In this document: piece after piece, positions 1-64,000 of the stretch | Position numbering within the stretch: position 1 is the first letter of the stretch | Layout of the letters: each line of letters opens with the position of its first letter | NCBI GenBank assembly: GCA_038211855.1 | Contig: JBBQVE010000005.1 | Location: 33-64,032, forward strand | Direction of reading: 5' to 3' | From: Candidatus Saccharimonadales bacterium | GTDB lineage: Bacteria; Patescibacteriota; Saccharimonadia; Saccharimonadales; SZUA-47 | Length of the DNA stretch: 64,000 nucleotides | Program-made: the position numbers and the translations under genes | Notes under the pieces: generated by a model | What the model saw: the letters and a program-made list of their open reading frames with translations, nothing else | Databases searched by the model: none | Told to the model about the DNA's origin: nothing

Positions 1-67
1 TGGGCAAGGCAGATTGTGCAAAACTATTCGGAAGATTGCGTATACTGTTAAGCAGAAGAGGGAAGAA

Positions 68-1003
68 GTGAGAAAGCACCATTCATTTTTGTTTGCAGCT
101 GTTTTTGGCATCGTCGGTGCTGTGCTCATTCTGATCTCTCACGCAGCCACCCCTGTAAATAACGCCATCGAACCAGAATCAGGCGTGCTTACAGGGACGG
201 CGATCGCCAACATAGATACGACGGCCTCAAACAGTAAGTATGTCGCTTTTCAACCCCCAGCTAGCTGTTTGGTGGGTCAAGTGGGCACACCCCCCAACTG
301 TACGATCCCTCCAAGCACTACCACGTTGCCCCCAGGTAGCGTTTTACCCGACGATGCCACTTGTGCCGCCCGCGTCGTGAAAGCCCCTGAAATTCGCCCA
401 CAGAACGCCACACAGAATACCACTGCTGGCTCCAACAAGAATCTGACCGGCAGCGCCTTCCGGGCGAAGGTCGATGGCAATTTCACCGGCTCCACCGACG
501 AAATCCTGCAGTGGGTTGCCTGTAAGTGGGGAATCAACGGCGATGTCGTCCGTGCTCAAGCTGCCAAAGAATCGTACTGGACGATGAGCGCCAAAGGAGA
601 TTGGACGACTGTTGCGAGCTCGTGTCCGCCCGCGCATGGCCTCGGGGTCGATGGCACACCCGGCCAGTGTCCGGAAAGTTACAGCATTATTCAAGACAGA
701 TGGAATTACTTCGGTGGAGGGGCCAACCCGCCAATTAATAGCTGGCCAGAAGTAGAAACTTCAACCGCCTACGCACTTGATCTGGCCTATTCTTCGTGGC
801 GAGACTGTTATGAAGGTAATTACGGATGGCTCAACACCGTTGATCACACCGGTACCTATGCGGCGGGCGACCAGTGGGGCTGCGTCGGTGTTTGGTTTGC
901 TGGACGCTGGTTAACGACCGATGCTAACACCTACATCTCAGCCGTGCAGAATAACTACAACACCAAGATTTGGACGACGAGCAGCTTTATCAGCTATAGA
1001 TAA
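68..1003 (+). CDS. secreted or membrane-anchored protein with putative lysozyme-like (SLT-like) C-terminal domain
   Basis: ORF track 14..1003. GTG at 68 preceded by GAGGGA gives RKHH plus a hydrophobic signal-anchor. Short IEPESG...ASNSKYVAF...GTPPNC leader module. The C-terminal block ILQWVACKWGINGDVVRAQAAKESYW resembles the catalytic Glu-Ser region of lytic transglycosylases (by eye only). Confidence 0.55.
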   Translation: MRKHHSFLFAAVFGIVGAVLILISHAATPVNNAIEPESGVLTGTAIANIDTTASNSKYVAFQPPASCLVGQVGTPPNCTIPPSTTTLPPGSVLPDDATCAARVVKAPEIRPQNATQNTTAGSNKNLTGSAFRAKVDGNFTGSTDEILQWVACKWGINGDVVRAQAAKESYWTMSAKGDWTTVASSCPPAHGLGVDGTPGQCPESYSIIQDRWNYFGGGANPPINSWPEVETSTAYALDLAYSSWRDCYEGNYGWLNTVDHTGTYAAGDQWGCVGVWFAGRWLTTDANTYISAVQNNYNTKIWTTSSFISYR

Positions 1004-1260
1004 AAAGCGCATTAAGCTAGTACGATTTGGCTAGCTGTATAAGCGCACTATTGGGTCCGTTTTTAACATCCTCAGATATGCACATGAACAGAGACAAAAC
1101 AGAGAGAAAATGCTTTACCTTAACCACCGAGAGGCGTACACTGGTGGATAGGTCTAAAAAAACAAAAAGACCAAAACAAAAGTCTCGGACATCTACAAAA
1201 CACAAACAAAAACGTCTTAGCGGGTGATACCCAAGCTGCGAAGACTACAGGTACAACAAC

Positions 1261-4200
1261 ATGGTTCGTGCCTTCTTTGGGCATATTCTAAACAGTGTAA
1301 AGGCTGCGGTAAGGCAGCTTATTACTTTGTTTTCTGCAAAGACTACCCCTGTTGCGTATCTGAAGACGGCCACACTGATGGCCGTTTTTGTTATTCTGAC
1401 TACTGTTATTTCTGTCACAGGCGTGTTTTCTTATACGCGCGGGGGTGCGAGCGCAGCCGCGAACAGCAATCTCAACTTCCAGGCAAGACTGCTCAGTAAT
1501 ACCGGTAACCTCGTTGCTGATGGGTCGTACAATATCGAGTTTAAGATCTACAAGTCCGCTGCAGCTGGCACATCCGCCCAAAGCGTCTGTAGCTTGAACG
1601 CCAGCACCGACGACTGTTACTGGCTGGAAACCCGCAGCGGTGCCAATACCGTCACCGTGAAGAACGGCTACTTCAGCGTTAACCTTGGCTCAGTCACCGC
1701 CTTCGGCACAAGTATTCCATGGGACCAAGACCTCTGGATGAGTATGCGTATCGGCGGCATAGGCGCACCAAGCTGGGATACCGAAATGACGCCGCGCTTC
1801 AAACTCACAGCTGTGCCATACGCCTATCGCGCCGGCAAACTCCTCGACTCCACCAACACTAATGCATTCACTGCTGATGATCTGATCCAAAAAGCGCCGA
1901 CTGTCATCCAGACCCTCAACAGTACACTGGCCGCCATTCGCCTCAACCAACAAGGCACCGGCGGTCTTTTGCAGTTGCAGAAAAGTGGCAGCGACATCTT
2001 CACCATCGACAACGGTGGCTCGATTACTTCGGTCAGTACGGGGACGAACACGTTTAACCAGGGGGCGACGGGGCAGTTGAGTCTGGTGTCAGATTTGACT
2101 TCGGCCTCGCGCTCGACCTCGTCGTTTTCAATCACGCAGGCTGATAACGCGACAAATAGTCAGTCAGCACCCCTGTTGACGGTCACAAATAGTGATCTTA
2201 CTTCAACAGGCTCGCTTGCCACACTGACCCAGTCATCGACCGCTGCTGCCGACGCCCTGGTAATCTCGACGGCCAGCAATACTACGGCGATATCAGTCAC
2301 GACGCCGGCTGGCGGCACTGCCCTCACGACCGTTGGGTTAACTTCTGGTACGGCCATCAATGCGGACACGGTCACGACTGGTACGGCACTGTCAGATGCC
2401 GGCCTGACATCGGGCACGGGCCTGACGGTTGGCAGCGGCAACGCGATAACAACGGGGGTGGGCTTGCTCTACAATACTACGAGTAACGCCTTCACAACGG
2501 GGAAAGCCTTGAATGTAACAGGGTCCGCTGGTGCGATTACCGCCGATTTCAGCGGGGCTTATATCAACGTGAATCCAACCCGCACACTCACGGCGGCTGC
2601 GACTCGTACTGACTCGGGTAACTTCCTGAATCTGACGCGCGTAGATACGGTGAACAATGCGGGGGCCACGTACAACGTCATCGGTGCACTTGCCAATCTG
2701 CAAAGTACCTGTACGCAGACGGCAGGATCCTGCTCTGATAGCTCAAATATCCTGAACTTGAGCCAACAGTATGCCAATGCAACAGGGGCGGTGTTGAACG
2801 TGAGCGGAGCGGGTACAGGTAATCTTGCGGTGTTTAACGCGACAAATGCCGCAGCAAACGGCGTGTCAATCAATGTGCAATCAAACTCCAACACTAAGTA
2901 TGCCTTTAAGGTGACCAGTAACAACGGTGCCATCAATGGCTTGAATGTGCTTGCCGATGGTACGGTGCAGCTACCAATCCAAACCACTAATGGATTTGTG
3001 AAAACGAGTGGCGGCAATGGCTCGCTGACCGTCGCCACATCAATCGGGCTAGGCTCAACAGATGTCAGTGGCACGCTCGGCATTAGTAACGGCGGCACTA
3101 ATAGTACCGCGACGCCTACCGCCGGCGGCATTGCTTACGGTGCTGGCACCGCCTTTGCCTTCACGGGTGTAGGCATCGCGGGGCAGTGTTTGACCAGCAA
3201 TGCTGGCAGTGCGCCAACCTGGGCAAGTTGTGCTGGCACCGGTTCGGGTACAACTTTGCAGGCGGCCTTCAACAACGGCAATACGATTTTGACAACCGAC
3301 GCTCGGGACTTCAGCGTAACGCTTGCAAACACCACGACCAGTCCAAATGCCTTTATCAATATTGCAGCTGCATCAACCGGCCGCTTTGCTGTACAAAATA
3401 ACGGAGCCGACATATTTGGTGTGAACACAGCAAGTGGTGTGACGATCGGCGCCAACGCTGCCATCAATGGCAACACGATAATCGGCAGCGCTACTACCAA
3501 CCGTCTTACGCTTAACGCGCAGATCTTAGGCACAAACGCATTGGTCTTCCAGGGCGCCACCGATAATGCTTTTGCGACGACCTTTGCCATCACTGACCCA
3601 ACCGCCAACCGCACCATTACGGTGCCAGATGCCAGCGGCACGCTCGACTTTACAGACCTCGCACAAACCTTTAGTGCGTCCAAAACCTTCGGTGCCGGAC
3701 TGTCGATTACGAGCGGCCAAAGTTTGACGATAAATGCCAGTACCTTCACGAGTCTGACTGGCAATAACCTCACCAACACCGCTGGCGTCCTTGGCACCAC
3801 CAACAACCCAAGCTTTACGACGAGCGTCACGACACCGCTCCTCACCAGCTCGGCTGGCCTGACGATTAACAGCGGTAACAATACAATTTCAATCGGTGCC
3901 ACCAACACGGCCATCCAACGCATCGCGTCAGGTACCTTAACCTTCGACCTGAATGATGCTGGAGCTACGACCTTCGCCATCGACAACAGCGCAGCTGGCG
4001 CGGCAAGTATTAACTTGGTTGATGGTGGTCTTCAAACAGCTGGTACGAGCCGCCTGACAAATGCCGGCGTCTTGCAGAATATTACCGGGCTGACGATTGC
4101 TAGCGGCGGTGCAAGTGTCACAGGCGCTGCAACCTTCGTGAACGATGTTGCCATAAATGGCAATACCACTATCGGAAGCGCTACTACCAACCGTCTTACG

Positions 4201-5433
4201 CTTAAAGCGCAGATTCTTGGTGCCAATGCCGAAGTCTTCCAGGGTGCCACCGATAACGCCTTCACGACGACACTCAGCATCACCGACCCAACCGCCAATA
4301 ATACGATCATCGTGCCGGATGTCAGCGGTACGATTCTATTACTCGGCGCCTCGGCCATCCAGACAGATAGCTCAACTAATGTCTCAATCGGTATTAATAA
4401 GACGGGTGCGAGTGGAAATATTCTTACGTTGCAAAAGAATGGAACTAGCGTGTTTACTGTCGGGAACGACGGTGCAATAACTCATGCAGTCACTTCAACA
4501 GCGGCCTTAGTTGTTAACAATGGCACGGGTACTGATTACTTCACAATTAATACCAGCGGTGCACTTGTTCAAATTGGTTCAACCACTGCTGATGCAACGG
4601 GAGTTATGCTTGTGCTCGACACCAAAAATACAACTGGTGACCCTACAGGCCAAAACGGCGGAATGTACTACAACTCAGCTGTGCAATCATATCGTTGCTA
4701 CAGAGGTGTAAATGGTAATGCGAACGATGGTATATGGGAAAGCTGTGGCAAGAATCCAATTGACCACACCTGGAACCTAGAGGAAGACTTTATATCGGGC
4801 AACACGACTGCTTTTGCGATTGGCTCACTTGGCTGGAACCTGCAAACAATAACTACAGGTGTAACAGTGTCATATAATAATGCCGGAGTTCTGGCTCCGA
4901 CCTCTGATCGCCCGGGTATATTACGCTTACGAACAAACGGTAACGTAAGTCGCGGGTCGACTATGTCATTGGCTGGCTCAAGTCTCAGTCCGCTTCCTGT
5001 TGGAGCAGGCACAACAATACGAACAAGCGTCGCAAACTTCAAAAACGGAGGTGCAAATAGTCCAGTATTACGAATCGGTGAACATTCCGAAACAATATCA
5101 ACGACTGCGCCAACCGCAGGTGTATGGTGGGAAGCTGATACGGCTACAAATGCTAACTGGCGATACTGTTATGGGAGTGGTGCAGCGGCTTTGTGCGCAG
5201 TAAGTTCAGTCGCAATCGCCGACAACACGTGGTATCGACTAGAGATTCGTGTAGTAAGTACCACAGCCGTTGACTTCTTTATTAACGGTATAAAGACAAG
5301 TGTTACTGGTATAACACTTGATACCACAACGCAAACCGCTCCAGCATTGACTTGCTTTGCAGGTAGCGCTGTTCAACAAGATTGCTTTGAGGATTATTAT
5401 CAGATTTCAGGCGGCTCCGGTGCGGCTCGCTAA
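1261..5433 (+). CDS. giant (1390 aa) Thr/Ser/Ala/Gly/Asn-rich cell-surface protein with N-terminal TM anchor and C-terminal LamG/ConA-like domain
   Basis: Single uninterrupted 1390-codon ORF with an N-terminal hydrophobic helix (LMAVFVILTTVISVTGVF). The N-terminal module NLNFQARLLSNTGNLVADGSYNIEFKIY...YFSVNLGS...PRFKLTAVPYAYRA recurs in large bacterial fibre/surface proteins. The middle is beta-rich and low-complexity. The C-terminal part (WYRLEIRVVSTTAVDFFINGIK) looks like a jelly-roll lectin fold. Confidence 0.85.
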   Translation: MVRAFFGHILNSVKAAVRQLITLFSAKTTPVAYLKTATLMAVFVILTTVISVTGVFSYTRGGASAAANSNLNFQARLLSNTGNLVADGSYNIEFKIYKSAAAGTSAQSVCSLNASTDDCYWLETRSGANTVTVKNGYFSVNLGSVTAFGTSIPWDQDLWMSMRIGGIGAPSWDTEMTPRFKLTAVPYAYRAGKLLDSTNTNAFTADDLIQKAPTVIQTLNSTLAAIRLNQQGTGGLLQLQKSGSDIFTIDNGGSITSVSTGTNTFNQGATGQLSLVSDLTSASRSTSSFSITQADNATNSQSAPLLTVTNSDLTSTGSLATLTQSSTAAADALVISTASNTTAISVTTPAGGTALTTVGLTSGTAINADTVTTGTALSDAGLTSGTGLTVGSGNAITTGVGLLYNTTSNAFTTGKALNVTGSAGAITADFSGAYINVNPTRTLTAAATRTDSGNFLNLTRVDTVNNAGATYNVIGALANLQSTCTQTAGSCSDSSNILNLSQQYANATGAVLNVSGAGTGNLAVFNATNAAANGVSINVQSNSNTKYAFKVTSNNGAINGLNVLADGTVQLPIQTTNGFVKTSGGNGSLTVATSIGLGSTDVSGTLGISNGGTNSTATPTAGGIAYGAGTAFAFTGVGIAGQCLTSNAGSAPTWASCAGTGSGTTLQAAFNNGNTILTTDARDFSVTLANTTTSPNAFINIAAASTGRFAVQNNGADIFGVNTASGVTIGANAAINGNTIIGSATTNRLTLNAQILGTNALVFQGATDNAFATTFAITDPTANRTITVPDASGTLDFTDLAQTFSASKTFGAGLSITSGQSLTINASTFTSLTGNNLTNTAGVLGTTNNPSFTTSVTTPLLTSSAGLTINSGNNTISIGATNTAIQRIASGTLTFDLNDAGATTFAIDNSAAGAASINLVDGGLQTAGTSRLTNAGVLQNITGLTIASGGASVTGAATFVNDVAINGNTTIGSATTNRLTLKAQILGANAEVFQGATDNAFTTTLSITDPTANNTIIVPDVSGTILLLGASAIQTDSSTNVSIGINKTGASGNILTLQKNGTSVFTVGNDGAITHAVTSTAALVVNNGTGTDYFTINTSGALVQIGSTTADATGVMLVLDTKNTTGDPTGQNGGMYYNSAVQSYRCYRGVNGNANDGIWESCGKNPIDHTWNLEEDFISGNTTAFAIGSLGWNLQTITTGVTVSYNNAGVLAPTSDRPGILRLRTNGNVSRGSTMSLAGSSLSPLPVGAGTTIRTSVANFKNGGANSPVLRIGEHSETISTTAPTAGVWWEADTATNANWRYCYGSGAAALCAVSSVAIADNTWYRLEIRVVSTTAVDFFINGIKTSVTGITLDTTTQTAPALTCFAGSAVQQDCFEDYYQISGGSGAAR
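3460..3645 (+). repeat. internal direct repeat copy 1 (62 codons) inside the giant surface-protein gene
   Basis: AINGNTIIGSATTNRLTLNAQILGTNALVFQGATDNAFATTFAITDPTANRTITVPDASGTL. By hand alignment about 144/186 nt and 51/62 aa are identical to copy 2. A 29-nt run at 3487-3515 is identical to 4177-4205. Confidence 0.9.
4150..4335 (+). repeat. internal direct repeat copy 2, 690 nt (230 codons) downstream of copy 1
   Basis: AINGNTTIGSATTNRLTLKAQILGANAEVFQGATDNAFTTTLSITDPTANNTIIVPDVSGTI, in frame with copy 1. Confidence 0.9.
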
Positions 5434-5503
5434 ACGAAACTCTTCGTAGTCTAAAGCTGTCAGATTGTGTTACCCTTATATAAGCAAAAGAGGGTATCTA
5501 CAA

Positions 5504-6259
5504 GTGGCAGTGATTGCGGTAACAAATCAGAAGGGTGGCGTGGGCAAAACAACCACCACCATCAACCTAGGTGCTTATTTGGCACGCGCCGGCAAGACGG
5601 TGTTGATTGTTGATTTGGATCCGCAGGGCAACGCCAGTAGCGGACTTGCCATCAATAAAGCCGGACTTGAACACAAAACCATGTACGAACTATTGGGTGG
5701 CCAAGTGACTGCTGCTGACATTGTGTTACAGACTGCACAAAAAAACCTACACATCTTGCCGACTGGTGGCGAACTCGCGGCATCAGAAGTAGATTTGGTT
5801 GGCGTAGAGGCCAGGGAATTCGTCCTCAAAAAGGCACTTTCCGGACTGGCCTATGATTACATCCTCATTGACTGTCCACCGTCGTTATCTCTGCTTACGG
5901 TTAACGCATTAGTCGCTGCCGACAAAGTTCTGATTCCTGTACAAACTGAGTTCTATGCCCTAGAAGGGCTAGGGCAGTTAATCGACGTCGTGCAACGGGT
6001 GCGCGCGAGCATCAATCCGCACCTTGAATTACTCGGTATTGTCATGACGATGTATGATGCACGGACTTCGCTGTCTGGTAACGTACGTGATGAGCTGATC
6101 AAGCACTTCGGCGACAAGGTATTTACGACGCAAATACCACGGAATGTGCGTTTGGCAGAGGCACCAAGCTATGGTAAAACGATTGCCGAGCATGACAAAT
6201 GGAGTAAGGGTGCTAGAGCCTATAAAGGGTTGGCAAAGGAGGTGATGACACGTGCCTAA
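5504..6259 (+). CDS. parA: chromosome partitioning ATPase ParA/Soj
   Basis: Deviant Walker A KGGVGKTTTTINLG and ParA-family length. The start is probably GTG 5504 (VAVIAVTNQKGG); the ORF track start at TTG 5465 is the alternative. Confidence 0.93.
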   Translation: MAVIAVTNQKGGVGKTTTTINLGAYLARAGKTVLIVDLDPQGNASSGLAINKAGLEHKTMYELLGGQVTAADIVLQTAQKNLHILPTGGELAASEVDLVGVEAREFVLKKALSGLAYDYILIDCPPSLSLLTVNALVAADKVLIPVQTEFYALEGLGQLIDVVQRVRASINPHLELLGIVMTMYDARTSLSGNVRDELIKHFGDKVFTTQIPRNVRLAEAPSYGKTIAEHDKWSKGARAYKGLAKEVMTRA

Positions 6260-7121
6260 GAACACAGGACTCGGACGAGGCTTTGATGCGCTGATTCCAA
6301 CGAGCTTTGACGTTGGACTTCTAGAAGATGATTCAAATCGAATACAAAAATTATTCATAACCGAAATCACCCCTAATAGCGATCAGCCAAGAAAGTTGTT
6401 TGACGACGTTGCGCTTGAAGAACTTTCTGGGTCTATCCGTGAACATGGTGTATTGCAACCAATCATAGTTGTACAAAAAAGTGATAAGACCTTCCGCATT
6501 GTAGCCGGGGAACGCCGTTACCGAGCCAGCCAGTTGGCAGGGCTCGACAAGATCCCGGCAATTGTCCGTACGCTCGATGAACTGAAAGAGTTAGAACTGG
6601 CATTGGTTGAAAACGTTCAAAGGGTAGACCTGAGTGCGTTAGAACAGGCGGCTTCGATTGCGCGGCTGCAACAGCAGTTCAGTTTGGGGCTTTCGGATAT
6701 CGCCAAGAAACTCGGTAAGGCAGAGACCACGATTAGCAATATTGTGCGACTCTTACAATTGCCGCCCGATGCACAAGAAGCTTTGGCCCAAACTAAGATT
6801 TCTGAGGGCCATGCTCGTCAAGTTTTGGCTTTGAAGGATTCCCCGAAACAGCAGGCCGAGCTACTACGGCTGATTATTGCCAATGGGTGGTCGGTTCGCC
6901 AAGCCGAGCAATTTGTCACAGCCAGTAAAGCCGGTGCCAAAGATTCTGGCGAAGCCAAAAAACAGCTTGCCACCACCACGCCCGAAACTAAGAAACTTAG
7001 CACATACGTAGCTGCGCCCGTGCATATCAAACGGACAGCCAAGGGCGGTGAAATCCTCATCAAGTTTAAAGACGATGCCGATATGGCTCGAATTATAAAT
7101 ACAATTTCTGGAAGCAAGTAA
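6252..7121 (+). CDS. parB: chromosome partitioning protein ParB/Spo0J
   Basis: N-terminal GLGRGFDALIP, the ParB box IVAGERRYRA, and an HTH region. Overlaps the parA stop by 8 nt. Confidence 0.93.
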   Translation: MPKNTGLGRGFDALIPTSFDVGLLEDDSNRIQKLFITEITPNSDQPRKLFDDVALEELSGSIREHGVLQPIIVVQKSDKTFRIVAGERRYRASQLAGLDKIPAIVRTLDELKELELALVENVQRVDLSALEQAASIARLQQQFSLGLSDIAKKLGKAETTISNIVRLLQLPPDAQEALAQTKISEGHARQVLALKDSPKQQAELLRLIIANGWSVRQAEQFVTASKAGAKDSGEAKKQLATTTPETKKLSTYVAAPVHIKRTAKGGEILIKFKDDADMARIINTISGSK

Positions 7122-7558
7122 TGGACGGCGTTGATCCGCGGCTGAGCGATATTAATGACTGTTTGTATCGTGTCGCAGCGAAGGCGATTATCGTACATGA
7201 TCACAAAATCCTGACAGTCAAAGATAACGGTGATGCCCATTGGGGACTACCCGGTGGTGGTATTGATTATGGCGAGGAAGTGAAAAGTGCACTGTGTCGT
7301 GAACTGTTAGAAGAAATTTGTGTTGGCATGGAAGATATTCTCACTATAGAAGGGCCGGTGCTGATTTCGACAGATGGCATTGTGAATGGCGTGCCGCGTA
7401 TTAACATCTGTTACAAAATAGAAGTAAGGTTTGGAGCAGTAGCGCGGGGTAGTGATGTGGACGATATCCACTGGCAGACTGCAGATGAACTGGCTGATCT
7501 CCCTATGAGTCCGTCGATCACCGAGCACAAGACAGAACTTACGGCCTTTCTAAAGTAG
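7121..7558 (+). CDS. NUDIX hydrolase
   Basis: Nudix box GLPGGGIDYGEEVKSALCRELLEEICV (GX5EX7REUXEEXGU). The start overlaps the parB stop (TAATG). Confidence 0.85.
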   Translation: MDGVDPRLSDINDCLYRVAAKAIIVHDHKILTVKDNGDAHWGLPGGGIDYGEEVKSALCRELLEEICVGMEDILTIEGPVLISTDGIVNGVPRINICYKIEVRFGAVARGSDVDDIHWQTADELADLPMSPSITEHKTELTAFLK

Positions 7559-7614
7559 CAAAAAGTGGGGCGGGGATTTTACATATTTTGCTAGAAAATC
7601 TTAAAAAAGCAAAT

Positions 7615-7623
7615 TGTGGATAA
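7615..7623 (-). promoter_or_regulatory. perfect DnaA-box 9-mer (TGTGGATAA, the reverse complement of TTATCCACA)
   Basis: Exact match to the consensus, inside a visibly AT-rich 294-bp spacer between convergent genes. It is a single copy only; TTTTCCAAA nearby has 2 mismatches. Confidence 0.35.
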
Positions 7624-7852
7624 CTAAGTTTTTAAATCGGGGGACTCGTCTGTATTTTTTGAGATCTCACAATGTACGTATGTAAGTCTTAAATTATTCA
7701 AAAAATAAATTCTCAAATAGAAATATAAACCCCCTACTTCCCTTTTTTATTGCTTTTTCCAAAAGCTGAATTCCCTCTTAAAATTCATAAAATTTGGGAA
7801 AGGGAATACTTAAAAACACAATTTTATAATTAGCAAATATATGATGTTAAAT

Positions 7853-8542
7853 TTAAAAGTATAGAGGCAAGGCGTTGACACGCATAGCTTCATAGGTGGA
7901 TACAGCCTGAGCGGCCTCACTATTACCATCATCGGCTGCGAGCTGTGCAAAAGGATAAATATGCGCTTCAGCTATTGCTGCGATGCGGCCAAGGACTGCC
8001 GGTAAAACTTCAGCCTCATGTTGGTATGGATAAGGGTCGCCGAAATCATGATATTCCCTATGGCGGTTTATTGGCTGAGCCTCTCTCGGTTCAACTGAGT
8101 CCCCAGCATGACCTATATAAAGAAACCAGCCACGGATATACTTTTTGTCCCATCTGCATGGTCGACAGCCGTGAATAGCATAAGGCATTTCTCTAGTGTC
8201 TTCGATTTCACGAAGTCTATCAGGTTCAGGGCCATGAGCAGAGATAACCGGTAAAAGAAAATCAGTACGTTTCACCTGTGCCTCGACGGCATCTTCGCCG
8301 CAGAATTTCTCAGCATCTTCATCAGGTTTGTCGTTGGATCCCGCTACGGTTTCAATAGTTAAATCTAGATGATTTAACACGACACCAGCTATACCGACGC
8401 GAAAGCCGCTGTAATGGTTGCTGTTTCTCATCGCCTCACGCGAGGCGTTCGCAAGCCTTAGTCGAAGCACCTCAAAGTTGAGTGCAGCACTAAATGGTAT
8501 GGTTTCGCGAGAAAGATAACTTCCACTACCGGGTTGAGACAT
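7853..8542 (-). CDS. divergent cytidine-deaminase-fold protein (CDA-like zinc deaminase)
   Basis: HYSGFRVGIAGVVL, FCGEDAVEA and HGCRPCRW match by eye the tetrameric-CDA signature YSxFxVGAA / CAE / PCxxCRQ (three Cys zinc ligands plus a catalytic Glu). There is an insertion of about 20 aa between the motifs and a C-terminal extension of about 90 aa. Confidence 0.55.
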   Translation of the reverse strand: MSQPGSGSYLSRETIPFSAALNFEVLRLRLANASREAMRNSNHYSGFRVGIAGVVLNHLDLTIETVAGSNDKPDEDAEKFCGEDAVEAQVKRTDFLLPVISAHGPEPDRLREIEDTREMPYAIHGCRPCRWDKKYIRGWFLYIGHAGDSVEPREAQPINRHREYHDFGDPYPYQHEAEVLPAVLGRIAAIAEAHIYPFAQLAADDGNSEAAQAVSTYEAMRVNALPLYF

Positions 8543-8583
8543 TGGATAGTATTATAACATTTAAATTATAAAATTAATAATGC

Positions 8584-8952
8584 TTATATAGTTTTAATTA
8601 CGAGCGCTTGGACGAGCTTCTTGATTTGGTCACGCGGCGCACGAACACCTTTGAGTGGCACGTCAGCCAAATCCTGGATTTTCCAATATTCATATTTCGG
8701 ACTGCTCGTGAGCCAATCAGGCGTGTCAGCTGCGTTGGTTAGTCGCTTGGGATAATTATTGGAGATGTCTGTCCCATCTTCTTTCATGGCTTCGACGATA
8801 CCAATAGCACCCGGAAAATCACCAATGCGGGTGTTTGGATCTGAGGCTACCGTTCCAGCGGAATCGGTCTCATCATCTGACATGCTCTTAAAATATTCCA
8901 TCACTGACTGGCTACGATCAACGTTCCCATGACACACAAATAATACTTTCAT
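8584..8952 (-). CDS. low-molecular-weight phosphotyrosine phosphatase / ArsC-like
   Basis: N-terminal P-loop VCHGNVDRS (CX5R-S) at residues 7-14; size 122 aa. Confidence 0.8.
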   Translation of the reverse strand: MKVLFVCHGNVDRSQSVMEYFKSMSDDETDSAGTVASDPNTRIGDFPGAIGIVEAMKEDGTDISNNYPKRLTNAADTPDWLTSSPKYEYWKIQDLADVPLKGVRAPRDQIKKLVQALVIKTI

Positions 8953-8956
8953 GCAT

Positions 8957-9727
8957 TTATGATACCTTAAAGCGGGCGAGTAATGGTGCGTGGTCGGAAG
9001 GCGTGCTGTCTAATACTTTAAACTGAAGCAATTCCGTCGATGTTTCTTTGGTCCAAAAAATCTTGTCGAGGTTGCAGCGCATCCATTTTGACATGCCGCC
9101 ATTATGCGACCAGGTTGGATTTTTAAGTGTGCCACTACGGTGATGGAAGCGGTCTGCTTCACGGCTCGCAAAAGACATCGGCATCAGATTGAATTCGTTA
9201 AAATCACCCCCTAAAATTAATTGTTTGTAGCGGGGTTCGGCAACAACTTGGCGAAGGGCTCTTTGATTACGCCAGTGCTCGCGTAGGGCGACCGGCTTAA
9301 GTGCAAGTGGGTGCGCGACCATGACATTGAGAGATTTTTTAGCCGACAGATGTATGGTGGTGCCGATGGCCTTTACTGAGTGGCCGGGGTACCCGCGCCA
9401 ATTGGCGAATTTATCGTCCCCCATACTGATTTCTTGTGTGTTACTGACCGGCAATTTAGAAACAAATGCCGCACCGATGCCCCAAGTATCGTCAAGCGGG
9501 CTGGAGTAGGCAAAATGTTGGAAGGTGTAGCCACGGCTTTGAAGATGTCCGAGCACAAAGAGTCGCTTTTTGGTGTCTTGGAGTACCTCGTTGAGGCCAA
9601 TAAAATCCGGTGTATACGTGTCGATAATCTGGTCAAGTTTTTTGAGGAGTCGTTTAGCATGGGGACTTTCTTGGCCCTCGCGCTGGCTGTTGAGCCAGAT
9701 ATTCCAAAAAACAATCGTAAATTCCAT
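8957..9727 (-). CDS. endonuclease/exonuclease/phosphatase (EEP) family protein
   Basis: EEP motifs: N-terminal WNIW, LNEV, GGDFNEF, and C-terminal SDHAPLLARF. Confidence 0.8.
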   Translation of the reverse strand: MEFTIVFWNIWLNSQREGQESPHAKRLLKKLDQIIDTYTPDFIGLNEVLQDTKKRLFVLGHLQSRGYTFQHFAYSSPLDDTWGIGAAFVSKLPVSNTQEISMGDDKFANWRGYPGHSVKAIGTTIHLSAKKSLNVMVAHPLALKPVALREHWRNQRALRQVVAEPRYKQLILGGDFNEFNLMPMSFASREADRFHHRSGTLKNPTWSHNGGMSKWMRCNLDKIFWTKETSTELLQFKVLDSTPSDHAPLLARFKVS

Positions 9728-9748
9728 AAAGGGTATCTCAATTATCTG

Positions 9749-10411
9749 TTAAAAAGTGCGGGTTTGTTTGATTGGCAGAAAGCGGAAGGCAGCGGTGCCG
9801 ACGATGTCTTTGGTGTCGATTGGGCCGAATGTGCGGGAATCAAGTGAGTTGTCACGGTTGTCGCCGCAGACGAAGATCTGGCCTTTGCCGACGGTCCACT
9901 CGCCATCGATGCCGGTGTGTACAATCACGTTGCCGTAGGCGCCTTGTTTGTCGGGCTGAAAGCCTTCAGGGTGGGCATCGTTATACACGGTCAGAATGCT
10001 CTCTTTGACGACCACGCGCTCACCAGGCAAGGCAATGACGCGCTTGATGAGTTGCTTGCTGCCCTCGCTGTTATCAAGCAATAAATCGGCCTTCGTAAAG
10101 ATGACGATTTGGCCGCGCATTGGCATAAACGTCTTGTGCTCGATTTTGGCCCAGGTACGCGGTGCTTTGACGACAATCAGACGGTCACCGTTGTGTAAGG
10201 TGGTCTGCATGCTCGGACCGAACACTTCGTAGCTCTGAAACAAAAAACTCGTGATTAACAAGGCTACCAGCGGCGCAGCAATCAGGACGGCAATTGTAGC
10301 AACGATATTCTTAAAACCGTCGTTGTGTTTTGAAGCCTTTTTCTTGGGTGCCTCTGTTTCTGGCTCTGGAGCAGAAGAAACAGGGGTCATTTCGGTCACA
10401 TCTGGTTGCAT
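9749..10411 (-). CDS. lepB: signal peptidase I
   Basis: N-terminal TM helix, Ser box GPSMQTTL, and GDNRDNSLDSR box E. Confidence 0.92.
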   Translation of the reverse strand: MQPDVTEMTPVSSAPEPETEAPKKKASKHNDGFKNIVATIAVLIAAPLVALLITSFLFQSYEVFGPSMQTTLHNGDRLIVVKAPRTWAKIEHKTFMPMRGQIVIFTKADLLLDNSEGSKQLIKRVIALPGERVVVKESILTVYNDAHPEGFQPDKQGAYGNVIVHTGIDGEWTVGKGQIFVCGDNRDNSLDSRTFGPIDTKDIVGTAAFRFLPIKQTRTF

Positions 10412-10470
10412 ATACCTATAAGATTACAGGAAAAAAGTCGATTCGTACAGGGTTCCAAAAACGCATGTGT

Positions 10471-10498
10471 TTACGATTCGACGCAGAAAAGATATAAT
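10471..10498 (+). promoter_or_regulatory. putative sigma-70-type promoter for the LCP gene (TTACGA-16 nt-TATAAT)
   Basis: Hexamers at 10471-10476 and 10493-10498, with the ATG 13 nt after the -10. Confidence 0.45.
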
Positions 10499-10511
10499 AA
10501 ACATCTGATTC

Positions 10512-12125
10512 ATGGATAATTTTAGAACACCGAACCGATCCGCCAAACGATCGCACGCAGTTGACGGCTTTAGTTCCCCTAAGCCTCAAACTGCACCGGT
10601 ACGTCAGCAGTTCGCATCAAACTATCAGCCACAGAAGGCACCTTCTCTTGACAGTTTTCATCGGTCAGATGGGTTCTCGTCGTCTGCATTGCCATCGCCT
10701 GTAGACACCAAAGCGCCGCTCGATAACGAAGGTTTCAAGAGTAAACGCAAACAACGCGGCACCAAGCCAAGGCGATCCAAGTTCAAGAAAGTCATGCGTG
10801 GCGGTTTTGTTCTTTTAATGGTTGCTGCACTTTTATCCGGCGGTATCGCCGGCTACGGCTATCTCAAAGCCCGTCAAGTCTTCCAAGGAGGTGGTAATGC
10901 GGCTGCCCTCCAGAAAGATGTTGATCCCGTCAAGCTCAAAGGCGAAGGTGATGGCCGCATCAATATCGTCATGCTCGGTATCGGTGGCAAAGGCCACGAC
11001 GGCCCTTATTTAACAGATACGATTCTCATTGCTAGTATCGATCCAGTTCAGAACGAATCCTCGCTCCTCAGTATTCCGCGTGATCTTTGGGTGCGACCAG
11101 ATGGCAACAGTGCTTACAAGATTAATGCAGTCTTTGCTTTTGCCCATGACGCCGCTTTGGCGAAGGGATCGAGCGAGAATGATGCCGTTAAAGCGGGCGC
11201 GAGCGCCAGTGAGCGGATCCTGACGAGCGTGCTCGGTATCCCGATTCATTACTACGTCGTCGTTGATTTCAGTGGCTTTGAGCAAGCAGTCAACACAATC
11301 GGTGGTCTCGACATCAATGTGACGGCCGACACAGCGGTCGCCGAGACACTGTATGACGAATCAACCCATAAGACTTTTGTGCTGAATGAGCAGCCTGGTA
11401 TTCATCATATGGATGGACAGACAACATTGTTTTACTCACGCTCACGCCATACCAGTGCCCGGGGCGACTTTGCTCGCGCCGACCGACAACGTCAAGTGCT
11501 TGAAGCGTTCAAAGAAAAAGTAGAGGGGGCGGGTACCTACGCAAATCCGGTGAAAGTCACGCAGTTACTGAGCTCGTTCGGTGATCATGTTCGCACCGAC
11601 CTGACGATTAACGAAGTCAGCCGACTCTATGATATTGGTAAGGTGATTACGCCAGACAAAACAGCATCGATCAGTCTTGCCGACATAAAAGACCCACTCG
11701 TTACCACCGGGTCACAAGATGGCCAATCAATTGTTATGCCACGTGCTGGTTTGTATGATTACACCGATATCCAGAGTTTTGTGCGTAACTCACTTCGTGA
11801 TTCATTCCTAAAGAACGAAAACGCCTCGATTGCCATCTTAAATGGCACCAGTATATCTGGTCTTGCCGGCAAAGAATCTGCCTATCTAAAGGGCTACGGC
11901 TATAACGTGGGTACCGTCGGTGATGCGCCGACCAAGACCTACACCAAGTCGGTGCTGGTAGATATGCGCAGCGGTGCCAAGAAGTATACGCTCAGCTATA
12001 TCCAGAAACGTCTCGGCATTACGGCAGTGACCGCTTTGCCCGATCCGGCCATCAAAGCTGGCGCTGCCGACTTCGTCCTGATTCTTGGCACAGAAGCCAA
12101 AACTGCGGACACGACGACCCCCTAG
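10512..12125 (+). CDS. LytR-CpsA-Psr (LCP) family cell-envelope glycopolymer transferase
   Basis: N-terminal TM helix. LCP core INIVMLGIGGKGH...TDTILIASIDP...SIPRDLWV...INAVFA. C-terminal LytR_C-like domain. Confidence 0.85.
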   Translation: MDNFRTPNRSAKRSHAVDGFSSPKPQTAPVRQQFASNYQPQKAPSLDSFHRSDGFSSSALPSPVDTKAPLDNEGFKSKRKQRGTKPRRSKFKKVMRGGFVLLMVAALLSGGIAGYGYLKARQVFQGGGNAAALQKDVDPVKLKGEGDGRINIVMLGIGGKGHDGPYLTDTILIASIDPVQNESSLLSIPRDLWVRPDGNSAYKINAVFAFAHDAALAKGSSENDAVKAGASASERILTSVLGIPIHYYVVVDFSGFEQAVNTIGGLDINVTADTAVAETLYDESTHKTFVLNEQPGIHHMDGQTTLFYSRSRHTSARGDFARADRQRQVLEAFKEKVEGAGTYANPVKVTQLLSSFGDHVRTDLTINEVSRLYDIGKVITPDKTASISLADIKDPLVTTGSQDGQSIVMPRAGLYDYTDIQSFVRNSLRDSFLKNENASIAILNGTSISGLAGKESAYLKGYGYNVGTVGDAPTKTYTKSVLVDMRSGAKKYTLSYIQKRLGITAVTALPDPAIKAGAADFVLILGTEAKTADTTTP

Positions 12126-12140
12126 AGGTATGATAGGTAT

Positions 12141-12998
12141 ATGAAACTAAAGATGAAATTTCCGACCCGGCGAAAGCAGCGGCCGCTCAAGCCGACGCTC
12201 GACTTCGCTATGGAATCTGCTGGTGAACTCGGTGCCAAGCGTAAATTCCTTGGGAATAAGCTTGCCAAGATCAAGCCCAAGAGCGGCTATTCGCATATTT
12301 TCCATATTGTTCTGACCATTTCACTGCCGATTATTCTTTATATATTAGTCCGAATCGATTTTGCCCAGTTGGCAGTGGCGATTGTTCTGCTGGCCAAGTG
12401 GCGCATGTTCGCTGTCAAGGCTCGCCACTGGCCCGCTAATGTTCGAGCCAATGCGGTGGATATCATCGTCGGCATTAGTACCGTTTTGTTTATGGATAAA
12501 ACGTCGAGTGTTGGTATGCAAATCGCCTGGGCGGTGCTCTACATCGGCTGGCTATTGTTTATTAAGCCGAAGTCAACACCGCTTTGGGTGGGCATCCAGG
12601 CGATGATTGGGCAGGCATTTGGGCTTATGGCGCTATATGCCGTGTATGGGGTGGCTACGTCAGCACTACTCGTGTTGGCGACGGCACTGATTTGTTATGT
12701 GTCAGCCCGGCACTTCTTTTCAGCTTTTGACGAGCATCTTGGTCGCACTATCTCGCTTATTTGGGCCTATTTTGGCGCATCGTTGGCTTGGCTACTGAGC
12801 CATTGGCTGATTTACTACGGTAGTGTCGCCCAGCCGGTGTTAATCCTGACAATTGTCGGCTATACGATGGCAGCGCTCTACTATCTTCGGCATACTGATC
12901 GGCTGACACCCAATATTCAACGCCAGTTTCTGTTTGTACTCACCGCAATCCTCGTCATATTAATTGTTTTTTCAAAATGGAACGACAAAACTATCTAG
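12141..12998 (+). CDS. polytopic membrane protein, unknown function
   Basis: 285-aa ORF with a basic N-terminus followed by about 6-7 hydrophobic helices. No recognisable catalytic motif. Confidence 0.6.
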   Translation: MKLKMKFPTRRKQRPLKPTLDFAMESAGELGAKRKFLGNKLAKIKPKSGYSHIFHIVLTISLPIILYILVRIDFAQLAVAIVLLAKWRMFAVKARHWPANVRANAVDIIVGISTVLFMDKTSSVGMQIAWAVLYIGWLLFIKPKSTPLWVGIQAMIGQAFGLMALYAVYGVATSALLVLATALICYVSARHFFSAFDEHLGRTISLIWAYFGASLAWLLSHWLIYYGSVAQPVLILTIVGYTMAALYYLRHTDRLTPNIQRQFLFVLTAILVILIVFSKWNDKTI

Positions 12999-13075
12999 TC
13001 TCAGCAAATTCTTAAGTTCGGTCGGTTATAATAGATACAAGAAAATTAAACAATACATTCTTTCAGAGGGGACCT

Positions 13076-14227
13076 ATGACAGACAAGAAAAGCAAACTCT
13101 ACACCAGCATTTTTATGATACTCGTGGCAGTTGCAGCCGGATTTGCCGGCGGCTATTACTCACCAAGCCGGGGCAATGCCAGTGGCAATACTGAGGTACA
13201 GAAACAGGTAATTAGCAGTGAGGGCGATATCGTACGCGGCATTGCCAAAAACGTTGGAGCTGCGGTGGTGTCCGTCAATGTGACAGCACAAACAACGACG
13301 CAAGATTTCTTTGGCCAAACCCAGACCGGCCAACAGCAAGGTGCCGGTACGGGCATTATTATAAATACTGACGGCACGATTATTACCAACCGGCACGTGG
13401 TTCCCGCCGGTACAACGAAGGTCACGGTAACCCTGTCTGATGGCACTACTCTCGAGAACGTTGATGTCATCGGCCGTACTGCAGACAATGACGCGCTCGA
13501 TGTTGCTTTCCTTAAGATAAAAGACGCCAAAGGCGAAAAACTAACGGCCGCCAAACTCGGTGACAGTAGCAAAGTCCAAGTTGGCGATAAAGTGGTCGCC
13601 ATCGGCAATGCTCTTGGTCAGTTCCAAAACACTGTCACCAGCGGCATAATCTCAGGATACGGTCGCAGTATTCAGGCCGGTGATCAATCTGGTTCGACCA
13701 GCGAAACGTTGCAAAATCTCTTTCAGACCGACGCTGCCATAAATGAAGGTAACTCTGGTGGTCCACTTGTGAACTTATCCGGAGAAGTGATCGGTATCAA
13801 CACCGCGATTGCCGCTGGTAACAATGCTCAAAACGTTGGTTTTGCATTGCCAATCAATGACTTACAGGGGCTCGTCAACAGCGTGCTCAAAACGGGCAAA
13901 CTGCAGCGCCCATACCTTGGTGTCCGCTATGTAGCCATCACCGATGACGTCGCTTACGAATATAATCTATCGGTCAAGCGCGGTGCCTACATCTTTGCGC
14001 CAAACCGCAAAGAAACTTCCATTGTTACCGACAGCCCGGCCGACAAAGCTGGTGTGCACGATAAAGACATCATCACTCAGATCGACGACACGAAACTCGA
14101 CGAAAAAAACAGCCTCATCTCTGTACTTGGCCGTAAGACGGTTGGCGATAAAGCAGTGCTTCACGTGTTGCGCGACGGCAAAGAACTGACATTGACCGCT
14201 ACTTTGACCGCCGCTCCTGGACAGTAA
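13076..14227 (+). CDS. htrA: HtrA/DegP-family serine protease (S1C) with PDZ domain
   Basis: TM anchor, GTGIIINTDGTIITNRHVV (His), GNSGGPLVN (Ser), C-terminal PDZ-like region. SD AGAGGGGA lies before the ATG. Confidence 0.92.
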   Translation: MTDKKSKLYTSIFMILVAVAAGFAGGYYSPSRGNASGNTEVQKQVISSEGDIVRGIAKNVGAAVVSVNVTAQTTTQDFFGQTQTGQQQGAGTGIIINTDGTIITNRHVVPAGTTKVTVTLSDGTTLENVDVIGRTADNDALDVAFLKIKDAKGEKLTAAKLGDSSKVQVGDKVVAIGNALGQFQNTVTSGIISGYGRSIQAGDQSGSTSETLQNLFQTDAAINEGNSGGPLVNLSGEVIGINTAIAAGNNAQNVGFALPINDLQGLVNSVLKTGKLQRPYLGVRYVAITDDVAYEYNLSVKRGAYIFAPNRKETSIVTDSPADKAGVHDKDIITQIDDTKLDEKNSLISVLGRKTVGDKAVLHVLRDGKELTLTATLTAAPGQ

Positions 14228-15040
14228 TTAGCTGACGTTGCTTTTTGTGAAGAGTTGGATCAGACCTTCGGTTTTTGTAAGGCTATAACCGGCTTTTTTG
14301 GCAAGCGCCGTGACGGCTTTGTGCTGACTCATCAGCGATTCTGTCATCACAAAGCGGATGTGCTTGGGCGCAAGCTGCTGAAAGAAGAGGCGATAGTGGT
14401 CGAGGCCATCAAACCCGCTAAAAAGTGCTTCAACCGGTTCGTGGGCGATGCTGGGGTCCGGCTCGGGGCCAGTTGGCACATAGGGTAGATTCGCTAGAAC
14501 GACGTCGTAGCCTTCTTTATCGCCTTGCAGTACATTCTGATTTTTGAACGTCACGGCGGCCTTGTGTCGCAATGAGTTTTGGGCGGCAATTTTCAATGCA
14601 TCTTCGCTTGTGTCGGATGCAAAGACATACATGTCCGGAAACTCCAATTTAACAGTAATGGCTAGGTTACCCGATCCGGTGCCCATATCTAACAAATTAT
14701 GGACGCGTTCGGTTTTTCGTAACACTTTTAGAAGTTCCAAAAAATCCTCGCTTTCAGGGCGGGGAATTAGCACATATTTATTAACGATAAAATCACGACC
14801 GTAAAATTCTTTTTGTCCGGCAATATAGGCCATCGGCTCGCCAGACAATCGTCTATTTAACAGATTTTTTAGCTTGCCTTGGCGCATGACCGAAAGCTTG
14901 TCGCGCGTTTTTGTGAGCAATATGGCCTTATCATAGCCAGTCGCCCAAGAAAGTAACAATAGGGCGTCGAGGCGCGGTGTTTTACTGCCGATTTTCTCGA
15001 TGGCCTCAGTCGCTTCCAAAATCCATTCACCATATGTCAT
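14228..15040 (-). CDS. prmC: release-factor glutamine N5-methyltransferase PrmC/HemK
   Basis: SAM motif LDMGTGSGNLAI and NLPYV (an NPPY variant). The start at 15040 is preceded by AAGGGGA; the ORF track start at 15061 is less likely. Confidence 0.88.
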   Translation of the reverse strand: MTYGEWILEATEAIEKIGSKTPRLDALLLLSWATGYDKAILLTKTRDKLSVMRQGKLKNLLNRRLSGEPMAYIAGQKEFYGRDFIVNKYVLIPRPESEDFLELLKVLRKTERVHNLLDMGTGSGNLAITVKLEFPDMYVFASDTSEDALKIAAQNSLRHKAAVTFKNQNVLQGDKEGYDVVLANLPYVPTGPEPDPSIAHEPVEALFSGFDGLDHYRLFFQQLAPKHIRFVMTESLMSQHKAVTALAKKAGYSLTKTEGLIQLFTKSNVS

Positions 15041-15085
15041 TCCCCTTAGTGTAACAAACAAAGAACTTTACGTAGAAAAATAAAA

Positions 15086-15114
15086 TTGACAAATAACAAA
15101 GCTTATGTTAATAA
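15086..15114 (+). promoter_or_regulatory. consensus promoter cassette A (TTGACA-17 nt-TGT-TAATAA)
   Basis: TTGACA at 15086-15091 and the -10 at 15109-15114 with an upstream TGn. 25/30 nt are identical to the cassette at 52610-52639. Confidence 0.7.
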
Positions 15115-15140
15115 TATATATGTACTTAATAAAAACAAAC

Positions 15141-16484
15141 ATGCCAGAAACACTTGCACCACCACCTGTCGAAGTTGTTGCCTTACCACCTATGGTAGAG
15201 GCTTTTTCCGTTGTACCCCCAAGCAAAGAGCTAGAAACGCGTATCGAAACGCGAGGACTAGATCGGATTCTCACGGATGGCGGCACGATAGCAGGCTTAG
15301 CAGGTATCGAAATCGAGCCCGTGCTGGATGATGTAAAAACTCCGGCATTATTTCCATCGTCTCAGAGCCTGAAAAGCTTACTGGAAGACCCAGATTCACA
15401 TCTGGCACCAAGCCAGTTTATCGTTATAGAGGGAAGTAGTCATGAGCCGGCTGACGGTGTTATTAACACCAGCACGCCCACGAATGAGCTAACGCAAGAC
15501 GAATTAAAACAAAAATATATTACTGATACTTTGGGTGCAAACAAGGTATGGTGGGAACATCGCCGTTTTGGTGCCGCCGACCAACCGCTGAGTCGAGCCA
15601 AAACGGTGCAAGTTGAAGGCAATGCCCAAGAAGGTGCAGGCGCGCTAGACATCCTTGAATTCTTGCCTGAGGCCGAGCAGTTATCGCCATCTGAAATGTC
15701 CGCAGTCGTGAAAACGATTGAATTTATCGATCAAATGAGTGGTGGCGGCGTCTTTGTTGATCCTTCATCAAGACGACTGATATTTGGATCTGACAGCCAA
15801 CTGAAAACAGATACTTCTGATGTGTATGGCGCGGCTGGCAGCTCGGGCGTCGAAATCAATATGAATAAGATTCGCACAGAAGCCGCTAAATTTGGCGATG
15901 TCCCAGAGCATATCTTGGCGCAGGTATTAGTGCACGAGATTCTTGGTCATCAGATGGAACAATTTGTTGAAAATGGCCAAACTGGCAAACAGTTTGAACG
16001 TGCTTTTGACTACTCCACAGAAAAAGTAGATAGCATCGTGCACAAAGATCTACATGCCAATATTACACCAAAAGCCAGTGATGCGCCGGCCACAGCACCA
16101 GGCAATGTATACGGATCGAAGGACGCTGCCGAAGATTTGGCGGTTACTGCTGAAGGTACCACGCAGGTCATGACCGGCACCAGCGAAATGAATAATCCAA
16201 ACTTACAGGTGAATCGCGACACCTACCGTGAGGAGCTTCTCCTGAAATTCTTGAATGAAGTCGCCGCCAAAGCGCAGAGTGACGCTTTAGACGGACAAGG
16301 TGTTGGGACGCCACTAAAATATGAAGTTGATAAAAATGGTAAAGCTGTCGGTGTCGAATCTGCCCGTCCGGTCACGACTACAGAAATCGTTCCAATTGCT
16401 TACATGAAAAAGGAAGTCACTAAATTGCTCGAAAAAGGTAATAAAGAAACGTTCGTCTATAAAAAGAAAAGTTCGAGGGGTTAA
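15141..16484 (+). CDS. orphan acidic protein with HExxH zincin-like motif
   Basis: 447-aa ORF from ATG 15141 (ORF track 15105). No signal peptide or TM helix. VLVHEILGHQME contains HExxH. Pro/Ala/Glu-rich N-terminus. Confidence 0.6.
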   Translation: MPETLAPPPVEVVALPPMVEAFSVVPPSKELETRIETRGLDRILTDGGTIAGLAGIEIEPVLDDVKTPALFPSSQSLKSLLEDPDSHLAPSQFIVIEGSSHEPADGVINTSTPTNELTQDELKQKYITDTLGANKVWWEHRRFGAADQPLSRAKTVQVEGNAQEGAGALDILEFLPEAEQLSPSEMSAVVKTIEFIDQMSGGGVFVDPSSRRLIFGSDSQLKTDTSDVYGAAGSSGVEINMNKIRTEAAKFGDVPEHILAQVLVHEILGHQMEQFVENGQTGKQFERAFDYSTEKVDSIVHKDLHANITPKASDAPATAPGNVYGSKDAAEDLAVTAEGTTQVMTGTSEMNNPNLQVNRDTYREELLLKFLNEVAAKAQSDALDGQGVGTPLKYEVDKNGKAVGVESARPVTTTEIVPIAYMKKEVTKLLEKGNKETFVYKKKSSRG

Positions 16485-16490
16485 ATAAAA

Positions 16491-17540
16491 CTATTCACCA
16501 GCGGCGAGAATTTCGTGCTCGGCTTTTTGCAATTCTTCGATGAGGTCGTCAATCTGACCGGCCATGGCACCTGGAATATTGCTCCGCGAATAGCCAATGC
16601 GGTGATCGGTAATGCGGTCCTGTGGGAAGTTATAGGTACGGATTTTTTCGCTGCGGTCGCCCGAGCCAATCAGTTTCTGTCGTTGAGCACTCATTTTGGC
16701 TTGTTCTGATTCGATTTGGGCCTGCAACAGCCGGGAACGCAGTACACCCATGGCTTTGGCTTTGTTCTTGGTCTGTGATTTTTCATCCTGCTGCGTCACA
16801 ACCACTCCTGTTGGAATGTGCGTGATACGTACGGCGCTATCGGTGGTGTTGACTGACTGGCCGCCATGGCCACTGGCGTGATATACGTCAATGCGTAGGT
16901 CGGATGAGTTGATTTCGATGTCGGCTTCTTCGGCTTCGGGCAGCACCGCCACAGTAATCGTGCTGGTATGAATGCGGCCTTGGCTTTCGGTTGCAGGCAC
17001 GCGCTGGACGCGGTGGACGCCGGCTTCAAGGTGGAAGGTCTTGTAGGCATCAATGCCACGGACTTCAAAGACGATTTCTTTGAAGCCGCCGACTTCGCTG
17101 GGGCTTTCGCTGATCAGTTCAACTTTGAAGGAGTTCGTTTCAGCGTATTTGACGTAGGCCTTGTAAAGTTCGGCCACAAACAAGCTGGCCTCGTCGCCAC
17201 CAGCACCTGCCCGCATTTCGATGATACAGTTCTTGGCATCGTTGGGGTCCTTCGGCATCAGTGCATCCTGCAAGGCCTGCTGAGTAGTTTCAAGGGCGGC
17301 GCGGACTTCTTCAAGCTCCATCGCAGCAAGTTCGGCTAATTCGCCGCCGGCATTGACGAGCTCAATGGCTTCGGCTTCTTGCTTTTTGTATTTAGCGAGA
17401 TCATCAAAATGCTTGACGATATCTGTTAACTCGCTGGCGCGTTTGGCGGTCTGCGGGTAGTCTTTGCGGCTATAGACATCAGGATCCTGCAGTTTTACCT
17501 GCAGTTCGGCCAGTTCTTTTCTGTAGGTATCTGGATTCAT
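16491..17540 (-). CDS. prfA: peptide chain release factor 1
   Basis: PAT tripeptide (RVPATESQGRIHTS) and GGQ motif (SGHGGQSVNTTDSAVRITHIPTG). Confidence 0.97.
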   Translation of the reverse strand: MNPDTYRKELAELQVKLQDPDVYSRKDYPQTAKRASELTDIVKHFDDLAKYKKQEAEAIELVNAGGELAELAAMELEEVRAALETTQQALQDALMPKDPNDAKNCIIEMRAGAGGDEASLFVAELYKAYVKYAETNSFKVELISESPSEVGGFKEIVFEVRGIDAYKTFHLEAGVHRVQRVPATESQGRIHTSTITVAVLPEAEEADIEINSSDLRIDVYHASGHGGQSVNTTDSAVRITHIPTGVVVTQQDEKSQTKNKAKAMGVLRSRLLQAQIESEQAKMSAQRQKLIGSGDRSEKIRTYNFPQDRITDHRIGYSRSNIPGAMAGQIDDLIEELQKAEHEILAAGE

Positions 17541-17578
17541 AGTGGTATCCCTTTACTGATAGTGTAGCGCAAAAACAA

Positions 17579-17605
17579 AAACCGCCCGAAAAATCAGAGC
17601 GGTTT
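17579..17605 (-). terminator. possible intrinsic terminator after rpmE
   Basis: 7-bp stem (AAACCGC / GCGGTTT) with a 13-nt loop, followed on the minus strand by UUUUGUUUUUG. The large loop makes it weak. Confidence 0.4.
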
Positions 17606-17619
17606 ATGAGGCGGAGTAG

Positions 17620-17961
17620 CTAGTTCTGTTTGAGGTTGCCGATTTTGGCAGGGGCTTCTTTTTCGGTGCGTTCTGCTTTTGCGGGAGCTTTAACGTGCGC
17701 GGCTTTGGCAGCGGCAGCAGCCTTGCGGCGCTTTTCGAACTTATCAACGCGACCTTCAATGTCGACCAGTTTTTCTTGGCCGGTAAAGAACGGGTGGCTG
17801 GTGCTAGAAATGTGCACTTTTACGAGCGGATACTCGTTGCCGTCAGTCCATTTGGTGGTGTCTTCACTCATAACCGTTGAACGGGTGAGGAATTTTTCGT
17901 TGTTGTTGAGATCTTCAAAGACCACAAAACGATAGTTGTCGGGGTGAATAGCTGTTTTCAT
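17620..17961 (-). CDS. rpmE: 50S ribosomal protein L31, type B, with Lys/Ala-rich C-terminal extension
   Basis: [10 protein letters not shown]...[16 protein letters not shown]. No CxxC zinc motif. The 35-aa tail is [22 protein letters not shown]. Confidence 0.92.
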
Positions 17962-18004
17962 AATTCCGTTTATATTACCACATCTGTTAGCCGGTGGTCA
18001 ACTC

Positions 18005-19288
18005 CTATGGCCGCGTCGGTGGTGTCAGAATCTTCGAGCCGGTAAAACTATTATTCGGATCAGCAAACGGTTGTTTGAGAACCGTACCGTCGCCTAACTG
18101 GCCACCTTGGCAGTTCAACATCCCGTGTATACAGGTATTTGTCCACTTTGTCAAGATGGCCGGATCCCATGCACCCAACCAGTCGCTGTGAAAAGTCGAA
18201 CCATTCGGGTACACGGGCATACTCGGCATCCGATCGGACGATAAATACCAGCTGGATGAAGGCCCGTCGGCTGCGGCATCTGTGAACCAAATCCCCAGTT
18301 CGATCGTCGGTAGATTTACTGCCACTGTTCCGTCTGACTGCTTGACACCGAACCCAACGGGGCACTCCGGAAAATTGTGACCAACATAGGCAGCATAAGC
18401 AAGATGTGAGCGATGATCAGCACTATCTAAGTCGTGTCCATCCCAGCATGGCGGAAAAGCTACATGCACTCCTACGCGCTCACCGGCCGGGCACGTTGGG
18501 ATAGTATTTTGCTTTACCTGCGTCGTCTCGCAGTACCAATCAAAGTGGCGAGTGCTGTTATCAGCCCCGGCAGTGAGGTTGTAACCGGCAATCATACGAA
18601 GGCCCGCTGGAAGTTCTAAGACAGAATGAATCACCGATTGGGATAGGGTATTCTCACCCTTGTAATAGACGCTGATAAAGTCGGGAACTATGACATTGTT
18701 TGATTGATTAAAAACGGCAGGGAACCAATAGCCGGTGCGGTTGAGTGGACCACCCTGACAGGTGCCATCGCCCGAAGTGCGCAGAGATTGATACGTGCTA
18801 TTGGCATCAGTCAAGCTGTTTCCGAAAAACATATGCAAATGTGCCGATGCGCCAGACTGACCGGGGTACACGATCGGATCGTCGTAGCTTAAGTGCGAGT
18901 AGCCACAAATAAGCCGAAAATTACCGGTCGGTTCATTCGCAGTAGAGGCCGGAATGGTCCCGCCACTCACCAAATACTGGCTGGAATCAAAATTACTGGC
19001 GATAGCGGGAATAGAACCAGCCTGAGGGTACTCGCAGTTGGGCGGTGTGCCGACTTCAAAGATGGGGCAGGTGTTGGTGCTGGAATTCGCTGCGAAGCTT
19101 ATGTAGTGCCCATCAGAAGCAGAAGAATCGACGCCATCCACTGCGCCATTAGTTTTTGTACCCGTTTCTGGTTCGATAGAATTTGTGTTGGTAGCAGCAT
19201 GAGAAAAAGTCAGGATAAGCGTGCCGACAACTCCAAATACCAGAACAGCAACAAACCCAACAATGCTTCGTAGATGTACCTTTCGCAT
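18005..19288 (-). CDS. secreted DUF1996-like protein
   Basis: Start at MRKVHLRS plus a signal-anchor (ORF track start 19333 is a TTG). It carries the same IEPETG...ASDGHYISF...GTPPNC leader module as ORF 68..1003. The core DPIVYPGQSGASAHLHMFFGN resembles DUF1996 (by memory). Confidence 0.6.
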   Translation of the reverse strand: MRKVHLRSIVGFVAVLVFGVVGTLILTFSHAATNTNSIEPETGTKTNGAVDGVDSSASDGHYISFAANSSTNTCPIFEVGTPPNCEYPQAGSIPAIASNFDSSQYLVSGGTIPASTANEPTGNFRLICGYSHLSYDDPIVYPGQSGASAHLHMFFGNSLTDANSTYQSLRTSGDGTCQGGPLNRTGYWFPAVFNQSNNVIVPDFISVYYKGENTLSQSVIHSVLELPAGLRMIAGYNLTAGADNSTRHFDWYCETTQVKQNTIPTCPAGERVGVHVAFPPCWDGHDLDSADHRSHLAYAAYVGHNFPECPVGFGVKQSDGTVAVNLPTIELGIWFTDAAADGPSSSWYLSSDRMPSMPVYPNGSTFHSDWLGAWDPAILTKWTNTCIHGMLNCQGGQLGDGTVLKQPFADPNNSFTGSKILTPPTRP

Positions 19289-19343
19289 TTGTATGTACAT
19301 TACCATAATTGGTGACCGGATTGGATGTATCAAATGTACGTAG

Positions 19344-19372
19344 TTGCTACGAAGATTGATATCTGTTAGAAT
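19344..19372 (+). promoter_or_regulatory. rpsB promoter (TTGCTA-17 nt-TGT-TAGAAT)
   Basis: -35 at 19344-19349 and an extended -10 (TGT TAGAAT) at 19364-19372. This leaves a leader of about 100 nt before ATG 19478. Confidence 0.6.
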
Positions 19373-19477
19373 AATAGGGAAATTAATTAAGCAGTACGGG
19401 GCAAAATCCTCCTAACCAGCACCTTGTCAGGACTGGAAGGGCTAGCACCTGTACGAAGAAGAAGGATTTATGACACC

Positions 19478-20293
19478 ATGGCTACAGACGTAGACATCAA
19501 AGAACTATTAGCGGCCGGCGCGCACTTCGGTCACAAGACCAGTCGTTGGCACCCAAAAATGGCGCAATACATTCACTCCAAGCGGAATGGCAGCCATATT
19601 ATTGACCTGACAAAGACGGTTGAAGGCCTGGAAGACGCCATGGCGTTCCTCACCAAGACTGCTGCCGCTGGCAAACAGGTTTTGCTGGTATCAACAAAGC
19701 GCCAGGCTGCTGAGATGGTCCAAGAGACCGCCGAAGCCCTGAACATGCCATTTGTTGTAAACCGCTGGCTTGGTGGCATGATGACCAACCAGAAGACCAT
19801 TTCTGGCCGTATCAAGCACCTTAAAAGCCTTGAAGAGCGCATGGCCAACGGCGAACTGGCTGCTAAATACAACAAACTCGAAGTCCAACGCTTCCAAGAA
19901 GAAATCGAAGCGATGAACGTCCTCTACGGTGGCATCAAGAACATGGCAGCCAAAGTTGGCGCTGTTTTTGTCATCGACATTCTTAATGACAAGAACGCTG
20001 TTTCCGAATCCAAAGTCCTTGGTATTCCAGTCGTTGCTATTGTCGACACCAACGTTGATCCAAGCGACATCCAGTACCCGATTCCTGCCAACGATGACGC
20101 CGCGAAGGCCGTCAAACTCATTTTGAGCTACATCCAGAGCGCCATTGCTGAAGGCCAGGGAACCGCCACCAAGAATAATGAAGTTGCTGCTGCCGAATCC
20201 GAGAAAAAGGCCGTCGCCGAAGCAAAAGCAAAAGATCTCAAAGACATGACTAAAGCAGAAGATGTGGCTGCACCAGCAAAAGGAAACGGCTAG
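19478..20293 (+). CDS. rpsB: 30S ribosomal protein S2
   Basis: MATDVDIKELLAAGAHFGHKTSRWHPKM. SD AAGGA lies 11 nt upstream. The ORF track start 19424 is an upstream extension. Confidence 0.97.
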   Translation: MATDVDIKELLAAGAHFGHKTSRWHPKMAQYIHSKRNGSHIIDLTKTVEGLEDAMAFLTKTAAAGKQVLLVSTKRQAAEMVQETAEALNMPFVVNRWLGGMMTNQKTISGRIKHLKSLEERMANGELAAKYNKLEVQRFQEEIEAMNVLYGGIKNMAAKVGAVFVIDILNDKNAVSESKVLGIPVVAIVDTNVDPSDIQYPIPANDDAAKAVKLILSYIQSAIAEGQGTATKNNEVAAAESEKKAVAEAKAKDLKDMTKAEDVAAPAKGNG

Positions 20294-20307
20294 TCCGAAG
20301 ACCATAT

Positions 20308-20553
20308 ATGAGTGGTGATGAAAGATTACTAGGTGTTGCGCTCAGCAAGTTTAATGACCCGCGGTTCAGGCAGGAAAGAGCTACACAATTTCCAGGGACA
20401 CGACCTTTATTTGACGCACGTGCAGCAGCATATGAAGCTATGGTTGCGCTAGAGGCATTCGGACCTGAAATTGGAACGTGTAGTAATGAAGATCAAGTTA
20501 CATTAAAGTTTTTAGGAGATGCAGTCGTGCAACTCACTGGAAGTGGAGAATAA
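20308..20553 (+). CDS. hypothetical 81-aa protein inserted between rpsB and tsf
   Basis: ATG ORF filling the otherwise unexplained 260-bp rpsB-tsf spacer. Its stop TAA lies 1 nt before the tsf ATG, and the tsf SD (GGAGAA) is inside its 3' end. No SD of its own and no recognisable family. Confidence 0.4.
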   Translation: MSGDERLLGVALSKFNDPRFRQERATQFPGTRPLFDARAAAYEAMVALEAFGPEIGTCSNEDQVTLKFLGDAVVQLTGSGE

Positions 20554-20554
20554 T

Positions 20555-21154
20555 ATGGCAATCGATATTGATACAATCAAAAGACTTAAAGAATTAACAG
20601 GGGTTGGTTTGACCGACGCCAAGGCCGCATTAACGGATGCCGGTGGCGATTTTGACAAAGCCCTCCAAGCCATGCGTAAAAAAGGTCAGACCAAAGCCGA
20701 CAAGCGCGGCGAACGCGAAGCTCGTGCTGGCGTCATTGGCTCATATGTCCACGACAACCGTATCGGTGTTTTAGTCGAAGTAAACTGTGAGACCGATTTT
20801 GTTGCGCGCAACGAGAAGTTCACTGACCTCGTCAAAGACATAACTTTGCATATTGCTGCCAGCGCTCCAGAATACGTTAGCGAAGAAGACATTTCCCTCG
20901 AAGCAAAAGAGAAAATCGCGACTGAATTTACCGAAAAAGTCATCGCCGAAGGCAAGCCAGAAAAAATCGTTTCAAATATCGTCGAAGGCATGCTCAAGAA
21001 GTATTTTGCCGAGCGTTGTTTGCTCGATCAACCATTCGTGAAGAATCCCGATATGACCGTTGGCGACCTCGTCAAAGAGGCCAATGCCATCCTCGGTGAG
21101 AACATCGTTGTGAAACGCTTTAGCCGCCTGCAACTCGGCGAAGTAACCGCCTAA
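20555..21154 (+). CDS. tsf: translation elongation factor Ts (short form)
   Basis: UBA-like N-terminus IKRLKELTGVGLTDAKAALTDAGGDFDKALQAMRKKG. Start ATG 20555 (ORF track 20519). Confidence 0.95.
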   Translation: MAIDIDTIKRLKELTGVGLTDAKAALTDAGGDFDKALQAMRKKGQTKADKRGEREARAGVIGSYVHDNRIGVLVEVNCETDFVARNEKFTDLVKDITLHIAASAPEYVSEEDISLEAKEKIATEFTEKVIAEGKPEKIVSNIVEGMLKKYFAERCLLDQPFVKNPDMTVGDLVKEANAILGENIVVKRFSRLQLGEVTA

Positions 21155-21190
21155 GCTTGTTACAATACAATAAGTAACAAAGGAGCCAGC

Positions 21191-21754
21191 GTGAATCCAC
21201 AAGACAGCGTAGGACAAGCAGATGACAAGTTCAAAGAACAGGTAACCCACTTTGAAGGCGAGCTCAAGAAGCTCCGTACCGGCCGCGCTCACGCCAGTAT
21301 GCTTGATGGCCTGATGGTTATGGCGTACGGTGTTTCGACGCCAATTATTCAGGTTGGTAACGTCAGTGCTCCCGAACCGCAGCTCCTCCAAATTACTCCT
21401 TTTGATCCGAGTAACATTCAGGCGATAGCGTCAGCAATCCGCGATAATCCTTCACTCGGACTCAACCCAAGCGACGATGGTCGCGTGATTCGCATTCCAG
21501 TTCCTGCACTTACCACTGAACGTCGCCAACAGATTGTAAAACAGCTGAGCGAAAAAGTTGAAGATTGTATGATCGCCATGCGTCAGACCCGTCATGACGC
21601 GCTTGATAAGATTGAAAAAGCCAAAAAGGATAAAGAAATCGGCGAAGACGACGCCAAGCGTCTACAAAAAGTTCTCGATGATTCCATGTCCAAGGCCAAA
21701 ATGGACGTCGATGCCAAATCCAAGTCTAAAGAACAAGAGATAATGACGGTCTAA
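21191..21754 (+). CDS. frr: ribosome recycling factor
   Basis: FEGELKKLRTGRAHASMLDGLMV...LTTERRQQIVKQ. GTG start with AAGGAG upstream. Confidence 0.95.
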   Translation: MNPQDSVGQADDKFKEQVTHFEGELKKLRTGRAHASMLDGLMVMAYGVSTPIIQVGNVSAPEPQLLQITPFDPSNIQAIASAIRDNPSLGLNPSDDGRVIRIPVPALTTERRQQIVKQLSEKVEDCMIAMRQTRHDALDKIEKAKKDKEIGEDDAKRLQKVLDDSMSKAKMDVDAKSKSKEQEIMTV

Positions 21755-22444
21755 ATGAGTAGCGAGATACCGGCCCATGTCGGGCTCATTTTGGATGGCA
21801 ATCGTCGCTGGGCCAAGGCCAAAGGTCTGACCGTAGTCGAGGGTCACAAAGAAGGCGCTGAGACATTTAAAAAAATCTCTTTGGCCGCCTTTGACAGGGG
21901 GGTGAAGTACCTGACGGCGTTCATTTTTAGTACCGAAAACTGGTATCGTGCCAAAGAGGAAGTGTCGTTTTTGATGAAGTTGATGGTACGTGCCGTCGAG
22001 TTACATCTGGATGAGTTCCACAAAAAAAACATCAAGATTGTGATCGTTGGCAGCCGCGATAATGTGCCGGAAAGCGTGCAAAAAGCGATGGAACGAACTG
22101 AGTCAAAAACTGCCGGTAACACCGGTGGCGTGCTTGGTCTGTGCTTCAATTACGGCGGCAAACCAGAGTTGGTTGACGCGATTCGCAAAATTGCCGCTAG
22201 TGGCGTTAGCCTAACTGAAATTGATGATGAATTAGTCGATTCATATCTGTATCAACCAGAAATTCCTGGTATGGATCTGATGATTCGTACCAGTGGCGAA
22301 CGCCGTACGAGCGGGTTTATGATGTGGCGCGCAGATTATGCCGAACTGTATTTCGTCGAAAAAATGTGGCCGGACTTCACGGTCGAAGACCTAGACACCG
22401 CGCTTGCCGATTATGCCGAACGCCAACGACGCTTCGGCAAATAA
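21755..22444 (+). CDS. uppS: undecaprenyl (isoprenyl) diphosphate synthase
   Basis: HVGLILDGNRRWAK, FSTENW, and RTSGERRTSGFMMW motifs. Confidence 0.95.
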   Translation: MSSEIPAHVGLILDGNRRWAKAKGLTVVEGHKEGAETFKKISLAAFDRGVKYLTAFIFSTENWYRAKEEVSFLMKLMVRAVELHLDEFHKKNIKIVIVGSRDNVPESVQKAMERTESKTAGNTGGVLGLCFNYGGKPELVDAIRKIAASGVSLTEIDDELVDSYLYQPEIPGMDLMIRTSGERRTSGFMMWRADYAELYFVEKMWPDFTVEDLDTALADYAERQRRFGK

Positions 22445-22471
22445 CTCCCCAGTGCTGTATACTTAAGAGGA

Positions 22472-23629
22472 ATGTTTCTGTTTATACTTGGCGCGATCTT
22501 ATTTGTGAGTCTGGTGCTCGTTCACGAGTGGGGCCATGCCATCGCTGCACGCAAAAATGGCGTCGTGGTTGAGGAATTCGGTCTCGGCTTTCCACCCCGA
22601 GCGCGAAGTCTTGGCATCAAAAACGGCACCGAATACACCTTGAATTGGCTGCCGCTGGGCGGCTTCGTTAAGCTAATGGGCGAACATGATGCCGACAAAA
22701 GTAAAGGCAGCTTTGGCGCTGCCAGTATGAAGGCCAAAACAGTGATTATGTTGGCTGGTGTGGCCATGAATCTGGTCGTTGCGTATCTATTATTTACAGT
22801 TGTTGCGCTGATTGGTATGCCAAATGTGATTCCCAACCAATTTACCGTCAAAAGCGACACCAAAATAGTGCGTGATTACGATAACAAGGACGTCGTCAAC
22901 GTAGATACGGTTTTGCCGAACACGCCGGCTGAAAAAGCTGGCCTTAAGCCAGACGACAGAATCATCTCCCTGAACGGTACAAAAATCACCACAACGGAAG
23001 GCTTGAGTACTGCGACTAAACAGCATGCTGGTCAAACGGTGACGTTTACCATCAAACGAGGTGCTGAGACTGCAATCAAACAGGTGACTTTGAATCAAAC
23101 TAGCCCAAATCTTGGAGTGTCGTCTTATTCCGGTGAGACAGGTATTCAACTTCGTCGTAGTACCTGGAGCGCACCTATCGTTGCGGCCGGCGTCACCAAA
23201 GACTTTACGATGGCGACGCTCCAGGGTCTCGGCAGTGCGCTAAAGGGCCTTGGTGGCCTGATTGCTGGTAGCGTAACAGGCAATAAGCAAGCTCGACAGT
23301 CAGCACAAACGGCGGCCAGTTCACAAGTTGCCGGACCAATCGGCATCGTCCAAACGCTCTATCAAGGCAGTAAGCTTGGTATTGGCTTCATGCTCTTTAT
23401 CATTGCCGTTATTTCACTCACACTAGCTGTCATGAATGTTCTGCCGATTCCAGCGCTCGACGGTGGTCGTCTGTACACGATGCTGCTTTTCCGAGCTGCC
23501 CGCAAAAAGCTCACCCAGCACACCGAGGAACGCATACAGGCAACAGGGATGGGTGTATTGTTGGTGATTATATTACTCGTGACGATCGTCGATGTGACGC
23601 GCGTTATCCACACGCACCACTTATTCTAG
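22472..23629 (+). CDS. rseP: RIP site-2 metalloprotease RseP (M50) with PDZ
   Basis: HEWGHAIAARKNG (HExxH) in TM1, a central PDZ-like segment, and C-terminal NVLPIPALDGG. Confidence 0.93.
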   Translation: MFLFILGAILFVSLVLVHEWGHAIAARKNGVVVEEFGLGFPPRARSLGIKNGTEYTLNWLPLGGFVKLMGEHDADKSKGSFGAASMKAKTVIMLAGVAMNLVVAYLLFTVVALIGMPNVIPNQFTVKSDTKIVRDYDNKDVVNVDTVLPNTPAEKAGLKPDDRIISLNGTKITTTEGLSTATKQHAGQTVTFTIKRGAETAIKQVTLNQTSPNLGVSSYSGETGIQLRRSTWSAPIVAAGVTKDFTMATLQGLGSALKGLGGLIAGSVTGNKQARQSAQTAASSQVAGPIGIVQTLYQGSKLGIGFMLFIIAVISLTLAVMNVLPIPALDGGRLYTMLLFRAARKKLTQHTEERIQATGMGVLLVIILLVTIVDVTRVIHTHHLF

Positions 23630-24409
23630 ATGGCCATGCAGCAACTAACTTCGGTAGAAGAACCAACGCCTTCGTTACTCGAAGTGCTTGTCAATACAAT
23701 CACAACCGTGCTCAGCGCAGTCTTTGTATTTTTTGGAGCACAGTTAGTCGCCCCGTTTCTGCTCGCATTTGTAGTCCTCAGTTTTAATAGGCACGGCCAG
23801 ACACTGACCAAACTTTTTGAGTCCAATGTCTATATACATTTCTTACTTATTCTCCTCATAGAAGTAGTCACGATTTGGGGAGTCATGGTTCTTTTTAGAA
23901 TCCGCAAATGGAGCTGGGCAACCATCGGTTTAGGCCGTCGACCAGTCTGGGGTGATCTGGCGCGGGGCATACAAGTGTATGGTATCTACTTTCTTATCTT
24001 TATCGCCGTCTACGCTTTGGAGCGAGCGACACATCTTATTAACATTAACCAGAGCCAGCAATTAGGATTTGATAACACGCACGGGATCCAACTTATAGCG
24101 GTCTTTTTTTCGCTAGTTATTTTGCCGCCGATTGCCGAAGAAATTATTTTCCGCGGTTATATCTTTATGGGGCTGCGAAAAAAACTGCCCTTTATTTATT
24201 CCGCACTCATTACGAGTGCACTTTTTGGTATCGCTCATCTGGAATTCGGCAGTGGTCAGCCACTTAACTGGGCGGCAGCAATTGATACCTTTACGCTGTC
24301 GTGCGTGCTGACTTATGCAGTCGAAAAGAATCGCTCGCTATGGCCGAATATGGTCGTCCACGCCATGAAAAACCTGTTGGCTTTCATGCTGGTTTTTGTT
24401 ATTAAGTAA
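23630..24409 (+). CDS. CPBP (CAAX) family intramembrane glutamic endopeptidase
   Basis: Polytopic, with EEIIFRGYIF, FGIAHL and HAMKNL motifs. Confidence 0.85.
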   Translation: MAMQQLTSVEEPTPSLLEVLVNTITTVLSAVFVFFGAQLVAPFLLAFVVLSFNRHGQTLTKLFESNVYIHFLLILLIEVVTIWGVMVLFRIRKWSWATIGLGRRPVWGDLARGIQVYGIYFLIFIAVYALERATHLININQSQQLGFDNTHGIQLIAVFFSLVILPPIAEEIIFRGYIFMGLRKKLPFIYSALITSALFGIAHLEFGSGQPLNWAAAIDTFTLSCVLTYAVEKNRSLWPNMVVHAMKNLLAFMLVFVIK

Positions 24410-24452
24410 ATCACATCTGTTAACAGGGAGCGTTTTCCTGTAAACTAAGCGT

Positions 24453-25880
24453 ATGAGTAGTAAAAAATTATTGCCTCCAAAAACGGGGGATTTGTCCGAT
24501 TGGTATACTGGCGTCATTGCTTTGGCTGAACTTGCTGATTATGGCCCCGCAAAAGGGACGATGATTATTCGACCTTATGGCTATGCGATCTGGGAAAACA
24601 TAGTTGCTGCGCTCGATGCCGAAATCAAAGCGAAAGGCGTCGGTAATGCTTATTTCCCATTGTTTATTCCAATGAGCTTACTGCAAAAAGAGGCCGACCA
24701 CGTACAGGGTTTTGCACCAGAACTGGCTGTCGTGACGCATGGCGGCGGGGAAGAGCTCGAAGAAAAACTCGTCGTTCGTCCAACCAGCGAAACCATCATG
24801 TACCAGAGTTACTCCAAGTGGGTACAGTCGTGGCGCGATTTGCCGATTCTGATTAACCAGTGGAACAACGTTGTTCGTTGGGAGAAACGCACCATACCGT
24901 TCCTACGTACTAGCGAATTTTTGTGGCAAGAAGGTCACACTGCTCACGCCACACACGAAGAAGCTTCGGCTATGCAACTGTGGGGCATGGAAGCCTATGC
25001 GCGCATCTACCGGGACTTCATGGCAATGGACGGCTATGAGGGCTACAAGAGCGAAAGCGAGAAATTCGCCGGTGCCGACAACACCTTGACGTACGAGTCT
25101 TTGATGCCCAGCGGCAAGGCATTACAGGCCTGTACATCGCATGATTTAGGGCAGAACTTCAGCAGAGTATTTGATATCTCTTTTCAGGATAAAGACGGAG
25201 TCAATCAGTTTGTCTGGCAGACCAGCTGGGGCTTTAGTACACGCAGTATCGGCGGCTTAATTCTGGCTCATGGTGACGACAACGGCCTACGACTACCTCC
25301 GAAGATCGCACCGACGCAAGTTGTGATAGTCCCTGTTAAATCAGATGATAAGGTAGTCATGGATTATTGCGATAAACTGGTAGCCTCGCTCAAAGGCAAG
25401 GTCCGCGTGGTGCTTGATGATCGTGACGACGAAAGCTTCGGCTTCCGCTTGAATAAATGGGAAGTTAAAGGTGTGCCACTCATCTTAAAAATCGGTGGCA
25501 AAGAAGCCGAAGCAGGTACGGTAAGCGCTAAACGCCGCTATGATGGTGCCGAGCTGACATTCTCGCCGGATACGCTCGCAGAAGAGGTCGCCGTTGAACT
25601 CGATACTATCCAGGCGATGATGCTGAAAGCGAGCCAGGAGTATCTCAAAAACGAAACCCGTGAAGCCAAAGACTACGATGAGTTCAAACAGATTCTCAAA
25701 GACCATAAAGGTTTTGTTAAGGTGTATTGGAATGACAACGCCGAAATTGAGAAGAAGATCAAAGACGAGACCAAGGCTACCAGCCGTTGTAAGCCGCTCC
25801 ATTTGCGGGGCGGTGAAGGCAAAGACTTCTTTACGGGCAAACCGGCCAAGGATGTTTGGATTTTTGCCCAATCCTATTAA
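24453..25880 (+). CDS. proS: prolyl-tRNA synthetase, archaeal/eukaryote-like type
   Basis: 475 aa. The N-terminus SDWYTGVIALAELADYGPAKGTMIIRPYGYAIWE is present. There is no INS editing domain, and the C-terminal zinc-type domain ends in ...FAQSY. Confidence 0.95.
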   Translation: MSSKKLLPPKTGDLSDWYTGVIALAELADYGPAKGTMIIRPYGYAIWENIVAALDAEIKAKGVGNAYFPLFIPMSLLQKEADHVQGFAPELAVVTHGGGEELEEKLVVRPTSETIMYQSYSKWVQSWRDLPILINQWNNVVRWEKRTIPFLRTSEFLWQEGHTAHATHEEASAMQLWGMEAYARIYRDFMAMDGYEGYKSESEKFAGADNTLTYESLMPSGKALQACTSHDLGQNFSRVFDISFQDKDGVNQFVWQTSWGFSTRSIGGLILAHGDDNGLRLPPKIAPTQVVIVPVKSDDKVVMDYCDKLVASLKGKVRVVLDDRDDESFGFRLNKWEVKGVPLILKIGGKEAEAGTVSAKRRYDGAELTFSPDTLAEEVAVELDTIQAMMLKASQEYLKNETREAKDYDEFKQILKDHKGFVKVYWNDNAEIEKKIKDETKATSRCKPLHLRGGEGKDFFTGKPAKDVWIFAQSY

Positions 25881-26095
25881 ACAGAGTGTGATAAAACGCA
25901 CATTGCATGGCGTACAGGCCATTTGCTACACTTCAATCTTCAAGGCTACCTTCAGATAAGCATATACGCTAGCCTTAGGGTCAAAAAGTGAAAAATATGC
26001 TAGTAATAGCGTCCTCTGTCTGTTAAGATGGTGCAAAGCAGACGGTGGTAAACAAATCGGGTGCTTTATTTTTTTAGCTTAAAGGTATTGAGAGT

Positions 26096-26557
26096 ATGAA
26101 AAAACAATTTAAACTCACACAAACTGGTATTACGGAACTTGAAATTGAACTGAAGGCGCTCATTGCTGATCGGAGTGCAATTGCTGATCGTATCAAAACC
26201 GCCCGTGAATTTGGCGATTTGAGTGAGAATGCAGAGTATAGTTCGGCCCGCCAAGATCAAGATCGCGCCGAAAGCCGCATCGCCGAAATTGAAAAGATTC
26301 TCCAGAATGTTGAAGTCATTAAAGCGCCGAAAGGCGATAGTAAAGTCGCACTTGGCTCAAATGTCTCCCTAAAGAGCCCTGACGGCAAGACTAAACAGTT
26401 CCAAGTCGTCGGTACGGTCGAAGCAGATCCGCTCAATGGTAAGATCAGCGACGAGTCACCTATCGGCAAACAGCTCATCGGCAAAAAAGTCGGCGAAGAA
26501 GTCGAAATCAAGACGCCTGCTGAAACGGTCAGCTATACGATTGTTTCAATCGCTTAA
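26096..26557 (+). CDS. greA: transcription elongation factor GreA
   Basis: Coiled-coil N-terminus with REFGDLSENAEYSSARQDQ, plus a C-terminal FKBP-like domain. Confidence 0.95.
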   Translation: MKKQFKLTQTGITELEIELKALIADRSAIADRIKTAREFGDLSENAEYSSARQDQDRAESRIAEIEKILQNVEVIKAPKGDSKVALGSNVSLKSPDGKTKQFQVVGTVEADPLNGKISDESPIGKQLIGKKVGEEVEIKTPAETVSYTIVSIA

Positions 26558-26559
26558 TT

Positions 26560-26587
26560 TTGACACAGAAAACAATAATGATACAAT
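26560..26587 (+). promoter_or_regulatory. consensus promoter (TTGACA-16 nt, extended -10 TGA-TACAAT) immediately after the greA stop
   Basis: TTGACA at 26560-26565 and TGATACAAT at 26579-26587. Confidence 0.6.
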
Positions 26588-26593
26588 AATTCA

Positions 26594-26717
26594 TGGTTAT
26601 GAAATACATGGACGCAACAGATAATAAGAATACCGATACCAAGGCTGCTGCCTAGCGTTCTTCTTATTCCCAAAAAGAAAATCAGAACCCTCGGCAAACA
26701 GCCGAGGGTTTTTCTTT
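26594..26717 (+). ncRNA. promoter/terminator-bounded transcript of about 120 nt: candidate sRNA or leaderless micro-ORF mRNA
   Basis: It lies between the promoter at 26560-26587 and the strong terminator at 26686-26717. It contains a 20-codon ORF (26593..26655, MVMKYMDATDNKNTDTKAAA) with no SD, and an internal stem AATAAGAA / TTCTTATT. Confidence 0.35.
26686..26717 (+). terminator. rho-independent terminator
   Basis: Perfect 10-bp stem AACCCTCGGC / GCCGAGGGTT, 5-nt loop AAACA, followed by TTTCTTT. Confidence 0.85.
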
Positions 26718-26798
26718 GGGTCGATAGCAAGGCCACCCGAAGAGGAAAGACTTATCTAGGACGACCGAACATACTAAATCTGAACATGGAGAAAAGAG

Positions 26799-27005
26799 AT
26801 GAGAACGTTTTACAAAGCACAATTGTATGAAGTATACGGGGAACCGACTCCACAAATGGTGCGTGAATTCCTAGAAAGTGGTCTTGGCATCATGGAAGAT
26901 TATACAGGCGAAGTGAGCGGGCTCATGCGAGCCAACGGTCAAGAGGCTCCGCAATTGCCCGTGTTTGTTGGCGGGACAGCCTTAGCGCTTTCTCAAGAAG
27001 CGTAA
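26799..27005 (+). CDS. hypothetical small acidic protein (68 aa)
   Basis: ATG preceded by GGAGAAAAGAG (a good SD), directly upstream of lysS. No recognisable family. Confidence 0.5.
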   Translation: MRTFYKAQLYEVYGEPTPQMVREFLESGLGIMEDYTGEVSGLMRANGQEAPQLPVFVGGTALALSQEA

Positions 27006-27027
27006 CTACTGTAAAATAAGAGGTACT

Positions 27028-28986
27028 ATGGCAACACTCAAAGACTTCCGTGACGAACGGCTACGCAAAATCGAAGAACTCAAAAAACTTGGCGTAAATC
27101 CGTATCCTGCCAAAGCCTCGCGGACCAACAAAAATGCCGAGATTACCGAGAAGTTTACCAAGCTTGAAAATAAGCAGGTGACTGTCGTCGGGCGCATTAA
27201 ATCTATCCGTAAGTTCGGCAAAATTGCCTTCGTAGTCATCAAAGATGATTCCGGCTCGATACAGTTATTCTGGCGCACGAGCGATGCTGAGGTAAATTAC
27301 GCAAATAGCGAAGTTTCGATGAAAGATATAGCACTGCTAGACAGCGGCGACTTCGTGGAGTGTGTTGGCAAAGTCATCAAAACTCAAACGGGCGAAATAT
27401 CCGTAGAAGTAGAAAAACTGCGCCTGCTCACGAAGGCGCTGCGACCGATGCCAAGCGATCAAGAAGGCTTTACCGACAAAGAAGAGCGCTTCCGCCGCCG
27501 CTACGTCGATATGAACGTCAATCAGGACGTCCATGATCGATTCATCCGTCGCAGCAATTTCTGGCAGGCAACGCGCCAATTTATGCTCGACAACAGCTTT
27601 CTAGAGATTAATATTCCAGTCCTAGAGCATACCACCGGCGGTGCTGATGCCAACCCGTTCGTCACCCATATGGACGCCTTGAACGAAGATTTTTATCTGC
27701 GAATTAGCCATGAGTTGCCACTGAAGCGACTCATTGGGGCCGGCTACGAAAAAGTTTTTGATATTGGCCCACGTTTCCGCAATGAAAACTATTCCGATGA
27801 GCATTTGCCGGAGCATATCGCCATGGAATGGTACTGGGCTTATGCCGATTGGCAGGATGGTATGCAGCTGATGGAAGATATGTTCGCCTCTATTCTGCAA
27901 AAGACTTTTGGTACGCTCCAGTTCAAGGTAAACGGCAAAGACGTCGATATGAGCAAAGCGTGGGAGCGATGGGACTATGCCGAGACGATCAAAAAGCACT
28001 ACGGTATAGACATTTTCAACTGCACGATTGCTGATGTACAAACACAGTTAAAAAAGTTCAAATTAGAAGTTGAAAAAGCCGAAAATATTCCGCGTGGCAT
28101 CGATAAGTTATGGAAGAATATCCGTAAAGACGTCGCCGGACCTGTGTGGCTCATAAACACGCCGGCTTTTATTTCGCCACTCTCAAAATCTGATGATCAG
28201 AATCCTGATTTCACACAGCGCGCTCAGGCGGTGATCGGTGGTTCGGAACTCTGTAATTTATTCTCAGAACTTAACGATCCAGTCGATCAGCTCAATCGCT
28301 TTTTGGAACAACAACAGATGCGCGACGCCGGTGACGACGAAGCCATGATGCTTGATATAGATTTCGTCGAAATGCTCGAATACGGCATGCCACCAACCTG
28401 CGGTCTCGGCTTTTCGGAGCGCGTTTTCTGGATTTTTGAAGGTGTTACGGCGCGTGAAGGCGTACCGTTCCCCCAGCTTCGCCAAGAAATAGACGGTGTC
28501 ACCAAAGCTATCTATTCCGAAGTATTCGCAGACACGAAGCGTGGCAAAAAATCTATTGACCGGCCGCAGGACTTTAGCAAACGGATTGTGTCAGTAGTTC
28601 GAAAGGATCTTGAGCCATGGCGTGTTGCCAATGCAGTTGCGCATATGGAAACAATCATCGGAAGCAAAGTACCAAATAAAGTCCTGACAAGCGGCGAAAA
28701 TTTCACCGGCACAGACAGCGTGAGTGTACCGCGAAATAGTCAGTTTCCAATTATTATCATGCGGGCCGACGAAAAGGAACTGCACAAACTATACGAAAAA
28801 GTAGCCAAAGCTAACCTTGTGCACCACGTTTTCATAAAAGAGATGCAAGACACCACCAGCGATCAAGAAATTATTGATACTTTGTCACAACAACCCATGA
28901 AAGATACTGAATTCTACGGTGTCAGCTTTTTTGCGTCCAATGAAAAAGCTGACGAGCTCACCAAGGGCTTGCAACTCTGGTCTTAA
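27028..28986 (+). CDS. lysS: lysyl-tRNA synthetase (class II) fused to a C-terminal DUF2000/PTH2-like domain
   Basis: N-terminal OB anticodon-binding domain and a class II core (FYLRISHELPLKRL, motif 3 GLGFSERVF). It is 652 aa, so residues after about 510 are an extra domain. Confidence 0.93.
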   Translation: MATLKDFRDERLRKIEELKKLGVNPYPAKASRTNKNAEITEKFTKLENKQVTVVGRIKSIRKFGKIAFVVIKDDSGSIQLFWRTSDAEVNYANSEVSMKDIALLDSGDFVECVGKVIKTQTGEISVEVEKLRLLTKALRPMPSDQEGFTDKEERFRRRYVDMNVNQDVHDRFIRRSNFWQATRQFMLDNSFLEINIPVLEHTTGGADANPFVTHMDALNEDFYLRISHELPLKRLIGAGYEKVFDIGPRFRNENYSDEHLPEHIAMEWYWAYADWQDGMQLMEDMFASILQKTFGTLQFKVNGKDVDMSKAWERWDYAETIKKHYGIDIFNCTIADVQTQLKKFKLEVEKAENIPRGIDKLWKNIRKDVAGPVWLINTPAFISPLSKSDDQNPDFTQRAQAVIGGSELCNLFSELNDPVDQLNRFLEQQQMRDAGDDEAMMLDIDFVEMLEYGMPPTCGLGFSERVFWIFEGVTAREGVPFPQLRQEIDGVTKAIYSEVFADTKRGKKSIDRPQDFSKRIVSVVRKDLEPWRVANAVAHMETIIGSKVPNKVLTSGENFTGTDSVSVPRNSQFPIIIMRADEKELHKLYEKVAKANLVHHVFIKEMQDTTSDQEIIDTLSQQPMKDTEFYGVSFFASNEKADELTKGLQLWS

Positions 28987-28991
28987 AAAAA

Positions 28992-29549
28992 TTATTTCTG
29001 CTTGGAGGCGTGGGCGAGATTGGCAATCATAGTACCAAAGATTATAAATACAGCACTATAGAAAAATATTTCACCGTAGAGTTGCACACGGTAACCTTCA
29101 TTAAAGAAATCATAGAAATACTTAGTCGAGCTTACCATATACATTGCTGAGGCAAGCAAGGAAACAGCGATAGTAAAAGTACGACTCTTCCATAGTGCCA
29201 TACTGATAATCGGTAATAAATACAGCAGCGTTGACGTGCTTGCCATACCGCGCTCCCAGTACGTCATAAAGCCTGCCAAAGCCAGTTCAGCTACCACACA
29301 ACCCACTAAGGCCGTAAAAATAACGGCGCTGGAATGGACCTTATTAATTACTACCCAAAAAACGGTAAAAACAAAGAAGAGCAGTCCTTCGAACATCCAA
29401 CGGTGGTACGTACTCTCGCGCGTAATGACATTACTACTGTCAAAAATAATGATAAATGCAGCATACACCGCCAAAAAAGCAAAATTCAATCTTGAGAGCA
29501 TCGGCAATAGCCGACTTGGAGCGGAGAGGTTTTTATTGTTTGTTGCCAT
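28992..29549 (-). CDS. polytopic membrane protein, unknown function
   Basis: 185 aa with about 5-6 hydrophobic helices. Convergent with lysS. Confidence 0.6.
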   Translation of the reverse strand: MATNNKNLSAPSRLLPMLSRLNFAFLAVYAAFIIIFDSSNVITRESTYHRWMFEGLLFFVFTVFWVVINKVHSSAVIFTALVGCVVAELALAGFMTYWERGMASTSTLLYLLPIISMALWKSRTFTIAVSLLASAMYMVSSTKYFYDFFNEGYRVQLYGEIFFYSAVFIIFGTMIANLAHASKQK

Positions 29550-29577
29550 ATAGTAGAGATATCATAGCATAAGTGTT

Positions 29578-31239
29578 TTAAGCAGCGGACACCTTAAGTT
29601 CGCGACCGCCAATGTTGCGGGCAAAGTAGCTATCGTGGCTAATAAAGATAATGGCGCCGTGGTAGGCTTTCAGGGCATTCTCTAATTCTTCGATACTTGG
29701 CAAGTCGAGGTGGTTCGTTGGTTCATCTAAAATGAGGAGGTTTGGTTTATTGATGAGCATGCGAATCAGCTGCAAGCGAGCTTTTTGGCCGCCGCTTAAA
29801 TTGCGGACCAAGATATTTGAGTCGGTCGCCGGATCAAATAAATAATTGCCCATCTCGCGCATGATGATCTCTTGGTTAATCGGAATATCAAACTCGCGGT
29901 GAATTGCTTCGATGGCTTCATACAGCGTATGATCCATTAAAGCATCGCCGATTTCTTGCTCATATTTATTCAGCCTGAGCAGGTGTCCGGGCTCAATGAT
30001 ACCGTTTATAAGCGTGGCTGGCTTTTTGTTGTTTACAGCATCGGCAATCGCTCGGACAATCGTGGTCTTACCGGCGCCGTTGCGGCCGATAATGTGCAAT
30101 CGTTCACCGTGCGAGAGGCTGAAGCTGACCGGTTTGAAAAGCGGCTTTTTGTCGTAGCCAAGCACCAACGTGCTGACACTCAGCAAGTCAGTGATACGCT
30201 CTTTTTGATCATGTCGCCCAAGTTTGATGTTCTTTTCTTTGTGCCTGTCATAGCTGGCTGTCACGCGTGGGTTGAGCAGGGCAACCGATTCTTGGTCGAT
30301 CCAGAAACTCGGCTTGGGTGTTTCGGCTTCTAACTTCTTAAGTTGTTTGGTAAGGCGAATTTCAATCACTACAAATGGGTTTTTCTGGTCGGCGGTACCA
30401 CCCCAGAGTGGTTTCTTAGCCCGCGCTGATTCAATCTGTTTCTTAATGTTTACCATGGTGCGCTGGGCGATTTCATAAGCCTGCAGTTTATTCGTTGTAC
30501 TAACGCTATTCTGACGCAAGTAATCGGTGTAATTGCCTTTGTACACATGAGCAGTCTTGTCTTTAATCTCGATAATGCGGTCGACAGTATCCAGAACATC
30601 GCGGTCGTGGGTAATCACCAGACAGCCGTGCTTAGCCATTTTGAGCCACTCAATGAAGGCGGCTTTGGCAACATAGTCCATGTGGTTGGTCGGCTCATCA
30701 ATCAAGGCTAAATCAGGGTCTGAGAACTGGACGCGCACCAACTCCACAAACCGCTTTTGACCACCACTCAGGCTCTGCATCGGTAGCAGCGCCTTTTCTT
30801 TTGGCAGTTGATATTTTTCGAGCGTCATCAGAATCTGATCATCAATATCGTAATAGCCTTTTTCGCTGAAAGTCGCCAAAGCTTCGGAATACTCAGTGAT
30901 CTTTTTCATGTTGTCGCTCATGTGGTCGGGGTAGGTATCAATGATGTGTTTCAGTCGGGCGTAATCGGGTAGGTTTTGCAGAATGTAATCCAGTGCAGTA
31001 ATATCGCCCAAATCATGATGTTCTTGGCGGGTTGCCAACATGCGCGCATCACGAATCCTCACCACTTCGCCTTCAAATTCTGTATCTTCCCCCGATAAAA
31101 CGTTAAAAAGAGTGGTTTTGCCGACGCCATTGCGCCCCACGACGCCGATTTTCTCGCCGTCTTCCACAAAGAAATGCAAATCGTGCAACAAATGCTTGTT
31201 GCCAATAATTTTATCGTCAATATCTACGGTGAGGAGCAT
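29578..31239 (-). CDS. ABC-F family ATPase (tandem ABC domains, no TM domain)
   Basis: Two Walker A motifs (GRNGVGKTT, GRNGAGKTT) and two signature motifs (LSGGQKRF, LSGGQKARL), separated by a charged linker. Confidence 0.9.
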   Translation of the reverse strand: MLLTVDIDDKIIGNKHLLHDLHFFVEDGEKIGVVGRNGVGKTTLFNVLSGEDTEFEGEVVRIRDARMLATRQEHHDLGDITALDYILQNLPDYARLKHIIDTYPDHMSDNMKKITEYSEALATFSEKGYYDIDDQILMTLEKYQLPKEKALLPMQSLSGGQKRFVELVRVQFSDPDLALIDEPTNHMDYVAKAAFIEWLKMAKHGCLVITHDRDVLDTVDRIIEIKDKTAHVYKGNYTDYLRQNSVSTTNKLQAYEIAQRTMVNIKKQIESARAKKPLWGGTADQKNPFVVIEIRLTKQLKKLEAETPKPSFWIDQESVALLNPRVTASYDRHKEKNIKLGRHDQKERITDLLSVSTLVLGYDKKPLFKPVSFSLSHGERLHIIGRNGAGKTTIVRAIADAVNNKKPATLINGIIEPGHLLRLNKYEQEIGDALMDHTLYEAIEAIHREFDIPINQEIIMREMGNYLFDPATDSNILVRNLSGGQKARLQLIRMLINKPNLLILDEPTNHLDLPSIEELENALKAYHGAIIFISHDSYFARNIGGRELKVSAA

Positions 31240-31257
31240 CCTCTAAGCGTACCATTT

Positions 31258-31318
31258 TTCTCGTCTAACACCTATGGAGACTTTCAATTTGACGAGAACA
31301 GGCCGGTGGAACTAAAGT
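31258..31318 (+). promoter_or_regulatory. putative promoter (TTGACG-18 nt-TAAAGT) overlapped by an 8-bp inverted repeat (candidate operator)
   Basis: TTCTCGTC at 31258-31265 and GACGAGAA at 31291-31298. The right arm overlaps the -35 (31289-31294); the -10 is at 31313-31318. Confidence 0.4.
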
Positions 31319-31354
31319 ATGATTAGTAAGAAAAGTATAACTGTGCTATCAAAC

Positions 31355-31585
31355 ATGAAACTATGGGGTACCGCCACAGTCGGTGCCAAAGGTCAAGTGG
31401 TTATCCCAGCTGAAGCACGTGAAGTACTCGGCATTAGTGAAGGCGATAAACTTGTCGTTATGAGCGCGCCGCACAACAAAGGTGCTGTATTATTAAAAGC
31501 AGAAGTATTTGAGCAGACAATGCGTGAGATGAGTGATCATATTTCGGCAATGACACAACACATGAAAGGTGGGAACAAAAAGTGA
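31355..31585 (+). CDS. AbrB/MazE/SpoVT-family DNA-binding protein
   Basis: [36 protein letters not shown] is a SpoVT-AbrB swapped-hairpin motif. The alternative start at 31319 (ORF track) would sit on the predicted -10. Confidence 0.8.
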
Positions 31586-32262
31586 TAGAACTCAAAGATG
31601 TGGGGAAGGTCTACGGCAAGAAAGATGCTACTTTTGTGGCGCTCAAAGATATAAACTTAAAAATTGCAGACGGAGCCAGCGTGGCGATTGTTGGCAAAAG
31701 CGGCTCGGGCAAAAGCACCATGATGCACGTGATGAGCGGCCTTGACCACGCCTCGGCAGGCAGTATAAAGATTAACGGTACCAGTCTGCTCACCATGAAG
31801 CAGAAGGCCGTTGATCGCTTCCGAGCGACCGACATGAGCTTTATTTTCCAATCATTCTTTGTTGAACCAAATCAAACCTGCTTTCAGAACGTCGCTTTAC
31901 CGCTCGAAATCGCCGAAGTACCGCGCCGAAAACGTCGCGCACTCGTCGAAAAGGCATTAGAAGAAGTCGAGTTGTTCGACAAGATAAATTCGCCGGCCCG
32001 AAATCTGTCTGGCGGCCAAAAACAGCGCTTAGCAATAGCTCGGGCGATTGTGAACAAACCAAAGCTGATTTTTGCGGATGAGCCAACCGGAAACCTTGAT
32101 AGTACAACTGGTGAAAAAATTATGGACCTGCTTTTTGACCTCAATAAGACCCTCGGTAGTACGCTAATTATCGTGACACATGATCATGAGTTGGCCGCTC
32201 GCTGTCAGGTCCAAGTCATCATTAAAGATGGCAAAATTGAATCAGTGAAAGGCGGCAAATAA
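31582..32262 (+). CDS. ABC transporter ATP-binding protein (MacB/LolD-like)
   Basis: Walker [10 protein letters not shown], signature [14 protein letters not shown], Walker B LIFADEPT. Overlaps the upstream gene by 4 nt. Confidence 0.92.
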
Positions 32263-33647
32263 TGTACTTTTCTGACATCGTGAAGCGCAGTGGCCGCTCG
32301 CTCAAATCTTCCAAATTACGCACGATTCTTACCGCACTAGCCATCTCGGTGGGCGCTTTTACGCTCAGCATTACACTTGCCGCCAGCAATGGCCTGCACG
32401 ATTACACCAGTAAACTTATCAACAATAACTTTGACCAATCGGAGTTGATCGTTGGCCGTGACAAAGCCGTCGGTGGTCCAAATTCAGTGTCAGGTACGCC
32501 ACAAGAATACGACAGCTCAGTCTCTTCGATTTCTGTCGGCGCCAAAAACACCGTGCAAATCAAGAAAATCAGTGAAGACGATGCTAACGCGTTGCGCGCC
32601 AAAAGCTTTATCAGCCAGGTTCGTGAAAACTATCAAATTACGATTAATTATGTGACTCGTGACGGACAACGAAAATATACCGGTGGGGCTCAGGCCTACA
32701 ATCCATCTCAGAAGCCTGAACTCAAGGCCGGTTTAACCCCAGCCAGTGGCGATATTCCGAGCGGTACGATTTTGCTGCCAGACAGCTATATCTCATTGCT
32801 AGGATTCGGGAGTGCGGAGGCGGCAATTGGTCAGACAATCAACGTTGATGTTGCCCAGCCATTCTCGACCGCGTCTTTGCAATCACTTCTCAGCAGTAAA
32901 CAGTCAATCGCGCAGATTGCAGCCACGACGACATCTTTGAAGGCCAAGGAGCAAGTTTTTACCTTTAAGATAGGTGCGGTCTCCAAGAAGACAGCAACGA
33001 CGCTGAGCGTTGGTGTTGAGCCGATTCGACTTGCAAGTACTGACGCTCGTACTGTCTATGATTTTAGCGCCAAAGGGACGAGTGATTACAATAAGTTCAT
33101 CTATGTGTCAGCCAGTGTAAAAGACGGCACGAATGCTGCAAAACTAGCGGCCGCGCAGAACGAACTCAACAGCGAAGGTTATTTTACGCAGAGCAGCAAA
33201 GACCTCGAAAAAACCATCACCCAGTTTGTGAACATTCTCACGATCATGGTAGGTGTCTTTGGCCTCATCACCGTCATAGCGTCAGTCTTTGGTATAGTAA
33301 ATACGCAATATATTAGTGTGCTTGAGCGCACCCGTGAAATCGGTCTGATGAAGGCGCTTGGAATGAGCGGTGGCGAAATTAGCCAGCTGTTTATGCTGGA
33401 AGCGACCTGGATCGGCTTCTTGGGCGGCGCAATCGGTGCGATTACGGGCACGCTCCTCGGTATCGCCATCAATCCGACTTTAACGACAAAACTTGACCTT
33501 GGAGCCGGAAACTCTCTGCTTATTTTCCGTCCCCTGCAAATGGGTTCACTGATAGTGGCGTTGATGCTGGTGGCGACCATCGCTGGACTCTTGCCATCGC
33601 GCAAAGCTGCCAAACTTGATCCAATCGAAGCACTTCGTACTGAATAG
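32262..33647 (+). CDS. ABC transporter permease, FtsX/MacB-type
   Basis: N-terminal TM helix, a large extracytoplasmic domain, and a C-terminal FtsX 3-TM bundle ending LPSRKAAKLDPIEALR. Confidence 0.9.
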   Translation: MYFSDIVKRSGRSLKSSKLRTILTALAISVGAFTLSITLAASNGLHDYTSKLINNNFDQSELIVGRDKAVGGPNSVSGTPQEYDSSVSSISVGAKNTVQIKKISEDDANALRAKSFISQVRENYQITINYVTRDGQRKYTGGAQAYNPSQKPELKAGLTPASGDIPSGTILLPDSYISLLGFGSAEAAIGQTINVDVAQPFSTASLQSLLSSKQSIAQIAATTTSLKAKEQVFTFKIGAVSKKTATTLSVGVEPIRLASTDARTVYDFSAKGTSDYNKFIYVSASVKDGTNAAKLAAAQNELNSEGYFTQSSKDLEKTITQFVNILTIMVGVFGLITVIASVFGIVNTQYISVLERTREIGLMKALGMSGGEISQLFMLEATWIGFLGGAIGAITGTLLGIAINPTLTTKLDLGAGNSLLIFRPLQMGSLIVALMLVATIAGLLPSRKAAKLDPIEALRTE

Positions 33648-33685
33648 CTAGGCAGGGTATACTAAGTAGAGAAAGAAGGAGCACT

Positions 33686-33988
33686 ATGAAAGCACTATGG
33701 AACGATAAAGTGATTGCCGAAGCAGCTAAAGAAGACCTTATATATATTGAAGGTAACTGGTACTTTCCACCTTCAAGCATCAAGATGGAATTTCTCGAGA
33801 AAAGCCCGACGCCATACACCTGCCCATGGAAGGGTGTCTGTCAGTACTTTAATGTGGTAGATGGCGACACAAAAAGCGAAGACAATGCTTTTAGCTACCC
33901 CGAACCAAAAGCGAGCGCTATTGATACGGTGAAAAAGGACTTTTCAAATTACGTCGCGTTTTACCGTGATGTCCGTGTTGAGGAATAG
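33686..33988 (+). CDS. DUF427 domain protein
   Basis: 100 aa. NWYFPPSSI...CPWKGVCQYFNV...AFY is typical of DUF427. AAGGAG SD. Confidence 0.8.
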   Translation: MKALWNDKVIAEAAKEDLIYIEGNWYFPPSSIKMEFLEKSPTPYTCPWKGVCQYFNVVDGDTKSEDNAFSYPEPKASAIDTVKKDFSNYVAFYRDVRVEE

Positions 33989-34547
33989 AGCTGTTTTCGT
34001 CGGACTTGTAGTGCTGTTGGTAGTATCCTTCAGCTATATGAACCATCGATACAATCAACTTTCTAATGTGCAAAATGATGTATCGGCCATAGACTTTCAT
34101 GACCAGTTTTATGAAGGCAAGGCCTGCGGATTGTTGACGACCGTGGAAGCGGCAAAGTGGCTCGATACACCGGTTGGCACCAGCGGCAGCGTATCGCCAG
34201 CCGACAGCCCGACGGCCGGCACACGCTTCGGCAGCCCGCGCATCGACAGTTGCTCGCATACTGCCATAAAAAGCTCAGATGGCTACATAGATCTTGTTTT
34301 AAAAACTTACAGTAGCCAAAAAGTTGCCGACTCCGCGTATAGCCAGGAAATCGCCAAACTTTTTACGGTGACAGCACGAGATGCCAGCGGGCTAGGGCAA
34401 AAACTTAGCTATGGTGATGGTGCGTTTTATGTAGAAAAGCAGTGCATGGTCATCGAAATCAGTGCTTCAAAAACTCCCCGTATTGGTGACGCCAGCACTG
34501 AAAGATTCGCGCGCGCGATAGTAGAATCAATCCTGGTGAAACTATGA
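33966..34547 (+). CDS. hypothetical membrane-anchored/secreted protein
   Basis: N-terminal helix AVFVGLVVLLVVSF. 193 aa. Overlaps DUF427 by 23 nt and the next ORF by 4 nt. Confidence 0.5.
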   Translation: MMSVLRNRAVFVGLVVLLVVSFSYMNHRYNQLSNVQNDVSAIDFHDQFYEGKACGLLTTVEAAKWLDTPVGTSGSVSPADSPTAGTRFGSPRIDSCSHTAIKSSDGYIDLVLKTYSSQKVADSAYSQEIAKLFTVTARDASGLGQKLSYGDGAFYVEKQCMVIEISASKTPRIGDASTERFARAIVESILVKL

Positions 34548-35056
34548 AAAAAACAGCTATCGCAATTGTTGTTTTGCTGGCCGCGAGCGTCAGTGCAGGC
34601 TTGCTCGTGTATGAGCATTCAGTAAAGCCGAAAGCGCTTCAGAAAGCGCCACCTGTAGTTGTCAAGACGCTGCCCATTCCCATCAAACAGACGCCTGTTG
34701 CTGCGCCACAACCCGTCGTCGAAAGTGGCTATGTGATAGGTGTAGTCGCGATTAGCAAGTCAGTCAACGGCGAGCTGATTTCGCTAAAGATTTATAATGA
34801 TGGCGATACAACGCTGACGTCGGATCCTGATACCCAGTTCAAGCTGGTCGGCGTGGATGATCATGTCAGCCGATCGCCGATACCACGTACGACATCATCT
34901 AGTTTGATTGGTCAGCTACCAACGAATACTTCTCGATCGGGGATTATTAAATTTGATAGCTTTGTAAATGAAGCCAGTCAACTGCGTTTTTATCCCGATT
35001 CTGCGCAGCCAAATTTCATTGTAGTTCCGCTGATTCCATTGCCAGAGAGTCAGTAA
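34544..35056 (+). CDS. hypothetical secreted protein, possible Ig-like (DUF4352-like) fold
   Basis: Signal-like N-terminus MKKTAIAIVVLLAASVSAG. The C-terminal beta-rich segment ISLKIYNDGDTTLTSDPDTQFKLVG is only weakly suggestive. Confidence 0.5.
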   Translation: MKKTAIAIVVLLAASVSAGLLVYEHSVKPKALQKAPPVVVKTLPIPIKQTPVAAPQPVVESGYVIGVVAISKSVNGELISLKIYNDGDTTLTSDPDTQFKLVGVDDHVSRSPIPRTTSSSLIGQLPTNTSRSGIIKFDSFVNEASQLRFYPDSAQPNFIVVPLIPLPESQ

Positions 35057-35117
35057 TAGCGTTGTAATAGTTTGTCATTGCTTGTAACGCTTACCTATAA
35101 CCGGTACACTGTTTGCT

Positions 35118-36104
35118 ATGGCTACAACTTCTAAAAAATCATCCAGCAAAAAGACCAAAACGACTCGTAAGGTAAGTACCGCACCCATTAAGAAAACTAC
35201 CGCCAAAAAAGTATCACCAAAGAAAAGTACGACTCAAGGCACGACTTCAAAGGCAGCAGCGACCAAAACAACTGAAGTATCAGCAAAGGTCCAAAAGCCT
35301 GTATTAAATAAAGCAGTGAGTGTTTCTACGCCGCTGCAAAAACTGCGATCGCTGAACTTTTTTGTAGCGTTTGCTAGCGTTCTGCAAGCAGGCCTGATTC
35401 TTTTCTTGAGCAAAGCTTTTGGTGGCATACATTCCGTGTTTGCAAGCTTCCCAACGAATGATTCTCTGGCAACTGCTAGCAGTGGTCAGGCACAAATAGT
35501 GACTGGTGCACATCGCTTATTTGATGTTCATCTTTCTTGGCTTATCGCAGCCTTTCTTATTGTCACTGCAGTGATGCACCTTGCGCTTGCGACCATTCTG
35601 CGTAAGCGCTATGAGCGAGAGGTAGCTGTTCGTGTGAACCGCGTACGATGGGCAACGTACGCAATTTCGGGTAGCTTGCTACTCGTCACGATTGCCCTCG
35701 CTGCCGGCGTGAGTGACCTTGTTACTTTGCTTGCCATTGTTGGCTTCAACGTTATAGCTGCTCTCGTCGCTTTGAGCCGCGAACACTATACGCAAAACGG
35801 TGAGCGCACACGTTTGGTCTACGGCATCGGCGCAATAGCAGCTGGCGCACCATTCGTAATCTTTCTACTGAATATTTTAGGTACGCATCAGTACGGTGAA
35901 GGTGGAACGCCTAAGTATGTGTATTGGCTTTACTTTACTGGTTTTGTCATAGTGAGTGCATTGGCACGTAACCTCATTCAGCAGACTCGTGTTCGTGGCC
36001 GTTGGATTGATTATATCTATGCAGAACGTGTCTACATTTGGCTTAGTCTTATCGGTAGTAGTGCTGTTGCATGGGAAATTTACTCCGCCGTCCTAAAGAA
36101 GTAA
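35118..36104 (+). CDS. heliorhodopsin-like 7-TM protein lacking the retinal-binding lysine, with Lys/Thr/Ser-rich N-terminal tail
   Basis: Conserved blocks match heliorhodopsin 48C12 from memory: LRSLNFF, NRVRWATYAISGS, DLVTLLAIVGFN, EHYTQ, AERVYIWLSLIGSSAVAWEIY. Ser314 sits at the Schiff-base Lys position and Thr180 at the counterion Glu position. Confidence 0.65.
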   Translation: MATTSKKSSSKKTKTTRKVSTAPIKKTTAKKVSPKKSTTQGTTSKAAATKTTEVSAKVQKPVLNKAVSVSTPLQKLRSLNFFVAFASVLQAGLILFLSKAFGGIHSVFASFPTNDSLATASSGQAQIVTGAHRLFDVHLSWLIAAFLIVTAVMHLALATILRKRYEREVAVRVNRVRWATYAISGSLLLVTIALAAGVSDLVTLLAIVGFNVIAALVALSREHYTQNGERTRLVYGIGAIAAGAPFVIFLLNILGTHQYGEGGTPKYVYWLYFTGFVIVSALARNLIQQTRVRGRWIDYIYAERVYIWLSLIGSSAVAWEIYSAVLKK

Positions 36105-36111
36105 ATTCGTT

Positions 36112-37356
36112 TTGGAAGAAGTAACGATTGAAAAATTGGTGCATGGCGGGCAAGGTCTTGGAACCTTGCCCGATGGACGTCGTGTGTTCGTCTGGAATGC
36201 ATTGCCTGGCGAGACCGTCAAGGTTGATCTTCTAAAAAGCAAAAAAGGCTTCGCGGAAGCCATTGCCAATGAAGTTATAAGGGCCAGTCCTGATCGTATT
36301 CCACCTCTCGAACCAGACAGTTATCTAGCAACCAGCCCTTGGCAAATGATGCAATGGGAAACCGAGAATAGGTCAAAAAAAGAAATTATCGAAGAGACTT
36401 TTGCGCGTGAAAAAGTTGGGCTGCCAGCGTTTGAATTTGTGCATGGAAAAAAAGAATTTGGCTATCGCAGTAAAATGGAATTTGGCCTATGGGGCGACGA
36501 CGACGGTATTCACTTGGCGCACTTTGTGCGTGGAAGTCATGGTAAAACCAAGGTCAAAGGCAGCGCGTTGGCCAGTGATGAGCTGAACGCCGCCGCAGCC
36601 GCTGTGCTCGCCGAAATTACCTCGCACACTATGCGCGCTGGTGATATTAAATCGATCATGATCCGTAATGATCAAAAAGGTAATTCTGTCGTTGCGCTAT
36701 TCGTAAAGCGCGAGGACTTCACAAAAATAAAAAAGCCAAACAATGTGCAGGGACTGGTCGTGTATTATAGCAATCCAAAGAGCCCAGCCTCGGTGCCCAC
36801 AAAGCTTTTGTATGAGCTTGGTGTGCGAAGCCTGAAAGACACTATTCTTGGTGTGAATTTCTCATATGATGTTCTTTCATTCTTCCAAGTAAATCTGCCA
36901 GTTTTTGAAATGGCAGCAGCGCGCATTCAGAAGTTCGTTAAAGGTGCCAAAAACATCGTTGATCTTTATAGTGGTGTTGGTTCGATAGGGATTCCAGTCG
37001 GTGCCAAAACCCTTGTTGAAATTGATGCCACAAATGTGGCGATGGCCAAAGAAAATATCGGTGATTTGCCAATCGAAGTCGTGCGCGCCAGTGCCGAAGG
37101 TGCTCTTGACTACATTACTGCAGACGCAACGATTATCGTTGACCCTCCGCGCGCTGGATTGCACGCCGATGTGACACAAAAAATTATCGAGGTCAGGCCA
37201 AAAAAAGTCGTCTATTTATCATGCAATCCAAGTACGCAGGCTCGCGACATAAAGCTGCTGACTGACGGCGGCTACAACCTCACCCACTTTGAGGGGTATA
37301 ACTTTTTCCCTCGTACACCTCACATCGAATCACTCGCCGTGTTAGAGTTAAAGTAA
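36112..37356 (+). CDS. RNA (uracil-5)-methyltransferase, TrmA/RlmD family
   Basis: TRAM-like N-terminus (GQGLGTLPDGRRVFVWNALPGETV), SAM motif DLYSGVGSIG, YLSCNPSTQARD, and the C-terminal HIESLAVLE. TTG start. The RumA-type Fe-S cysteine cluster is not evident. Confidence 0.85.
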   Translation: MEEVTIEKLVHGGQGLGTLPDGRRVFVWNALPGETVKVDLLKSKKGFAEAIANEVIRASPDRIPPLEPDSYLATSPWQMMQWETENRSKKEIIEETFAREKVGLPAFEFVHGKKEFGYRSKMEFGLWGDDDGIHLAHFVRGSHGKTKVKGSALASDELNAAAAAVLAEITSHTMRAGDIKSIMIRNDQKGNSVVALFVKREDFTKIKKPNNVQGLVVYYSNPKSPASVPTKLLYELGVRSLKDTILGVNFSYDVLSFFQVNLPVFEMAAARIQKFVKGAKNIVDLYSGVGSIGIPVGAKTLVEIDATNVAMAKENIGDLPIEVVRASAEGALDYITADATIIVDPPRAGLHADVTQKIIEVRPKKVVYLSCNPSTQARDIKLLTDGGYNLTHFEGYNFFPRTPHIESLAVLELK

Positions 37357-38064
37357 ATGAAACTTCACAGATTTTTCGCCGGCGATTTACACGACAAATA
37401 TGGACCGACTGAACTGCGTCAGCACATTTGGGTCAGTGATGCGGAACTATTTAATCAGTGGAGTCGGGTGCTCCGCTACAAAGTAGGTGACGAGCTGGTG
37501 CTCTTCAATGGCCAAGGAGAAGATCGCCTCTATAAAATCCACAAGATTGAAGATTTGAGCATCGGTCTCGATCTTGTGACTGAACTTGAGCCAAGCTATC
37601 CACGACGCGAAGTCTATTTGTTTTGGAGCATGCTCAAAAAAGATAAAAATGAGTGGGTGCTGCAGAAGTGTACCGAAATCGGCGTCACGCACTTCGTGCC
37701 GATCGTATCTGACCGTACCGAAAAGACCGGTTTTGATGAAGAGCGTGCCAAGAAAATTGTGATAGAAGCTAGTGAACAGTGTGGCCGCAGCGATATTCCG
37801 CGCGTCCGTGAAGCCATGAACCTCGATTCGGCGGTCGAAGAATTTAAAGACAAGATTGATCTGTATTTTGCTGAGCAAACTGAGGCCAGTGATGAGCTGG
37901 GTGATGCCGAAAAGCCGGTCGGCGTATTTGTGGGTCCAGAAGGTGGTTGGACCGACACCGAAAAAGAGCTTCTCGCCAAAACCTGCAAAAAAATTAACAT
38001 CGCTCAGTTCACGTTGCGAGCCGAAACCGCCTGCGTCACTGCTGCCTCATTACTGCTGCAATAA
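37357..38064 (+). CDS. rsmE: 16S rRNA (uracil1498-N3)-methyltransferase RsmE
   Basis: MKLHRFF start, a PUA-like N-terminus, and the SPOUT C-terminus VGPEGGWTDTE...LRAETA. Confidence 0.9.
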   Translation: MKLHRFFAGDLHDKYGPTELRQHIWVSDAELFNQWSRVLRYKVGDELVLFNGQGEDRLYKIHKIEDLSIGLDLVTELEPSYPRREVYLFWSMLKKDKNEWVLQKCTEIGVTHFVPIVSDRTEKTGFDEERAKKIVIEASEQCGRSDIPRVREAMNLDSAVEEFKDKIDLYFAEQTEASDELGDAEKPVGVFVGPEGGWTDTEKELLAKTCKKINIAQFTLRAETACVTAASLLLQ

Positions 38065-38123
38065 TACTTGTACTACTCATTAGAGTCGCTTATGCTTCAC
38101 TCAGGTATATTTAAGGAGACTTT

Positions 38124-38654
38124 ATGGATCCGCAACAACAGCCAGCTCCAAACGTACATCCGATGCCGCCAGTGCCGCCAGAGCTTCCTGGCTCACTGCC
38201 AGCTGCACCACCAGTTGGAATCTACCCACAAGCAGCACCGATCGGTGGGCCATTACAGCCAGTGAACTTTGGTGAGCAAAAGGTGCCGCTTTCCGTCCAG
38301 ATCTTCTACGTACTGGCTGTCATCGGTCTCGTAGTCGGTGTTTTGGCGCTCTTAGTTATTCTATTTTTGGGTACACAAGCTGCACACAGCTCATTTTCTG
38401 GATTTGGCGGCCTCATCTTCGTTATCGCACTCGCCTTAGTCGCTTTGGTTGGGTTCATGTTCTTTCTGGCTGTTAAAATTCGCGCCGGAAGAAAGTGGGC
38501 ACTCATCGTGTATTCCGTAATTCTTGGTATCAGCTTACTTAGTAATCTTATTGGACACAATTCAAGATCCATAGGCACGAGCATCAGCGGAGAGCTCGTC
38601 ACCACTGTACTCGTCGTTCTGATGTGGACCAGAGACCGCCACTACTTCCGCTAA
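38124..38654 (+). CDS. membrane protein with Pro-rich N-terminus, unknown function
   Basis: AAGGAG SD. The first 45 aa are Pro-rich, followed by 4 hydrophobic helices. Confidence 0.6.
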   Translation: MDPQQQPAPNVHPMPPVPPELPGSLPAAPPVGIYPQAAPIGGPLQPVNFGEQKVPLSVQIFYVLAVIGLVVGVLALLVILFLGTQAAHSSFSGFGGLIFVIALALVALVGFMFFLAVKIRAGRKWALIVYSVILGISLLSNLIGHNSRSIGTSISGELVTTVLVVLMWTRDRHYFR

Positions 38655-38687
38655 AAAGCGTCGCCAGACTGTTACAATTAAAGCCAT

Positions 38688-39479
38688 ATGGTAAATAATT
38701 ACTGGCGGGAGCGCTCACAACCGTACCTGCCCGGGCAGACCAAACCTTTTAAAGTCAGTCGCAGTAAGATTGAGTTGTTTATGCAGTGTCCGCGCTGCTT
38801 CTGGCTGGATGTGCGGCTCAAAATTACGCGTCCCAACAGTCCACCGTTCAACATCAATAAAACGATTGATGAGCTCTTCAAAAAAGAGTTCGATCTGTAC
38901 CGCGCCAAAGGTGAGCCGCACCCACTAATCACTGAGTATAAGATTGACGCGATCCCATTTGCGCATAAAGATTTGGATCAGTGGCGTGAGACATTTGTCG
39001 GTGTTTATACCGTCCACGAACCAACAAATTTGCATGTTTTTGGTGGCATCGACGATGTCTGGGTGCGCCCGAACGGGGAACTGGCTGTCGTCGATTATAA
39101 AGCGACTTCAAAAAATAAAGAAGTCGATATTAATTCCGATTGGCAAGTCTCATATAAACGACAACTCGAAGTCTATCAATGGTTGCTGCGTCAAAATGGC
39201 CAGGTCGTATCTGACACAGGCTACTTTGTTTATACGAATGGCCGGATGGATGTTGATGGCTTTAATGATCGTGTTGAATTCCGCACAAAAGTGATTCCAT
39301 ATACGGGCAACGCTAGCTGGGTCGAACCGACACTCGTAAAAATGAAAAAATGCATGGAAAGTGACGCGATGCCGCCGGTCGGCATGGCCGCAATGGGCGG
39401 AGAATGTGATTTCTGCATGTATGCCCGAAGTCGCACGCAACTCACCTTGGATGCAATCAAAAAAAAGATTAAAAAATAA
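38688..39479 (+). CDS. PD-(D/E)XK nuclease, Cas4/AddB-like with Cys cluster
   Basis: N-terminal CPRCFW. Core GGIDDVW...AVVDYKATS (D...D-x-K). QLEVYQWLL. C-terminal GGECDFCMY completes a Cas4-type four-Cys arrangement. Confidence 0.75.
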   Translation: MVNNYWRERSQPYLPGQTKPFKVSRSKIELFMQCPRCFWLDVRLKITRPNSPPFNINKTIDELFKKEFDLYRAKGEPHPLITEYKIDAIPFAHKDLDQWRETFVGVYTVHEPTNLHVFGGIDDVWVRPNGELAVVDYKATSKNKEVDINSDWQVSYKRQLEVYQWLLRQNGQVVSDTGYFVYTNGRMDVDGFNDRVEFRTKVIPYTGNASWVEPTLVKMKKCMESDAMPPVGMAAMGGECDFCMYARSRTQLTLDAIKKKIKK

Positions 39480-39503
39480 CTTCTTTCAGGCTATAATGGA
39501 AGC

Positions 39504-40805
39504 ATGATTGACATTGAGTTTATTCGTCAGCACCCCGACGAAGTGAGGGAAAAGTCAGCTCAAAAGAGCTACCCAGTGGATGTCGAGGCGATTCTGAAAC
39601 TCGATACCGAGTACCGCGAACTACTAGGCACGGTTGAGGCCTTGCGCGCTAAGCGCAATGAGATCGCCGGCCGTATGAAGGGTGGCAAACCGTCCAAAGA
39701 TGATATAAACGAGGGTAAGCAGGTCAAGGTTGAACTGGCCGAGCGCGAAGGCTATCTTGCCGAAAGCGAAACGGCCCTCGCAGCACAGCTCAAAAAAGTC
39801 CCAAATATGCCGCTTGCCGAAGTACCAGTCGGTGCCAGTGAGGACGAAAATAAGGTCGTTAAAACAGTTGGCGAGCCGACGAAATTTGATTTCGAACCGA
39901 AGAACCATGCCCAAATCGGCGAACAAAATGACTGGATCGACAAAGAGCGAGCCACCAAAGTTGCGGGCGCCCGCTTTACCTATCTTAAAGGTCCAATCGT
40001 CCTCCTGCAATTCGCGATTATGCAGTGGGTGATGAGCGTCTTAACAAGCGAAACGACGCTGCAAAAAATCATCGATGACAACGACCTCAAAGTCAGTGCC
40101 AAGCCGTTTATCCCCGTTATTCCTCCTGCAATTGTGAAAACCGATGCATATAAAGCCACCGGCCGATTGAACGAAGAAGAAGTCACTTATAAGCTCGTCG
40201 GTGACGAAGAACAGTGGCTTAACGCCAGCGCCGAACACACGCTCTGCAATATATATATGGGTGAGACGTTACTGGCCGATACATTGCCTCGGCGATTTAT
40301 CGGCTACTCTACCAGCTTTCGGAAAGAGGCCGGCACATATGGTAAAGACATGGAAGGCATCATCCGTTTGCACCAGTTCGACAAGCTCGAGATGGAATCT
40401 TTCACGACCCCAGAAGATGGTGCCAATGAACACGCTTTCATGATAGCCATTCAGGAATACCTCGTCACACAGTTGGGGTTGCCGTATCGCATGCTTCAGA
40501 AATGTACGTTCGATATTGGTTTCCCGAATGCCAGTGGTTGGGATCTTGAAGTTTGGGTGCCGACTCAAAACAAGTATCGCGAGACGCATTCCGCCGATTT
40601 TATGGCCGACTTCCAAGCCCGCGGCCTCAACACGCGCGTCAAAAGTAAAGACGGCAAAATCGTCTTCGCCAACACCAATGATGCCACCGCTTTTGCACTC
40701 GGCAGAATCATGGCCTTCATTATTGAGAATTATCAAACTGCCGATGGACAGGTGCGTATCCCAGAGGTCTTAAGGCAATTTATGGGAGGGGTAGAACAGA
40801 TATGA
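39504..40805 (+). CDS. serS: seryl-tRNA synthetase
   Basis: MIDIEFIRQHPDEV, an N-terminal coiled-coil arm, and the class II motifs FRKEAG and TSNC-type core. Confidence 0.96.
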   Translation: MIDIEFIRQHPDEVREKSAQKSYPVDVEAILKLDTEYRELLGTVEALRAKRNEIAGRMKGGKPSKDDINEGKQVKVELAEREGYLAESETALAAQLKKVPNMPLAEVPVGASEDENKVVKTVGEPTKFDFEPKNHAQIGEQNDWIDKERATKVAGARFTYLKGPIVLLQFAIMQWVMSVLTSETTLQKIIDDNDLKVSAKPFIPVIPPAIVKTDAYKATGRLNEEEVTYKLVGDEEQWLNASAEHTLCNIYMGETLLADTLPRRFIGYSTSFRKEAGTYGKDMEGIIRLHQFDKLEMESFTTPEDGANEHAFMIAIQEYLVTQLGLPYRMLQKCTFDIGFPNASGWDLEVWVPTQNKYRETHSADFMADFQARGLNTRVKSKDGKIVFANTNDATAFALGRIMAFIIENYQTADGQVRIPEVLRQFMGGVEQI

Positions 40806-41176
40806 AATTAGAAATTGCCGGCGTTCATTTAGAACTCGAAGAAGACCTCAAAAAATACGTCACCAAAAATATTGAAAAGCTCGAGCACTTCATTCCGCGA
40901 CTTGCTCGTCGTTCGGCCCATGTCGAAGTCAAACTCAAAGAGTCACATGCTAAAAACAAACGTCAGTTTACCTGCGAAATCATGCTGACACTCCCAGGTG
41001 AGAAAATCATGGTCACCGAAAGCACGCTGAACATATTTGCAGCCGTCGATATTGCCGAAGAAACTCTCAAAAACCGTCTCAAAAAGTACAAAGAAAAACG
41101 AGTGAGTGAAAAATCTGCTCACAAAGACCGCAAAGTCCGTAAATTACTCGGGAAGATATTAGCCAAAAATAGGTGA
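40802..41176 (+). CDS. hpf: ribosome hibernation promoting factor / RaiA family (short)
   Basis: MKLEIAGVHLELEEDLKKYVTKNIEKLEHF...VEVKL is an S30AE-type fold. Overlaps serS by 4 nt. Confidence 0.85.
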   Translation: MKLEIAGVHLELEEDLKKYVTKNIEKLEHFIPRLARRSAHVEVKLKESHAKNKRQFTCEIMLTLPGEKIMVTESTLNIFAAVDIAEETLKNRLKKYKEKRVSEKSAHKDRKVRKLLGKILAKNR

Positions 41177-41302
41177 AAAAACACCCCTTGTAAGGTATAA
41201 TCAAAGGTGAATGACATGCTAGTAGGTGGGCCAAAGTGCTTTTTCGCTTTGTGCAGCCTGTTCGGCAACTTATAACACCCGAAGGATAGTGCTAAAAAGC
41301 GT

Positions 41303-43909
41303 ATGAAAAAAACCGTCAAACGATTACTCGGCGACCCACAGGCAAAAACGCTCAAGCGCATGCGTAAGCGCGTTGTAGTTATTAATAAGCTTGAACCAAA
41401 GTACAAAAAGATGTCTGACAAGGATTTGGCAGCGCAGACCGATATTCTCAGAAAGCGCCTCAAGGGCAAGGATACGCTCGATACAATTTTACCGGATGCT
41501 TTTGCGGTAGTTCGCGAAGCCTCGAGCCGCGCGCTTGGTATGCGCCACTTTGATGTCCAGCTCGTGGGTGGCCAAGTATTGCACGAAGGCAAAGTTGCCG
41601 AAATGAAGACTGGTGAAGGTAAGACGCTCGTTGCGACCTTACCGATTTATCTGAACGCTATTCAAGGCAAAGGTGCCCATCTCGTCACGGTCAACGAATA
41701 CCTTGTGCAGCGTGATGCTGGCTGGATGGCTCAAGTGTACAGTTTCTTAGGTCTCACGACTGGTGTTATTATCCCTGATCAATCGTTCATTTATGACAAA
41801 GATTTCCTTAACAAAGATCACGAAGATCCTCGCTTCCAACACCTCAAGCCATGCACGCGTCAAGACGCGTACCGCGCCGATATCACCTATGGTACCAACA
41901 ACGAATATGGCTTCGATTACCTCCGCGACAATATGGTGCGCGAAGTCGAGCAGCTGCGCCAACGTGAGCTAAACTTTGCCATCGTCGACGAAGTTGACTC
42001 CATCCTGATTGATGAAGCTCGTACGCCGCTCATTATCAGTGCCAGTGCGACTGCCAGTGGCAGCGCCTACGCCCAGTTTGCCAAACTGACTCGTAACCTG
42101 AAGCTTGATGAACACTTTGAGGTCGACGAAAAGCGCCGTACGGTTGTTTTAACAGACGAAGGTATCAGTTACATCGAGAAAGCCCTCGGTCTCAATAATC
42201 TATACGACACCACCAATATTCGTACGATTTATCACCTCGATCAAGCCTTGAAGGCCCATGGCCTATTCAAGCGTGACAAAGATTACGTCGTCACCACTGA
42301 TGGCGAAGTCGTGATCGTCGATGAATTCACTGGTCGTCTGCTGAAGGGTCGCCGCTATAACGAAGGCCTCCATCAGGCCATCGAAGCCAAAGAAAACGTG
42401 ACTGTCCAAGAAGAATCCATGACCCTGGCAACCATCAGCTTCCAGAACTACTTTCGCCTGTACACCAAACTATCTGGTATGACCGGTACCGCCGAAACCG
42501 AAGCCGAAGAATTCCACATGATCTACAAGCTCGACGTCGTGCAGATTCCACCGAACCGCAAAGTGTCGCGTAATGACCGTCCCGACCGCATTTACCGGAC
42601 AGAAGCCGGCAAGTTTAAAGCCATCGCCAAAGAAGTAAAACGTCTCCATACCAAGGGCCAGCCGGTGCTACTTGGTACTGTTTCAATCGAAAAGAACGAG
42701 CTGTTAAGCGAACTTCTCAACAAAGAGAAGGTTCCGCACCAGATTTTGAACGCCAAGAACAACGAACGTGAGGCCAAGATCGTGGCCGAGGCCGGTAACA
42801 AAGGTGCTGTCACATTGGCCACTAACATTGCTGGTCGCGGTACCGACATCGTACTTGGCGAAGGCGTCAAAGAAGTCGGTGGACTCTTTGTGCTTGGTAG
42901 CGAACGTCACGAATCACGTCGTATCGACAACCAGCTACGTGGTCGTTCCGGTCGGCAAGGTGACCCGGGTGAAAGTCAGTTCTTTGTATCTACGGAAGAC
43001 GATCTGATGCGTATCTTTGGTGGCGAGCGTATTGCTGGCATCATGTCTCGCCTAAAAATTGAAGACGAAATCCCAATCGAGAACCGCATTATCAGCAAAT
43101 CACTCGAATCAGCCCAAAAGAAGGTCGAAGGCTTCAACTTTGATATGCGTAAGAACGTCGTCGAGTATGACGATGTCATGAACCGTCACCGTAAGGCGAC
43201 GTATGTGATGCGCCGCGAAATCCTGCATCAGGCGGAAATTTCTGGCCGCATTAAAGAATTTACGAAAGACGAAGCCCGAACTTTGGTGGCTTCTCCAGAA
43301 TCAATTCAGGCCGGATTCGACAAACTGATCGCCGAAGTCTTCCCGCTATCTGATGCAGAACTCGATCGTCTATTCAACGCCGAAGCCAGCAAGTTCGAGA
43401 AGTCACTCGCCGAAGCCGGTGCCGAACTCTATAAAGACAAAGAAGAGCAGTTTGGTAAAGTCGTTCTGCAAAAAGTAGAGCGTGACATCTACCTGCAGGT
43501 GCTCGATAACCTCTGGATGCAACACCTCGAAAACATGGACCACCTGCGCGAAGGCATTCACTGGATAAGTGTCGGCCAGCGCGATCCGCTCGTTGAATAC
43601 CGCCGTCAAGGACAACATCTCTTCGAAAAAATGCAGCAGGACTTGCGCCGCGAAACATTGAAGGCACTGTTCAGTGCTGAGCCAAGTTCGATTGAAGATC
43701 TCGATGAGCCAATCGAAACCGAGCTGACGCGTGCTGCCCGCCAATCTGTTGATAATGCCGACAAAATACTTGACGCCGATGAGTTTGAAGAAATAGATTT
43801 CACAACCGAAAAGAGCGACAAGAGCGCACTCGCCAAGAAGCACAACGTCAAAAAGAAGACTCGCAAAGCGGAGCGAACCCGTAAAAAAACCGGCCGAAAA
43901 CGAAAATAG
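41303..43909 (+). CDS. secA: preprotein translocase ATPase SecA
   Basis: DEAD motor motifs MKTGEGKTLVATLP, DEVDSILIDEARTPLIIS, TNIAGRGTDI, and a basic C-terminal tail. Confidence 0.98.
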   Translation: MKKTVKRLLGDPQAKTLKRMRKRVVVINKLEPKYKKMSDKDLAAQTDILRKRLKGKDTLDTILPDAFAVVREASSRALGMRHFDVQLVGGQVLHEGKVAEMKTGEGKTLVATLPIYLNAIQGKGAHLVTVNEYLVQRDAGWMAQVYSFLGLTTGVIIPDQSFIYDKDFLNKDHEDPRFQHLKPCTRQDAYRADITYGTNNEYGFDYLRDNMVREVEQLRQRELNFAIVDEVDSILIDEARTPLIISASATASGSAYAQFAKLTRNLKLDEHFEVDEKRRTVVLTDEGISYIEKALGLNNLYDTTNIRTIYHLDQALKAHGLFKRDKDYVVTTDGEVVIVDEFTGRLLKGRRYNEGLHQAIEAKENVTVQEESMTLATISFQNYFRLYTKLSGMTGTAETEAEEFHMIYKLDVVQIPPNRKVSRNDRPDRIYRTEAGKFKAIAKEVKRLHTKGQPVLLGTVSIEKNELLSELLNKEKVPHQILNAKNNEREAKIVAEAGNKGAVTLATNIAGRGTDIVLGEGVKEVGGLFVLGSERHESRRIDNQLRGRSGRQGDPGESQFFVSTEDDLMRIFGGERIAGIMSRLKIEDEIPIENRIISKSLESAQKKVEGFNFDMRKNVVEYDDVMNRHRKATYVMRREILHQAEISGRIKEFTKDEARTLVASPESIQAGFDKLIAEVFPLSDAELDRLFNAEASKFEKSLAEAGAELYKDKEEQFGKVVLQKVERDIYLQVLDNLWMQHLENMDHLREGIHWISVGQRDPLVEYRRQGQHLFEKMQQDLRRETLKALFSAEPSSIEDLDEPIETELTRAARQSVDNADKILDADEFEEIDFTTEKSDKSALAKKHNVKKKTRKAERTRKKTGRKRK

Positions 43910-43933
43910 TCGCCACAACGATAAGGAATCAAA

Positions 43934-45208
43934 TTGAAACACACTGTCGAAGAAGTTACTCTTAAAAACGGCCTCCAAGGGCTGGTAATACGTACCCCAG
44001 GAGCATCGGTGGTCAGTGTTGAAGTCAGTATGCGCGCCGGCGAGTTCTTACTCGAAAAAGAGAAGTGGGAAACAGCTCATCTCATGGAACACCTCATGTT
44101 GGGCGCGAATACCAACTTCAAAACCGCCCGCGCTTTTCAATCTGAACTTGAGAAAAACGGTGCATATAGTAATGCCAGCACCAGTGTGTATGACGTCACC
44201 TATGAGCTTGAATGTGCCGCCTTTGAGGCCGACCGAGTCATCGAACTTTTAGTGCGCGGTCTCGAAAAGCCGGTTTTTAAAAAGAGCGAATTTAAGGCCG
44301 AATTCGGGAACGTTTCCGAAGAACTGGTTGGACGCTCCAACAATCATTTCAGGGCACTAAACCTTGGGCTGCGTCAGGCACTGGGTCTCTTTGGCTTGAC
44401 CGACGCCGAGCGAATCGAACTGATAAAAAACGTCCACGTTGAAGATGTTCGTGAGCACTACATGAAGACGCACAGCATCAAGAATACCCGATTTATTATT
44501 GCCGGTGACATACAGGATTCACAACTGGCGATTCTGGAATCAATGCAGCTGCCGGGTACGGCTGAGCGTATTGATCTGCCAGATGAGTTACCAAAACAGA
44601 ACGCAGCACCACTCGTGATTGTGCGTGGCGATGTCCCTAACATGTATTTTTATATTGATACGTATGCTGGTCGATCGTTGACTCGTGCCGAGCGCGATGC
44701 GCTGAGTCTCGCCAGCACATTACTCACCGATACGCTTCATTCGAAATTACTTGGTACGGCGCGTGAACTTGGATTAGTTTATGCAATGGGCTCGGGGTTG
44801 CAGCATCTTAAAACCAACAGTAGTTTTTGGTTGGGTGCGCAGGTCAGCAAAAAGAATAGTAAAAAATTGTTTGCACTCATTACGACCGTATTATCGGATC
44901 TCGCCCGCAATGGCGTTTCAGATGTTGAACTCGAAGCCGCCAAGCAATACATGCGCGGCAAATACGAACGTTCCGCGCAGACTGTGTCTGGTACCTTACA
45001 GCGCTACGCCGGTGAATATTATCATGATGGTGTCGTCGAAGACGAGGCACACTACAATGAGCATCTTTCGGCGGTTACAAATCAACAATTGATCGATGCT
45101 ATACGCACTGTTACTGGTGGCGGTGCTTGGGCGCTTGGCATTTTAGGTTCTGTAAGTGAAGCAGAAGCGGCAGGGCTACACGAGTCGCTCGCGCCGTTAT
45201 TCGTTTGA
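43934..45208 (+). CDS. M16 (pitrilysin) family zinc peptidase
   Basis: Inverted zinc motif HLMEHLM (HxxEH) near the N-terminus. 424 aa. TTG start preceded by AAGGAA. Confidence 0.85.
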   Translation: MKHTVEEVTLKNGLQGLVIRTPGASVVSVEVSMRAGEFLLEKEKWETAHLMEHLMLGANTNFKTARAFQSELEKNGAYSNASTSVYDVTYELECAAFEADRVIELLVRGLEKPVFKKSEFKAEFGNVSEELVGRSNNHFRALNLGLRQALGLFGLTDAERIELIKNVHVEDVREHYMKTHSIKNTRFIIAGDIQDSQLAILESMQLPGTAERIDLPDELPKQNAAPLVIVRGDVPNMYFYIDTYAGRSLTRAERDALSLASTLLTDTLHSKLLGTARELGLVYAMGSGLQHLKTNSSFWLGAQVSKKNSKKLFALITTVLSDLARNGVSDVELEAAKQYMRGKYERSAQTVSGTLQRYAGEYYHDGVVEDEAHYNEHLSAVTNQQLIDAIRTVTGGGAWALGILGSVSEAEAAGLHESLAPLFV

Positions 45209-45235
45209 ACCTAGGCAAGGTATACTGAGTAATGT

Positions 45236-46321
45236 ATGGAAGACCTCAAAAAGCAGATCGCAGAGACCCTTGCAGCGGTACATAAGGCGCGTGAAAAAGT
45301 GCCGCTTCTAGAGCTTATGCAAAGCATCGCTGGCTATAAAAAAGAGATGGATGACGTAGCAGGTTTTTGGACTAACCGTCAGCGCGCAGAGGTTGTTACC
45401 AAAGAACGCGCGGCAGCCGAGCAGACGGTCAAGTTGTGGGACGGATTTGTTCTTGAACTGCTAGATATGTCAGAACTTGCTGACCTAAATGACGATTCGC
45501 TCATCGATGATTTGACTGAGCAACTGCACATTTTACAAAAATCGTTTACCGTAGCCAAGCGCGAGCTGGAATTCGACGGTCCGTACGATAATCATAATGT
45601 TATATTGCGAATATTGGCCGGGGCAGGTGGCACCGATGCACAAGACTGGGCTGGCATGTTGCTGCGCATGTATACGCGTTGGGCGGAAGCGCACAAAGTT
45701 AAAGCAGTCGTTTTGGAAGAATCAACTGGTGAAGAAGCTGGTCTCAAAAGCGTCACGGTTGAACTGACCGGCGGCAGTTTTTTGTATGGTAAATTCCGCG
45801 GCGAACATGGCGTGCACCGCCTCGTGCGATTGAGTCCTTTTAACGCTGATTCTTTGCGCCAAACTAGTTTTGCACGCGTCGAAATCATGCCAAAAGTAGA
45901 TCGGCCAAGCGAAGTTGAAATTGACGATAACGACCTGAAAATCGATGTCTACCGTAGCGGTGGCAAAGGTGGCCAATCAGTCAATACAACAGATTCGGCA
46001 GTTCGTATTACTCACCTGCCAACCGGAATTGTGGTGTCGATTCAGAATGAGCGCTCGCAGCTGCAAAATCGCGAAACCGCTATGACAATTCTAAGATCAA
46101 AACTAGTAGCCTTGCAGTTAGAGCAGCACAAAGAAAAAGCCAGCGAATTGCGCGGTCCGAGTGAGGAAGCGGCCTGGGGAAATCAGATTCGTAATTACGT
46201 CCTACATCCCTACAAAATGGTCAAAGACCTGCGCACCAATTATGAAACCAGCGACACCCAAGGAGTTCTCGACGGCGATCTTGATCCATTCATCTCAGCC
46301 TATTTAGAATCAGCTAAATAG
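45236..46321 (+). CDS. prfB: peptide chain release factor 2 (single ORF, no programmed frameshift)
   Basis: SPF tripeptide (RLSPFNADS) and GGQ motif (GGKGGQSVNTTDSAVRITHLPTG). The reading frame is continuous from the ATG. Confidence 0.96.
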   Translation: MEDLKKQIAETLAAVHKAREKVPLLELMQSIAGYKKEMDDVAGFWTNRQRAEVVTKERAAAEQTVKLWDGFVLELLDMSELADLNDDSLIDDLTEQLHILQKSFTVAKRELEFDGPYDNHNVILRILAGAGGTDAQDWAGMLLRMYTRWAEAHKVKAVVLEESTGEEAGLKSVTVELTGGSFLYGKFRGEHGVHRLVRLSPFNADSLRQTSFARVEIMPKVDRPSEVEIDDNDLKIDVYRSGGKGGQSVNTTDSAVRITHLPTGIVVSIQNERSQLQNRETAMTILRSKLVALQLEQHKEKASELRGPSEEAAWGNQIRNYVLHPYKMVKDLRTNYETSDTQGVLDGDLDPFISAYLESAK

Positions 46322-46356
46322 TCCTTTAAGTGAAGCGCTTTTGCTATACTGTTTAT

Positions 46357-47034
46357 GTGATATTACTGGACAGGGTAACCAAGACGTACAACCGCAAGGG
46401 AACAGCACTCGAGCGCATCTCGCTTCATGTCGAGCCAAAAGAGTTCGTGATCATCGTCGGCGCCAGCGGTGCTGGCAAAAGTACGCTTCTCAAACTGTTA
46501 ACTCGCGAAGAAAAGCCAACCAGCGGCAAGATTATTGTTGGCGGCATTGATTACGAGCGGCTCAAAGACCGTGATATCCCGTATTTACGTCGTAAGATTG
46601 GCGTGGTTTTTCAGGATTTCAAACTGCTACCAGCCAAAACTGTTTTTGAAAATGTTTCTTTTGCACTCGAGATTATCGGATTGTCTAATCGAGAAATCCG
46701 TCACACTGTGCCAAAAGTACTTGATCTGGTTGGCCTCAAAGGCAAAGAAGACGCCTATCCTGGTGAGCTTTCAGGTGGAGAGCGCCAGCGCGTAGCGATT
46801 GCCCGAGCTGTAGTTCGTCAGCCAAAAATCTTGATTGCCGATGAGCCAACAGGGAATCTCGATCCAAAACATGCTTGGGATGTGATTCGCGTACTTGAGA
46901 AAATTAACAGATACGGTACGACCGTTTTGCTCACCACGCATAACCAAGACATCGTCAATAAGCTCAAACGCCGCGTCGTCACCATCTCCGACGGTCACAT
47001 AGTGAACGACCAAGCCGGAGGCGGTTACAAGTAA
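46357..47034 (+). CDS. ftsE: cell-division ABC ATPase FtsE
   Basis: Walker A GASGAGKSTLLK, signature LSGGERQRVAIARA, Walker B ILIADEPT. The start is probably GTG 46357, 6 nt after TATACT; the ORF track start 46330 is the alternative. Confidence 0.93.
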   Translation: MILLDRVTKTYNRKGTALERISLHVEPKEFVIIVGASGAGKSTLLKLLTREEKPTSGKIIVGGIDYERLKDRDIPYLRRKIGVVFQDFKLLPAKTVFENVSFALEIIGLSNREIRHTVPKVLDLVGLKGKEDAYPGELSGGERQRVAIARAVVRQPKILIADEPTGNLDPKHAWDVIRVLEKINRYGTTVLLTTHNQDIVNKLKRRVVTISDGHIVNDQAGGGYK

Positions 47035-47981
47035 TGAACCATAAGATCATTACGTTCTGGCGGATTGTAAAAGCCGGCGGCAAGAACTTCCTGCGCAATA
47101 ACTGGCTGTCCGTTGCTGCTACTGCCGTCATGATGGTGGCGTTGACGATCATGTTGTCGGCTGTCGTTCTGAACGTCACGACGCGTAATGCCATCAAAGA
47201 ACTTTCTAAGCAAATCAAAGTCACGATTTATTTGAGAGAGGGCGCCAGCGACGACAAGCGCAACGGCCTGATTGCGCGCCTTAAGGCTGAGCCAAGTATT
47301 GCCGATGTGAATTATGTGAACCGCGCCGAAGCCACGCGACGGTTCAAAACAACCCAAAATCCTGACGATAAAGCTTTTATTGAGCAAGCCTTGGCATTGA
47401 CTGGGTCGAATACATTACCAGAGTCACTTGAAGTCTCACTGACGGATCTATCGCATAGCGGTACGGTCGTTTCTATCGCCAAAGAAAAAAACTATAAAGA
47501 TGTCGTCGATGATGTTTCAGTCGGCAAAAACGATGTCGCCAAAGAAACAATTGCGCGGGCGACGAGTGCCCAAAAATACATCGTGCGCGGTAGTGTTTTT
47601 GCGGCTATTTTGTTCGCTGCTGTCTCTGTCCTGATTATCTTTAACACCATCCGTATGGCCATCTTTACGCGTAGTGAAGAAATTAGAATTATGAAGCTAA
47701 TCGGTGCTACGCCGAGCTATATCCGCGGTCCGTTCCTGATCGAGTCATGTATCTACGGTGTCATCGCCGGAGTGCTAGCAAACACGGCGGTGTACGGCGC
47801 GGTTTTGAGCCTCGGACCAAAGGTACAGAATCAGGCTGAGTTTTCTGCAACTTACACGTTCTTCACGACAACTTGGGTGATGGCAGCTATGTTACTTGGA
47901 GCAATCGTCACTGGCATGATCGTCGGCATTGTTTCGAGCCTCCTCGCCATGAACAAATACTTGAAATTGAAGCACTGGTAA
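47034..47981 (+). CDS. ftsX: cell-division permease-like protein FtsX
   Basis: N-terminal TM helix, a periplasmic domain, and a C-terminal 3-TM FtsX fold (RSEEIRIMKLIGAT). Confidence 0.93.
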   Translation: MNHKIITFWRIVKAGGKNFLRNNWLSVAATAVMMVALTIMLSAVVLNVTTRNAIKELSKQIKVTIYLREGASDDKRNGLIARLKAEPSIADVNYVNRAEATRRFKTTQNPDDKAFIEQALALTGSNTLPESLEVSLTDLSHSGTVVSIAKEKNYKDVVDDVSVGKNDVAKETIARATSAQKYIVRGSVFAAILFAAVSVLIIFNTIRMAIFTRSEEIRIMKLIGATPSYIRGPFLIESCIYGVIAGVLANTAVYGAVLSLGPKVQNQAEFSATYTFFTTTWVMAAMLLGAIVTGMIVGIVSSLLAMNKYLKLKHW

Positions 47982-48012
47982 AGAGTCATTTCGCTAGTGG
48001 TATACTAGTTAA

Positions 48013-49125
48013 GTGAAGATAATTCGAAGCCTTCTCCGTACCAGCAGCTTTTTGATTTTGAGCGCTGTATTGGTCGTGATGAGTTTGCACCCGGTCAATG
48101 TGAAGGCGGCGACTTCTGCTGAAATCCGTGCGCAAGTAAGTGTTTTGCAGGATCAGATTAATGCTGGCAAGGCCCAAGCTGTAGCGCTTGCCGCACAGGC
48201 GGATTCATTACAGAAAGCTGTTAATGCACTCAACATCCAGATAAATGACGCCAACGCCCAGATTCAGCAGACGGCCCTTAAAATCGCCGACCTCGAAGCC
48301 AAACTCAAGCAAACCCAGATAGATTTGGATACCCAGACCGGTCTCCTCAAAGACAGCATGGTAGCGCTCTACAAGAAGGGCGGAGCATCAACCGTTGAAC
48401 TGCTGATCGGCAGTGACAGTTTTTCGCAGTTCGTTGACAGCCAAGAGTACTTTACGCGCCTGAAAACCGCCATTCAGGCCTCAACCGAAAAGATTATTAC
48501 CCTCAAACAGCAGCTCCAAGCTCAAGCAGACCAACAACAGGTACTGCTAGATCAAGAACAACAGCAAAAAGCCAGTGTTGAGGCCAATAAAACTGATCGG
48601 CAGAATCTGCTCGACCAAACACAAGGCGACGAAGCTCGATATAAAGCTTTAGTTGCCAATCTGACTGCTCAGCAAGCCGATGCCAACAAACGATTGTTTG
48701 CCCAAATCCAACTCGAAAGCGGCAACGGCAATAATGGCGGCTACCCCTATAATAATTATGCCTTCAGCATGACACCGGGCGGCTGTGGCCCCGGCGAAGG
48801 TCCAGACCGATGGGAATACTGTACTCGTCAATGCGTGAGTTATGCAGCTTGGGCCGTGGAGCGCTCTGGTCGCACCGCACCAGTGGGGTACGGCAATGCT
48901 AAGAACTGGGTCAATGAGGCGCCGGCTGCTTGGCAGCATAATAATCCGAAAGTTGGCGATGTTGGTGTGGCCACAGGTGGTGGTTTTGGTCATGTAGCGT
49001 ACATAGAAGCAATTTATGGTGACGGCACAATGCGTATCAGCCAATATAACGCGCAGCTTACCGGTCGCTATAGCGAAGCAACCGTCTCTACAGGGTTATT
49101 TGATAAGTACATCACGTTCCCCTAA
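48013..49125 (+). CDS. secreted coiled-coil + CHAP-domain peptidoglycan hydrolase (PcsB-like)
   Basis: Signal peptide, about 220 aa of Gln/Ala/Leu-rich coiled coil, and a C-terminal CHAP domain (CTRQCVSYAAWAV...GHVAYIE). It lies directly after ftsEX. Confidence 0.88.
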   Translation: MKIIRSLLRTSSFLILSAVLVVMSLHPVNVKAATSAEIRAQVSVLQDQINAGKAQAVALAAQADSLQKAVNALNIQINDANAQIQQTALKIADLEAKLKQTQIDLDTQTGLLKDSMVALYKKGGASTVELLIGSDSFSQFVDSQEYFTRLKTAIQASTEKIITLKQQLQAQADQQQVLLDQEQQQKASVEANKTDRQNLLDQTQGDEARYKALVANLTAQQADANKRLFAQIQLESGNGNNGGYPYNNYAFSMTPGGCGPGEGPDRWEYCTRQCVSYAAWAVERSGRTAPVGYGNAKNWVNEAPAAWQHNNPKVGDVGVATGGGFGHVAYIEAIYGDGTMRISQYNAQLTGRYSEATVSTGLFDKYITFP

Positions 49126-49191
49126 ATCTATTCTCAGATTTCGGCAAGGGAGGGTTCTATCATGTACAATGAAGCAAATGAGGGGTTTTAA

Positions 49192-50418
49192 GTGTCACAA
49201 AATTTAGAAGATTTTAGTCCAGTAAAATTAAAAAACAAAAAGCTTCAGAAGGGGGCTGCCGTCGCGTCAGTCGCTATTGTTATAGTCCTTATATTTGGGA
49301 GTGGGTGGGCATTTGGCAAGGGAAACATCACGCTTTCGGGCTTGAAGAATGGTAATCTCGCCGCCAACACATCAAGCAGCCTGAATTACGCCAGCGTAAA
49401 TGATCTCTATAATCAGCTAAAAGATAATTACGACGGCACACTCGACAACACAAAAGTCCTTGATGGCCTCAAATCAGGCTTATCAAGTTCCGCAGGCGAT
49501 CCCTATACCGAATATTTCAACGCCAAAGACAGTAAGGCATTTCAGGATCAACTTGATGGCAACTTTGAAGGCATAGGAGCCGAGCTCGGCACCGATTCCA
49601 ACAAGAACGTTCAGATTATCTCACCAATTGCCGGTAGTCCGGCCGAAAAAGCTGGACTGCAGCCAAAAGACATCATTGCCAAAATCGACGGAAAATCGAC
49701 AGAAGGCTTGACGGTTGATGCGGCAGTTGGACTGATTCGTGGCAAAGCTGGAACCGATGTAAAGCTGGAGCTGGTTCGAGCCGGAGCGTTAGTTGATGTC
49801 ACCATTACGCGTGCGCAAATCACCGTTCCAAGTGTCACCTGGAAAGAAGATGGCACGATTGGTATCCTGACGGTGAGCCGATTTGGTGAAGACACACCTT
49901 CACTTGTTGCGAAGGCCGCCACCGAATTTTCCGACAAGAAAGTGACTGGCATCGTGTTAGATCTGCGCAGTGACCCAGGTGGGTTGCTCGATGCTGCGGT
50001 AAAACTGAGTAGTCAGTGGCTTGATGAAGGCAAAACTGTCTTGCTTGAAAAACGCGGTGGCAAAGTGGAGCATACCTATACTGCACTCGGCAATCCGTCG
50101 TTCAAAGGCATCAAAACGGTAGCACTTATCAACGCCGGTAGTGCCAGCGCCAGCGAAATCACAGCCGGTGCATTGCACGACAACAAAGCGGCAACACTCA
50201 TGGGCGTGAAGTCTTATGGCAAGGGAAGCGTTCAGCAGGTACTCACTTTGGCTGGTGGCGGCACCCTCAAAGTCACGATTGCCCGCTGGTACACGCCGAA
50301 CGACATAAATATCGATAAACAAGGTATTAGCCCAGACAAAGAAGTCAAACAAGCCGACGAAGATGCAAAGAACGGCGTCGACACTCAGCTGCAAGCAGCT
50401 CTCAATAATCTCCGTTAA
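49192..50418 (+). CDS. S41 C-terminal processing peptidase (CtpA/Prc-like) with PDZ
   Basis: TM anchor, PDZ (SPAEKAGLQPKDII), DLRSDPGGLL, and GSASASEI (catalytic Ser). GTG start with GAGGGG SD. Confidence 0.9.
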   Translation: MSQNLEDFSPVKLKNKKLQKGAAVASVAIVIVLIFGSGWAFGKGNITLSGLKNGNLAANTSSSLNYASVNDLYNQLKDNYDGTLDNTKVLDGLKSGLSSSAGDPYTEYFNAKDSKAFQDQLDGNFEGIGAELGTDSNKNVQIISPIAGSPAEKAGLQPKDIIAKIDGKSTEGLTVDAAVGLIRGKAGTDVKLELVRAGALVDVTITRAQITVPSVTWKEDGTIGILTVSRFGEDTPSLVAKAATEFSDKKVTGIVLDLRSDPGGLLDAAVKLSSQWLDEGKTVLLEKRGGKVEHTYTALGNPSFKGIKTVALINAGSASASEITAGALHDNKAATLMGVKSYGKGSVQQVLTLAGGGTLKVTIARWYTPNDINIDKQGISPDKEVKQADEDAKNGVDTQLQAALNNLR

Positions 50419-50444
50419 ATGCGTCAGACAAGAGGAGATAAGGC

Positions 50445-50473
50445 TTGCGCTTAGGCACTTTCTGAGCTATGAT
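50445..50473 (+). promoter_or_regulatory. pyrG promoter (TTGCGC-17 nt-TATGAT)
   Basis: Hexamers at 50445-50450 and 50468-50473. SD AAGAGG lies before GTG 50498. Confidence 0.5.
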
Positions 50474-50497
50474 ATATGTTAATTAAGAGGTAACCAC

Positions 50498-52108
50498 GTG
50501 GCACAAGAGCGACGAGCTCCTAAATATGTGTTTGTCACTGGCGGCGTACTCTCAGGCGTCGGCAAGGGTATTACCGCCTCCTCAATTGGTAGAATTCTGA
50601 AAGCCCGTGGGCTCAAAGTCACCATCCAAAAATGTGATCCGTATCTGAACGTTGATGCCGGCACGCTCAATCCAGCCGAACATGGCGAATGTTTTGTGAC
50701 GTTCGATGGTGCCGAAACCGATCTTGATCTCGGTCACTACGAGCGCTTCCTCGACATCGAACTACCGCGCGAAGGCAGCCTCATGAGCGGTCGACTCTTT
50801 CTGAACGTTATCAACGATGAGCGGAACGGTAAGTATATTGGCAAAACGGTGCAGGTTATTCCTCACCTTACGAATGCCATCCAAGAACATATCATGGGGC
50901 TCGCCAATGATTCTGATGTGCACATCGTAGAAATTGGTGGCACTGTCGGTGATTACGAAAGCCCCGCGTTCATTGAAGCGATACGCGAACTCGGTATGAA
51001 AGTCGGCCGTGAAAATTGTGCATATATCCATGTCGTCTATATCCCATACTTAGGCGCCAGCGGAGAATTTAAGACGAAACCGGCCCAAAACGCTGTTCGT
51101 GACCTTCGATCAGTCGGGATCGTTCCAGATATTCTCGTCGCACGTAGCGAAGACATGCCACCACAGGCAGTCGTAAATAAACTGAGTTTATTCAGTGGTG
51201 TCGATCCGAAAGCGATCGTTCTGCTGCCGAACGCCAGCACGATTTATCAGGTGCCAATAACACTCGAGGAACAAGGTATAGGCACCGTGCTGACCGATAT
51301 ATTCGGCATGCCACAGAGTGATGGCGACCTAACAGAGTGGAAGGCAATGCTGGCACGTGCCATGGATAAAGATGCACCGCTCGTTCGCATCGGTATCGTA
51401 GCCAAATACATGAACAACCAGGATACCTACATGTCGGTGTTTGAGGCGCTGAAAAGCGCGGCATGGTCCCGTGGCAAACAGATAGATATCGTGTGGGTAG
51501 ATGCCGAAAAACTGGCAGAAGAAGCAGCAACTGCCGAAGCATTCCTCAAAGGCCTCGACGGCATCGTCGTACCTGGAGGCTTTGGCGCACGTGCCATCGA
51601 AGGTAAAATCAAAGCCGCTATGTATGCTCTGCAGAATAAACTTCCGTATCTTGGATTGTGCCTTGGGTTGCAGATTTCGGTGATTGCGGCCGCGCGACTC
51701 GCTGGTTTAACTGATGCCAATTCAACCGAATTTGATCCTGAAACGAAGAATCCGGTGATTGCCACAATGGATGAACAGGTTGGCAAAGAAAACACCGGAG
51801 GCACGATGCGCCTTGGTAACTACAGGTGTGACCTTGAGCCCGGTTCGCTGGCCGAAAAAGTCTACGGCACCAAAGAGATCGTGGAACGCCACCGTCATCG
51901 CTATGAGTGCAACAACGCCTACAAAGACCAATACGCCGCGTGGGGTCTCAAGGCGAGCGGCATGTCACCAGACGGCAAGCTTGTCGAAATGATTGAAGGC
52001 ACCGATCATCCATTCTTACTGGGCAGCCAGGCGCACCCGGAGTTTAAATCACGTCCCACTGTTCCACACCCAATGTTCGTCGGTCTCATTGACGCAATCA
52101 GCAAATAA
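50498..52108 (+). CDS. pyrG: CTP synthase
   Basis: KYVFVTGGVLSGVGKGI N-terminus, a C-terminal glutamine amidotransferase domain (GLCLGLQ, HRHRYE). Confidence 0.98.
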   Translation: MAQERRAPKYVFVTGGVLSGVGKGITASSIGRILKARGLKVTIQKCDPYLNVDAGTLNPAEHGECFVTFDGAETDLDLGHYERFLDIELPREGSLMSGRLFLNVINDERNGKYIGKTVQVIPHLTNAIQEHIMGLANDSDVHIVEIGGTVGDYESPAFIEAIRELGMKVGRENCAYIHVVYIPYLGASGEFKTKPAQNAVRDLRSVGIVPDILVARSEDMPPQAVVNKLSLFSGVDPKAIVLLPNASTIYQVPITLEEQGIGTVLTDIFGMPQSDGDLTEWKAMLARAMDKDAPLVRIGIVAKYMNNQDTYMSVFEALKSAAWSRGKQIDIVWVDAEKLAEEAATAEAFLKGLDGIVVPGGFGARAIEGKIKAAMYALQNKLPYLGLCLGLQISVIAAARLAGLTDANSTEFDPETKNPVIATMDEQVGKENTGGTMRLGNYRCDLEPGSLAEKVYGTKEIVERHRHRYECNNAYKDQYAAWGLKASGMSPDGKLVEMIEGTDHPFLLGSQAHPEFKSRPTVPHPMFVGLIDAISK

Positions 52109-52124
52109 CGTTAGGATAAGTATT

Positions 52125-52538
52125 ATGGATCCATCAGTTGTTCAACCAACCCCACCAGCCGCCAACGCTATGAAAAAGATTCTTCTTGTAGAGGACGATG
52201 ATGCACTCGCGAGTGTCTATACCACCCGTCTCGATGCTGAAGGTTTTAGTATTCGACGTGTCCCGAATGGCGAAGAAGCACTGCAGGCCACTCTTGAATA
52301 CAAACCAGATCTGATTTTGCTCGATGTTATGATGCCAAAAGTCAGCGGCTTCGATGTCCTCGACATCCTGCGCAACACGCCCGATACTGCTCACATAAAA
52401 GTGATCATGCTCACCGCTCTCAGTCAAGAAAGCGACAAACAGCGCGCCATGGATCTCGGTGTTGATGACTATTTAGTAAAATCCCAAGTTGTTATTGCTG
52501 ACGTCGTCGACAAAATCCGTCAGCACCTCGACATTTAA
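52125..52538 (+). CDS. single-domain response regulator (CheY-like receiver)
   Basis: KILLVEDDD, DLILLDVMMP (canonical phospho-Asp), VIMLTAL, and DDYLVKS. The ORF track start 51993 overlaps pyrG and is rejected. Confidence 0.88.
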   Translation: MDPSVVQPTPPAANAMKKILLVEDDDALASVYTTRLDAEGFSIRRVPNGEEALQATLEYKPDLILLDVMMPKVSGFDVLDILRNTPDTAHIKVIMLTALSQESDKQRAMDLGVDDYLVKSQVVIADVVDKIRQHLDI

Positions 52539-52562
52539 TTATTTTTTGCCCGACCGATTGTG

Positions 52563-52588
52563 GAGCGGCCCAAGAAGGCCGTTTTTTC
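52563..52588 (+). terminator. rho-independent terminator after the receiver gene
   Basis: Stem CGGCC / GGCCG (extendable with G-U and A-U pairs), loop CAAGAA, then TTTTTT. Confidence 0.6.
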
Positions 52589-52610
52589 TACTATAAACGC
52601 TAACACTATA

Positions 52611-52639
52611 TTGACAAATAATAAAACTTATGCTAATGT
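52611..52639 (+). promoter_or_regulatory. consensus promoter cassette B (TTGACA-17 nt-TGC-TAATGT)
   Basis: TTGACA at 52611-52616 and the -10 at 52634-52639 with an upstream TGn. It is a near copy of the cassette at 15085-15114, and the downstream 5'UTR is also similar. Confidence 0.7.
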
Positions 52640-52664
52640 TATATCTGTTAATTAAAAAGCTACT

Positions 52665-53723
52665 ATGTCAGCAGATATTCCCACACCAGCACCAATCGAA
52701 GCCCAGCAAACAGTAGCCCCAGTTGAGGCAACTTTTAACGATCCAAATGCAATTACCCAGCCTCGACTCACACCTGCAGAGCGTCTTGGGTTGGTCGACG
52801 GATTATTCGATGTCACCAGAGGAATTGGCGATAACGCGCGCACTGAACAGGGTTGGCACATCCAGCACGTCGGTATGGCTACAGACAATACTACAGGACA
52901 AGAACGTGAAGAAGTCGTAATTGCCAGAGCGCAGGTTAACGCTGATGGTAGTCCAATCCTAGACGATGATGGGAACGCTATAGATGATGTTAAGTTGATG
53001 TGGGCCGACGTTCTTCTAGATGCACAAGAAAATACAGCCGAAGCACCTAATACAGCCGAAGCACAGGCAATACAGGCCGTTGAAAACGTTGGCTCAGCAG
53101 TTACTTTTAACGAGGTACAGGTCGAACCAGTAAGCGTTGAAACACTCGTTGAACAGCAGGGTGCCGAAGCACCCGAAACACTTCAGGGCGAAGCGCTCAA
53201 AGAAGCCAAGGGACGTTTTGAAGATCTGTTTTCAATTATAAATGACATTGCAAGCAACCCAAATCGTCCAGACCGCGAGCAAATTATCACACAGGCAATA
53301 GAGCTGACTACTCGCATGCCCGCAGAGCTTAAACAAGCATACAATGGCGCGCTGATCGGTCTAATAAGAGAACCGGCACAATTAAGGCATTTGTATGACG
53401 GCCAAATCCGATCACAGCTCGCTGCAGTGCAAGGAATTGATACTCGAGTTTTGAATATGATTGATGGCATCGTTCAAAAAAGAATAGGCTTTCTTCACGC
53501 TGCAGAAAATGACGCCGATCCTGGCTACGCACAACAACTCATTAGACTAATTAATACTGATGCACTGGCTGCAGCCCAACTGACAGAATCGGGAGCAAGC
53601 GATAATGAACATGCAGCAAAAACAGCTGCTGTATTTTTGCGAGGTATTGCCGCTTCAACGTCTACGGGTCAAGGCAGGGCTCAAATAAGAGATCGCTTAC
53701 AAGCTGATTTATTTGGCAAATAG
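52665..53723 (+). CDS. orphan acidic protein (352 aa), unknown function
   Basis: No signal peptide or TM helix. Pro/Ala/Glu-rich N-terminus followed by an Ala/Gln/Leu-rich helical C-terminal half. No recognisable family. Confidence 0.6.
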   Translation: MSADIPTPAPIEAQQTVAPVEATFNDPNAITQPRLTPAERLGLVDGLFDVTRGIGDNARTEQGWHIQHVGMATDNTTGQEREEVVIARAQVNADGSPILDDDGNAIDDVKLMWADVLLDAQENTAEAPNTAEAQAIQAVENVGSAVTFNEVQVEPVSVETLVEQQGAEAPETLQGEALKEAKGRFEDLFSIINDIASNPNRPDREQIITQAIELTTRMPAELKQAYNGALIGLIREPAQLRHLYDGQIRSQLAAVQGIDTRVLNMIDGIVQKRIGFLHAAENDADPGYAQQLIRLINTDALAAAQLTESGASDNEHAAKTAAVFLRGIAASTSTGQGRAQIRDRLQADLFGK

Positions 53724-53726
53724 TTT

Positions 53727-53999
53727 TTAGATAACTTGGACTTCGGTGCGGCGAACGGTTTTGCCGGTGTAGGTCTTCTTGCGGCGAGGGATAAAAGCGA
53801 CGATACCGTCACGGGCGGCGTGGATCGTGTAGTTGCGGCTCATCATGGTGCCTTTGCCAGGAATCTTGGTCATGCCAACTTGGCGAAAAATAACTTGGCC
53901 AACAGAGACTTTTTGGCCGCCGCTCTTTTTGATACCAAGGCGCTGCCCAGGGGAGTCATGTATATTTTTACTGGTTCCGCCGGCTTTGACGTGTGACAT
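53727..53999 (-). CDS. rpmA: 50S ribosomal protein L27
   Basis: MSHVKAGGTSKNIHDSPGQRLGIKKSGGQKV... Confidence 0.96.
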   Translation of the reverse strand: MSHVKAGGTSKNIHDSPGQRLGIKKSGGQKVSVGQVIFRQVGMTKIPGKGTMMSRNYTIHAARDGIVAFIPRRKKTYTGKTVRRTEVQVI

Positions 54000-54002
54000 G
54001 GA

Positions 54003-55190
54003 TTATTCCTTCGTTATTACTACGAGTTCACGGGCGACAAGCTGATTTTCTCGATGGTAAATCATGTCGCTTTTACGAGCGTGAACAAACTTGAATTCAT
54101 TATAGCCTAACTCCTTGAGATGGTCAAGCACCGGTAAGCGTAAAAACGCACCTTTAACGACGCTCCACGCCGGTACTGCTAAACAGAGGCGAGTGCCGCT
54201 TTCTAGCTGCGGGGCGATATTCTCCAGAAACTTCTGGTGGATAGCGTTGGTATTCTCAATAATTTTACGTAGATTCTCAGGGTTTGGTAGGGTAGTTAGT
54301 GGTGCGCCAAGATAGGTTTCACCTGCGACGGCACCAATTGGCTGTTGCCACTTGTGGGTCGTAGCGTCGCCGATCTCGATTCGGACATTCGTATCGACAT
54401 CTTTCCATTTGTTGCGCAGCCAGTGCATGTTGCCAATGGAATATTCGACCATCCGCAGCTCGAGGTCGGTCCCAAAAGAGTCATAGTTCATGAGGCTTGC
54501 TTCTTGCAAGATTACGCCAGTCCCGCAGAAAGGATCTAAAACGGGGCCTTTGAGCTTTGTTGATCCAACGGCGAGGTTGACGATTGTCTGGGCGAGTTTT
54601 GGCGGCAGCATACCCACGCGCGCGTCGCGCATCGGGCGAGCCTGGTCGCGAGCTGCATATTTTTCGATATTCTGAATGTCGGTTGTCTGGCAGAGGTACG
54701 TTGTGCGACCATCGCTTATTACGATGAGTTCCCAATTGCCAGGTTCGGCCAGTTTATTATGTAAGACCTGCGCGCTATTGAGTTCCAGTTCCTTATTGGG
54801 GACGATACGCACTGGGCGACCAGATTTTTTGATCTGTTTCTTCATTTCAAGTAGGCCACGTTCAAGTTCTTTTATGTGCACTTTCACACCGAATAAGCTC
54901 AGACCGATGGTAATTTTTCCTTCGGGCAGGGCAGCAGCGTGGATAGGTGTTTTCTCGAGTAAATAATTACGGATGCCGGTCCAGTCATTCGGTACTTTCG
55001 TGAGCACCTTGCACAGTCGGGTGCTGCCGCCAATTTGATCGAACTTTATCTCTATAGTGGCAACATCCACAAAGACCGCGCCACGGCCATAGGGTTCGAT
55101 CTTATGGCTGCCGTAGAGGCTTTCGAGCTCAGCGAGCCCAAGCACTGGCTGGCGCCCCAAAATAAGCAGTGAAGGAAAAACTGTCTCCAT
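54003..55190 (-). CDS. putative RNA methyltransferase (UPF0020/Trm11-like class I SAM MTase)
   Basis: SAM motif LDPFCGTGVILQEA. Motif IV looks atypical (AGETYLG rather than DPPYG). The start at 55190 lies 9 nt after a minus-strand TATACT; the ORF track start 55271 is the alternative. Confidence 0.6.
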   Translation of the reverse strand: METVFPSLLILGRQPVLGLAELESLYGSHKIEPYGRGAVFVDVATIEIKFDQIGGSTRLCKVLTKVPNDWTGIRNYLLEKTPIHAAALPEGKITIGLSLFGVKVHIKELERGLLEMKKQIKKSGRPVRIVPNKELELNSAQVLHNKLAEPGNWELIVISDGRTTYLCQTTDIQNIEKYAARDQARPMRDARVGMLPPKLAQTIVNLAVGSTKLKGPVLDPFCGTGVILQEASLMNYDSFGTDLELRMVEYSIGNMHWLRNKWKDVDTNVRIEIGDATTHKWQQPIGAVAGETYLGAPLTTLPNPENLRKIIENTNAIHQKFLENIAPQLESGTRLCLAVPAWSVVKGAFLRLPVLDHLKELGYNEFKFVHARKSDMIYHRENQLVARELVVITKE

Positions 55191-55296
55191 ATTCAGTACA
55201 GTATACGGTGTTATCGCTTTCGGCGCATCCCCATAAACAATGCTTGTGTTTAGCTGGGGAGTGGAGTACACTTACACCATAAATAAGGAAACAAAT

Positions 55297-56898
55297 ATGC
55301 GACTTCTGTCAAAGCTAGCCACCCGTATCAATCGTGCGGTCCTGGCTACCGTGCTCATTGGTATTGCGCTTGTTCCACTCACTGGTCTTATAACCCCTGC
55401 AACTGCTTCTGCATCTGCTTGTGAATATACAGGTGGTGGTGGTGGTGGAGCGGGTGGTTCTCCACCACTCATTAATCTAGAAGGACATTCCGTTTCTTTA
55501 GACAGTACAGTGAACAAGGTGGGCTTCGAGTTTTCGCCGCAATCGAATTGGAATGCTAATAATTTATTAGATATTAGCGGCATTGGGCTGGCCGATTCCG
55601 GCTGTGCCTCACTAAGCTCAAGTGTACAGTTTTCATTAGACCACAGCGGCAAATTAACAATGTTCTACTACGACAACAATCGTAGCGCTGTTTTTGTTTC
55701 AAGCACTGATTATAATGTTATTGATGGCGGCGTTACGGCAACAGTTGATTCTAATATCAAAAGTATGTCAGCAACCTATACGTTTCCAACAATCCTTGCT
55801 TCTACTACTGACGTTATCTCGGTCGATCTAACTACGGATGCGGGTTTTGTTGATGTCTTTGCAAAATCAGGTTCAGGCACAGACACGAAGCTTATTAATT
55901 TCAAGTCTCCAACCGGCACAACTTCTTTCTACGGAAACAATGGTAAGGGTATAGCTTTCCAATATAGTGCCATCGATCAGACGCAAGCATCTTGTACGGC
56001 AATCACTGGTTCGAATGAGTTGTTGGTTCACGTACTCGCTGGCGGCGTCGGTGGAACCCCAGTAGTACTATCTGCCACCCCAGACATCTATGCCGCTTGT
56101 AACAACTTTGACAAGACTTCGTACGACTCAAGCACAAAAACAGCCTCACTTAAATATGATGTTGCTGGTGTTTCTCCAAACCACGTTATTAAGCTGACGA
56201 GTGACCAAAGTAGTCTAAAAGCTAAGACCACGGATTCGTATATAGATCGCTTCACTTCAATAGCAGTTTCCACCGATCACATGTATTTCACCGATTACTT
56301 TAATTCAGGTAGTAGTGCATCGCAGCCTCTTTACTTCACTACGAGCGAGTCACAGGACGGTAAATCCCTCCCTAAGAGCACACCTTGGCCTATTGCGGGT
56401 GGCGTATTTGACATGAGCTCTAAAGATGTAGATTTAGCCGCGGGTGGTGTCGTCTTTGATACCTCACTGTCGGGACATGCCGCTGTTGCCCATAATATGA
56501 ACAAAGTCACAAAAGACGGTACATTCACGCTCTTCATTCCTTATAAGGACAAAGACAACTACGTTGGTCTTTGTGCTGGTGCTGCTGATCTTTCAGCAGT
56601 CGGTAACAAGTGTAGTGGCATCTACTATCTTAAAGACGGTCAGACCAAAAAGAATAGCGACACCAAGTCAATACCTGTAGGGCACAGTGTCAAAGCGTCA
56701 ATTGTCACTGTCGGGGTTACGAAGTTCTGGCAGGTCGAAGGCCTGACGGGTACTGGTGGCTTCAGCACGACCCTCGTCAGCGATCCTGCAACCGGAATTT
56801 CCGTTAGCGCAACTAGCACTCCAGCGGTCGTTGCAGTTGTTTTCGCCACAATCGTACTCGCATTTGCTGCTCGTCGCTACGCAACCGTTAAGAAGTAA
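55297..56898 (+). CDS. cell-surface protein with C-terminal sorting-signal-like tail (candidate sortase substrate)
   Basis: AAGGAA SD and a signal peptide (...ATASASA). A Gly tract follows. The C-terminus is DPATG + ISVSATSTP + a hydrophobic stretch (AVVAVVFATIVLAFAA) + RRYATVKK. Confidence 0.75.
   Translation: MRLLSKLATRINRAVLATVLIGIALVPLTGLITPATASASACEYTGGGGGGAGGSPPLINLEGHSVSLDSTVNKVGFEFSPQSNWNANNLLDISGIGLADSGCASLSSSVQFSLDHSGKLTMFYYDNNRSAVFVSSTDYNVIDGGVTATVDSNIKSMSATYTFPTILASTTDVISVDLTTDAGFVDVFAKSGSGTDTKLINFKSPTGTTSFYGNNGKGIAFQYSAIDQTQASCTAITGSNELLVHVLAGGVGGTPVVLSATPDIYAACNNFDKTSYDSSTKTASLKYDVAGVSPNHVIKLTSDQSSLKAKTTDSYIDRFTSIAVSTDHMYFTDYFNSGSSASQPLYFTTSESQDGKSLPKSTPWPIAGGVFDMSSKDVDLAAGGVVFDTSLSGHAAVAHNMNKVTKDGTFTLFIPYKDKDNYVGLCAGAADLSAVGNKCSGIYYLKDGQTKKNSDTKSIPVGHSVKASIVTVGVTKFWQVEGLTGTGGFSTTLVSDPATGISVSATSTPAVVAVVFATIVLAFAARRYATVKK
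55432..55446 (+). repeat. (GGT)5 trinucleotide repeat encoding part of a Gly tract
   Basis: ggtggtggtggtggt followed by gga gcg ggt ggt, encoding G46-G54 (GGGGGGAGG). Confidence 0.95.
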
Positions 56899-56968
56899 TT
56901 AATCCCAAAAAGCCCGCTCCAAAACCCTAAAACGTTTCGCTCAAACAAAACCAAAAAGGCACTCAAAA

Positions 56969-57967
56969 ATGGACGCTCCAAAACCAAAACACAAGTTGTT
57001 ATCGGATGTGCAAACTGGCCCTCGGCAGGCGCATGTTCAACGCGTCCCGCAGTCCGTTGAACACAGGCTGGTTTTGACGGGGAAGCGACCGATACCAGCG
57101 GTCCATGGCTATGCTCGCTTTTACCGTGCACCAGCAGATGTCGCAACCGTAAAAGCGGTGACGCGGGAGCCGGTGCCACAGGAGAGACTATTGGCCCTTC
57201 AAGCAGTCACGCAGGCAAGGCCGGCAACTCCAGAGAGACACGACTTCACAGCGGTATCTTCTAAAAAGAAAAGAACTCGACGGTCAGGTAAGCTGGTTCA
57301 TCGGACGGCTAATGTACTTATTGCGCTCACAATCATCATGAGTGGCGTCATGGGCGTCATGGTCTACCGCTATCACCTTGCTTTGCAGAAAGTTGAAGCT
57401 TTACCGCTGCAGGCTGCCGTTGATGGTACTAGCGACGCGTCGCCACCTACTGCAGGTCCAGCATCGTCTGCCAACCTAAGCGAAGCAAAAACTGCCGGCT
57501 CGACGGTAAGCGCCAACCGACTTGCACCAGGAACGCCATACAAGATTTCGATTCCAAAATTGAAAGTTTCCGGACCGATTATCAGTGTTGGAGTCACAAA
57601 GAGCGGGGCGATGAATGTGCCTAGCAATATCTGGCAGGCCGGCTGGTATAAAACGAGCGCCAAGCCATCAGAAAACACTGGTGTCGTGGTGATAAACGGT
57701 CATGTCCATGGTCCGACACAGCCAGGTATATTTGCAAATCTGATTAAGCTGAAAGCAGGTGATGCAATCACCGTAACGGATGCCGGCGGTACCACCTATA
57801 ACTACAAGGTTGATTCATCACAGAGCTTCAAAGCCGGTGAGGCCAACGAGAGCCTGATGCAATCTGCCTCACCAACCAAGCAGGGGCTTAATCTCGTCAC
57901 GTGTACGGGCCAAATAAAAGATAGCGAATACCAGGACCGTTTAGTAGTGTTCGCCGAACGGGTGTAA
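56969..57967 (+). CDS. sortase (class F-like) with long N-terminal cytoplasmic extension
   Basis: TM helix at about residue 120. Catalytic-domain motifs VVINGHVHGP (His), LNLVTCTG (TLxTC Cys), and RLVVFAERV (Arg). Confidence 0.85.
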   Translation: MDAPKPKHKLLSDVQTGPRQAHVQRVPQSVEHRLVLTGKRPIPAVHGYARFYRAPADVATVKAVTREPVPQERLLALQAVTQARPATPERHDFTAVSSKKKRTRRSGKLVHRTANVLIALTIIMSGVMGVMVYRYHLALQKVEALPLQAAVDGTSDASPPTAGPASSANLSEAKTAGSTVSANRLAPGTPYKISIPKLKVSGPIISVGVTKSGAMNVPSNIWQAGWYKTSAKPSENTGVVVINGHVHGPTQPGIFANLIKLKAGDAITVTDAGGTTYNYKVDSSQSFKAGEANESLMQSASPTKQGLNLVTCTGQIKDSEYQDRLVVFAERV

Positions 57968-57977
57968 GATTAAAAGA

Positions 57978-59024
57978 ATGGCAGATAAAAAACAAAGCAA
58001 GCTCAAGACAGCGCTCAGTGTCATAACGATCATTGCGCTTATATTCTTTGTATACGCCTTGCGCCATCAAATAATCGATACCTTCCGAAATCTACGTAAT
58101 GTGAATCCTTGGGCGATTGCGCTGCTGCCGTTTATTCAGCTTATAAACTACCATGCCTATGCCAAGATGTATCAGAATATATACCGTACGCTCGGTGACG
58201 AGCTTGCATACAAGCAACTTTTCAAAGTGCAATTAGAACTTAACTTTGTGAATCATGTGTTGCCGAGTGGCGGTGTATCTGGAATTTCATATTTTAGCGT
58301 GCGAATGCGCAGCCTGGGTATTGGAGCGGGTAAGTCAACGCTCGTACAGTTTATTAAGTTTGGCCTCGTTTTTATATCGTTTCAAGTGCTTCTGGCATTT
58401 GGTTTAGTAGCCTTGGCGATTGTTGGACATGCCAGTCCACTGCTGATTTTAATTGCCGGTAGCCTTTCTACGCTGCTGTTTGTCGGTACATTCTTCGCTG
58501 CCTATATGCTCGGTAGCCGCGAGCGTATCAATAGCTTTTTCATTTTCTTTACGAGGGCATTAAACAAATTTATCTCGTTTTTCCGCCGCGGCCAACATGA
58601 AACAATCAAGATCGATAAGGTTCGTGATACCTTTAATGAGCTACATGATAATTATCTGCTGATTCGCCGAAACCTTGGTCAGATGAAGTTGCCGCTGGTG
58701 TGGGGCCTGGTCGCTAATCTTACAGAGGTACTGACTGTGTATGCAGTCTATATAGCCTTCGGTAAGTTTGTAAATATTGGCGCCGTGACGATTGCATACG
58801 CAGTGAGTAATTTTGCTGGTCTAGTGTCGGTCTTGCCTGGCGGTATCGGTATCTATGAGGCCCTCATGACCGGTACCCTCGTAGCGGCTGGAGTTCCTGC
58901 GGCTTTGTCATTACCGGTGACCGTCATGTACCGTATCTTGAGCGCGCTGATTCAGTTACCCCCGGGCTACTACTATTATCATAAGTTTCTCAACCGGACA
59001 GACAAAGCTGCACCACACGCTTAA
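57978..59024 (+). CDS. flippase-like / lysylphosphatidylglycerol-synthase-TM-region family membrane protein
   Basis: 348 aa, about 8 TM helices, with the basic N-terminus MADKKQSKLK. The overall pattern resembles the UPF0104/LPG_synthase_TM family (by eye). Confidence 0.55.
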   Translation: MADKKQSKLKTALSVITIIALIFFVYALRHQIIDTFRNLRNVNPWAIALLPFIQLINYHAYAKMYQNIYRTLGDELAYKQLFKVQLELNFVNHVLPSGGVSGISYFSVRMRSLGIGAGKSTLVQFIKFGLVFISFQVLLAFGLVALAIVGHASPLLILIAGSLSTLLFVGTFFAAYMLGSRERINSFFIFFTRALNKFISFFRRGQHETIKIDKVRDTFNELHDNYLLIRRNLGQMKLPLVWGLVANLTEVLTVYAVYIAFGKFVNIGAVTIAYAVSNFAGLVSVLPGGIGIYEALMTGTLVAAGVPAALSLPVTVMYRILSALIQLPPGYYYYHKFLNRTDKAAPHA

Positions 59025-59039
59025 GCTACAATAAGAGCA

Positions 59040-60143
59040 ATGGAAGACATTCAACTCGAGGTTTCTGATGCGGTGGCGCTGTTTAACCAGACGCTTGATT
59101 ATGCCTATCCGAGTGTGACGATTGTTGGGGAGCTCGCTAACTTCCGTGTGTCACGGGGCAAGTGGGTTTATTTTGATCTTAAGGACGAGTACGCCCTGAT
59201 GCGCTTCTTTGGCACGGTGTACAGCTTGCCGGGGCCGCTAGAAGACGGTATGAAACTGGCCGTCCGTGGCCGTCCGCATATCCATGAACAGTATGGATTC
59301 AGCATTCAAGTGTCTTCAGTGCAGCCGGTGGGCGAGGGCAGTATCAAAAAGGCCGCCAACTTATTGGCGACGAAGCTCGAAGCTGAAGGGTTGTTTGACC
59401 CAGAGCGCAAAAGACCGATTCCGTATCCGCCACGGACCATCGGATTGATTACATCCATGCAATCTGCGGCCTATGCTGATTTTATTAAAGTCACGGCTGC
59501 GCGTTTTGGTGGTCTGGATATTCAAGTCTATGACTCACAGGTACAGGGCGAACAGGCCATCGCCGACGTATTGGCGGGACTGAAATACTTTAACGAGACT
59601 GGTGATACACCTGACGTGATTGTAATGACACGTGGGGGCGGTAGTGCCGAAGATTTAGCCGTTTTCAGTAACGAGCTGGTAGTAAGGGCTGTAGCCGCGA
59701 GCCGAGTACCGATACTAGTCGCTATTGGTCACGAAGTTGATATTTCGCTCGCCGAACTGGCCGCCGACGCACGGGCCTCGACGCCTAGTAACGCCGCCGA
59801 ACTCCTCGTGCCCGACAAAAAGGACCTCCTCATGCAATTCGAAGACAAAAAATTATGGTTAGCGAAGGGTCTGAGCCAGCAGCTCGAATCACTCAAGAGC
59901 TGGTTAGAATCGAGCACTGAACAGCTCACCAGTACAATCAACTTAGAACTACAAAATCAGGAAGATGACTTACGCGCCAAAGCCCGCCTGCTGGAGGTTT
60001 TAAGCCCGCAAGCAGCCCTAAACAGGGGATATGCGCTCGTCCACACCAGTGGTAAACTCGTCAAAAGCGCCAAAATGCTCAAGTCCGCAGACATCATCGA
60101 CATAAATTTTAAAGACGGGAACGTCAAAGCGAGAGTACACTAA
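59040..60143 (+). CDS. xseA: exodeoxyribonuclease VII large subunit
   Basis: OB-fold N-terminus VTIVGELANFRVSRGKWVYFDLKDE, and catalytic core ITSMQSAAYADF...RGGGSAEDL. Confidence 0.93.
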   Translation: MEDIQLEVSDAVALFNQTLDYAYPSVTIVGELANFRVSRGKWVYFDLKDEYALMRFFGTVYSLPGPLEDGMKLAVRGRPHIHEQYGFSIQVSSVQPVGEGSIKKAANLLATKLEAEGLFDPERKRPIPYPPRTIGLITSMQSAAYADFIKVTAARFGGLDIQVYDSQVQGEQAIADVLAGLKYFNETGDTPDVIVMTRGGGSAEDLAVFSNELVVRAVAASRVPILVAIGHEVDISLAELAADARASTPSNAAELLVPDKKDLLMQFEDKKLWLAKGLSQQLESLKSWLESSTEQLTSTINLELQNQEDDLRAKARLLEVLSPQAALNRGYALVHTSGKLVKSAKMLKSADIIDINFKDGNVKARVH

Positions 60144-60147
60144 CCAT

Positions 60148-60339
60148 ATGGCAAGGTCACAAAAAACAACTTTCGAACTGCAAACTGAACTTGACGAACT
60201 TTTGCTCTGGTTTGAGTCCGATAAAGTCGATATTGACGAAGCAGTTGCAATGTATGAGCATGGCCTGCAGCTGATTGCCGAACTGCAGACTCGTTTGAAG
60301 ACGGCCGAAAACACGATTAAGAAAATATCCAAAGCCTGA
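60148..60339 (+). CDS. xseB: exodeoxyribonuclease VII small subunit
   Basis: 63 aa, FELQTELDELLLWFES...DEAVAMYEHGLQLIAELQTRL. Confidence 0.9.
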   Translation: MARSQKTTFELQTELDELLLWFESDKVDIDEAVAMYEHGLQLIAELQTRLKTAENTIKKISKA

Positions 60340-60827
60340 TGCTTATCGCCTGGGCTATTGGCATTGCGCTCATCTTATTGTTTGGGTTTACGGCTTTTTT
60401 TGGCGCACCGTTCCTGCCGACGCTTGCCAACCGGACGAAAGATGCGCTTGATTTACTCGATTTAAAACCCGGCGAGCGGTTACTGGAGCTAGGCAGCGGC
60501 GACGGGCGTTTATTGGCGGAAGCGGCCAAGCGGGGCATCGACTCGATTGGCTACGAGTTAAATCCACTACTCGTCTGGTATTCTCGCATAAAACTATTGC
60601 GCTATCGAAATCTCACCACTGTTAAATGTGTAAATTATTGGACACATAAGTTGCCTGAAGCCGAAGGTATTTACGTCTTTTTACTGAATCCGTACATGGA
60701 AAAACTGGACAAAAAAATCAAAAAAGAAGCCAAAAAACCAGTGAAACTCGTCAGTTTTGCCTTTGAAATCCCGGGCAAAACATCAACCAAAGAAATCAAA
60801 GGTATGCGCTTATACTTGTATAAGTAA
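60339..60827 (+). CDS. membrane-anchored class I SAM-dependent methyltransferase
   Basis: N-terminal TM helix, GAPFLPT, then SAM motif LLELGSGDGRLL. Confidence 0.75.
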   Translation: MLIAWAIGIALILLFGFTAFFGAPFLPTLANRTKDALDLLDLKPGERLLELGSGDGRLLAEAAKRGIDSIGYELNPLLVWYSRIKLLRYRNLTTVKCVNYWTHKLPEAEGIYVFLLNPYMEKLDKKIKKEAKKPVKLVSFAFEIPGKTSTKEIKGMRLYLYK

Positions 60828-60854
60828 CAGATTTTGTTTACCATAAGAACAATC

Positions 60855-61523
60855 ATGAAACGTTCGAACCAGTGGGGTGCAATCAGTATCGCGGTCATCG
60901 TGGCCGTCACCATGTCTATGCTTTTTATAGGCGCGGTGATTTTTGGAGTTATTACATATTCTGGGGAGCAGGATTACAAGAACAACACAAATCAAAAGAT
61001 TGATACTGCGATTGAGGTCACCAAGAAGCAAGAAGACACCACCAAAGATAATCAGTTTGCTGAAGATTCCAAAAAGCCAACCAAGAACTATCAAAGCTCG
61101 GCAACATTTGGCAGCGTGTCATTTGATTATCCTCGGACATACAGTGGCTACGTCGTGGAGACAAATACAGATAGTAGCAAACCGGTCGATGGCTACTTCC
61201 ATCCAAATATTGTCCCATCAATTACTGATGACTCTGTTTCCTACGCTTTACGCATCAACGTCGTTAGTACGACGTATGATTCGATACTTAAGACGTATGC
61301 GCAGAATATCAAAATTGGCACTGTAAAAGCGGCGCCATTTCGCGCTGCCAAAGTGCCACAGACTTTAGGAACGCGCCTTGATGGACAGATTTTTGTAAAG
61401 AAATCCGGAACGATGATCGTGTTGCCGCTGCGTGACAAGACAATAGAAATCTGGACAGAGTCGAGTCAGAACGCCGGTGACTTTAGTAAGTTCGTCATTC
61501 CAAGTATCAACTTCGTACCGTAG
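60855..61523 (+). CDS. hypothetical membrane-anchored exported protein
   Basis: MKRSNQWGAISIAVIVAVTMSMLFIGAVIFGVI anchor plus a soluble domain of about 180 aa. The ORF track start 60834 (TTG) is the alternative. Confidence 0.55.
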   Translation: MKRSNQWGAISIAVIVAVTMSMLFIGAVIFGVITYSGEQDYKNNTNQKIDTAIEVTKKQEDTTKDNQFAEDSKKPTKNYQSSATFGSVSFDYPRTYSGYVVETNTDSSKPVDGYFHPNIVPSITDDSVSYALRINVVSTTYDSILKTYAQNIKIGTVKAAPFRAAKVPQTLGTRLDGQIFVKKSGTMIVLPLRDKTIEIWTESSQNAGDFSKFVIPSINFVP

Positions 61524-61590
61524 TAAAAGAGACTGCAATTATAAAATCTTGTCGGTGCTATACTCAGTTATAGACATATAAGGGGTAACG

Positions 61591-62277
61591 ATGGCTGTAA
61601 ACGGGCACGATGCTTTGCAAGAAGATTCACTCTTCAGTGCGCTTGCTGAAGACCTAAAAACACCTTTCTTACGCATTGCGTATCAAGCCGAAGTTTCGGC
61701 AGCTGCGGATATTAAAATGACTGCCGTTGCTGCCCTCAGACTGATCGATGCTTATCTGTTAAGCACCAAATCGCAAGCTCAATTTGAACTCGAGCCAGTC
61801 AACCCAGATGCTGTACTTGTTGACGTGGCGCACGAACTCTCCGCCCATGCTCGGCGATTTGATTGCGAGCTACAACTCAGTCTGCCAACGCAGCACGGCG
61901 CGGCTTTGCTCCATCGTCAAGCCTTGACCTCGGCCCTGACGGCAATTGGCATGGTCTTCATTGAGGCGCAGGGCATTATGGGTGGTACACGTATCATTAA
62001 GATGGCTGCTTACCGCACTCCAAAAGGAATATCAGTTGGCCTGTTTCAAACCGAAGGTCTCAGCACGATTAACGCGCAACTGCTATCGCGCGCCCGAACG
62101 CACGTTGGCAGTGCGGCGCGACCTTTTGCGGGCCTGGCGAGCGGTGCTGCCGCTCAACTATTCGTGGCGGAGCGGTTGCTGACTGGTATGCAGTCATCAT
62201 TACGATCCGCCAAACGCGGTGGCCTCGTTGGCCTCGCCGCTGACTTATTGCCATCGAGCCAATTGCACTTAATATGA
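61591..62277 (+). CDS. soluble histidine-kinase-like protein with degenerate H-box (His replaced by Glu) and degenerate ATP-binding boxes
   Basis: LFSALAEDLKTPFLRI aligns to the HisKA H-box xxSHELRTPLxxI, with Glu20 at the His position. The C-terminal half has HATPase_c-like spacing, but no clear N or G1 box. No TM or sensor domain. Confidence 0.55.
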   Translation: MAVNGHDALQEDSLFSALAEDLKTPFLRIAYQAEVSAAADIKMTAVAALRLIDAYLLSTKSQAQFELEPVNPDAVLVDVAHELSAHARRFDCELQLSLPTQHGAALLHRQALTSALTAIGMVFIEAQGIMGGTRIIKMAAYRTPKGISVGLFQTEGLSTINAQLLSRARTHVGSAARPFAGLASGAAAQLFVAERLLTGMQSSLRSAKRGGLVGLAADLLPSSQLHLI

Positions 62278-62651
62278 AAACTACCTCCGTCAAACAAGTC
62301 TTGCTCATCGAACCTGATAGTGTGCAAGGACTGGCAATCACACGCCTGCTAAGCACAGCGTCACTGCAGCTGCATATTGCATCCAGCGCGCAGAGCGCCG
62401 TCTCAACTGCCGATGGTATCGTACCCAATGCGGTGATATTGGAACTTGCTTTACCAGAGCACAACGGCATCGAATTTCTGCATGAATTCCGTAGTTATCC
62501 GGAGTGGGCCGAGGTACCGATCATCATCTTTTCGCAACAGCGCGTAGATGACGTCACCGTATTTAAAGGCCTCGGCGATATCACGTATCTCTACAAACCG
62601 ACGACGAGCCTCGCAGCCTTAAAAAAGCAACTCGAGCATGTATTAGCGTGA
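62274..62651 (+). CDS. receiver-domain protein with Glu at the phospho-acceptor position (atypical/pseudo-receiver)
   Basis: VLLIEPD, AVILELALPEHNG (canonical DLxMP has Asp where Glu57 sits here), IIIFS and YLYKP are retained. Overlaps the upstream gene by 4 nt. Confidence 0.7.
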   Translation: MKTTSVKQVLLIEPDSVQGLAITRLLSTASLQLHIASSAQSAVSTADGIVPNAVILELALPEHNGIEFLHEFRSYPEWAEVPIIIFSQQRVDDVTVFKGLGDITYLYKPTTSLAALKKQLEHVLA

Positions 62652-63331
62652 AGCAGATCGCCACCGAAGCAATCGTTCTAGGCCGCATCGACTTCGGTGA
62701 AGCTGGTCGTATCCTGACGCTGCTTACCAAGGATCAAGGCAAAATCAGCGCCCTCGCCAAAGGCGTTCGGCGCCCCAAAAGCAAGCTTGCTGGCGGCGTA
62801 GAGCTGTTCACAATTTCAGACATAGTCTACATCGACGGCAAAGGCGACATCAAAACCCTCGTATCTGCCCAGCTCAAAACAAACTTCCAATACATTAACA
62901 GCGACATCACGCGTAGTATGTTGGCCTACGACGTACTCAAATACACTAATCTTTACACCGAAAGTGTGTGTGAAGACAGCTATTTTGAGCTCGTCATCAC
63001 CGTATTTGGTAACCTGCAAAATAGGGAATTAGATCCTGCAATTATCTGGCTGTGGTTTGGTGCTCAGTTGTTGGAACTATCAGGTCACGCCATCAACGTT
63101 GCGACCGATGCCGACGGCAATCAGCTGCTAGCCACTGACAAGTTTAGGTTTGATTACGAGAATATGGCATTCATGCCGGCTGCGCAGGGGAGTTTTACGG
63201 CAAAACACATCAAAGTCGTCCGTTTGTGCCAGCAGTTTGACGCAGCGCATATCTCATCTGTACAAGGCGTAACGGAGGCGGCAAAAGCCATGCATATCCT
63301 TATTCTAGAATGTATCAAGTACAACAACTAA
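62648..63331 (+). CDS. recO: DNA repair protein RecO
   Basis: EAIVLGRIDFGEAGRILTLLTKDQGKISALAKGVRRPKSKLAGGVELF is an OB-fold N-terminus. GTG start overlapping the upstream stop. Confidence 0.9.
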   Translation: MKQIATEAIVLGRIDFGEAGRILTLLTKDQGKISALAKGVRRPKSKLAGGVELFTISDIVYIDGKGDIKTLVSAQLKTNFQYINSDITRSMLAYDVLKYTNLYTESVCEDSYFELVITVFGNLQNRELDPAIIWLWFGAQLLELSGHAINVATDADGNQLLATDKFRFDYENMAFMPAAQGSFTAKHIKVVRLCQQFDAAHISSVQGVTEAAKAMHILILECIKYNN

Positions 63332-63334
63332 TTA

Positions 63335-63363
63335 TTGACATAAGCGCTATTATGCTGTATAGT
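63335..63363 (+). promoter_or_regulatory. consensus promoter (TTGACA-17 nt-TATAGT)
   Basis: TTGACA at 63335-63340 and TATAGT at 63358-63363, immediately after the recO stop. Confidence 0.6.
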
Positions 63364-63373
63364 CATAATCACT

Positions 63374-63496
63374 ATGAATAAAACAAAAATGTTCGAATTC
63401 ACCAACAACCCAAAAACTCCACAGGAATTCATGGCTGCCCGCATGGCCAGCTTCGTCTTGCCTCATACACTTGAAGTCGTCAGGGTAGAGGCTTAA
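63374..63496 (+). CDS. possible 40-aa micro-protein
   Basis: ATG 10 nt after the -10. MNKTKMFEFTNNPKTPQEFMAARMASFVLPHTLEVVRVEA. Its 3' end carries the SD (AGAGG) of the next ORF, and its stop lies 4 nt before ATG 63501. It is below the ORF-track size cutoff. Confidence 0.3.
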   Translation: MNKTKMFEFTNNPKTPQEFMAARMASFVLPHTLEVVRVEA

Positions 63497-63500
63497 AATA

Positions 63501-63860
63501 ATGAAACCAACACCCCTGCCACTAAGCGCTACGGTCGTAAACGCGCAACTCGATACTGCTTCAGAAACCGCATTTATGGAGCAAGGATTAAGCGATAAGC
63601 CATATGACTGGGCACATGAAAAGCCAACCGTAGAGCCTGCCGTCGATACAGCTCAGTTAGAGAGAGCAGATACACAACGATTCTTGAACGAACTCAAAGG
63701 TGAAACTGAAGCCCGCAACGGCGTACTAGGTGTCGGACGTTTTGCTATGAACTATAGTGGAGGTTTGGTAGAACCAGTCGGTAAGAGCGAACAGATTGAT
63801 TCCGATCCAACTCCTGCTCATGGTACAGAACGACCCGCCATCATTCCTGATGCTGCCTAG
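63501..63860 (+). CDS. orphan acidic protein (119 aa)
   Basis: SD AGAGG 10 nt upstream. No signal peptide and no recognisable family. Confidence 0.5.
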   Translation: MKPTPLPLSATVVNAQLDTASETAFMEQGLSDKPYDWAHEKPTVEPAVDTAQLERADTQRFLNELKGETEARNGVLGVGRFAMNYSGGLVEPVGKSEQIDSDPTPAHGTERPAIIPDAA

Positions 63861-63935
63861 TTACGACTAACATGACGAACACTACGATAGCTTAGCCCGT
63901 TTCTTATTTGCGCGACCTCAGTTATACTAGAGTCA

Positions 63936-64000
63936 ATGAGTGAAGTGACTTTAGAAGATATTGCATCATTGGCTAAGCGCCGCGGCTTTCTGTACCAAGG
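63936..64000 (+). CDS. glyQS: glycyl-tRNA synthetase (GlyQS type), 5' end only (runs off the window)
   Basis: MSEVTLEDIASLAKRRGFLYQ matches the conserved GlyRS N-terminus (..I..LAKRRGF.....EIYGG). TATACT lies 7 nt upstream of the ATG. Confidence 0.75.
   Translation, partial: MSEVTLEDIASLAKRRGFLYQ

Follow-up and report, generated by a model that had tools for sequence, protein, structure and literature searches.

A divergent and extended protein of predicted cytidine deaminase fold in a lineage-specific insertion of a Saccharibacteria genome

The insertion between the ParB and LepB genes

Here we describe a gene-bearing insertion, and the rare protein family represented in it, within a window of 64,000 nucleotides from a Candidatus Saccharimonadales bacterium (contig JBBQVE010000005.1 of assembly GCA_038211855.1). 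In 80 other Saccharibacteria species the ParB and LepB genes are directly adjacent without any insert; in the window they are separated by the following features:

7122..9748, no strand: lineage-specific insert, defined by synteny, between the ParB gene (ending at 7121) and the LepB gene (stop at 9749)
7121..7558, plus strand: MutT-like NUDIX hydrolase gene, convergent with the deaminase-like gene (PF00293, 2.9e-10; NCBIfam matches all below cut-off)
7559..7852, no strand: AT-rich intergenic region between these two convergent genes (294 nt, ~30% GC)
7853..8542, minus strand: coding sequence of a 229-aa CDA-like deaminase (ORF list and sequence; stop codon at 7853-7855)
8551..8559, minus strand: extended -10 element TGtTATAAT, read from the sequence, whose TATAAT ends 8 nt before the ATG of the deaminase-like gene
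8584..8952, minus strand: LMW-PTP/ArsC-like gene (PF01451, 5.9e-05), upstream of the deaminase-like gene
8957..9727, minus strand: EEP-family gene (PF03372, 2.6e-13), also upstream

The gene at 7853-8542 had initially been annotated as an ATG-initiated ORF of 229 aa in AT-rich surroundings, at the end of a lepB-EEP-LMW-PTP gene string, and this description holds throughout. The ORF list and the sequence agree on the ATG, upstream of which the frame stays open for just 3 codons; the low GC of the region downstream is matched by an AT-rich spacer of 41 nt upstream; and Pfam matches bear out the upstream genes, with LepB identified by PF10502 (9.4e-38). A protein identical to the product is found as a single database record. 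The GC content of the gene (0.48) is the same as that of the whole window, and a recent horizontal transfer as judged by composition was dropped on this ground.

The NUDIX and deaminase-like genes are co-inserted in the window and in one further syntenic locus, L009; the LMW-PTP/ArsC-like and EEP genes occur in the window genome only and not in L009. The 294-nt region between the convergent genes retains ~75% column identity with L009, although synonymous sites in the flanking genes are saturated. A known RNA was considered for this region and rejected (no Rfam match, folding z-scores of -1.1 and -0.5, no copies elsewhere). The small, immunity-like ORF for which the initial annotation had proposed to inspect homologous loci did not emerge either: the gap holds no credible small ORF and none conserved with L009, and what follows the gene in the other family loci is a CobA or TerC gene in convergent orientation, or a tRNA-Ala. 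A toxin-immunity pair was consequently discarded, there being no conserved partner ORF.

The TATAAT hexamer previously reported 8 nt before the ATG is indeed present on the minus strand at 8556..8551 and is preceded by TG at 8559-8558, which makes it an extended -10 element of the form TGnTATAAT. From this proximity to the start codon we infer a leaderless or near-leaderless transcript; the gene would thus be transcribed from its own extended -10 promoter, with a predicted start yielding an mRNA leaderless or nearly so. An own promoter, as initially suggested, is rendered plausible by the occurrence of TATAAT 6-9 nt ahead of the ATG in five of the eight family loci. It does not, however, distinguish this gene, as 9 of the 58 window genes carry a -10-like box 5-9 nt before the start (versus 1.3% of random positions), so that the box is common in the genome and no special feature of the deaminase-like gene. 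A generic -35/-10 scan did not list this TATAAT box.

A rare and rapidly diverging family

Seven relatives of the window protein, all distant (21-29% alignment-wide identity), emerged when 1.84 billion representatives were searched exhaustively with HMMER. The resulting alignment of eight sequences, A1, is the basis of the family profile and of the AF2 model discussed below. All eight clusters contain full-length ORFs (201-254 aa), every member stands alone and begins ~40 residues ahead of the core, and the only two family genomes that could be placed are both Saccharibacteria-type. A word-indexed search of 5.8 billion proteins returned nothing but the window protein itself when it served as the query, and just three members, all already known, when the family alignment did. 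Scans of GTDB genomes, JGI metagenomes and IMG/VR gave no close relatives, and a P0003-5 sub-alignment yielded nothing in the metagenome scan. On its own the window protein matches nothing in Pfam, NCBIfam, PADLOC, PHROG or, by phmmer, the PDB, and the lack of a Pfam or NCBIfam match is why it has been left as an unannotated hypothetical protein. The family is rare and goes undetected by current annotation pipelines. Neither a zinc-motif scan of the window nor the family HMM run over the window and all loci revealed a second deaminase or a paralogue, and literature searches on Saccharibacteria together with cytidine deaminase, nucleotide salvage or leaderless mRNA found nothing relevant.

Across its loci the family gene sits in stable housekeeping contexts. 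A Ham1/RdgB XTP/dITP diphosphatase gene lies directly upstream in the six loci carrying P0008, and a thermonuclease (SNase) is the divergent neighbour in four others (L008, L011, L012 and L013), near a cobalamin adenosyltransferase and a glutaredoxin. The adenosyltransferase is also present in L010, where the locus sequence ends before the upstream gene; in L015 a polysaccharide deacetylase lies upstream instead. A shared neighbourhood theme of NTP pyrophosphatases or a nuclease, to which the NUDIX gene of the window and L009 adds, favours the salvage reading given below but holds in only three of four informative contexts. Furthermore, the order SNase, deaminase-like gene, CobA is kept across genomes in which the neighbours are only 56-68% identical, which indicates long vertical inheritance.

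The sequence itself is strikingly divergent. Compared with its positional counterpart in L009 the window protein has 29.5% amino acid identity, versus 85-95% for the products of neighbouring genes, and it is encoded by the fastest-evolving gene of the 16-kb syntenic block: its dN of 0.82, against 0.03-0.09 for the neighbours, means that nonsynonymous sites change ~10-30 times faster in this gene than in theirs. Saturation of dS precludes an assessment of positive selection. The gap between this gene and its neighbours provides a clear and testable example of localised hyper-divergence within a reduced genome.

The predicted deaminase core and its additions

The regions of the protein are assigned as follows, with zinc ligands and catalytic residues named by alignment:

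8477..8542, minus strand: N-terminal extension, aa 1-22, with an extra predicted beta-strand (residues 10-15) and the family-invariant R12 (A1 and AF2 model)
8042..8476, minus strand: deaminase core, aa 23-167 (AF2 secondary-structure order, Foldseek, HMM and hhalign alignments)
8327..8335, minus strand: N70-D71-K72, counterpart of the N-x-E ribose 3'-OH dyad of CDAs, with the Asn invariant and the Glu replaced by Lys (A1, HMM and hhalign alignments)
8294..8302, minus strand: C81-G82-E83, predicted to supply the first zinc ligand and the catalytic Glu, where helix 2 begins (Cys and Glu invariant in A1; aligned to C53/E55 of B. subtilis CDA)
8183..8221, minus strand: family-specific insertion of ~13 aa, aa 108-120, between beta3 and the CxxC helix (alignment gaps and A1 conservation)
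8153..8167, minus strand: C126-R-P-C129-R130 (CxxCR), predicted to supply zinc ligands two and three, where helix 3 begins (cysteines invariant; aligned to C86/C89/R90 of B. subtilis CDA)
7856..8041, minus strand: C-terminal extension, aa 168-229, a loop with invariant Y171-P172 followed by helices 176-204 and 208-223 (A1 and AF2 model)

The view that this is a divergent, extended CDA-fold protein bearing the core signatures YSGFRVGIAG (beginning at Y44), CGE and CRPCR was put forward in the initial annotation, and it is sustained by several lines of evidence, the invariant residues aligning to those of solved CDAs beyond chance. C81, E83, C126, C129, Y44 and N70 are invariant in all eight family members, and the 14 invariant columns of A1 include all the zinc and catalytic residues. 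When the family profile was searched against 177,635 PDB sequences, 12 of the 14 matches listed were CDAs of the homotetrameric type (best E 0.0055). A profile alignment by hhalign of A1 to B. subtilis Cdd (probability 93.3%, E 2.8e-7) pairs Y44/F47/N70/C81/E83/C126/C129/R130 with Y21/F24/N42/C53/E55/C86/C89/R90. The Pfam deaminase family PF00383 (gathering cut-off 25 bits), an obvious check on the proposed superfamily membership, fails to match the window protein even at E<=1, but recognises one relative, P0007, at 29.2 bits; P0003 (19.2) and P0004 (15.0) score below the cut-off, and the four other relatives give no match.

Structure prediction points the same way. The AF2 model built on A1 is confident (pLDDT 87.6, pTM 0.86, as a monomer from an eight-sequence alignment), with a drop around the family-specific insertion (pLDDT 62-80 for residues 111-140); a single-sequence AlphaFold model was useless (pLDDT 38.8). 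The core of the A1-based model runs helix1-beta1-beta2-helix2-beta3-helix3-beta4-beta5 hairpin-helix4, with a helix at 82-89 beside C81-G-E83 and another at 127-131 beside the CxxC, so that the motifs begin helices 2 and 3, as they do in the deaminase fold. Searched with Foldseek against the PDB, the model retrieves homotetramer-type CDAs as all of its top 29 matches (target-normalised TM 0.58-0.69), after which the next matches among the 50 listed, APOBEC structures included, have E>1. The viral structures of BFVD gave no significant match.

The CDD/CDA clade has been defined by C[H]AE at the start of helix 2, PCxxCR at the start of helix 3 and a Glu ending strand 5, and belongs to the C-terminal hairpin division of the deaminase superfamily, where strand 4 turns directly back into an antiparallel strand 5 without a helix in between (Iyer et al., 2011; PMC3239186). 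These synapomorphies are largely present in the family. The first appears as C-[AGS]-E, with Gly as the middle residue in the window protein; of the second, the Arg after CxxC is found in six of eight members including this one, and the preceding Pro in three, with Gly in its place here. Predicted strand 5 contains E154, which is invariant; the by-eye counterpart of the 'ELLP' Glu, in a region that the hhalign alignment stops short of, is E or Q in most relatives and R or H in the window protein. In the predicted structure beta4 (141-146) and beta5 (152-157) form a hairpin with a 5-residue turn, and a helix follows only after beta5. Taken together, alignment and model support a divergent, extended CDA-fold protein of the CDD/CDA clade whose predicted Cys-Cys-Cys zinc site and catalytic Glu are intact. 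The link to CDAs is transitive, running through seven distant relatives and a model drawn from only eight sequences.

The sole significant structural and profile matches of the family are the T-CDAs, homotetramers in which neighbouring subunits complete the active sites (B. subtilis Cdd 1JTK, yeast CDD1 1R5T, mouse and human CDA 1ZAB/1MQ0, mycobacterial Cdd 3MPZ/3R2N), with which the window protein shares the core fold and beta4-beta5 hairpin, the Cys-Cys-Cys zinc site, C-x-E, CxxCR, Y-x-x-F-x-V-G and the ribose-position Asn. The spacing from that Asn to the first Cys is likewise identical: N70 to C81 spans 11 residues and aligns without gaps to the M. leprae and B. subtilis enzymes, so that DKPDEDAEK, earlier taken for an acidic insertion, is not one. 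At 229 aa against ~130-140 aa, and at only 12-24% identity, the protein otherwise departs considerably from this group: it has an extra N-terminal strand, an insertion before the CxxC and a two-helix C-terminal extension, no Pro before the CxxC, and a very fast-evolving, accessory gene, and it falls below every curated family threshold. The two additions already recognised in the initial annotation both exist but are smaller than estimated there. The insertion, embedded in a conserved RGP..LR.IEG.R segment, measures ~12-13 aa rather than ~20; the C-terminal extension comes to ~60 aa rather than ~90, because beta4, beta5 and helix 4 (model residues 141-167), which lie beyond the CxxC, are still part of the core. 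The structure prediction proposed for that extension yields the loop and two long helices given above, which lack a counterpart in solved CDAs (Foldseek alignments cover only ~135-142 columns; query-normalised TM ~0.4). The N-terminal extension of ~20 aa, with its strand and invariant R12, had been missed.

The nucleoside-binding region differs as well. In B. subtilis CDA, N42 and E44 form the dyad that binds the ribose 3'-OH. The window protein retains only the Asn of this N-x-E pair, carrying K72 at the position of E44, where its relatives have K, R or S; the Arg that follows CAE in CDAs is absent (A1, hhalign).

Proposed function and competing readings

We somewhat favour the reading in which the protein is a zinc-dependent deaminase of the CDD/CDA branch that acts on free cytosine nucleosides or nucleotides, for salvage or pool cleaning. 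Judging from its family, it would be a catalytically competent cytosine-ring deaminase: C81, C126 and C129 would bind the zinc ion needed to activate water, E83 would serve as the proton shuttle, F47 would stack against the pyrimidine ring and N70 contact the sugar, with the matching uracil compound and ammonia as products. As it bears neither a signal peptide nor a delivery domain, it is expected in the cytoplasm, where it may feed the U/T branch of pyrimidine salvage or clean the nucleotide pool; such a role would fit organisms of this kind, which are believed unable to make nucleotides de novo. The Lys in place of the ribose-binding Glu, the 13-aa insertion by the active site and the additions at both termini suggest a substrate or oligomeric state unlike that of a textbook CDA, possibly, for example, a phosphorylated substrate. 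Indeed, given the replaced Glu and the absent Arg after CAE, plain cytidine may not be the substrate. If this salvage reading is true, some ultra-small, host-dependent bacteria rebalance their pyrimidine pools via a remodelled CDA.

The combination of accessory insert and fast divergence is met more often in genes involved in conflict than in those of core metabolism. Among deaminases, rapidly evolving clades tend to be mutators of nucleic acids or toxins (Iyer et al., 2011; PMC3239186). The gene described here matches that pattern: it outpaces every other in its syntenic block yet keeps all catalytic residues, it interrupts a junction otherwise intact in 80 species, its product has a basic residue for the ribose-binding Glu, and the conserved insertion adjoins the active site. 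All this would suit a polynucleotide cytosine deaminase (of ssDNA, dsDNA, RNA or tRNA) working in conflict as a mutator, an anti-phage or host-directed effector or an editor, which we nevertheless regard as unlikely. Only nucleoside CDAs occur among the structural and profile neighbours, toxin deaminase structures being absent from the 50 Foldseek matches listed; no toxin-deaminase Pfam clade matches the window protein, or any family member at E<=10; and PADLOC-DB gives no match at E<=1 for it, for the LMW-PTP-like protein or for the EEP protein. Polymorphic-toxin and effector deaminases do share its structural division, fast evolution and patchy distribution, but they occupy the C-terminal part of large delivery proteins whose genes precede an immunity gene, whereas this protein stands alone from its own ATG, with no N-terminal trafficking domain and no adjacent immunity-sized ORF. 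The toxin or editing role raised as an alternative in the initial annotation thus finds no support. Long vertical inheritance, to which the kept SNase-CobA gene order points, also argues against it, and with dS saturated, positive selection is not demonstrated. A bolder version strikes us as distinctly unlikely: that the eight proteins, seen here in Saccharibacteria-type genomes, constitute a clade not described before, whose compact, stand-alone members have the CDA fold, act on phosphorylated cytosine substrates or polymeric ones (nucleotides, ssDNA or RNA) rather than on nucleosides, and diverged so far between otherwise near-identical genomes in an arms race with phages or the host bacterium. 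If true, it would provide a natural source, so far untapped, of small deaminases for nucleic acids, and any nucleic-acid activity would add a small, monomer-sized scaffold to those already known.

Cultivated Saccharibacteria live on Actinobacteria, and an epibiont might be shielded from actinobacterial nucleoside antibiotics by a deaminase of cytosine-containing secondary metabolites. The model here would be blasticidin S deaminase, a small, cytoplasmic, stand-alone enzyme for a cytosine nucleoside analogue, which belongs to a CDD/CDA-derived branch with the same motifs and clade synapomorphies (Iyer et al., 2011; PMC3239186). The accessory, lineage-restricted nature of the gene and its altered sugar-binding position are compatible with this, but blasticidin S deaminase lacks the extensions and appears neither among the A1 profile matches nor among the 50 Foldseek matches listed, which include 29 CDA chains. 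There being no resistance or biosynthetic genes nearby and no positive evidence, we hold the antibiotic role to be very unlikely. That the gene is instead a decaying or non-catalytic relic might be read from its rarity, its accessory status and a dN far above that of its neighbours; it is highly improbable in view of the full-length ORFs in all eight clusters with their 14 invariant columns, of a positional pair in the window and L009 that is intact on both sides although dS is saturated, and of the confident, compact AF2 model. Scarcely credible, finally, is a chance motif match in some other fold. The window protein alone does match nothing in Pfam, NCBIfam or the PDB and yields a poor single-sequence model, but the profile, hhalign, PF00383 and Foldseek lines converge on CDA, and the motifs sit at the two helix N-termini exactly where the fold requires them.

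Two further branches of the superfamily bear comparison with the CDD/CDA-type enzyme that we favour. The LmjF36.5940-like branch (PF14421) is likewise a divergent, CDD/CDA-derived group of ~200 aa, mainly eukaryotic with Bdellovibrio in addition, and its proteins carry fused CCCH or Rossmann domains (Iyer et al., 2011; PMC3239186), of which the window protein has none; P0004 gives PF14421 a faint, insignificant match (E 0.21) over the CxxC region only. The dCMP deaminase, TadA and APOBEC proteins of the helix-4 division also carry out zinc-dependent cytosine or adenine deamination at an [HC]xE...CxxC site resembling the one predicted here, and dCMP deaminase too falls within PF00383; a helix separates their strands 4 and 5 and their motif is mostly HxE, in contrast to the tight hairpin and CxE of our model.

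Assignment of X to the cytidine deaminases

X, the cytidine-deaminase (CDA)-like protein of the window, is encoded as follows, in a frame that is open just three codons farther upstream of its start:

7853-8542, minus strand: X, 229 aa, ATG start

Taken alone, X has no match in Pfam, NCBIfam, PADLOC, PHROGs or PDB sequences, and no relative in a word-indexed collection of 5.8 billion proteins. An exhaustive phmmer search of 1.84 billion cluster representatives recovered seven relatives (E-values 4.7e-8 to 2.6e-4; 201-254 aa), with 27-36% identity to X over matched stretches and 21-28% alignment-wide; the resulting eight-sequence alignment has 14 invariant columns, among them Y44, N70, C81, E83, C126 and C129. 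The Pfam comparison proposed in the initial annotation, negative for X itself, succeeds through one relative, P0007, which exceeds the gathering cut-off of PF00383 (29.2 vs 25 bits), and two other relatives match PF00383 sub-threshold. Searched against all PDB sequences, the alignment profile gave 14 matches at E<=10, of which 12 are cytidine deaminases and none is any other kind of deaminase, the best being M. leprae Cdd (3R2N; E 0.0055). With hhalign, the alignment matched B. subtilis Cdd at 93.3% probability (E 2.8e-7), on a Cdd sequence whose numbering agrees with the published F24/N42/E44/C53/E55/C86/C89.

Modelled on the eight-sequence alignment, X yielded a confident AlphaFold2 structure (pLDDT 87.6, pTM 0.86, against a pLDDT of only 38.8 from the single sequence), ordered helix1-beta1-beta2-helix2-beta3-helix3-beta4-beta5-helix4, with helix2 beginning at C81 and helix3 at C126. 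A Foldseek search of this model against the PDB gave 29 matches at E<0.05, all of them homotetramer-type cytidine deaminases (yeast CDD1, mouse, human, B. subtilis, mycobacteria, Burkholderia, Streptomyces) with target-normalised TM-scores of 0.58-0.69; the next matches, APOBEC3F and APOBEC3H included, have E>1. In the model, strands 4 and 5 pair as a tight hairpin. An antiparallel arrangement of these two strands sets apart the C-terminal hairpin division of deaminases, in which the CDD/CDA clade is recognised by a C[H]AE motif, a PCxxCR motif and a Glu ending strand 5 (Iyer et al., 2011; PMC3239186). X agrees with the first motif, and with the second save for the Pro; as to the third feature, an invariant E154 falls within predicted strand 5 (152-157), while the position that by eye matches the 'ELLP' Glu is R or H in X and E or Q in most relatives. 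Four independent lines (PDB profile, hhalign, PF00383 and AlphaFold2 model) tie the X family to cytidine deaminases, and we conclude that X represents a divergent CDD/CDA-clade branch whose catalytic site is intact.

The core motifs first read from the sequence are indeed present (Y44-SGFRVGIAG, C81-G-E83 and C126-RP-C129-R130); the surrounding anatomy required correction. DKPDEDAEK had been described as an insertion, but the 11 residues from N70 to C81 align gap-free to solved CDAs, so that it substitutes the usual x-E-N-A-x-Y segment. In known CDAs the ribose 3'-OH is bound by the Glu of that segment, a position at which X carries K72 and the relatives carry K, R or S. In the alignment and hhalign comparison, no family member has the Arg found after CAE in CDAs. 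An insertion before the CxxC does exist, at 12-13 aa rather than the ~20 aa first given, within an RGP..LR.IEG.R segment that is conserved across the family and modelled at lower confidence. Likewise, the C-terminal extension is real, and is about 60 aa long instead of ~90, a loop bearing the invariant Y171-P172 leading into two long helices; the alignment and model also reveal a ~20-aa N-terminal addition with an extra strand and invariant R12. Neither terminal addition has a counterpart in the Foldseek matches, which cover ~135-142 columns. Together with the added elements, the replacement of Glu by Lys suggests that X differs from classical Cdd in substrate or quaternary structure.

The ParB-LepB junction and the divergence of X

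The following features of the surrounding region are discussed below:

1261-5433, plus strand: 1390-aa Thr/Ser/Ala/Gly/Asn-rich protein with an N-terminal hydrophobic segment, upstream of ParA
5465-6259, plus strand: ParA as a mechanical ORF, TTG start, 264 aa
7122-9748: convergent ParB-LepB junction
7559-7852: 294-nt AT-rich spacer between convergent NUDIX and X
8584-8952, minus strand: LMW-PTP-like protein, only 122 aa

Upstream of X on the minus strand are the genes initially described, LepB (PF10502), an EEP-family gene (PF03372) and a short LMW-PTP/ArsC-like gene (PF01451), and on its other side X is met by a convergent NUDIX gene. The AT-rich flanks were also correctly noted (the downstream spacer at ~30% GC and a 41-nt spacer upstream); the gene itself has 48% GC, the same as the whole window. 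The LMW-PTP-like protein matches the N-terminal half of PF01451 only (profile positions 1-72 of 144), with weak arsenate-reductase matches and the C-x5-R-S loop kept (CHGNVDRS); the C-terminal portion normally seen in this fold may be missing. For ParA, gene callers give 251 aa both in L001, the same sequence on record, and in L009, which makes the ATG at 5504 the probable real start.

A search with the window ParB yielded 80 loci, almost all from MAGs labelled Saccharibacteria or Saccharimonadales and the closest with 78% ParB identity, which places the window in a Saccharibacteria genome. Gene order in these species is ParA-ParB-LepB, with LepB on the minus strand, and what comes next is generally LCP, a 285-aa membrane protein or both; almost all have ParB and LepB directly adjacent, and no X-family member lies within 10 kb at any of the 80 loci. 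Genes between ParB and LepB as in the window were found in a single metagenomic relative, L009, whose cargo is NUDIX and X (NUDIX, X, LMW-PTP and EEP in the window) and whose proteins neighbouring X are 85-95% identical to the window's. With different cargo in a few other lineages, the junction (L016-L095 for the retrieved loci) looks like a minor insertion hotspot. One such locus (L073, 5789-6782) holds an ORF that appears receiver-domain-like by eye and a 170-aa ORF without assigned identity, and another (L070, 5782-6517) a 740-nt stretch at the junction without clear gene or Rfam match.

On both sides of X, as far as the 3' part of NUDIX and starting again with LepB, the DNA of the window and that of L009 align at 77-79%; no DNA-level alignment spans the X stretch.

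dN per gene, window versus L009 (Nei-Gojobori estimates)
ParA, ParB, LepB, LCP, membrane protein: 0.03-0.09
NUDIX: 0.23
X: 0.82

Over 200 aligned codons, the two X proteins share 29.5% amino acid identity; dS has reached saturation in every gene, which makes dN/dS unreadable. They are reciprocal best matches within the family, marginally (49 bits vs 44-46). X may have undergone hyper-divergence in situ; alternatively, a distant allele may have taken the place of the X segment, along with EEP and LMW-PTP. A second context class shows the same trend more weakly, X being 28-42% identical vs 62-68% for the adjacent CobA and 56% for the nuclease. The second fastest-evolving gene of the syntenic block encodes the 1390-aa protein, probably a surface protein, whose 1713-aa counterpart in L009 is only ~48% identical over the alignable part.

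The spacer downstream of X is ~75% identical to L009 8658-9002, with several 10-20-nt blocks perfectly kept, whereas the flanking genes are saturated at synonymous sites and X is unalignable at the DNA level. We found no conserved small ORF, Rfam match, significant predicted fold or copy in other loci; the spacer could contain terminators, regulatory sites or a small RNA not yet described.

Family contexts and putative function

P0005 and P0007 have a divergent thermonuclease (SNase) on one side and, convergent on the other, a cob(I)alamin adenosyltransferase, from which P0005 is separated by TerC; glutaredoxin and the ATP synthase operon are close by in both. For P0003, on a short contig, the convergent adenosyltransferase is the sole visible neighbour. 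P0008 is preceded by LigA and a Ham1/RdgB XTP/dITP diphosphatase and followed by tRNA-Ala, P0004 is preceded by a polysaccharide deacetylase, and P0006 sits on a 955-nt contig without context. In three of the four informative contexts, then, the immediate neighbour is an NTP pyrophosphatase or nuclease. The tRNA-Ala (GGC) gene (6302-6377, plus strand, of L002, the P0008 locus) accounts for the long downstream gap there, which is unrelated to the conserved spacer of the window.

The exclusive similarity to nucleoside CDAs, together with the stand-alone architecture and these neighbours, leads us to regard X as most likely a cytoplasmic zinc deaminase that would use free cytosine nucleosides or nucleotides as substrates and serve pyrimidine salvage or pool sanitation. 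A toxin or editing role had been raised initially, and the rapid divergence and accessory status of X would suit a nucleic-acid deaminase engaged in conflict; however, every toxin or defence hallmark tested is absent, which leaves this reading unlikely. The suggested immunity-like small ORF did not materialise: neither a partner of immunity size nor a delivery domain occurs at any X-family locus. Searches of PHROGs, BFVD structures and IMG/VR gave no viral relative. We consider a blasticidin-S-deaminase-like detoxifier more doubtful still, a decaying relic very improbable, and a chance resemblance to deaminases scarcely credible.

The fold and chemistry of X are already known. What is new is a branch without any curated family model reachable by X, extremely rare (8 clusters among the 1.84 billion representatives), and distinct by its own N- and C-terminal elements, its altered sugar-binding position and its much faster evolution than its neighbours.

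Putative start-proximal promoter of X

The perfect TATAAT claimed 8 nt before the X ATG is there (8556..8551, minus strand), and a TG one base upstream gives the extended -10 form TGnTATAAT; a generic -35/-10 scan does not list it among its promoters. A perfect TATAAT occurs 6-9 nt before the ATG in five of the eight X-family loci. Across the window, a -10 box (5/6 or better vs TATAAT) ends 5-9 nt before the first start codon in 9 of 58 long ORFs, compared with 1.3% at random positions, and only 11 of the 58 have a Shine-Dalgarno-like motif. This recurrence and these counts make independent, leaderless-type transcription of X plausible. A -10-like box this close to the start is nothing unusual for this genome, and the motif counts suggest that leaderless mRNAs are frequent in the organism. 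The LMW-PTP gene has a similar -10-like box; start-proximal examples lie at 8952, 12141, 22472, 38688, 39504, 45236, 48013 and 59040.

Follow-up and report, generated by a model that had tools for sequence, protein, structure and literature searches.

Gram-positive sigma-A promoters reportedly include a group with a '-16 region', reading TRTGnTATAAT and described by Voskuil and Chambliss in 1998, and Barne et al. are said to have described extended -10 (TGn) promoters in E. coli in 1997. Putative mobile promoters were reportedly recognised in 2012 by Matus-Garcia, Nijveen and van Passel, under the term 'promoter propagation in prokaryotes'. In respect to translation, Bacteroidetes make use of A-rich initiation regions that have no Shine-Dalgarno sequence. 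Leaderless or Shine-Dalgarno-independent initiation is found, for example, in mycobacteria (PMC3898074, PMC4633059). In Nanosynbacter lyticus TM7x and Southlakia epibionticum, functional promoters of tuf and rpsJ are built from TTTACA or TTGATA, a 17-nt spacer and TATAAT (PMC10633639, Table S4).

We have analysed a stretch of 64,000 nucleotides (64 kb) from a Candidatus Saccharimonadales bacterium, hereafter the window, in which two genes, A and B, are preceded by closely similar predicted promoters. We consider it likely that the two sites are copies of a recurrent, Saccharibacteria-specific, sigma-70-type extended -10 module which is strong and serves accessory genes; as a promoter class, it is real and, it appears, undescribed until now.

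Organization of the two predicted promoters

Promoter A has a perfect TTGACA as -35 hexamer (15086–15091, forward strand, as all elements of both promoters), with the AT-rich stretch ATAAAA just 5' of it (15080–15085) and the conserved 17-nt spacer AATAACAAAGCTTATGT downstream (15092–15108), which contains a TRTG-type -16/TGn element (TATGT). Its -10 region (15109–15115) can be read as TAATAA at a 17-nt spacing, without the final T, or as AATAAT at 18 nt, a combination that scores 11/12. The discriminator TATATATGT and an A-rich leader without Shine-Dalgarno sequence (15116–15140) then lead to gene A (15141–16484, forward strand). Promoter B comprises the AT-rich stretch ACTATA (52605–52610), a perfect TTGACA (52611–52616), the conserved 17-nt spacer AATAATAAAACTTATGC with its TRTG/TGn element TATGC (52617–52633), the -10 hexamer TAATGT (52634–52639) and the discriminator TATATCTGT with an A-rich leader, again without Shine-Dalgarno sequence (52640–52664), ahead of gene B (52665–53723, forward strand). 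Transcription is predicted to start near G15122 in A and near G52647 in B, giving leaders of ~19 and ~18 nt, respectively. Back to back with promoter A, a putative promoter-like TTGTCA-16-TAAAGT on the reverse strand (15065–15092) could drive prmC, which has an AAGGGGA Shine-Dalgarno sequence and its ATG at 15040.

Both sites have the features of extended -10 sigma-70 promoters, namely TTGACA, a spacer of 17 ± 1 nt, a -10 hexamer with A in second and T in sixth place (TAATGT in B, AATAAT at 18 nt in A), TGn, an intergenic position facing an ORF and recurrence in relatives. The perfect -35, the 17-nt spacer and the TGn element had been pointed out in a preliminary description of this DNA and are indeed present in both. 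However, the -10 hexamers are non-consensus, TAATGT matching TATAAT at 3/6 positions only; since both are sub-consensus, the 'very strong' promoters announced there are an extrapolation.

The two sites have ATTGACAAATAAYAAARCTTATG in common (15085–15107 and 52610–52632), to which the 64 kb hold exactly 2 matches at ≤3 mismatches, and none of 100 dinucleotide shuffles holds a match. From ATTGACA through the -10 hexamer, a direct count agrees with the 25 identical bases out of 30 reported previously, and the coordinates were right. Sites A and B agree with a 29-mer consensus at 27/29 and 28/29 positions, respectively; no other site of the window exceeds 19/29, which is the level of the shuffles. 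The likeness extends from about -38 to +3, forming a block of ~45 bases (~50 aligned columns) with unrelated flanks. The first nine nucleotides after the -10 are identical at 8/9, a value that only 0.6% of other copy pairs reach, whereas the remaining leader is identical at 14/25, which 6% of copy pairs equal. The leaders had been described as alike: this is upheld for the absence of a Shine-Dalgarno sequence and for these nine positions, the rest of the resemblance being compositional.

Recurrence of the block in other genomes

An exact 22-mer scan covering 185,579 species genomes returned 45 loci. Recurrence elsewhere, on which the preliminary description had staked its proposal, is clear: 32 of these loci lie in other Saccharibacteria/Patescibacteria species genomes, in each case with a same-strand ORF downstream in a fixed arrangement. 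By estimate, this group accounts for only a minor share of the species that were scanned. Exact copies are rare, with 1–2 per genome and in an estimated ~1% of the species of the phylum. The Saccharibacteria copies run on into ...GC-TAATAT, with C before the -10 in 28/33, and the hexamer counts over 33 copies (T31 A31 A22 T23 A22 T29) give TAATAT as the class consensus; the TAATGT of promoter B is a variant found in 3/34 copies, the window's own two being counted among the 34. Conservation extends to positions outside the search pattern: just 5' of the -35, where the class shows an ATA pattern, 30/33 copies have A at -6 and 24/33 have A at -1, and 25/33 have T nine bases 3' of the -10; these counts refer to loci picked by a pattern that fixes 20 positions, and the edges of the class are fuzzy.

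The 22-mer is also present in Firmicutes-type genomes, 5' of tRNA-like and rRNA-like sequences, and in 14 low-GC viral contigs, which hold it as TTGACAAATAAAAAAnCTTATGnTATAAT within a family reading AAAAAACTTA-TTGACAAATAAAAAAnCTTATGnTATAAT-AAATACATAAGATAAAGAAAGG. These occurrences would fit a reading by chance or as a generic optimum, in which the likeness between A and B is uninformative: in AT-rich DNA, every very strong promoter of the sigma-A type would end up with TTGACA, TRTG and TATAAT and with an A-rich spacer. We regard this as quite improbable, given that the chance expectation in the window is none, that the 22-mer is strongly enriched in one small phylum, and that the copies of Saccharibacteria are distinct in their -10 (TAATAT, not TATAAT) and in Y/G spacer positions. 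Moreover, strong Saccharibacteria housekeeping promoters fail to converge on the block. Indeed, the contrast with housekeeping promoters drawn previously holds: those of the window are mainly -10-reliant, 19 of 61 gene starts having a -10 hexamer 5–10 nt upstream and no -35 element by eye, and the tuf and rpsJ spacers are unrelated.

The block can stay constant while the proteins behind it change: across 4 species, the members of an unrelated small-protein family are only 33–45% identical and the flanks of their promoters have diverged, yet 31 nt of the block show no change. Alignment of such promoters shows a spacer that is, as judged from its bases, under purifying selection. Known sigma-70 contacts do not account for the constancy of spacer bases 1–10, and thus more than RNA polymerase may be involved. 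One possibility, which we hold to be rather unlikely, is a trans-acting protein (a second sigma-70-family sigma, an activator or a repressor) that recognises the whole block, in which case A and B would belong, with the remaining downstream genes, to a regulon for accessory or host-interaction functions under common control. Such a factor would agree with a spacer that is invariant in orthologous promoters whose proteins are saturated with change, with the absence of the block from the tuf and rpsJ promoters, with the non-housekeeping nature of the downstream genes, and with a coupling of the spacer to the -10 variant, TAA... being present in 21/34 copies versus 2/15 other perfect TTGACA-17-TAnnnT promoters at the same loci (Fisher p=0.002). 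It is at odds with the lack of any dyad or direct repeat common to the A and B blocks, whose palindromes are no more than trivial AT ones (the AAGCTT of A reads AAACTT in B), with a motif seen solely in register with the -35 and the -10, and with the quite different spacers of A-family orthologues.

Leaders and translation start

The same-strand ORF follows the -10 at a distance of ≤10 nt in 11 copies; 9 copies have a distance of 25–29 nt, 9 have one of 30–60 nt and 3 have one of >60 nt. An ATG lies 6–10 nt past the -10, our criterion for leaderless messages, in 11/32 copies, and many members of the class are predicted either to be leaderless or to have a ~20-nt A-rich leader without Shine-Dalgarno sequence; the short leaders noticed in the preliminary description are typical of the class, beyond A and B. 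For A and B themselves, leaderless mRNAs were considered and rejected. The ATG of B lies 25 nt past the -10 and cannot be moved upstream because of an in-frame TAA at 52653. Gene A has an in-frame ATG at 15120, 5 nt past the -10, but the conserved M-x-E-T-L N-termini of its relatives place the start at 15141. No Rfam family was found in the window that would indicate a structured RNA leader, and the minimum free energies of -3.6 (A) and -2.3 kcal/mol (B) are weaker than those of shuffles: both initiation regions are unstructured and have no Shine-Dalgarno sequence.

Genes and proteins downstream

The genes behind the block copies are mutually unrelated and most have no Pfam family; they include Fic, LuxI/FeeM-like N-acyl synthase and zincin-like proteins, small membrane proteins and peptides. 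The lengths reported previously for A (447 aa) and B (352 aa) are right, neither has a signal peptide or a transmembrane helix (maximum 19-aa hydropathy 1.17 and 1.01) and both are acidic (pI 4.8 and 4.5, respectively). That neither has a recognisable family is correct as far as Pfam and NCBIfam are concerned. However, A has a family of its own, with ~40 distant Saccharibacteria clusters, and the term 'orphan' does not apply to it; the fast-evolving B is a near-orphan, with a single known orthologue family (P0042).

The A family is characterized by invariant HExLGH, IDQxSGG and EDLAT motifs. Across 34 of its sequences H265, E266 and H270 (HExxH) are invariant or nearly so and E331-D332, 66 residues downstream, is conserved. 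In view of the invariant HExLGH motif, protein A is probably a zincin-like metallopeptidase, a putative assignment based on family alignments, and some members give sub-threshold matches to Peptidase_M49 and Zincin_1 (E ~0.02). The HExxH is shared with zincins, whereas a significant Pfam, NCBIfam or PDB match is lacking: the profile search of PDB gave a best E of 0.51, to a glycerate kinase. The AF2 single-sequence model (pLDDT 35) was unusable.

The preliminary description had proposed a related N-terminus and a single dispersed protein family, which would imply that A and B are diverged paralogues, duplicated together with promoter and N-terminus. Both are acidic and have Pro/Ala/Glu-rich N-terminal regions (modelled with low confidence), but the best BLASTP match between them has E=3.7 and the N-terminal pairing E=19. 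Further, in hhalign the A family reaches a probability of 0.2% against the B family, and likewise against the 489-aa protein discussed below, the A-family profile gives no match to B, and the window holds no further paralogues. Paralogy, to which we give next to no credence, is effectively refuted at the sequence level. These comparisons show A and B, on the alignments available, as non-homologous proteins sharing one promoter module, and only the promoter class is dispersed.

The neighbours had been correctly named, being prmC and prfA for A and a receiver-only response regulator and rpmA for B. The two genes had been described as single-gene islands; the position of B is not random, as its orthologue in a related genome (L057) occupies the same syntenic slot, receiver gene to rpmA. 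The orthologue is 34% identical, compared with 62–81% for the flanking genes, and its promoter is a 23/29 copy of the consensus; a neighbouring 489-aa gene in the same genome has an exact copy. A-family genes are not syntenic; in the window, A is found between prfA and prmC, on the opposite strand. The A orthologues keep the architecture TTGAC(A)-17-(TGn)TAnnnT and a ~25-nt A-rich leader without Shine-Dalgarno sequence, but the exact spacer of promoter A is absent from them, and hence it was gained by the lineage of the window or lost by the others.

This distribution bears on a reading that we find doubtful, in which recombination or gene conversion places copies of a ready-made ~45-bp promoter cassette before new or relocated accessory genes, and the A/B likeness would result from common descent of the DNA and not from common regulation. 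In its favour are the presence of the block before non-homologous genes of one genome (A and B in the window; in L057, the B orthologue and its 489-aa neighbour), the agreement of A and B past the core, the lack of synteny of A-family genes and the absence of the exact spacer from A orthologues. However, the likeness between genomes appears to equal that within the genome of the window: promoter B is identical to that of the L057 489-aa gene over 27 nt from TTGACA on (for promoter A, 19/25 bases match that promoter downstream). Copying is also insufficient to keep the block across genomes of 36–53% GC, which needs selection, and neither flanking repeats nor mobile-element signatures were found.

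Proposed mode of action

In the module reading that we favour, an AT-rich stretch would be followed by TTGACA, a 17-nt spacer preferring AATAAYAAAGCTTATGC and ending in TRTG/TGn, a TAATAT-type -10 and an AT-rich discriminator, with transcription starting ~7 nt past the -10. Promoter activity, strength, start site and translation mode are all predicted. The housekeeping sigma-70-family holoenzyme would read the module, resulting in strong single-gene transcription, and the mRNA would be leaderless or, as in A and B, carry an unstructured ~19-nt A-rich leader; as this leader has no Shine-Dalgarno sequence, translation would start without the corresponding pairing. The module would serve lineage-specific, fast-evolving accessory genes and not housekeeping genes.

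Comparison with known systems

Compared with leaderless systems, A and B are not strictly leaderless, and a class with a fixed-length leader of ~20 nt is unusual. The tuf and rpsJ promoters belong to the same phylum and have sigma-70-type hexamer spacing, rpsJ also having TGn; in contrast to the module, their spacers are unrelated and not A-rich, and their long leaders carry AAGGAG or AGGAG as Shine-Dalgarno sequence (PMC10633639). The promoters of the viral contigs share the 22-mer core (TTGACA, A-rich spacer, CTTATG) but differ in an upstream A-tract, TATAAT, a CTTATG/CATAAG inverted repeat at the -10, a leader bearing a Shine-Dalgarno sequence and other hosts. Like mobile promoters, A and B are near-identical promoters before non-homologous genes of one genome; unlike in them, conservation of the block spans many species of the phylum, and no link to mobile elements was found. 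Finally, the -16 region and extended -10 promoters have in common with the module TTGACA, the 17-nt spacer, T-A-T-G-n abutting the -10 and the ORF-ward position, whereas in the module most of the spacer and several upstream positions are conserved as well, the preferred -10 is TAATAT and the genes served are accessory ones and not housekeeping genes of the tuf or rpsJ type.

Two predicted promoter sites in the window

A search of the 64-kb window for ATTGACAAATAAYAAARCTTATG, allowing up to 3 mismatches, returned exactly two matches, at 15085 and 52610, where the preliminary description had reported near-identical promoters ahead of genes A and B, and 0 of 100 dinucleotide-preserving shuffles contained a match. 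Scored against the 29-nt class consensus TTGACAAATAAYAAARCTTATGCTAATAT the two sites reach 27/29 and 28/29, the next best site of the window being at 19/29, which corresponds to the shuffle level. Alignment of A and B evidences a single conserved block, from about 2 nt 5' of the -35 to about 9 nt 3' of the -10, outside which the promoter flanks are unrelated. The first 9 nt past the -10 are identical at 8 positions, a value reached by just 0.6% of pairs, and past the block the leaders agree at 14 of 25 positions, a level that 6% of other-copy pairs reach. The promoter prediction stands, with -10 hexamers which at both sites are less ideal than had been implied, that of B being TAATGT and that of A either TAATAA (17-nt spacing) or AATAAT (18 nt).

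Other identities of the block were ruled out: an RNA element, as a scan of positions 1-64000 at Rfam gathering thresholds gave no RNA family (and no tRNA either) and the A and B leaders lack a stable fold; an operator with symmetry, as no dyad or direct repeat is common to A and B within the block; and a DNA-uptake sequence or dispersed repeat, as the 64 kb contain no more than two copies, each set in the fixed geometry of a promoter.

The sole other perfect TTGACA-17-TAnnnT promoter of the window, at 63335-63376, has a TATAGT -10 and an unrelated spacer, and the gene that it precedes may be leaderless, since its ATG (MNKTKMFEF...) lies 10 nt past the -10. We have also noted that A and B are convergent with prfA and rpmA, with just 3-6 nt between stop codons (16484-16491 and 53723-53727); there is thus no space for a terminator 3' of either gene, and strongly transcribed mRNA would continue as antisense of prfA or rpmA. 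Bidirectional termination could occur at a hairpin inside the 3' end of B (53613-53629).

Recurrence of the block in other genomes

Failure to recur elsewhere had been named beforehand as what would speak against the proposal, and the motif does recur in other genomes, at 32 Saccharibacteria-type loci. The scan for TTGACAAATAANAAANCTTATG, which covered one genome per species in 185,579 species, gave 45 loci in total, 25 of which are labelled Saccharibacteria, Saccharimonadia or Saccharimonadales and 3 other Patescibacteria; 4 more have uninformative or doubtful labels but carry the full motif, and 2 of these have downstream genes with homologues in Saccharibacteria loci. Most of the other 13 are chance matches or promoters of Firmicutes type.

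Conservation was counted over the 33 copies at the 32 Saccharibacteria-type loci, at positions left free by the search pattern. The base 5' of the -10 is C in 28 of 33 copies, the position 6 nt 5' of the -35 is A in 30/33 and that 9 nt 3' of the -10 is T in 25/33, while the -10 hexamer (TAATAT) gives T31 A31 A22 T23 A22 T29; the leader is G-poor and A/C-rich. All Saccharibacteria-type copies precede an ORF that is read in their own direction. The start codon lies at most 10 nt past the -10 in 11 copies, which are of a predicted leaderless type, and 25-29 nt past it in 9 copies (the group of A and B), which have an A-rich leader without a Shine-Dalgarno site; the interval is 30-60 nt in another 9, some of which show a Shine-Dalgarno site and a hairpin, and exceeds 60 nt in 3. 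Genomes have just 1-2 exact copies each, also where the contigs are 350-740 kb long, and partial copies were found at 25/29 and 23/29.

The genes 3' of the copies share no relationship with A or B, and for the most part none with one another. No Pfam family was found for 16 of the 20 tested, the other four matching a Fic protein, a PGDYG protein, a LuxI/FeeM-like N-acyl synthase and, weakly, a phosphoribosyltransferase; several encode small membrane proteins or peptides of 27-44 aa. At L015:1903+, L031:695-, L034:3235+ and L043:1462- (also L029), all loci of the genome scans, the leader carries, 3' of the promoter, a conserved hairpin (GTTGTTATAAAAATAAACAAC) as well as an AAGGAG Shine-Dalgarno site, the peptide being 29-44 aa long, starting M-x-K-P-K-K-I-V-V-K-Y-I, occurring in several species and adjoining a terminator and a tRNA-like sequence. 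A TATAAT variant at L007:2192- and L045:926- precedes a conserved acidic 27-aa peptide (MK..LAYEL.P..D....E.DD.L) and then a terminator-like hairpin. Three small-protein families of 58-139 aa (L006, L011, L017, L027, L036; L018, L038; L022, L026, L041) keep the exact promoter across species; several of their genes are leaderless, several of the proteins have hydrophobic stretches, and the members tested have no Pfam family.

On a contig labelled Prolixibacteraceae, which may be mis-binned, L039 2374-3165 (minus strand) is a leaderless autoinducer-synthase/FeeM-like N-acyl amino acid synthase gene (Pfam E=3e-11) behind a full Saccharibacteria-type promoter; an acyl-signal synthase in this group would be of interest. 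A Fic/DOC-domain protein stands behind the promoter at L019 6116-6805, with a second copy (25/29) at L019 3875, 2 kb upstream. In the Saccharibacteria genome of L053 a CIRCE-like inverted repeat (GGCACTC...GAGTGCTA, about 730-775) overlaps a TTGACA-17-TATATT promoter 5' of an HSP20 gene.

A distinct class of predicted promoters

Within the motif loci, other TTGACA-17-TAnnnT promoters differ in the spacer, which is unrelated and in most cases ends ...TTTGC ahead of a TATAAT-like hexamer, and a TAA-initial -10 is coupled to the conserved spacer in 21/34 motif copies versus 2/15 other perfect promoters (p=0.002). In four species that share one small-membrane-protein family the 31-nt block AGTTGACAAATAACAAAGCTTATGCTATATT is invariant, with 20 of its positions already fixed by the search that found the loci, the proteins being 33-45% identical and the promoter flanks diverged. 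The spacer hence appears, from this family, to be under purifying selection. One explanation that remains for its conservation is that RNA polymerase itself prefers a certain sequence or DNA shape. That the block, over 29-45 bp, is recognised by a dedicated protein acting in trans, be it a second sigma of the sigma-70 family or a regulator bound at the promoter, and defines a Saccharibacteria-specific accessory-gene regulon, is improbable. Were it true, the downstream genes would be a true regulon, fast-evolving and leaderless or without a Shine-Dalgarno site, comprising zincin-like proteins, Fic, the N-acyl synthase, small membrane proteins and the 27-44 aa peptides, and could represent an expression programme of an epibiotic, host-interaction lifestyle.

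The contrast that had been drawn with -10-only promoters of housekeeping genes is borne out in the window, where a TAnnnT hexamer ends 5-10 nt upstream of 19/61 gene starts versus about 4 at control offsets, often with TGn before it and with no -35 evident by eye (for example 8542-, 12141+, 17961-, 38688+, 39504+ and 48013+). Leaderless genes thus look common in this genome.

Proteins A and B

Both proteins are acidic and devoid of hydrophobic segments, A (15141-16484) having 447 aa and a pI of 4.8 and B (52665-53723) 352 aa and a pI of 4.5. Neither gave a significant match in Pfam, NCBIfam or PHROGs, in which respect the initial statement of no recognisable family is borne out, and a word-indexed protein search returned each query only. 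An exhaustive HMMER search found some 40 cluster representatives related to A (25-35% identity, mostly 400-430 aa), so that the term orphan does not hold for A and is nearly correct for B, for which a single orthologue family was found.

In the A-family alignment H265-E266-x-L-G-H270, IDQxSGG and E331-D332-L-A-T are invariant or nearly so, and a few members have sub-threshold matches to Peptidase_M49 and Zincin_1. On account of the conserved HExLGH-type motifs and these matches we consider A a putative zincin-like protein; a PDB profile search with the family gave nothing significant, and the AlphaFold model was unusable (pLDDT 35 and 46 for A and B, each predicted as a single sequence without relatives). 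The 454-aa database model of A (P0043) starts at an in-frame ATG at 15120, just 5 nt past the -10; such a leaderless start is unlikely, as the conserved M-x-E-T-L N-termini of the relatives favour 15141, and P0043 is probably 7 codons too long. Neighbourhoods of the family differ between genomes, and in the window A lies between prfA and prmC, encoded on the other strand. A scan for family loci with a subset alignment gave only 3, from metagenomes. The orthologues keep the promoter architecture and the A-rich leader, with different spacers.

The proposal that A and B form one protein family with related N-termini fails on sequence comparison: the best BLASTP match has E = 3.7, the N-terminal pairing E=19, and profile-profile comparison of the two families gives a probability of 0.2%. 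By these measures A and B are not related, and their Pro/Ala/Glu-rich N-termini are a compositional likeness, not homology.

A local tblastn search found a B orthologue with 46% identity over 110 aa in L035, a locus of a related genome, and a profile search added one family only (P0042, 34% identical overall). The order in the related genome is S41 peptidase, pyrG, receiver, a 489-aa protein, a 69-aa product, the B orthologue, DUF998, rpmA and methyltransferase. Identity with the window is 62-81% for the neighbours and 34% for B, which together with the synteny indicates a fast-evolving gene at a conserved position rather than an inserted island.

The 489-aa protein (L057 3174-4643, equivalent to L035 770-2239, minus strand) is acidic, contains HEYTH (HExxH) and is encoded between the receiver gene and the B orthologue; profile comparison did not connect it with the A family (probability 0.2%). 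Its gene is missing from the corresponding position of the window and in L057 carries an exact copy of the 22-mer, the core of the block, as its promoter. This promoter equals that of B over 27 identical nt, both being the first after the receiver gene, and matches the downstream 25 nt of A at 19 positions. These likenesses fit either orthologous retention under selection or copying. That a ready-made promoter cassette has been propagated seems to us a rather unlikely explanation of the conserved spacer. Conceivably, B came under this promoter when the 489-aa gene was deleted; the intergenic flanks of the window and the related genome do not align.

Predicted function and significance

We consider it probable that the block is a sigma-70-family promoter with an extended -10, driving strong transcription of a single accessory gene, its activity, strength, start site and mode of translation being predicted from sequence. 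Predicted for the A and B mRNAs are a leader of about 19 nt, A-rich and unstructured, and translation that does not depend on Shine-Dalgarno pairing; the module would serve fast-evolving accessory genes. Export or effector roles for A and B are speculation.

The searchable literature contained no description of the block motif, no promoter consensus for Saccharibacteria or other Patescibacteria, and nothing relevant on Saccharibacteria promoters or leaderless transcripts. Current genetic systems use tuf and rpsJ promoters, whose strength is only 'predicted' (PMC10633639). The module described here, promoter plus leader, is short and highly conserved and might be of use as an expression part. 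Through it one can also flag lineage-specific, fast-evolving genes that reduced genomes appear to express strongly, and reach candidates for host interaction, among them the zincin-like family, Fic, the N-acyl synthase and the small membrane proteins and peptides. Moreover, it makes testable the cause of strong purifying selection on a promoter spacer, and translation start on leaderless or A-rich mRNAs without Shine-Dalgarno sites in this phylum.

Comparison with known promoters

The TM7x tuf and rpsJ and S. epibionticum tuf promoters, which work in cultured Saccharibacteria, read TTTACA or TTGATA-17-TATAAT (PMC10633639, Table S4) and differ from the block in having unrelated spacers and long leaders with Shine-Dalgarno sites (PMC10633639). 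Low-GC viral contigs share the 22-mer with the Saccharibacteria block, but have a TATAAT -10. Fourteen such contigs (L060-L073) carry a highly conserved common promoter, AAAAAACTTA-TTGACAAATAAAAAAnCTTATGnTATAAT-AAATACATAAGATAAAGAAAGG, in which a CTTATG/CATAAG inverted repeat flanks the -10 and resembles an operator. The 22-mer is found in Firmicutes-type genomes too, so that this promoter style is not unique to the Saccharibacteria phylum. A TRTG '-16 region' is known from Gram-positive sigma-A promoters, and the presence of the 22-mer outside the phylum fits this element. Taken together, we infer that the block is a member of a recurrent predicted promoter class, which would be distinct from the plain promoter consensus and have fuzzy edges.

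Follow-up and report, generated by a model that had tools for sequence, protein, structure and literature searches.

What is the extra domain at the C-terminus of the lysyl-tRNA synthetase (LysRS) encoded at this locus, and what might it do there? The window, a stretch of 64,000 nucleotides from a Candidatus Saccharimonadales bacterium, contains one LysRS gene. It occupies positions 27028..28986 on the plus strand and consists of one unbroken ORF of 652 codons plus stop. Its architecture was determined with Pfam and NCBIfam. An N-terminal OB-fold anticodon-binding domain (residues 51-134; 27178..27429, +; PF01336 tRNA_anti-codon, E 2e-15) is followed by a class II (D/K/N) catalytic core (residues 151-483; 27478..28476, +; PF00152 tRNA-synt_2, E 2.3e-61). 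Both lysS equivalog models exceed their cutoffs over residues 6-487, TIGR00499 lysS_bact with 438.2 bits (cutoff 427.6) and NF001756 with 481.8 bits (cutoff 468), and the string VPFPQLRQE is found at residues 479-487 of the translation. Plain LysRS relatives stop at about 501-505 aa. The sequence-only reading, which had set the end of the core near residue 505 and counted about 145 additional residues, was accurate in this respect. All peptide strings quoted there are present in the 652-aa translation, and the segment 28558-28986 which it had singled out codes for residues 511-652 and ends with the stop codon. A search of the whole window with Rfam at gathering thresholds and with ARAGORN yielded 0 RNA families and 0 tRNA genes, so the gene has neither a T-box nor a tRNA(Lys) gene as context. 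A role in anti-phage defence was dropped as well, as PADLOC gave just a marginal partial match to GajB (E 0.0017) that we took as chance.

The extension is a DUF2000 domain (residues 518-652; 28579..28983, +), as had been proposed. The Pfam model PF09391 matches residues 518-651 over profile positions 1-132 of 133 with 93.6 bits (cutoff 25, E 1.2e-26), well outside what chance would produce, and phmmer relates the domain to the structure 2GAX at E 1e-6. The gene is confirmed as a genuine class II lysS joined to a full-length DUF2000 domain. Pfam matches to tRNA_SAD/AlaX, B3_4, YbaK/INS tRNA_edit or DTD were not obtained for residues 492-652. An AF2 model of the domain reached a pLDDT of 97.2 and a pTM of 0.89, and Foldseek superimposed it on 2GAX, which is Atu0240, with a TM of 0.83 and an rmsd of 2.4 Å over 134 columns. 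After 2GAX the Foldseek matches are exclusively PTH2 enzymes (3ERJ, 2ZV3, 1XTY, 1Q7S, 1WN2 and 1RLK, probability 1.0), and no further fold was retrieved at E <0.01. Alignment of the DUF2000 and PTH2 profiles with hhalign is co-linear at E 7e-6 to 1e-6. The Pfam PTH2 model PF01981 scores 14.4 bits on the window protein, under its 23-bit threshold (E 0.046), and PDB PTH2 chains reach E 0.49-1.9 at best against the DUF2000 profile. The domain is therefore a DUF2000 member with a PTH2-like fold, the two assignments on which the initial proposal had been staked. DUF2000 had been described as a family with no assigned function, in keeping with our literature search, which turned up no publication on DUF2000, Atu0240 or PF09391, none on LysRS-DUF2000 or Pth2-LysRS fusions, and no measured activity for any DUF2000 protein. 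Clustered at 90% identity, the family still comprises more than 7,600 groups, and a profile search of this collection was dominated by near-identical Agrobacterium proteins.

Between core and extension lies a linker (residues 488-517; 28489..28578, +), delimited by identity, length variation and pLDDT in a full-length model. It begins with a conserved short helical segment (E.D..TK.IY.EVF, at about residues 490-500), continues as a hypervariable stretch of variable length and ends in a conserved QDFS in front of DUF2000. In the window's clade the linker shares on average 49% identity with its fused orthologues, less than the core (67%) and DUF2000 (62%). Residues 505-511 show pLDDT <50 in the full-length AF2 model, whose pTM of 0.66 makes the inter-domain geometry unusable. 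The two parts are joined by a flexible tether of about 30 residues.

We surveyed the distribution of the fusion from both of its ends. A scan of loci from GTDB species representatives, seeded with a narrower DUF2000 alignment, placed DUF2000 in frame with LysRS at 37 of 57 loci. Among DUF2000 representatives of at least 230 aa, a LysRS core lies directly upstream in 27 of 28, the exception being a spurious repetitive protein. No other synthetase was found as partner among the fusions surveyed, LysRS being the sole one; when ten partners were tested, nine scored above the lysS cutoffs and the tenth has lysS as its best match. The fusion extends over CPR/Patescibacteria, the group that includes the window's own Saccharibacteria lineage, and some Gammaproteobacteria MAGs. 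Loci collected with a DUF2000 seed overstate how common it is among close relatives, a seeding bias that was exposed by a LysRS-seeded search: among the 120 nearest LysRS relatives, DUF2000 is present in just 11, and the domain is therefore dispensable. Standalone copies were found near lysS in one case out of 20. The LysRS-DUF2000 fusion is real and recurrent, and it is also accessory. The patchy accessory distribution had not been anticipated in the sequence-only reading. That ultra-small episymbionts and intracellular bacteria should carry the domain in so patchy, cassette-like a manner suggests that it serves translation quality control or defence against antimetabolites in particular niches, and it bears on how reduced genomes handle host-derived amino-acid pools.

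The junction itself accepts different inserts. The closest relative, L062, has a LysRS core 92% identical to that of the window, yet its lysS ends at 505 aa and is followed by an overlapping lysA-like (DAP-decarboxylase-like) gene. Blastn homology between the two loci ends at window position 28527 and restarts at 28990, leaving a segment without counterpart (28528..28989, +) that comprises the variable linker and DUF2000. Neither locus retains a remnant of the other's insert, and the segment is a cassette-like replacement of the lysA-like gene. Another relative (P0335, LysRS 75% identical) carries an AlaX-like module at the same junction with intact HxxxH and CxxxH motifs. Editing-type modules also occur together with DUF2000, as LysRS-B3_4-DUF2000 in P0135 and as LysRS-DUF2000-AlaX-like in P0185.

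We then compared conservation in 58 fused and 36 standalone DUF2000 domains. The most conserved residues lie in the helix-1 motif N535...H539 (N-A-V-A-H; 28630..28644, +), both being present in 100% of fused and 97% of standalone domains. A second motif, EMxxTxxD (E605-M606...T609...D612; 28840..28863, +), contains candidate catalytic acidic residues; conservation in fused and standalone copies amounts to 93% and 83% for E605, 100% and 92% for M606, and 100% and 94% for D612. T645 of a C-terminal (L)TK motif (28960..28962, +) is conserved in 100% and 97%, respectively. Fused and standalone copies thus conserve the same residues, and the window domain possesses all of N535, H539, E605, M606, D612 and T645, each of which is kept in at least 83% of the 94 domains. 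In hhalign alignments H539 falls on the invariant PTH2 His (Mj H24), N535 adjoins the invariant PTH2 Gln, and T645 is aligned to the invariant Thr of the PTH2 motif iDkiTGhLkL. D612 was paired with the Asp of the PTH2 'DAG' motif (Mj D81 / Ss D86) in four of four settings, although gap placement in residues 603-611 is unstable and E605 offers an ungapped alternative. This Asp is reportedly catalytic. His, Gln and Thr are retained at positions that are invariant in PTH2, as is an acidic residue. The PTH2 GKGK lysines (Mj K15/K17, Ss K18), however, are missing: the loop is two residues shorter and the aligned position is R531, which varies within the family (R, Q, K, E, P). The S. solfataricus enzyme is said to need Lys18 for activity. 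Median pI of the domains is 6.15 for fused and 5.64 for standalone copies, compared with values near 9 in four of five PTH2 enzymes; this mildly acidic character argues against autonomous tRNA binding, chiefly for the standalone copies.

The PTH2 fold of the LysRS-appended DUF2000 hints that tRNA(Lys) bearing a wrong acyl group is cleaned up by an activity so far undescribed. Our preferred interpretation, held tentatively and somewhat short of even confidence, is that DUF2000 acts as a tethered hydrolase which frees tRNA(Lys) of acyl groups that are N-blocked or not lysyl. In this mechanism the anticodon-binding and catalytic domains of LysRS would hold tRNA(Lys). If a wrong acyl group were present at the 3' end, the tethered domain would capture the acyl-A76 end and hydrolyse the ester in a pocket formed by the conserved N535/H539/Q572/E605/D612/T645, which correspond to the PTH2 active-site region, and LysRS could then recharge the freed tRNA(Lys) with lysine. 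The preferred substrate would be a mischarged aminoacyl group, either non-lysine or a lysine analogue (Ser, Thr, Orn, Arg, thialysine), amounting to post-transfer proofreading; an N-blocked or peptidyl group would be the second most likely. Here we infer the catalytic activity as such, acyl-tRNA(Lys) as the substrate and the kind of acyl group removed.

Rosetta-stone logic had already led the sequence-only reading to propose that DUF2000 acts on aminoacyl- or peptidyl-tRNA, here tRNA(Lys). That proposal is strengthened by LysRS being the sole fusion partner and by AlaX-like and B3_4 editing domains sharing the same C-terminal slot or polypeptide; the loss of the GKGK lysines, the mild acidity and the patchy distribution weaken it. 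An editing activity would answer a need, since class II LysRS is reported to rely on pre-transfer editing in its active site, to lack a post-transfer editing domain and to leave clearance of the Ser- and Thr-tRNAs that it mischarges to freestanding ProXp-ST factors (PMC7373986). A lysine-analogue theme emerges because a gene for LysO, a lysine exporter that confers thialysine resistance (PMC8498466), directly abuts one standalone DUF2000 gene and SpeG/RimL-like GNAT genes abut two standalone copies.

Known editing domains offer the closest functional parallel. As in AlaRS/AlaX and ThrRS (tRNA_SAD), PheRS (B3/4) and ProRS (INS/YbaK/ProXp-ST), a hydrolytic module, here a putative one, is joined to a synthetase and presumably faces the acyl-A76 end. 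Freestanding paralogues exist in other genomes in both cases, and an AlaX-like module uses the very same attachment point in this LysRS clade. The DUF2000 fold is unrelated to these domains, though, and classical cis-editing domains have a fixed geometry whereas the tether here is long, hypervariable and flexible. LysX, the mycobacterial MprF-LysRS, likewise fuses a class II LysRS to a domain that uses its partner's acyl-tRNA(Lys), but there the LysRS part is C-terminal and follows a membrane lysyl-phosphatidylglycerol synthase. Compared with the NCBIfam LysX model NF002821, the window protein scores 373.5 bits (cutoff 742) over the LysRS part only (profile positions 623-1099), and no MprF domain or transmembrane region was found in it. 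With Atu0240 the window domain shares the full PF09391 profile and the invariant N, D, T and M. The near-invariant DUF2000 His is replaced by Phe in Atu0240, a standalone Agrobacterium protein of 135 aa with 22-25% identity to the window domain; its gene adjoins an AraC-type regulator and gives no tRNA-related hint. The window copy, by contrast, is part of a subfamily centred on CPR, whose members are often LysRS fusions.

If correct, the proofreading interpretation would add the PTH2 fold to the small set of aminoacyl-tRNA quality-control domains, and a widespread, conserved add-on of this kind would change the textbook view of class II LysRS. We also considered a broader claim, namely that DUF2000 as a whole is an unrecognised PTH2-fold class of aminoacyl-tRNA proofreading enzymes, which we regard as possible but doubtful. 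The LysRS-fused domain would then be the first dedicated lysine post-transfer editing domain, possibly directed against lysine antimetabolites such as host-derived thialysine or ornithine, and the standalone homologues, which number in the thousands, would serve in trans-editing or detoxification. CPR LysRS would in that case end in a C-terminal socket into which quality-control modules (DUF2000, AlaX-like, B3_4, HDIG) can be swapped. A family whose crystal structure has been unexplained since 2006 would in this way gain a concrete, assayable hypothesis.

An alternative that we consider unlikely, though worth weighing, retains the ancestral chemistry of the fold: DUF2000 could be a hydrolase dedicated to peptidyl- or N-acyl-aminoacyl-tRNA(Lys) that feeds dropped-off peptidyl-tRNA or N-acetylated Lys-tRNA(Lys) to recharging. 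Peptidyl-tRNA hydrolysis is the sole activity known for this fold. With PTH2/Bit1 proteins (PF01981; 2ZV3, 1XTY, 1Q7S) DUF2000 shares the alpha/beta fold at TM 0.63-0.75 normalised to the target as well as the equivalents of His, Gln and Thr, and it has candidate counterparts of the 'DAG' Asp in D612 or E605. The differences are considerable. DUF2000 lacks the GKGK lysines, is acidic instead of basic and contains insertions of about 20 residues, among them an additional beta-hairpin and the helix with EMxxTxxD. PTH2 enzymes, for their part, work as freestanding proteins on every peptidyl-tRNA. GNAT toxins acetylate aminoacyl-tRNA and Pth reverses this acetylation, which would fit the GNAT genes next to two standalone copies, but the encoded proteins look like SpeG, RimL or ArsN rather than the known tRNA-acetylating toxins. 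Bacteria normally possess an essential Pth1, which also speaks against such a dedicated enzyme; tblastn with an E. coli Pth1 query detected no Pth1 within the window or the fetched loci, an uninformative result as these are partial genomes. The slot, moreover, is one shared with aminoacyl-tRNA editing domains and not with ribosome-rescue factors. PTH2-like genes do travel with phage tRNA arrays (PMC5966550). A secondary account has it that in E. coli the loss of Pth function makes tRNA(Lys) limiting (Heurgue-Hamard et al. 1996, EMBO J 15:2826, via PMC9973355), which would explain LysRS as the sole partner. Should this reading hold in place of proofreading, DUF2000 would represent the first case of a Pth that is tRNA-specific and linked to recharging.

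Rather improbable in our view is an action that bypasses tRNA, in which DUF2000 would bind or hydrolyse a small molecule related to lysine or adenylate (for instance a lysine antimetabolite or an ester or amide of one, a non-cognate aminoacyl-adenylate, or an Ap4A-type by-product) or would sense such a compound to tune LysRS. A lysine theme without tRNA is indeed provided by the lysA-like gene in the slot of L062 and by LysO. In at least six cases DUF2000 is fused to an HDIG domain or has one next to it, the nearest solved relatives of these HDIG domains being YqeK Ap4A hydrolases (8WMY, E 3.7e-5), and a NUDIX gene abuts one copy; LysRS itself is reported to produce Ap4A (PMC7244319). The acidic nature of the domain would fit as well, and standalone copies mostly have no translation-related neighbours. 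Each of these neighbourhood signals, however, is seen in just one to four loci, the fold is known solely from tRNA-ester hydrolases, its PTH2-equivalent polar residues are conserved, and the presence of AlaX-like and B3_4 modules in these proteins or in this slot points to the tRNA 3' end.

Still less probable is a degenerate, non-catalytic appendage that would hold the acceptor end, protect Lys-tRNA(Lys), mediate protein-protein contacts or aid folding or solubility. Such a role would agree with the lost PTH2 lysines, the failed PTH2 Pfam model, the dispensability among close relatives and the flexible tether. Against it, N535, H539, E605, D612 and T645 remain at 93-100% in fused and 83-97% in standalone domains despite an overall identity of about 25%, which is typical of an active site and not of a scaffold. 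An acidic domain would also be a poor generic RNA binder, and the abundance of standalone copies is hard to reconcile with an appendage.

An artefact, be it a chimeric assembly, a missed stop codon or frameshift, or a wrong merger of adjacent genes, can practically be dismissed: the window ORF is uninterrupted, DUF2000 is conserved like the core, and in-frame fusions were recovered from 35 further complete loci and from 11 protein clusters close to this LysRS, so that recurrence of the architecture in dozens of independent assemblies excludes a chimera. The one apparent counterexample, the related genome OY970318.1 (L001/L010), in which lysS is split in two, also has split heliorhodopsin and secA genes; this assembly therefore carries frameshift errors, and its lysS split supports the fusion.

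The gene lysS::DUF2000 (27028..28986, + strand) is an uninterrupted ORF encoding 652 aa. In its product Pfam places an OB-fold anticodon-binding domain at residues 51-134, a class II D/K/N catalytic core at residues 151-483 and DUF2000 (PF09391) at residues 518-651, the latter covering profile positions 1-132 of 133 and scoring 93.6 bits (cutoff 25, E 1.2e-26). NCBIfam assigns residues 6-487 to lysine--tRNA ligase (TIGR00499, 438.2 vs cutoff 427.6; NF001756, 481.8 vs cutoff 468); an identity as LysX was rejected in the NCBIfam comparison. Judged by these profiles the protein is a member of both lysS and DUF2000. The sequence-only reading had placed a DUF2000/PTH2-like extension at 28558-28986, an interval that spans residues 511-652 together with the stop codon; the full-length Pfam match bears out the DUF2000 assignment, and every peptide string quoted there is present in the ORF translation. 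The full-length AlphaFold2 model (pLDDT 79.4, pTM 0.66) gives residues 505-511 of the linker a pLDDT of less than 50, and on this basis the tether between LysRS and DUF2000 is predicted to be flexible.

On its own the extension matches Atu0240 (2GAX), the sole solved DUF2000 structure, with E 1e-6 in phmmer and E 2.7e-30 with a family profile. For residues 518-652 a 37-sequence alignment gave a highly confident AlphaFold2 model (mean pLDDT 97.2, pTM 0.89). In a Foldseek comparison of this model with the PDB, 2GAX ranked first (TM 0.83), followed by PTH2 structures only (3ERJ, 2ZV3, 1XTY, 1Q7S/Bit1, 1WN2, 1RLK; probability 1.0, TM 0.63-0.75 normalised to the target), and no other fold was found below E 0.01. 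By HMMER, PTH2 is a weak match: the Pfam model reaches 14.4 bits, under its cutoff of 23, and PTH2 chains from the PDB score E 0.5-2. Alignment of DUF2000 with PTH2 by hhalign gave a probability of 83-85% and E 9e-6 to 1e-6, co-linear over 109-111 columns. From the Foldseek, HMMER and hhalign results together, the extension is a DUF2000 member with the PTH2-like fold anticipated from sequence, and it lies outside the PTH2 family proper. A weak match over the full length also links 28579-28983 to phrog_1866, a functionally uncharacterised family of phage proteins (E 0.0023, profile positions 11-125 of 126); tRNA arrays of cluster C mycobacteriophages carry PTH2-like genes (PMC5966550).

Conservation was assessed across 58 DUF2000 domains from fusions and 36 standalone ones. 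W531, N535, H539, G545, E605, M606, D612, G631 and T645 are conserved in 90-100% of the fused and 83-97% of the standalone copies, so that the conserved positions are common to both groups at an overall identity of only ~25%. In hhalign H539, Q572 and T645 align with His24, Gln49 and Thr109, all invariant in PTH2 (M. jannaschii numbering), and N535 is one position off invariant Gln21. D612 stands opposite the invariant Asp of the PTH2 'DAG' motif in all four parameter settings; since the gaps at 603-611 shift between runs, E605 is an alternative counterpart and would pair without a gap. The fold is that of PTH2, but two of the defining features tested set DUF2000 apart: it falls under the profile threshold, and hhalign finds no conserved counterpart of the GKGK lysines, where the DUF2000 loop is shorter and R531 is variable. 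Fromant and co-workers reportedly identified the PTH2 Asp and one GKGK Lys as catalytic in 2005. The DUF2000 domain is mildly acidic, with a median pI of 6.15 in fused and 5.64 in standalone copies; PTH2 enzymes differ in that four of five have a pI close to 9.

Scanning GTDB species representatives with the DUF2000 motif yielded 57 loci. Nearly all of the closest ones, at 52-69% identity, bear the label Candidatus Saccharibacteria or Saccharimonadales, which places the window in a Saccharibacteria (TM7) genome; others come from Levyi-, Dojka-, Ames-, Doudna-, Nomura-, Shapiro- and Colwellbacteria, Paceibacterota, Peregrinibacteria and WWE3 within Patescibacteria, and from Babeliales, Chlamydiae and some gammaproteobacterial MAGs outside. 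DUF2000 is in frame with a LysRS core at 37 loci (35 complete, one frameshifted, one at a contig end), and the remaining 20 are standalone ORFs of 141-194 aa. An exhaustive phmmer search over 1.84 billion cluster representatives returned 107 matches; 28 of them reach 230 aa or more, and in 27 of these a LysRS core lies directly upstream of DUF2000, the lone exception being a spurious repetitive protein. Nine of ten tested partners exceeded the lysS cutoffs and the tenth had lysS as top match; no N-terminal partner other than LysRS, whether synthetase or other protein, was seen among these fusions. Fused and standalone copies are interleaved in a crude NJ tree with at least three fused clades, which suggests that the two proteins have been fused or split repeatedly. 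The apparently 'short' homologues on long contigs are artefacts of frameshifts. In OY970318.1, a 799-kb Saccharibacteria chromosome (L001/L010), two ORFs stand in place of one for each of lysS::DUF2000, heliorhodopsin and secA, a sign of frameshift errors in this 'complete' assembly; the heliorhodopsin gene lies just downstream of lysS. Many public 'short DUF2000 proteins' (~200-220 aa) are pieces of fused LysRS. The LysRS-DUF2000 of DATHJH010000012.1 (L013), labelled Candidatus Limnocylindria (Chloroflexota), nests in the Saccharimonadales clade at 59% domain identity, and the contig is therefore probably mis-binned.

A search with the LysRS core alone found PF09391 in only 11 of the nearest 120 LysRS clusters (74-92% identity). 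Another 108 or so are plain LysRS enzymes about 490-525 aa long, and in one (P0335) an AlaX-like module replaces DUF2000. The domain is thus accessory and its presence optional. The closest relative, P0233 at locus L062 (92% core identity), shares the gene order uppS, rseP, Rce1-like, proS, greA and lysS, continuing with a convergent membrane protein, ABC-F, ABC and FtsX. Its lysS ends after 505 residues and overlaps the 5' end of a gene for a lysA-like diaminopimelate decarboxylase (L062:7515-8741; TIGR01048, 295.3 bits, cutoff 297.9); this gene occupies the slot of window 28528-28989 and is translationally coupled to lysS within otherwise identical synteny. Nucleotide homology stops at 28527 and resumes at 28990, and neither slot contains a remnant of the other insert; these breakpoints make 28528-28989 a cassette-like segment within a variable slot at the lysS 3' end. 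Fourteen fused orthologues from Saccharimonadales show 67% identity in the core, 62% in DUF2000 and 49% in the linker, whose length varies; where present, DUF2000 is on this comparison under constraint.

Further modules occur at the LysRS C-terminus. In P0335 the AlaX-like tRNA_SAD joins at the exact DUF2000 junction with intact HxxxH and CxxxH motifs, P0135 is LysRS-B3_4-DUF2000 with a PheRS-type B3_4 between core and DUF2000, and P0185 is LysRS-DUF2000-AlaX-like. By domain similarity some CPR LysRS thus carry recognised aminoacyl-tRNA editing modules; a literature search found no published description of editing domains on LysRS. LysRS-DUF2000-HDIG was found at locus L054 (L054:2468-4984, HD at residues 677-752) and in P0178, P0190 and P0196, and the GLLHDIDY motif, read by eye with no Pfam call, makes L028 (L028:1805-4399, middle region) LysRS-HDIG-DUF2000. 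The link recurs with HDIG fused after DUF2000, inserted before it, or encoded by a gene abutting a standalone copy (L043:3383-3961). These HDIG domains are nearest to YqeK-type Ap4A hydrolases (8WMY, E 3.7e-5), a likeness that is suggestive because LysRS makes Ap4A (title of PMC7244319).

Standalone genes have no strong operon partner, and lysS lies within 4 kb in only one of 20. They are abutted by a LysO lysine exporter (L038:3394-3975; two LysO among 74 neighbours), SpeG/RimL-like GNATs (L029:3451-3984; L018:3793-4332) or a NUDIX gene (L035:3516-3977), each rare, which together hint at handling of lysine analogues or nucleotide by-products. LysO is a determinant of resistance to thialysine, a lysine antimetabolite (PMC8498466). 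The neighbours of the Atu0240 gene are an AraC-type regulator and lepA.

The analysis establishes domain identity, fold, conservation, tether, partner specificity and distribution; what DUF2000 catalyses, on which substrate and how specifically, we infer as follows. It would be a tethered ester hydrolase acting on wrongly acylated tRNA(Lys): LysRS would hold the tRNA via its anticodon, the mobile domain would take the acyl-A76 end into a pocket formed by N535/H539/Q572/E605/D612/T645 and cleave the ester, and LysRS would recharge the freed tRNA(Lys). We tentatively favour, at a little below even chances, mischarged or lysine-analogue aminoacyl groups as substrate, i.e. post-transfer proofreading, because DUF2000 shares its attachment point with a recognisable editing domain, because B3_4 and AlaX-like modules are co-fused, because LysRS is known to be without such a domain and because of the LysO/GNAT lysine-analogue theme. 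Against homocysteine, homoserine and ornithine, class II LysRS has active-site pre-transfer cyclisation as its sole editing route, and freestanding ProXp-ST factors clear Ser/Thr-tRNAs mischarged by LysRS and other synthetases (PMC7373986). A role as peptidyl- or N-acyl-tRNA(Lys) hydrolase draws support from the sole chemistry known for the PTH2 fold, peptidyl-tRNA hydrolysis, and from the special vulnerability of tRNA(Lys) on Pth failure, when it is limiting in E. coli (Heurgue-Hamard et al. 1996, a title cited in PMC9973355); we consider this role unlikely. Slightly less likely still is a small-molecule function tied to lysine or adenylates, which the lysA, LysO, HDIG and NUDIX associations and the acidic surface support. 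A non-catalytic appendage is improbable, since the active-site-like conservation speaks against it, and an artefactual fusion is effectively excluded.

We rate lysS::DUF2000 as a synthetase with an appended, putatively hydrolytic quality-control module. Conceptually the module parallels the editing domains appended to AlaRS, ThrRS, PheRS and ProRS, but DUF2000 is a member of none of those families. Public sources name such proteins simply lysine--tRNA ligase; precomputed Pfam strings list PF00152 and PF09391, so the architecture is already present in databases. The literature search found no publication on it or on any DUF2000 function, in line with the sequence-only reading that none had been assigned. 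A putative editing role challenges the view that LysRS is without a post-transfer editing domain, and through the fusion a function for DUF2000, a large DUF whose crystal structure dates from 2006, becomes directly testable.

GC content is 0.52-0.555 in window 1-4000 against ~0.45-0.51 elsewhere, and Rfam calls no rRNA there. The adjacent proS (24453-25880) encodes an archaeal/eukaryote-like ProRS with a ProRS-C_1 domain, in which Pfam calls no INS/YbaK editing insertion; on these features the organism's ProRS would also lack cis post-transfer editing. The 470-nt greA-lysS gap (26558-27027) contains no ORF of at least 80 aa and no leader RNA in Rfam. It includes a strong sigma-70-like promoter match (26560-26587, 11/12 positions, TG extension) and a 10-bp GC-rich inverted repeat (26686-26710), and in relatives the gap holds a 61-aa ORF (L062) or a sortase gene (L001).
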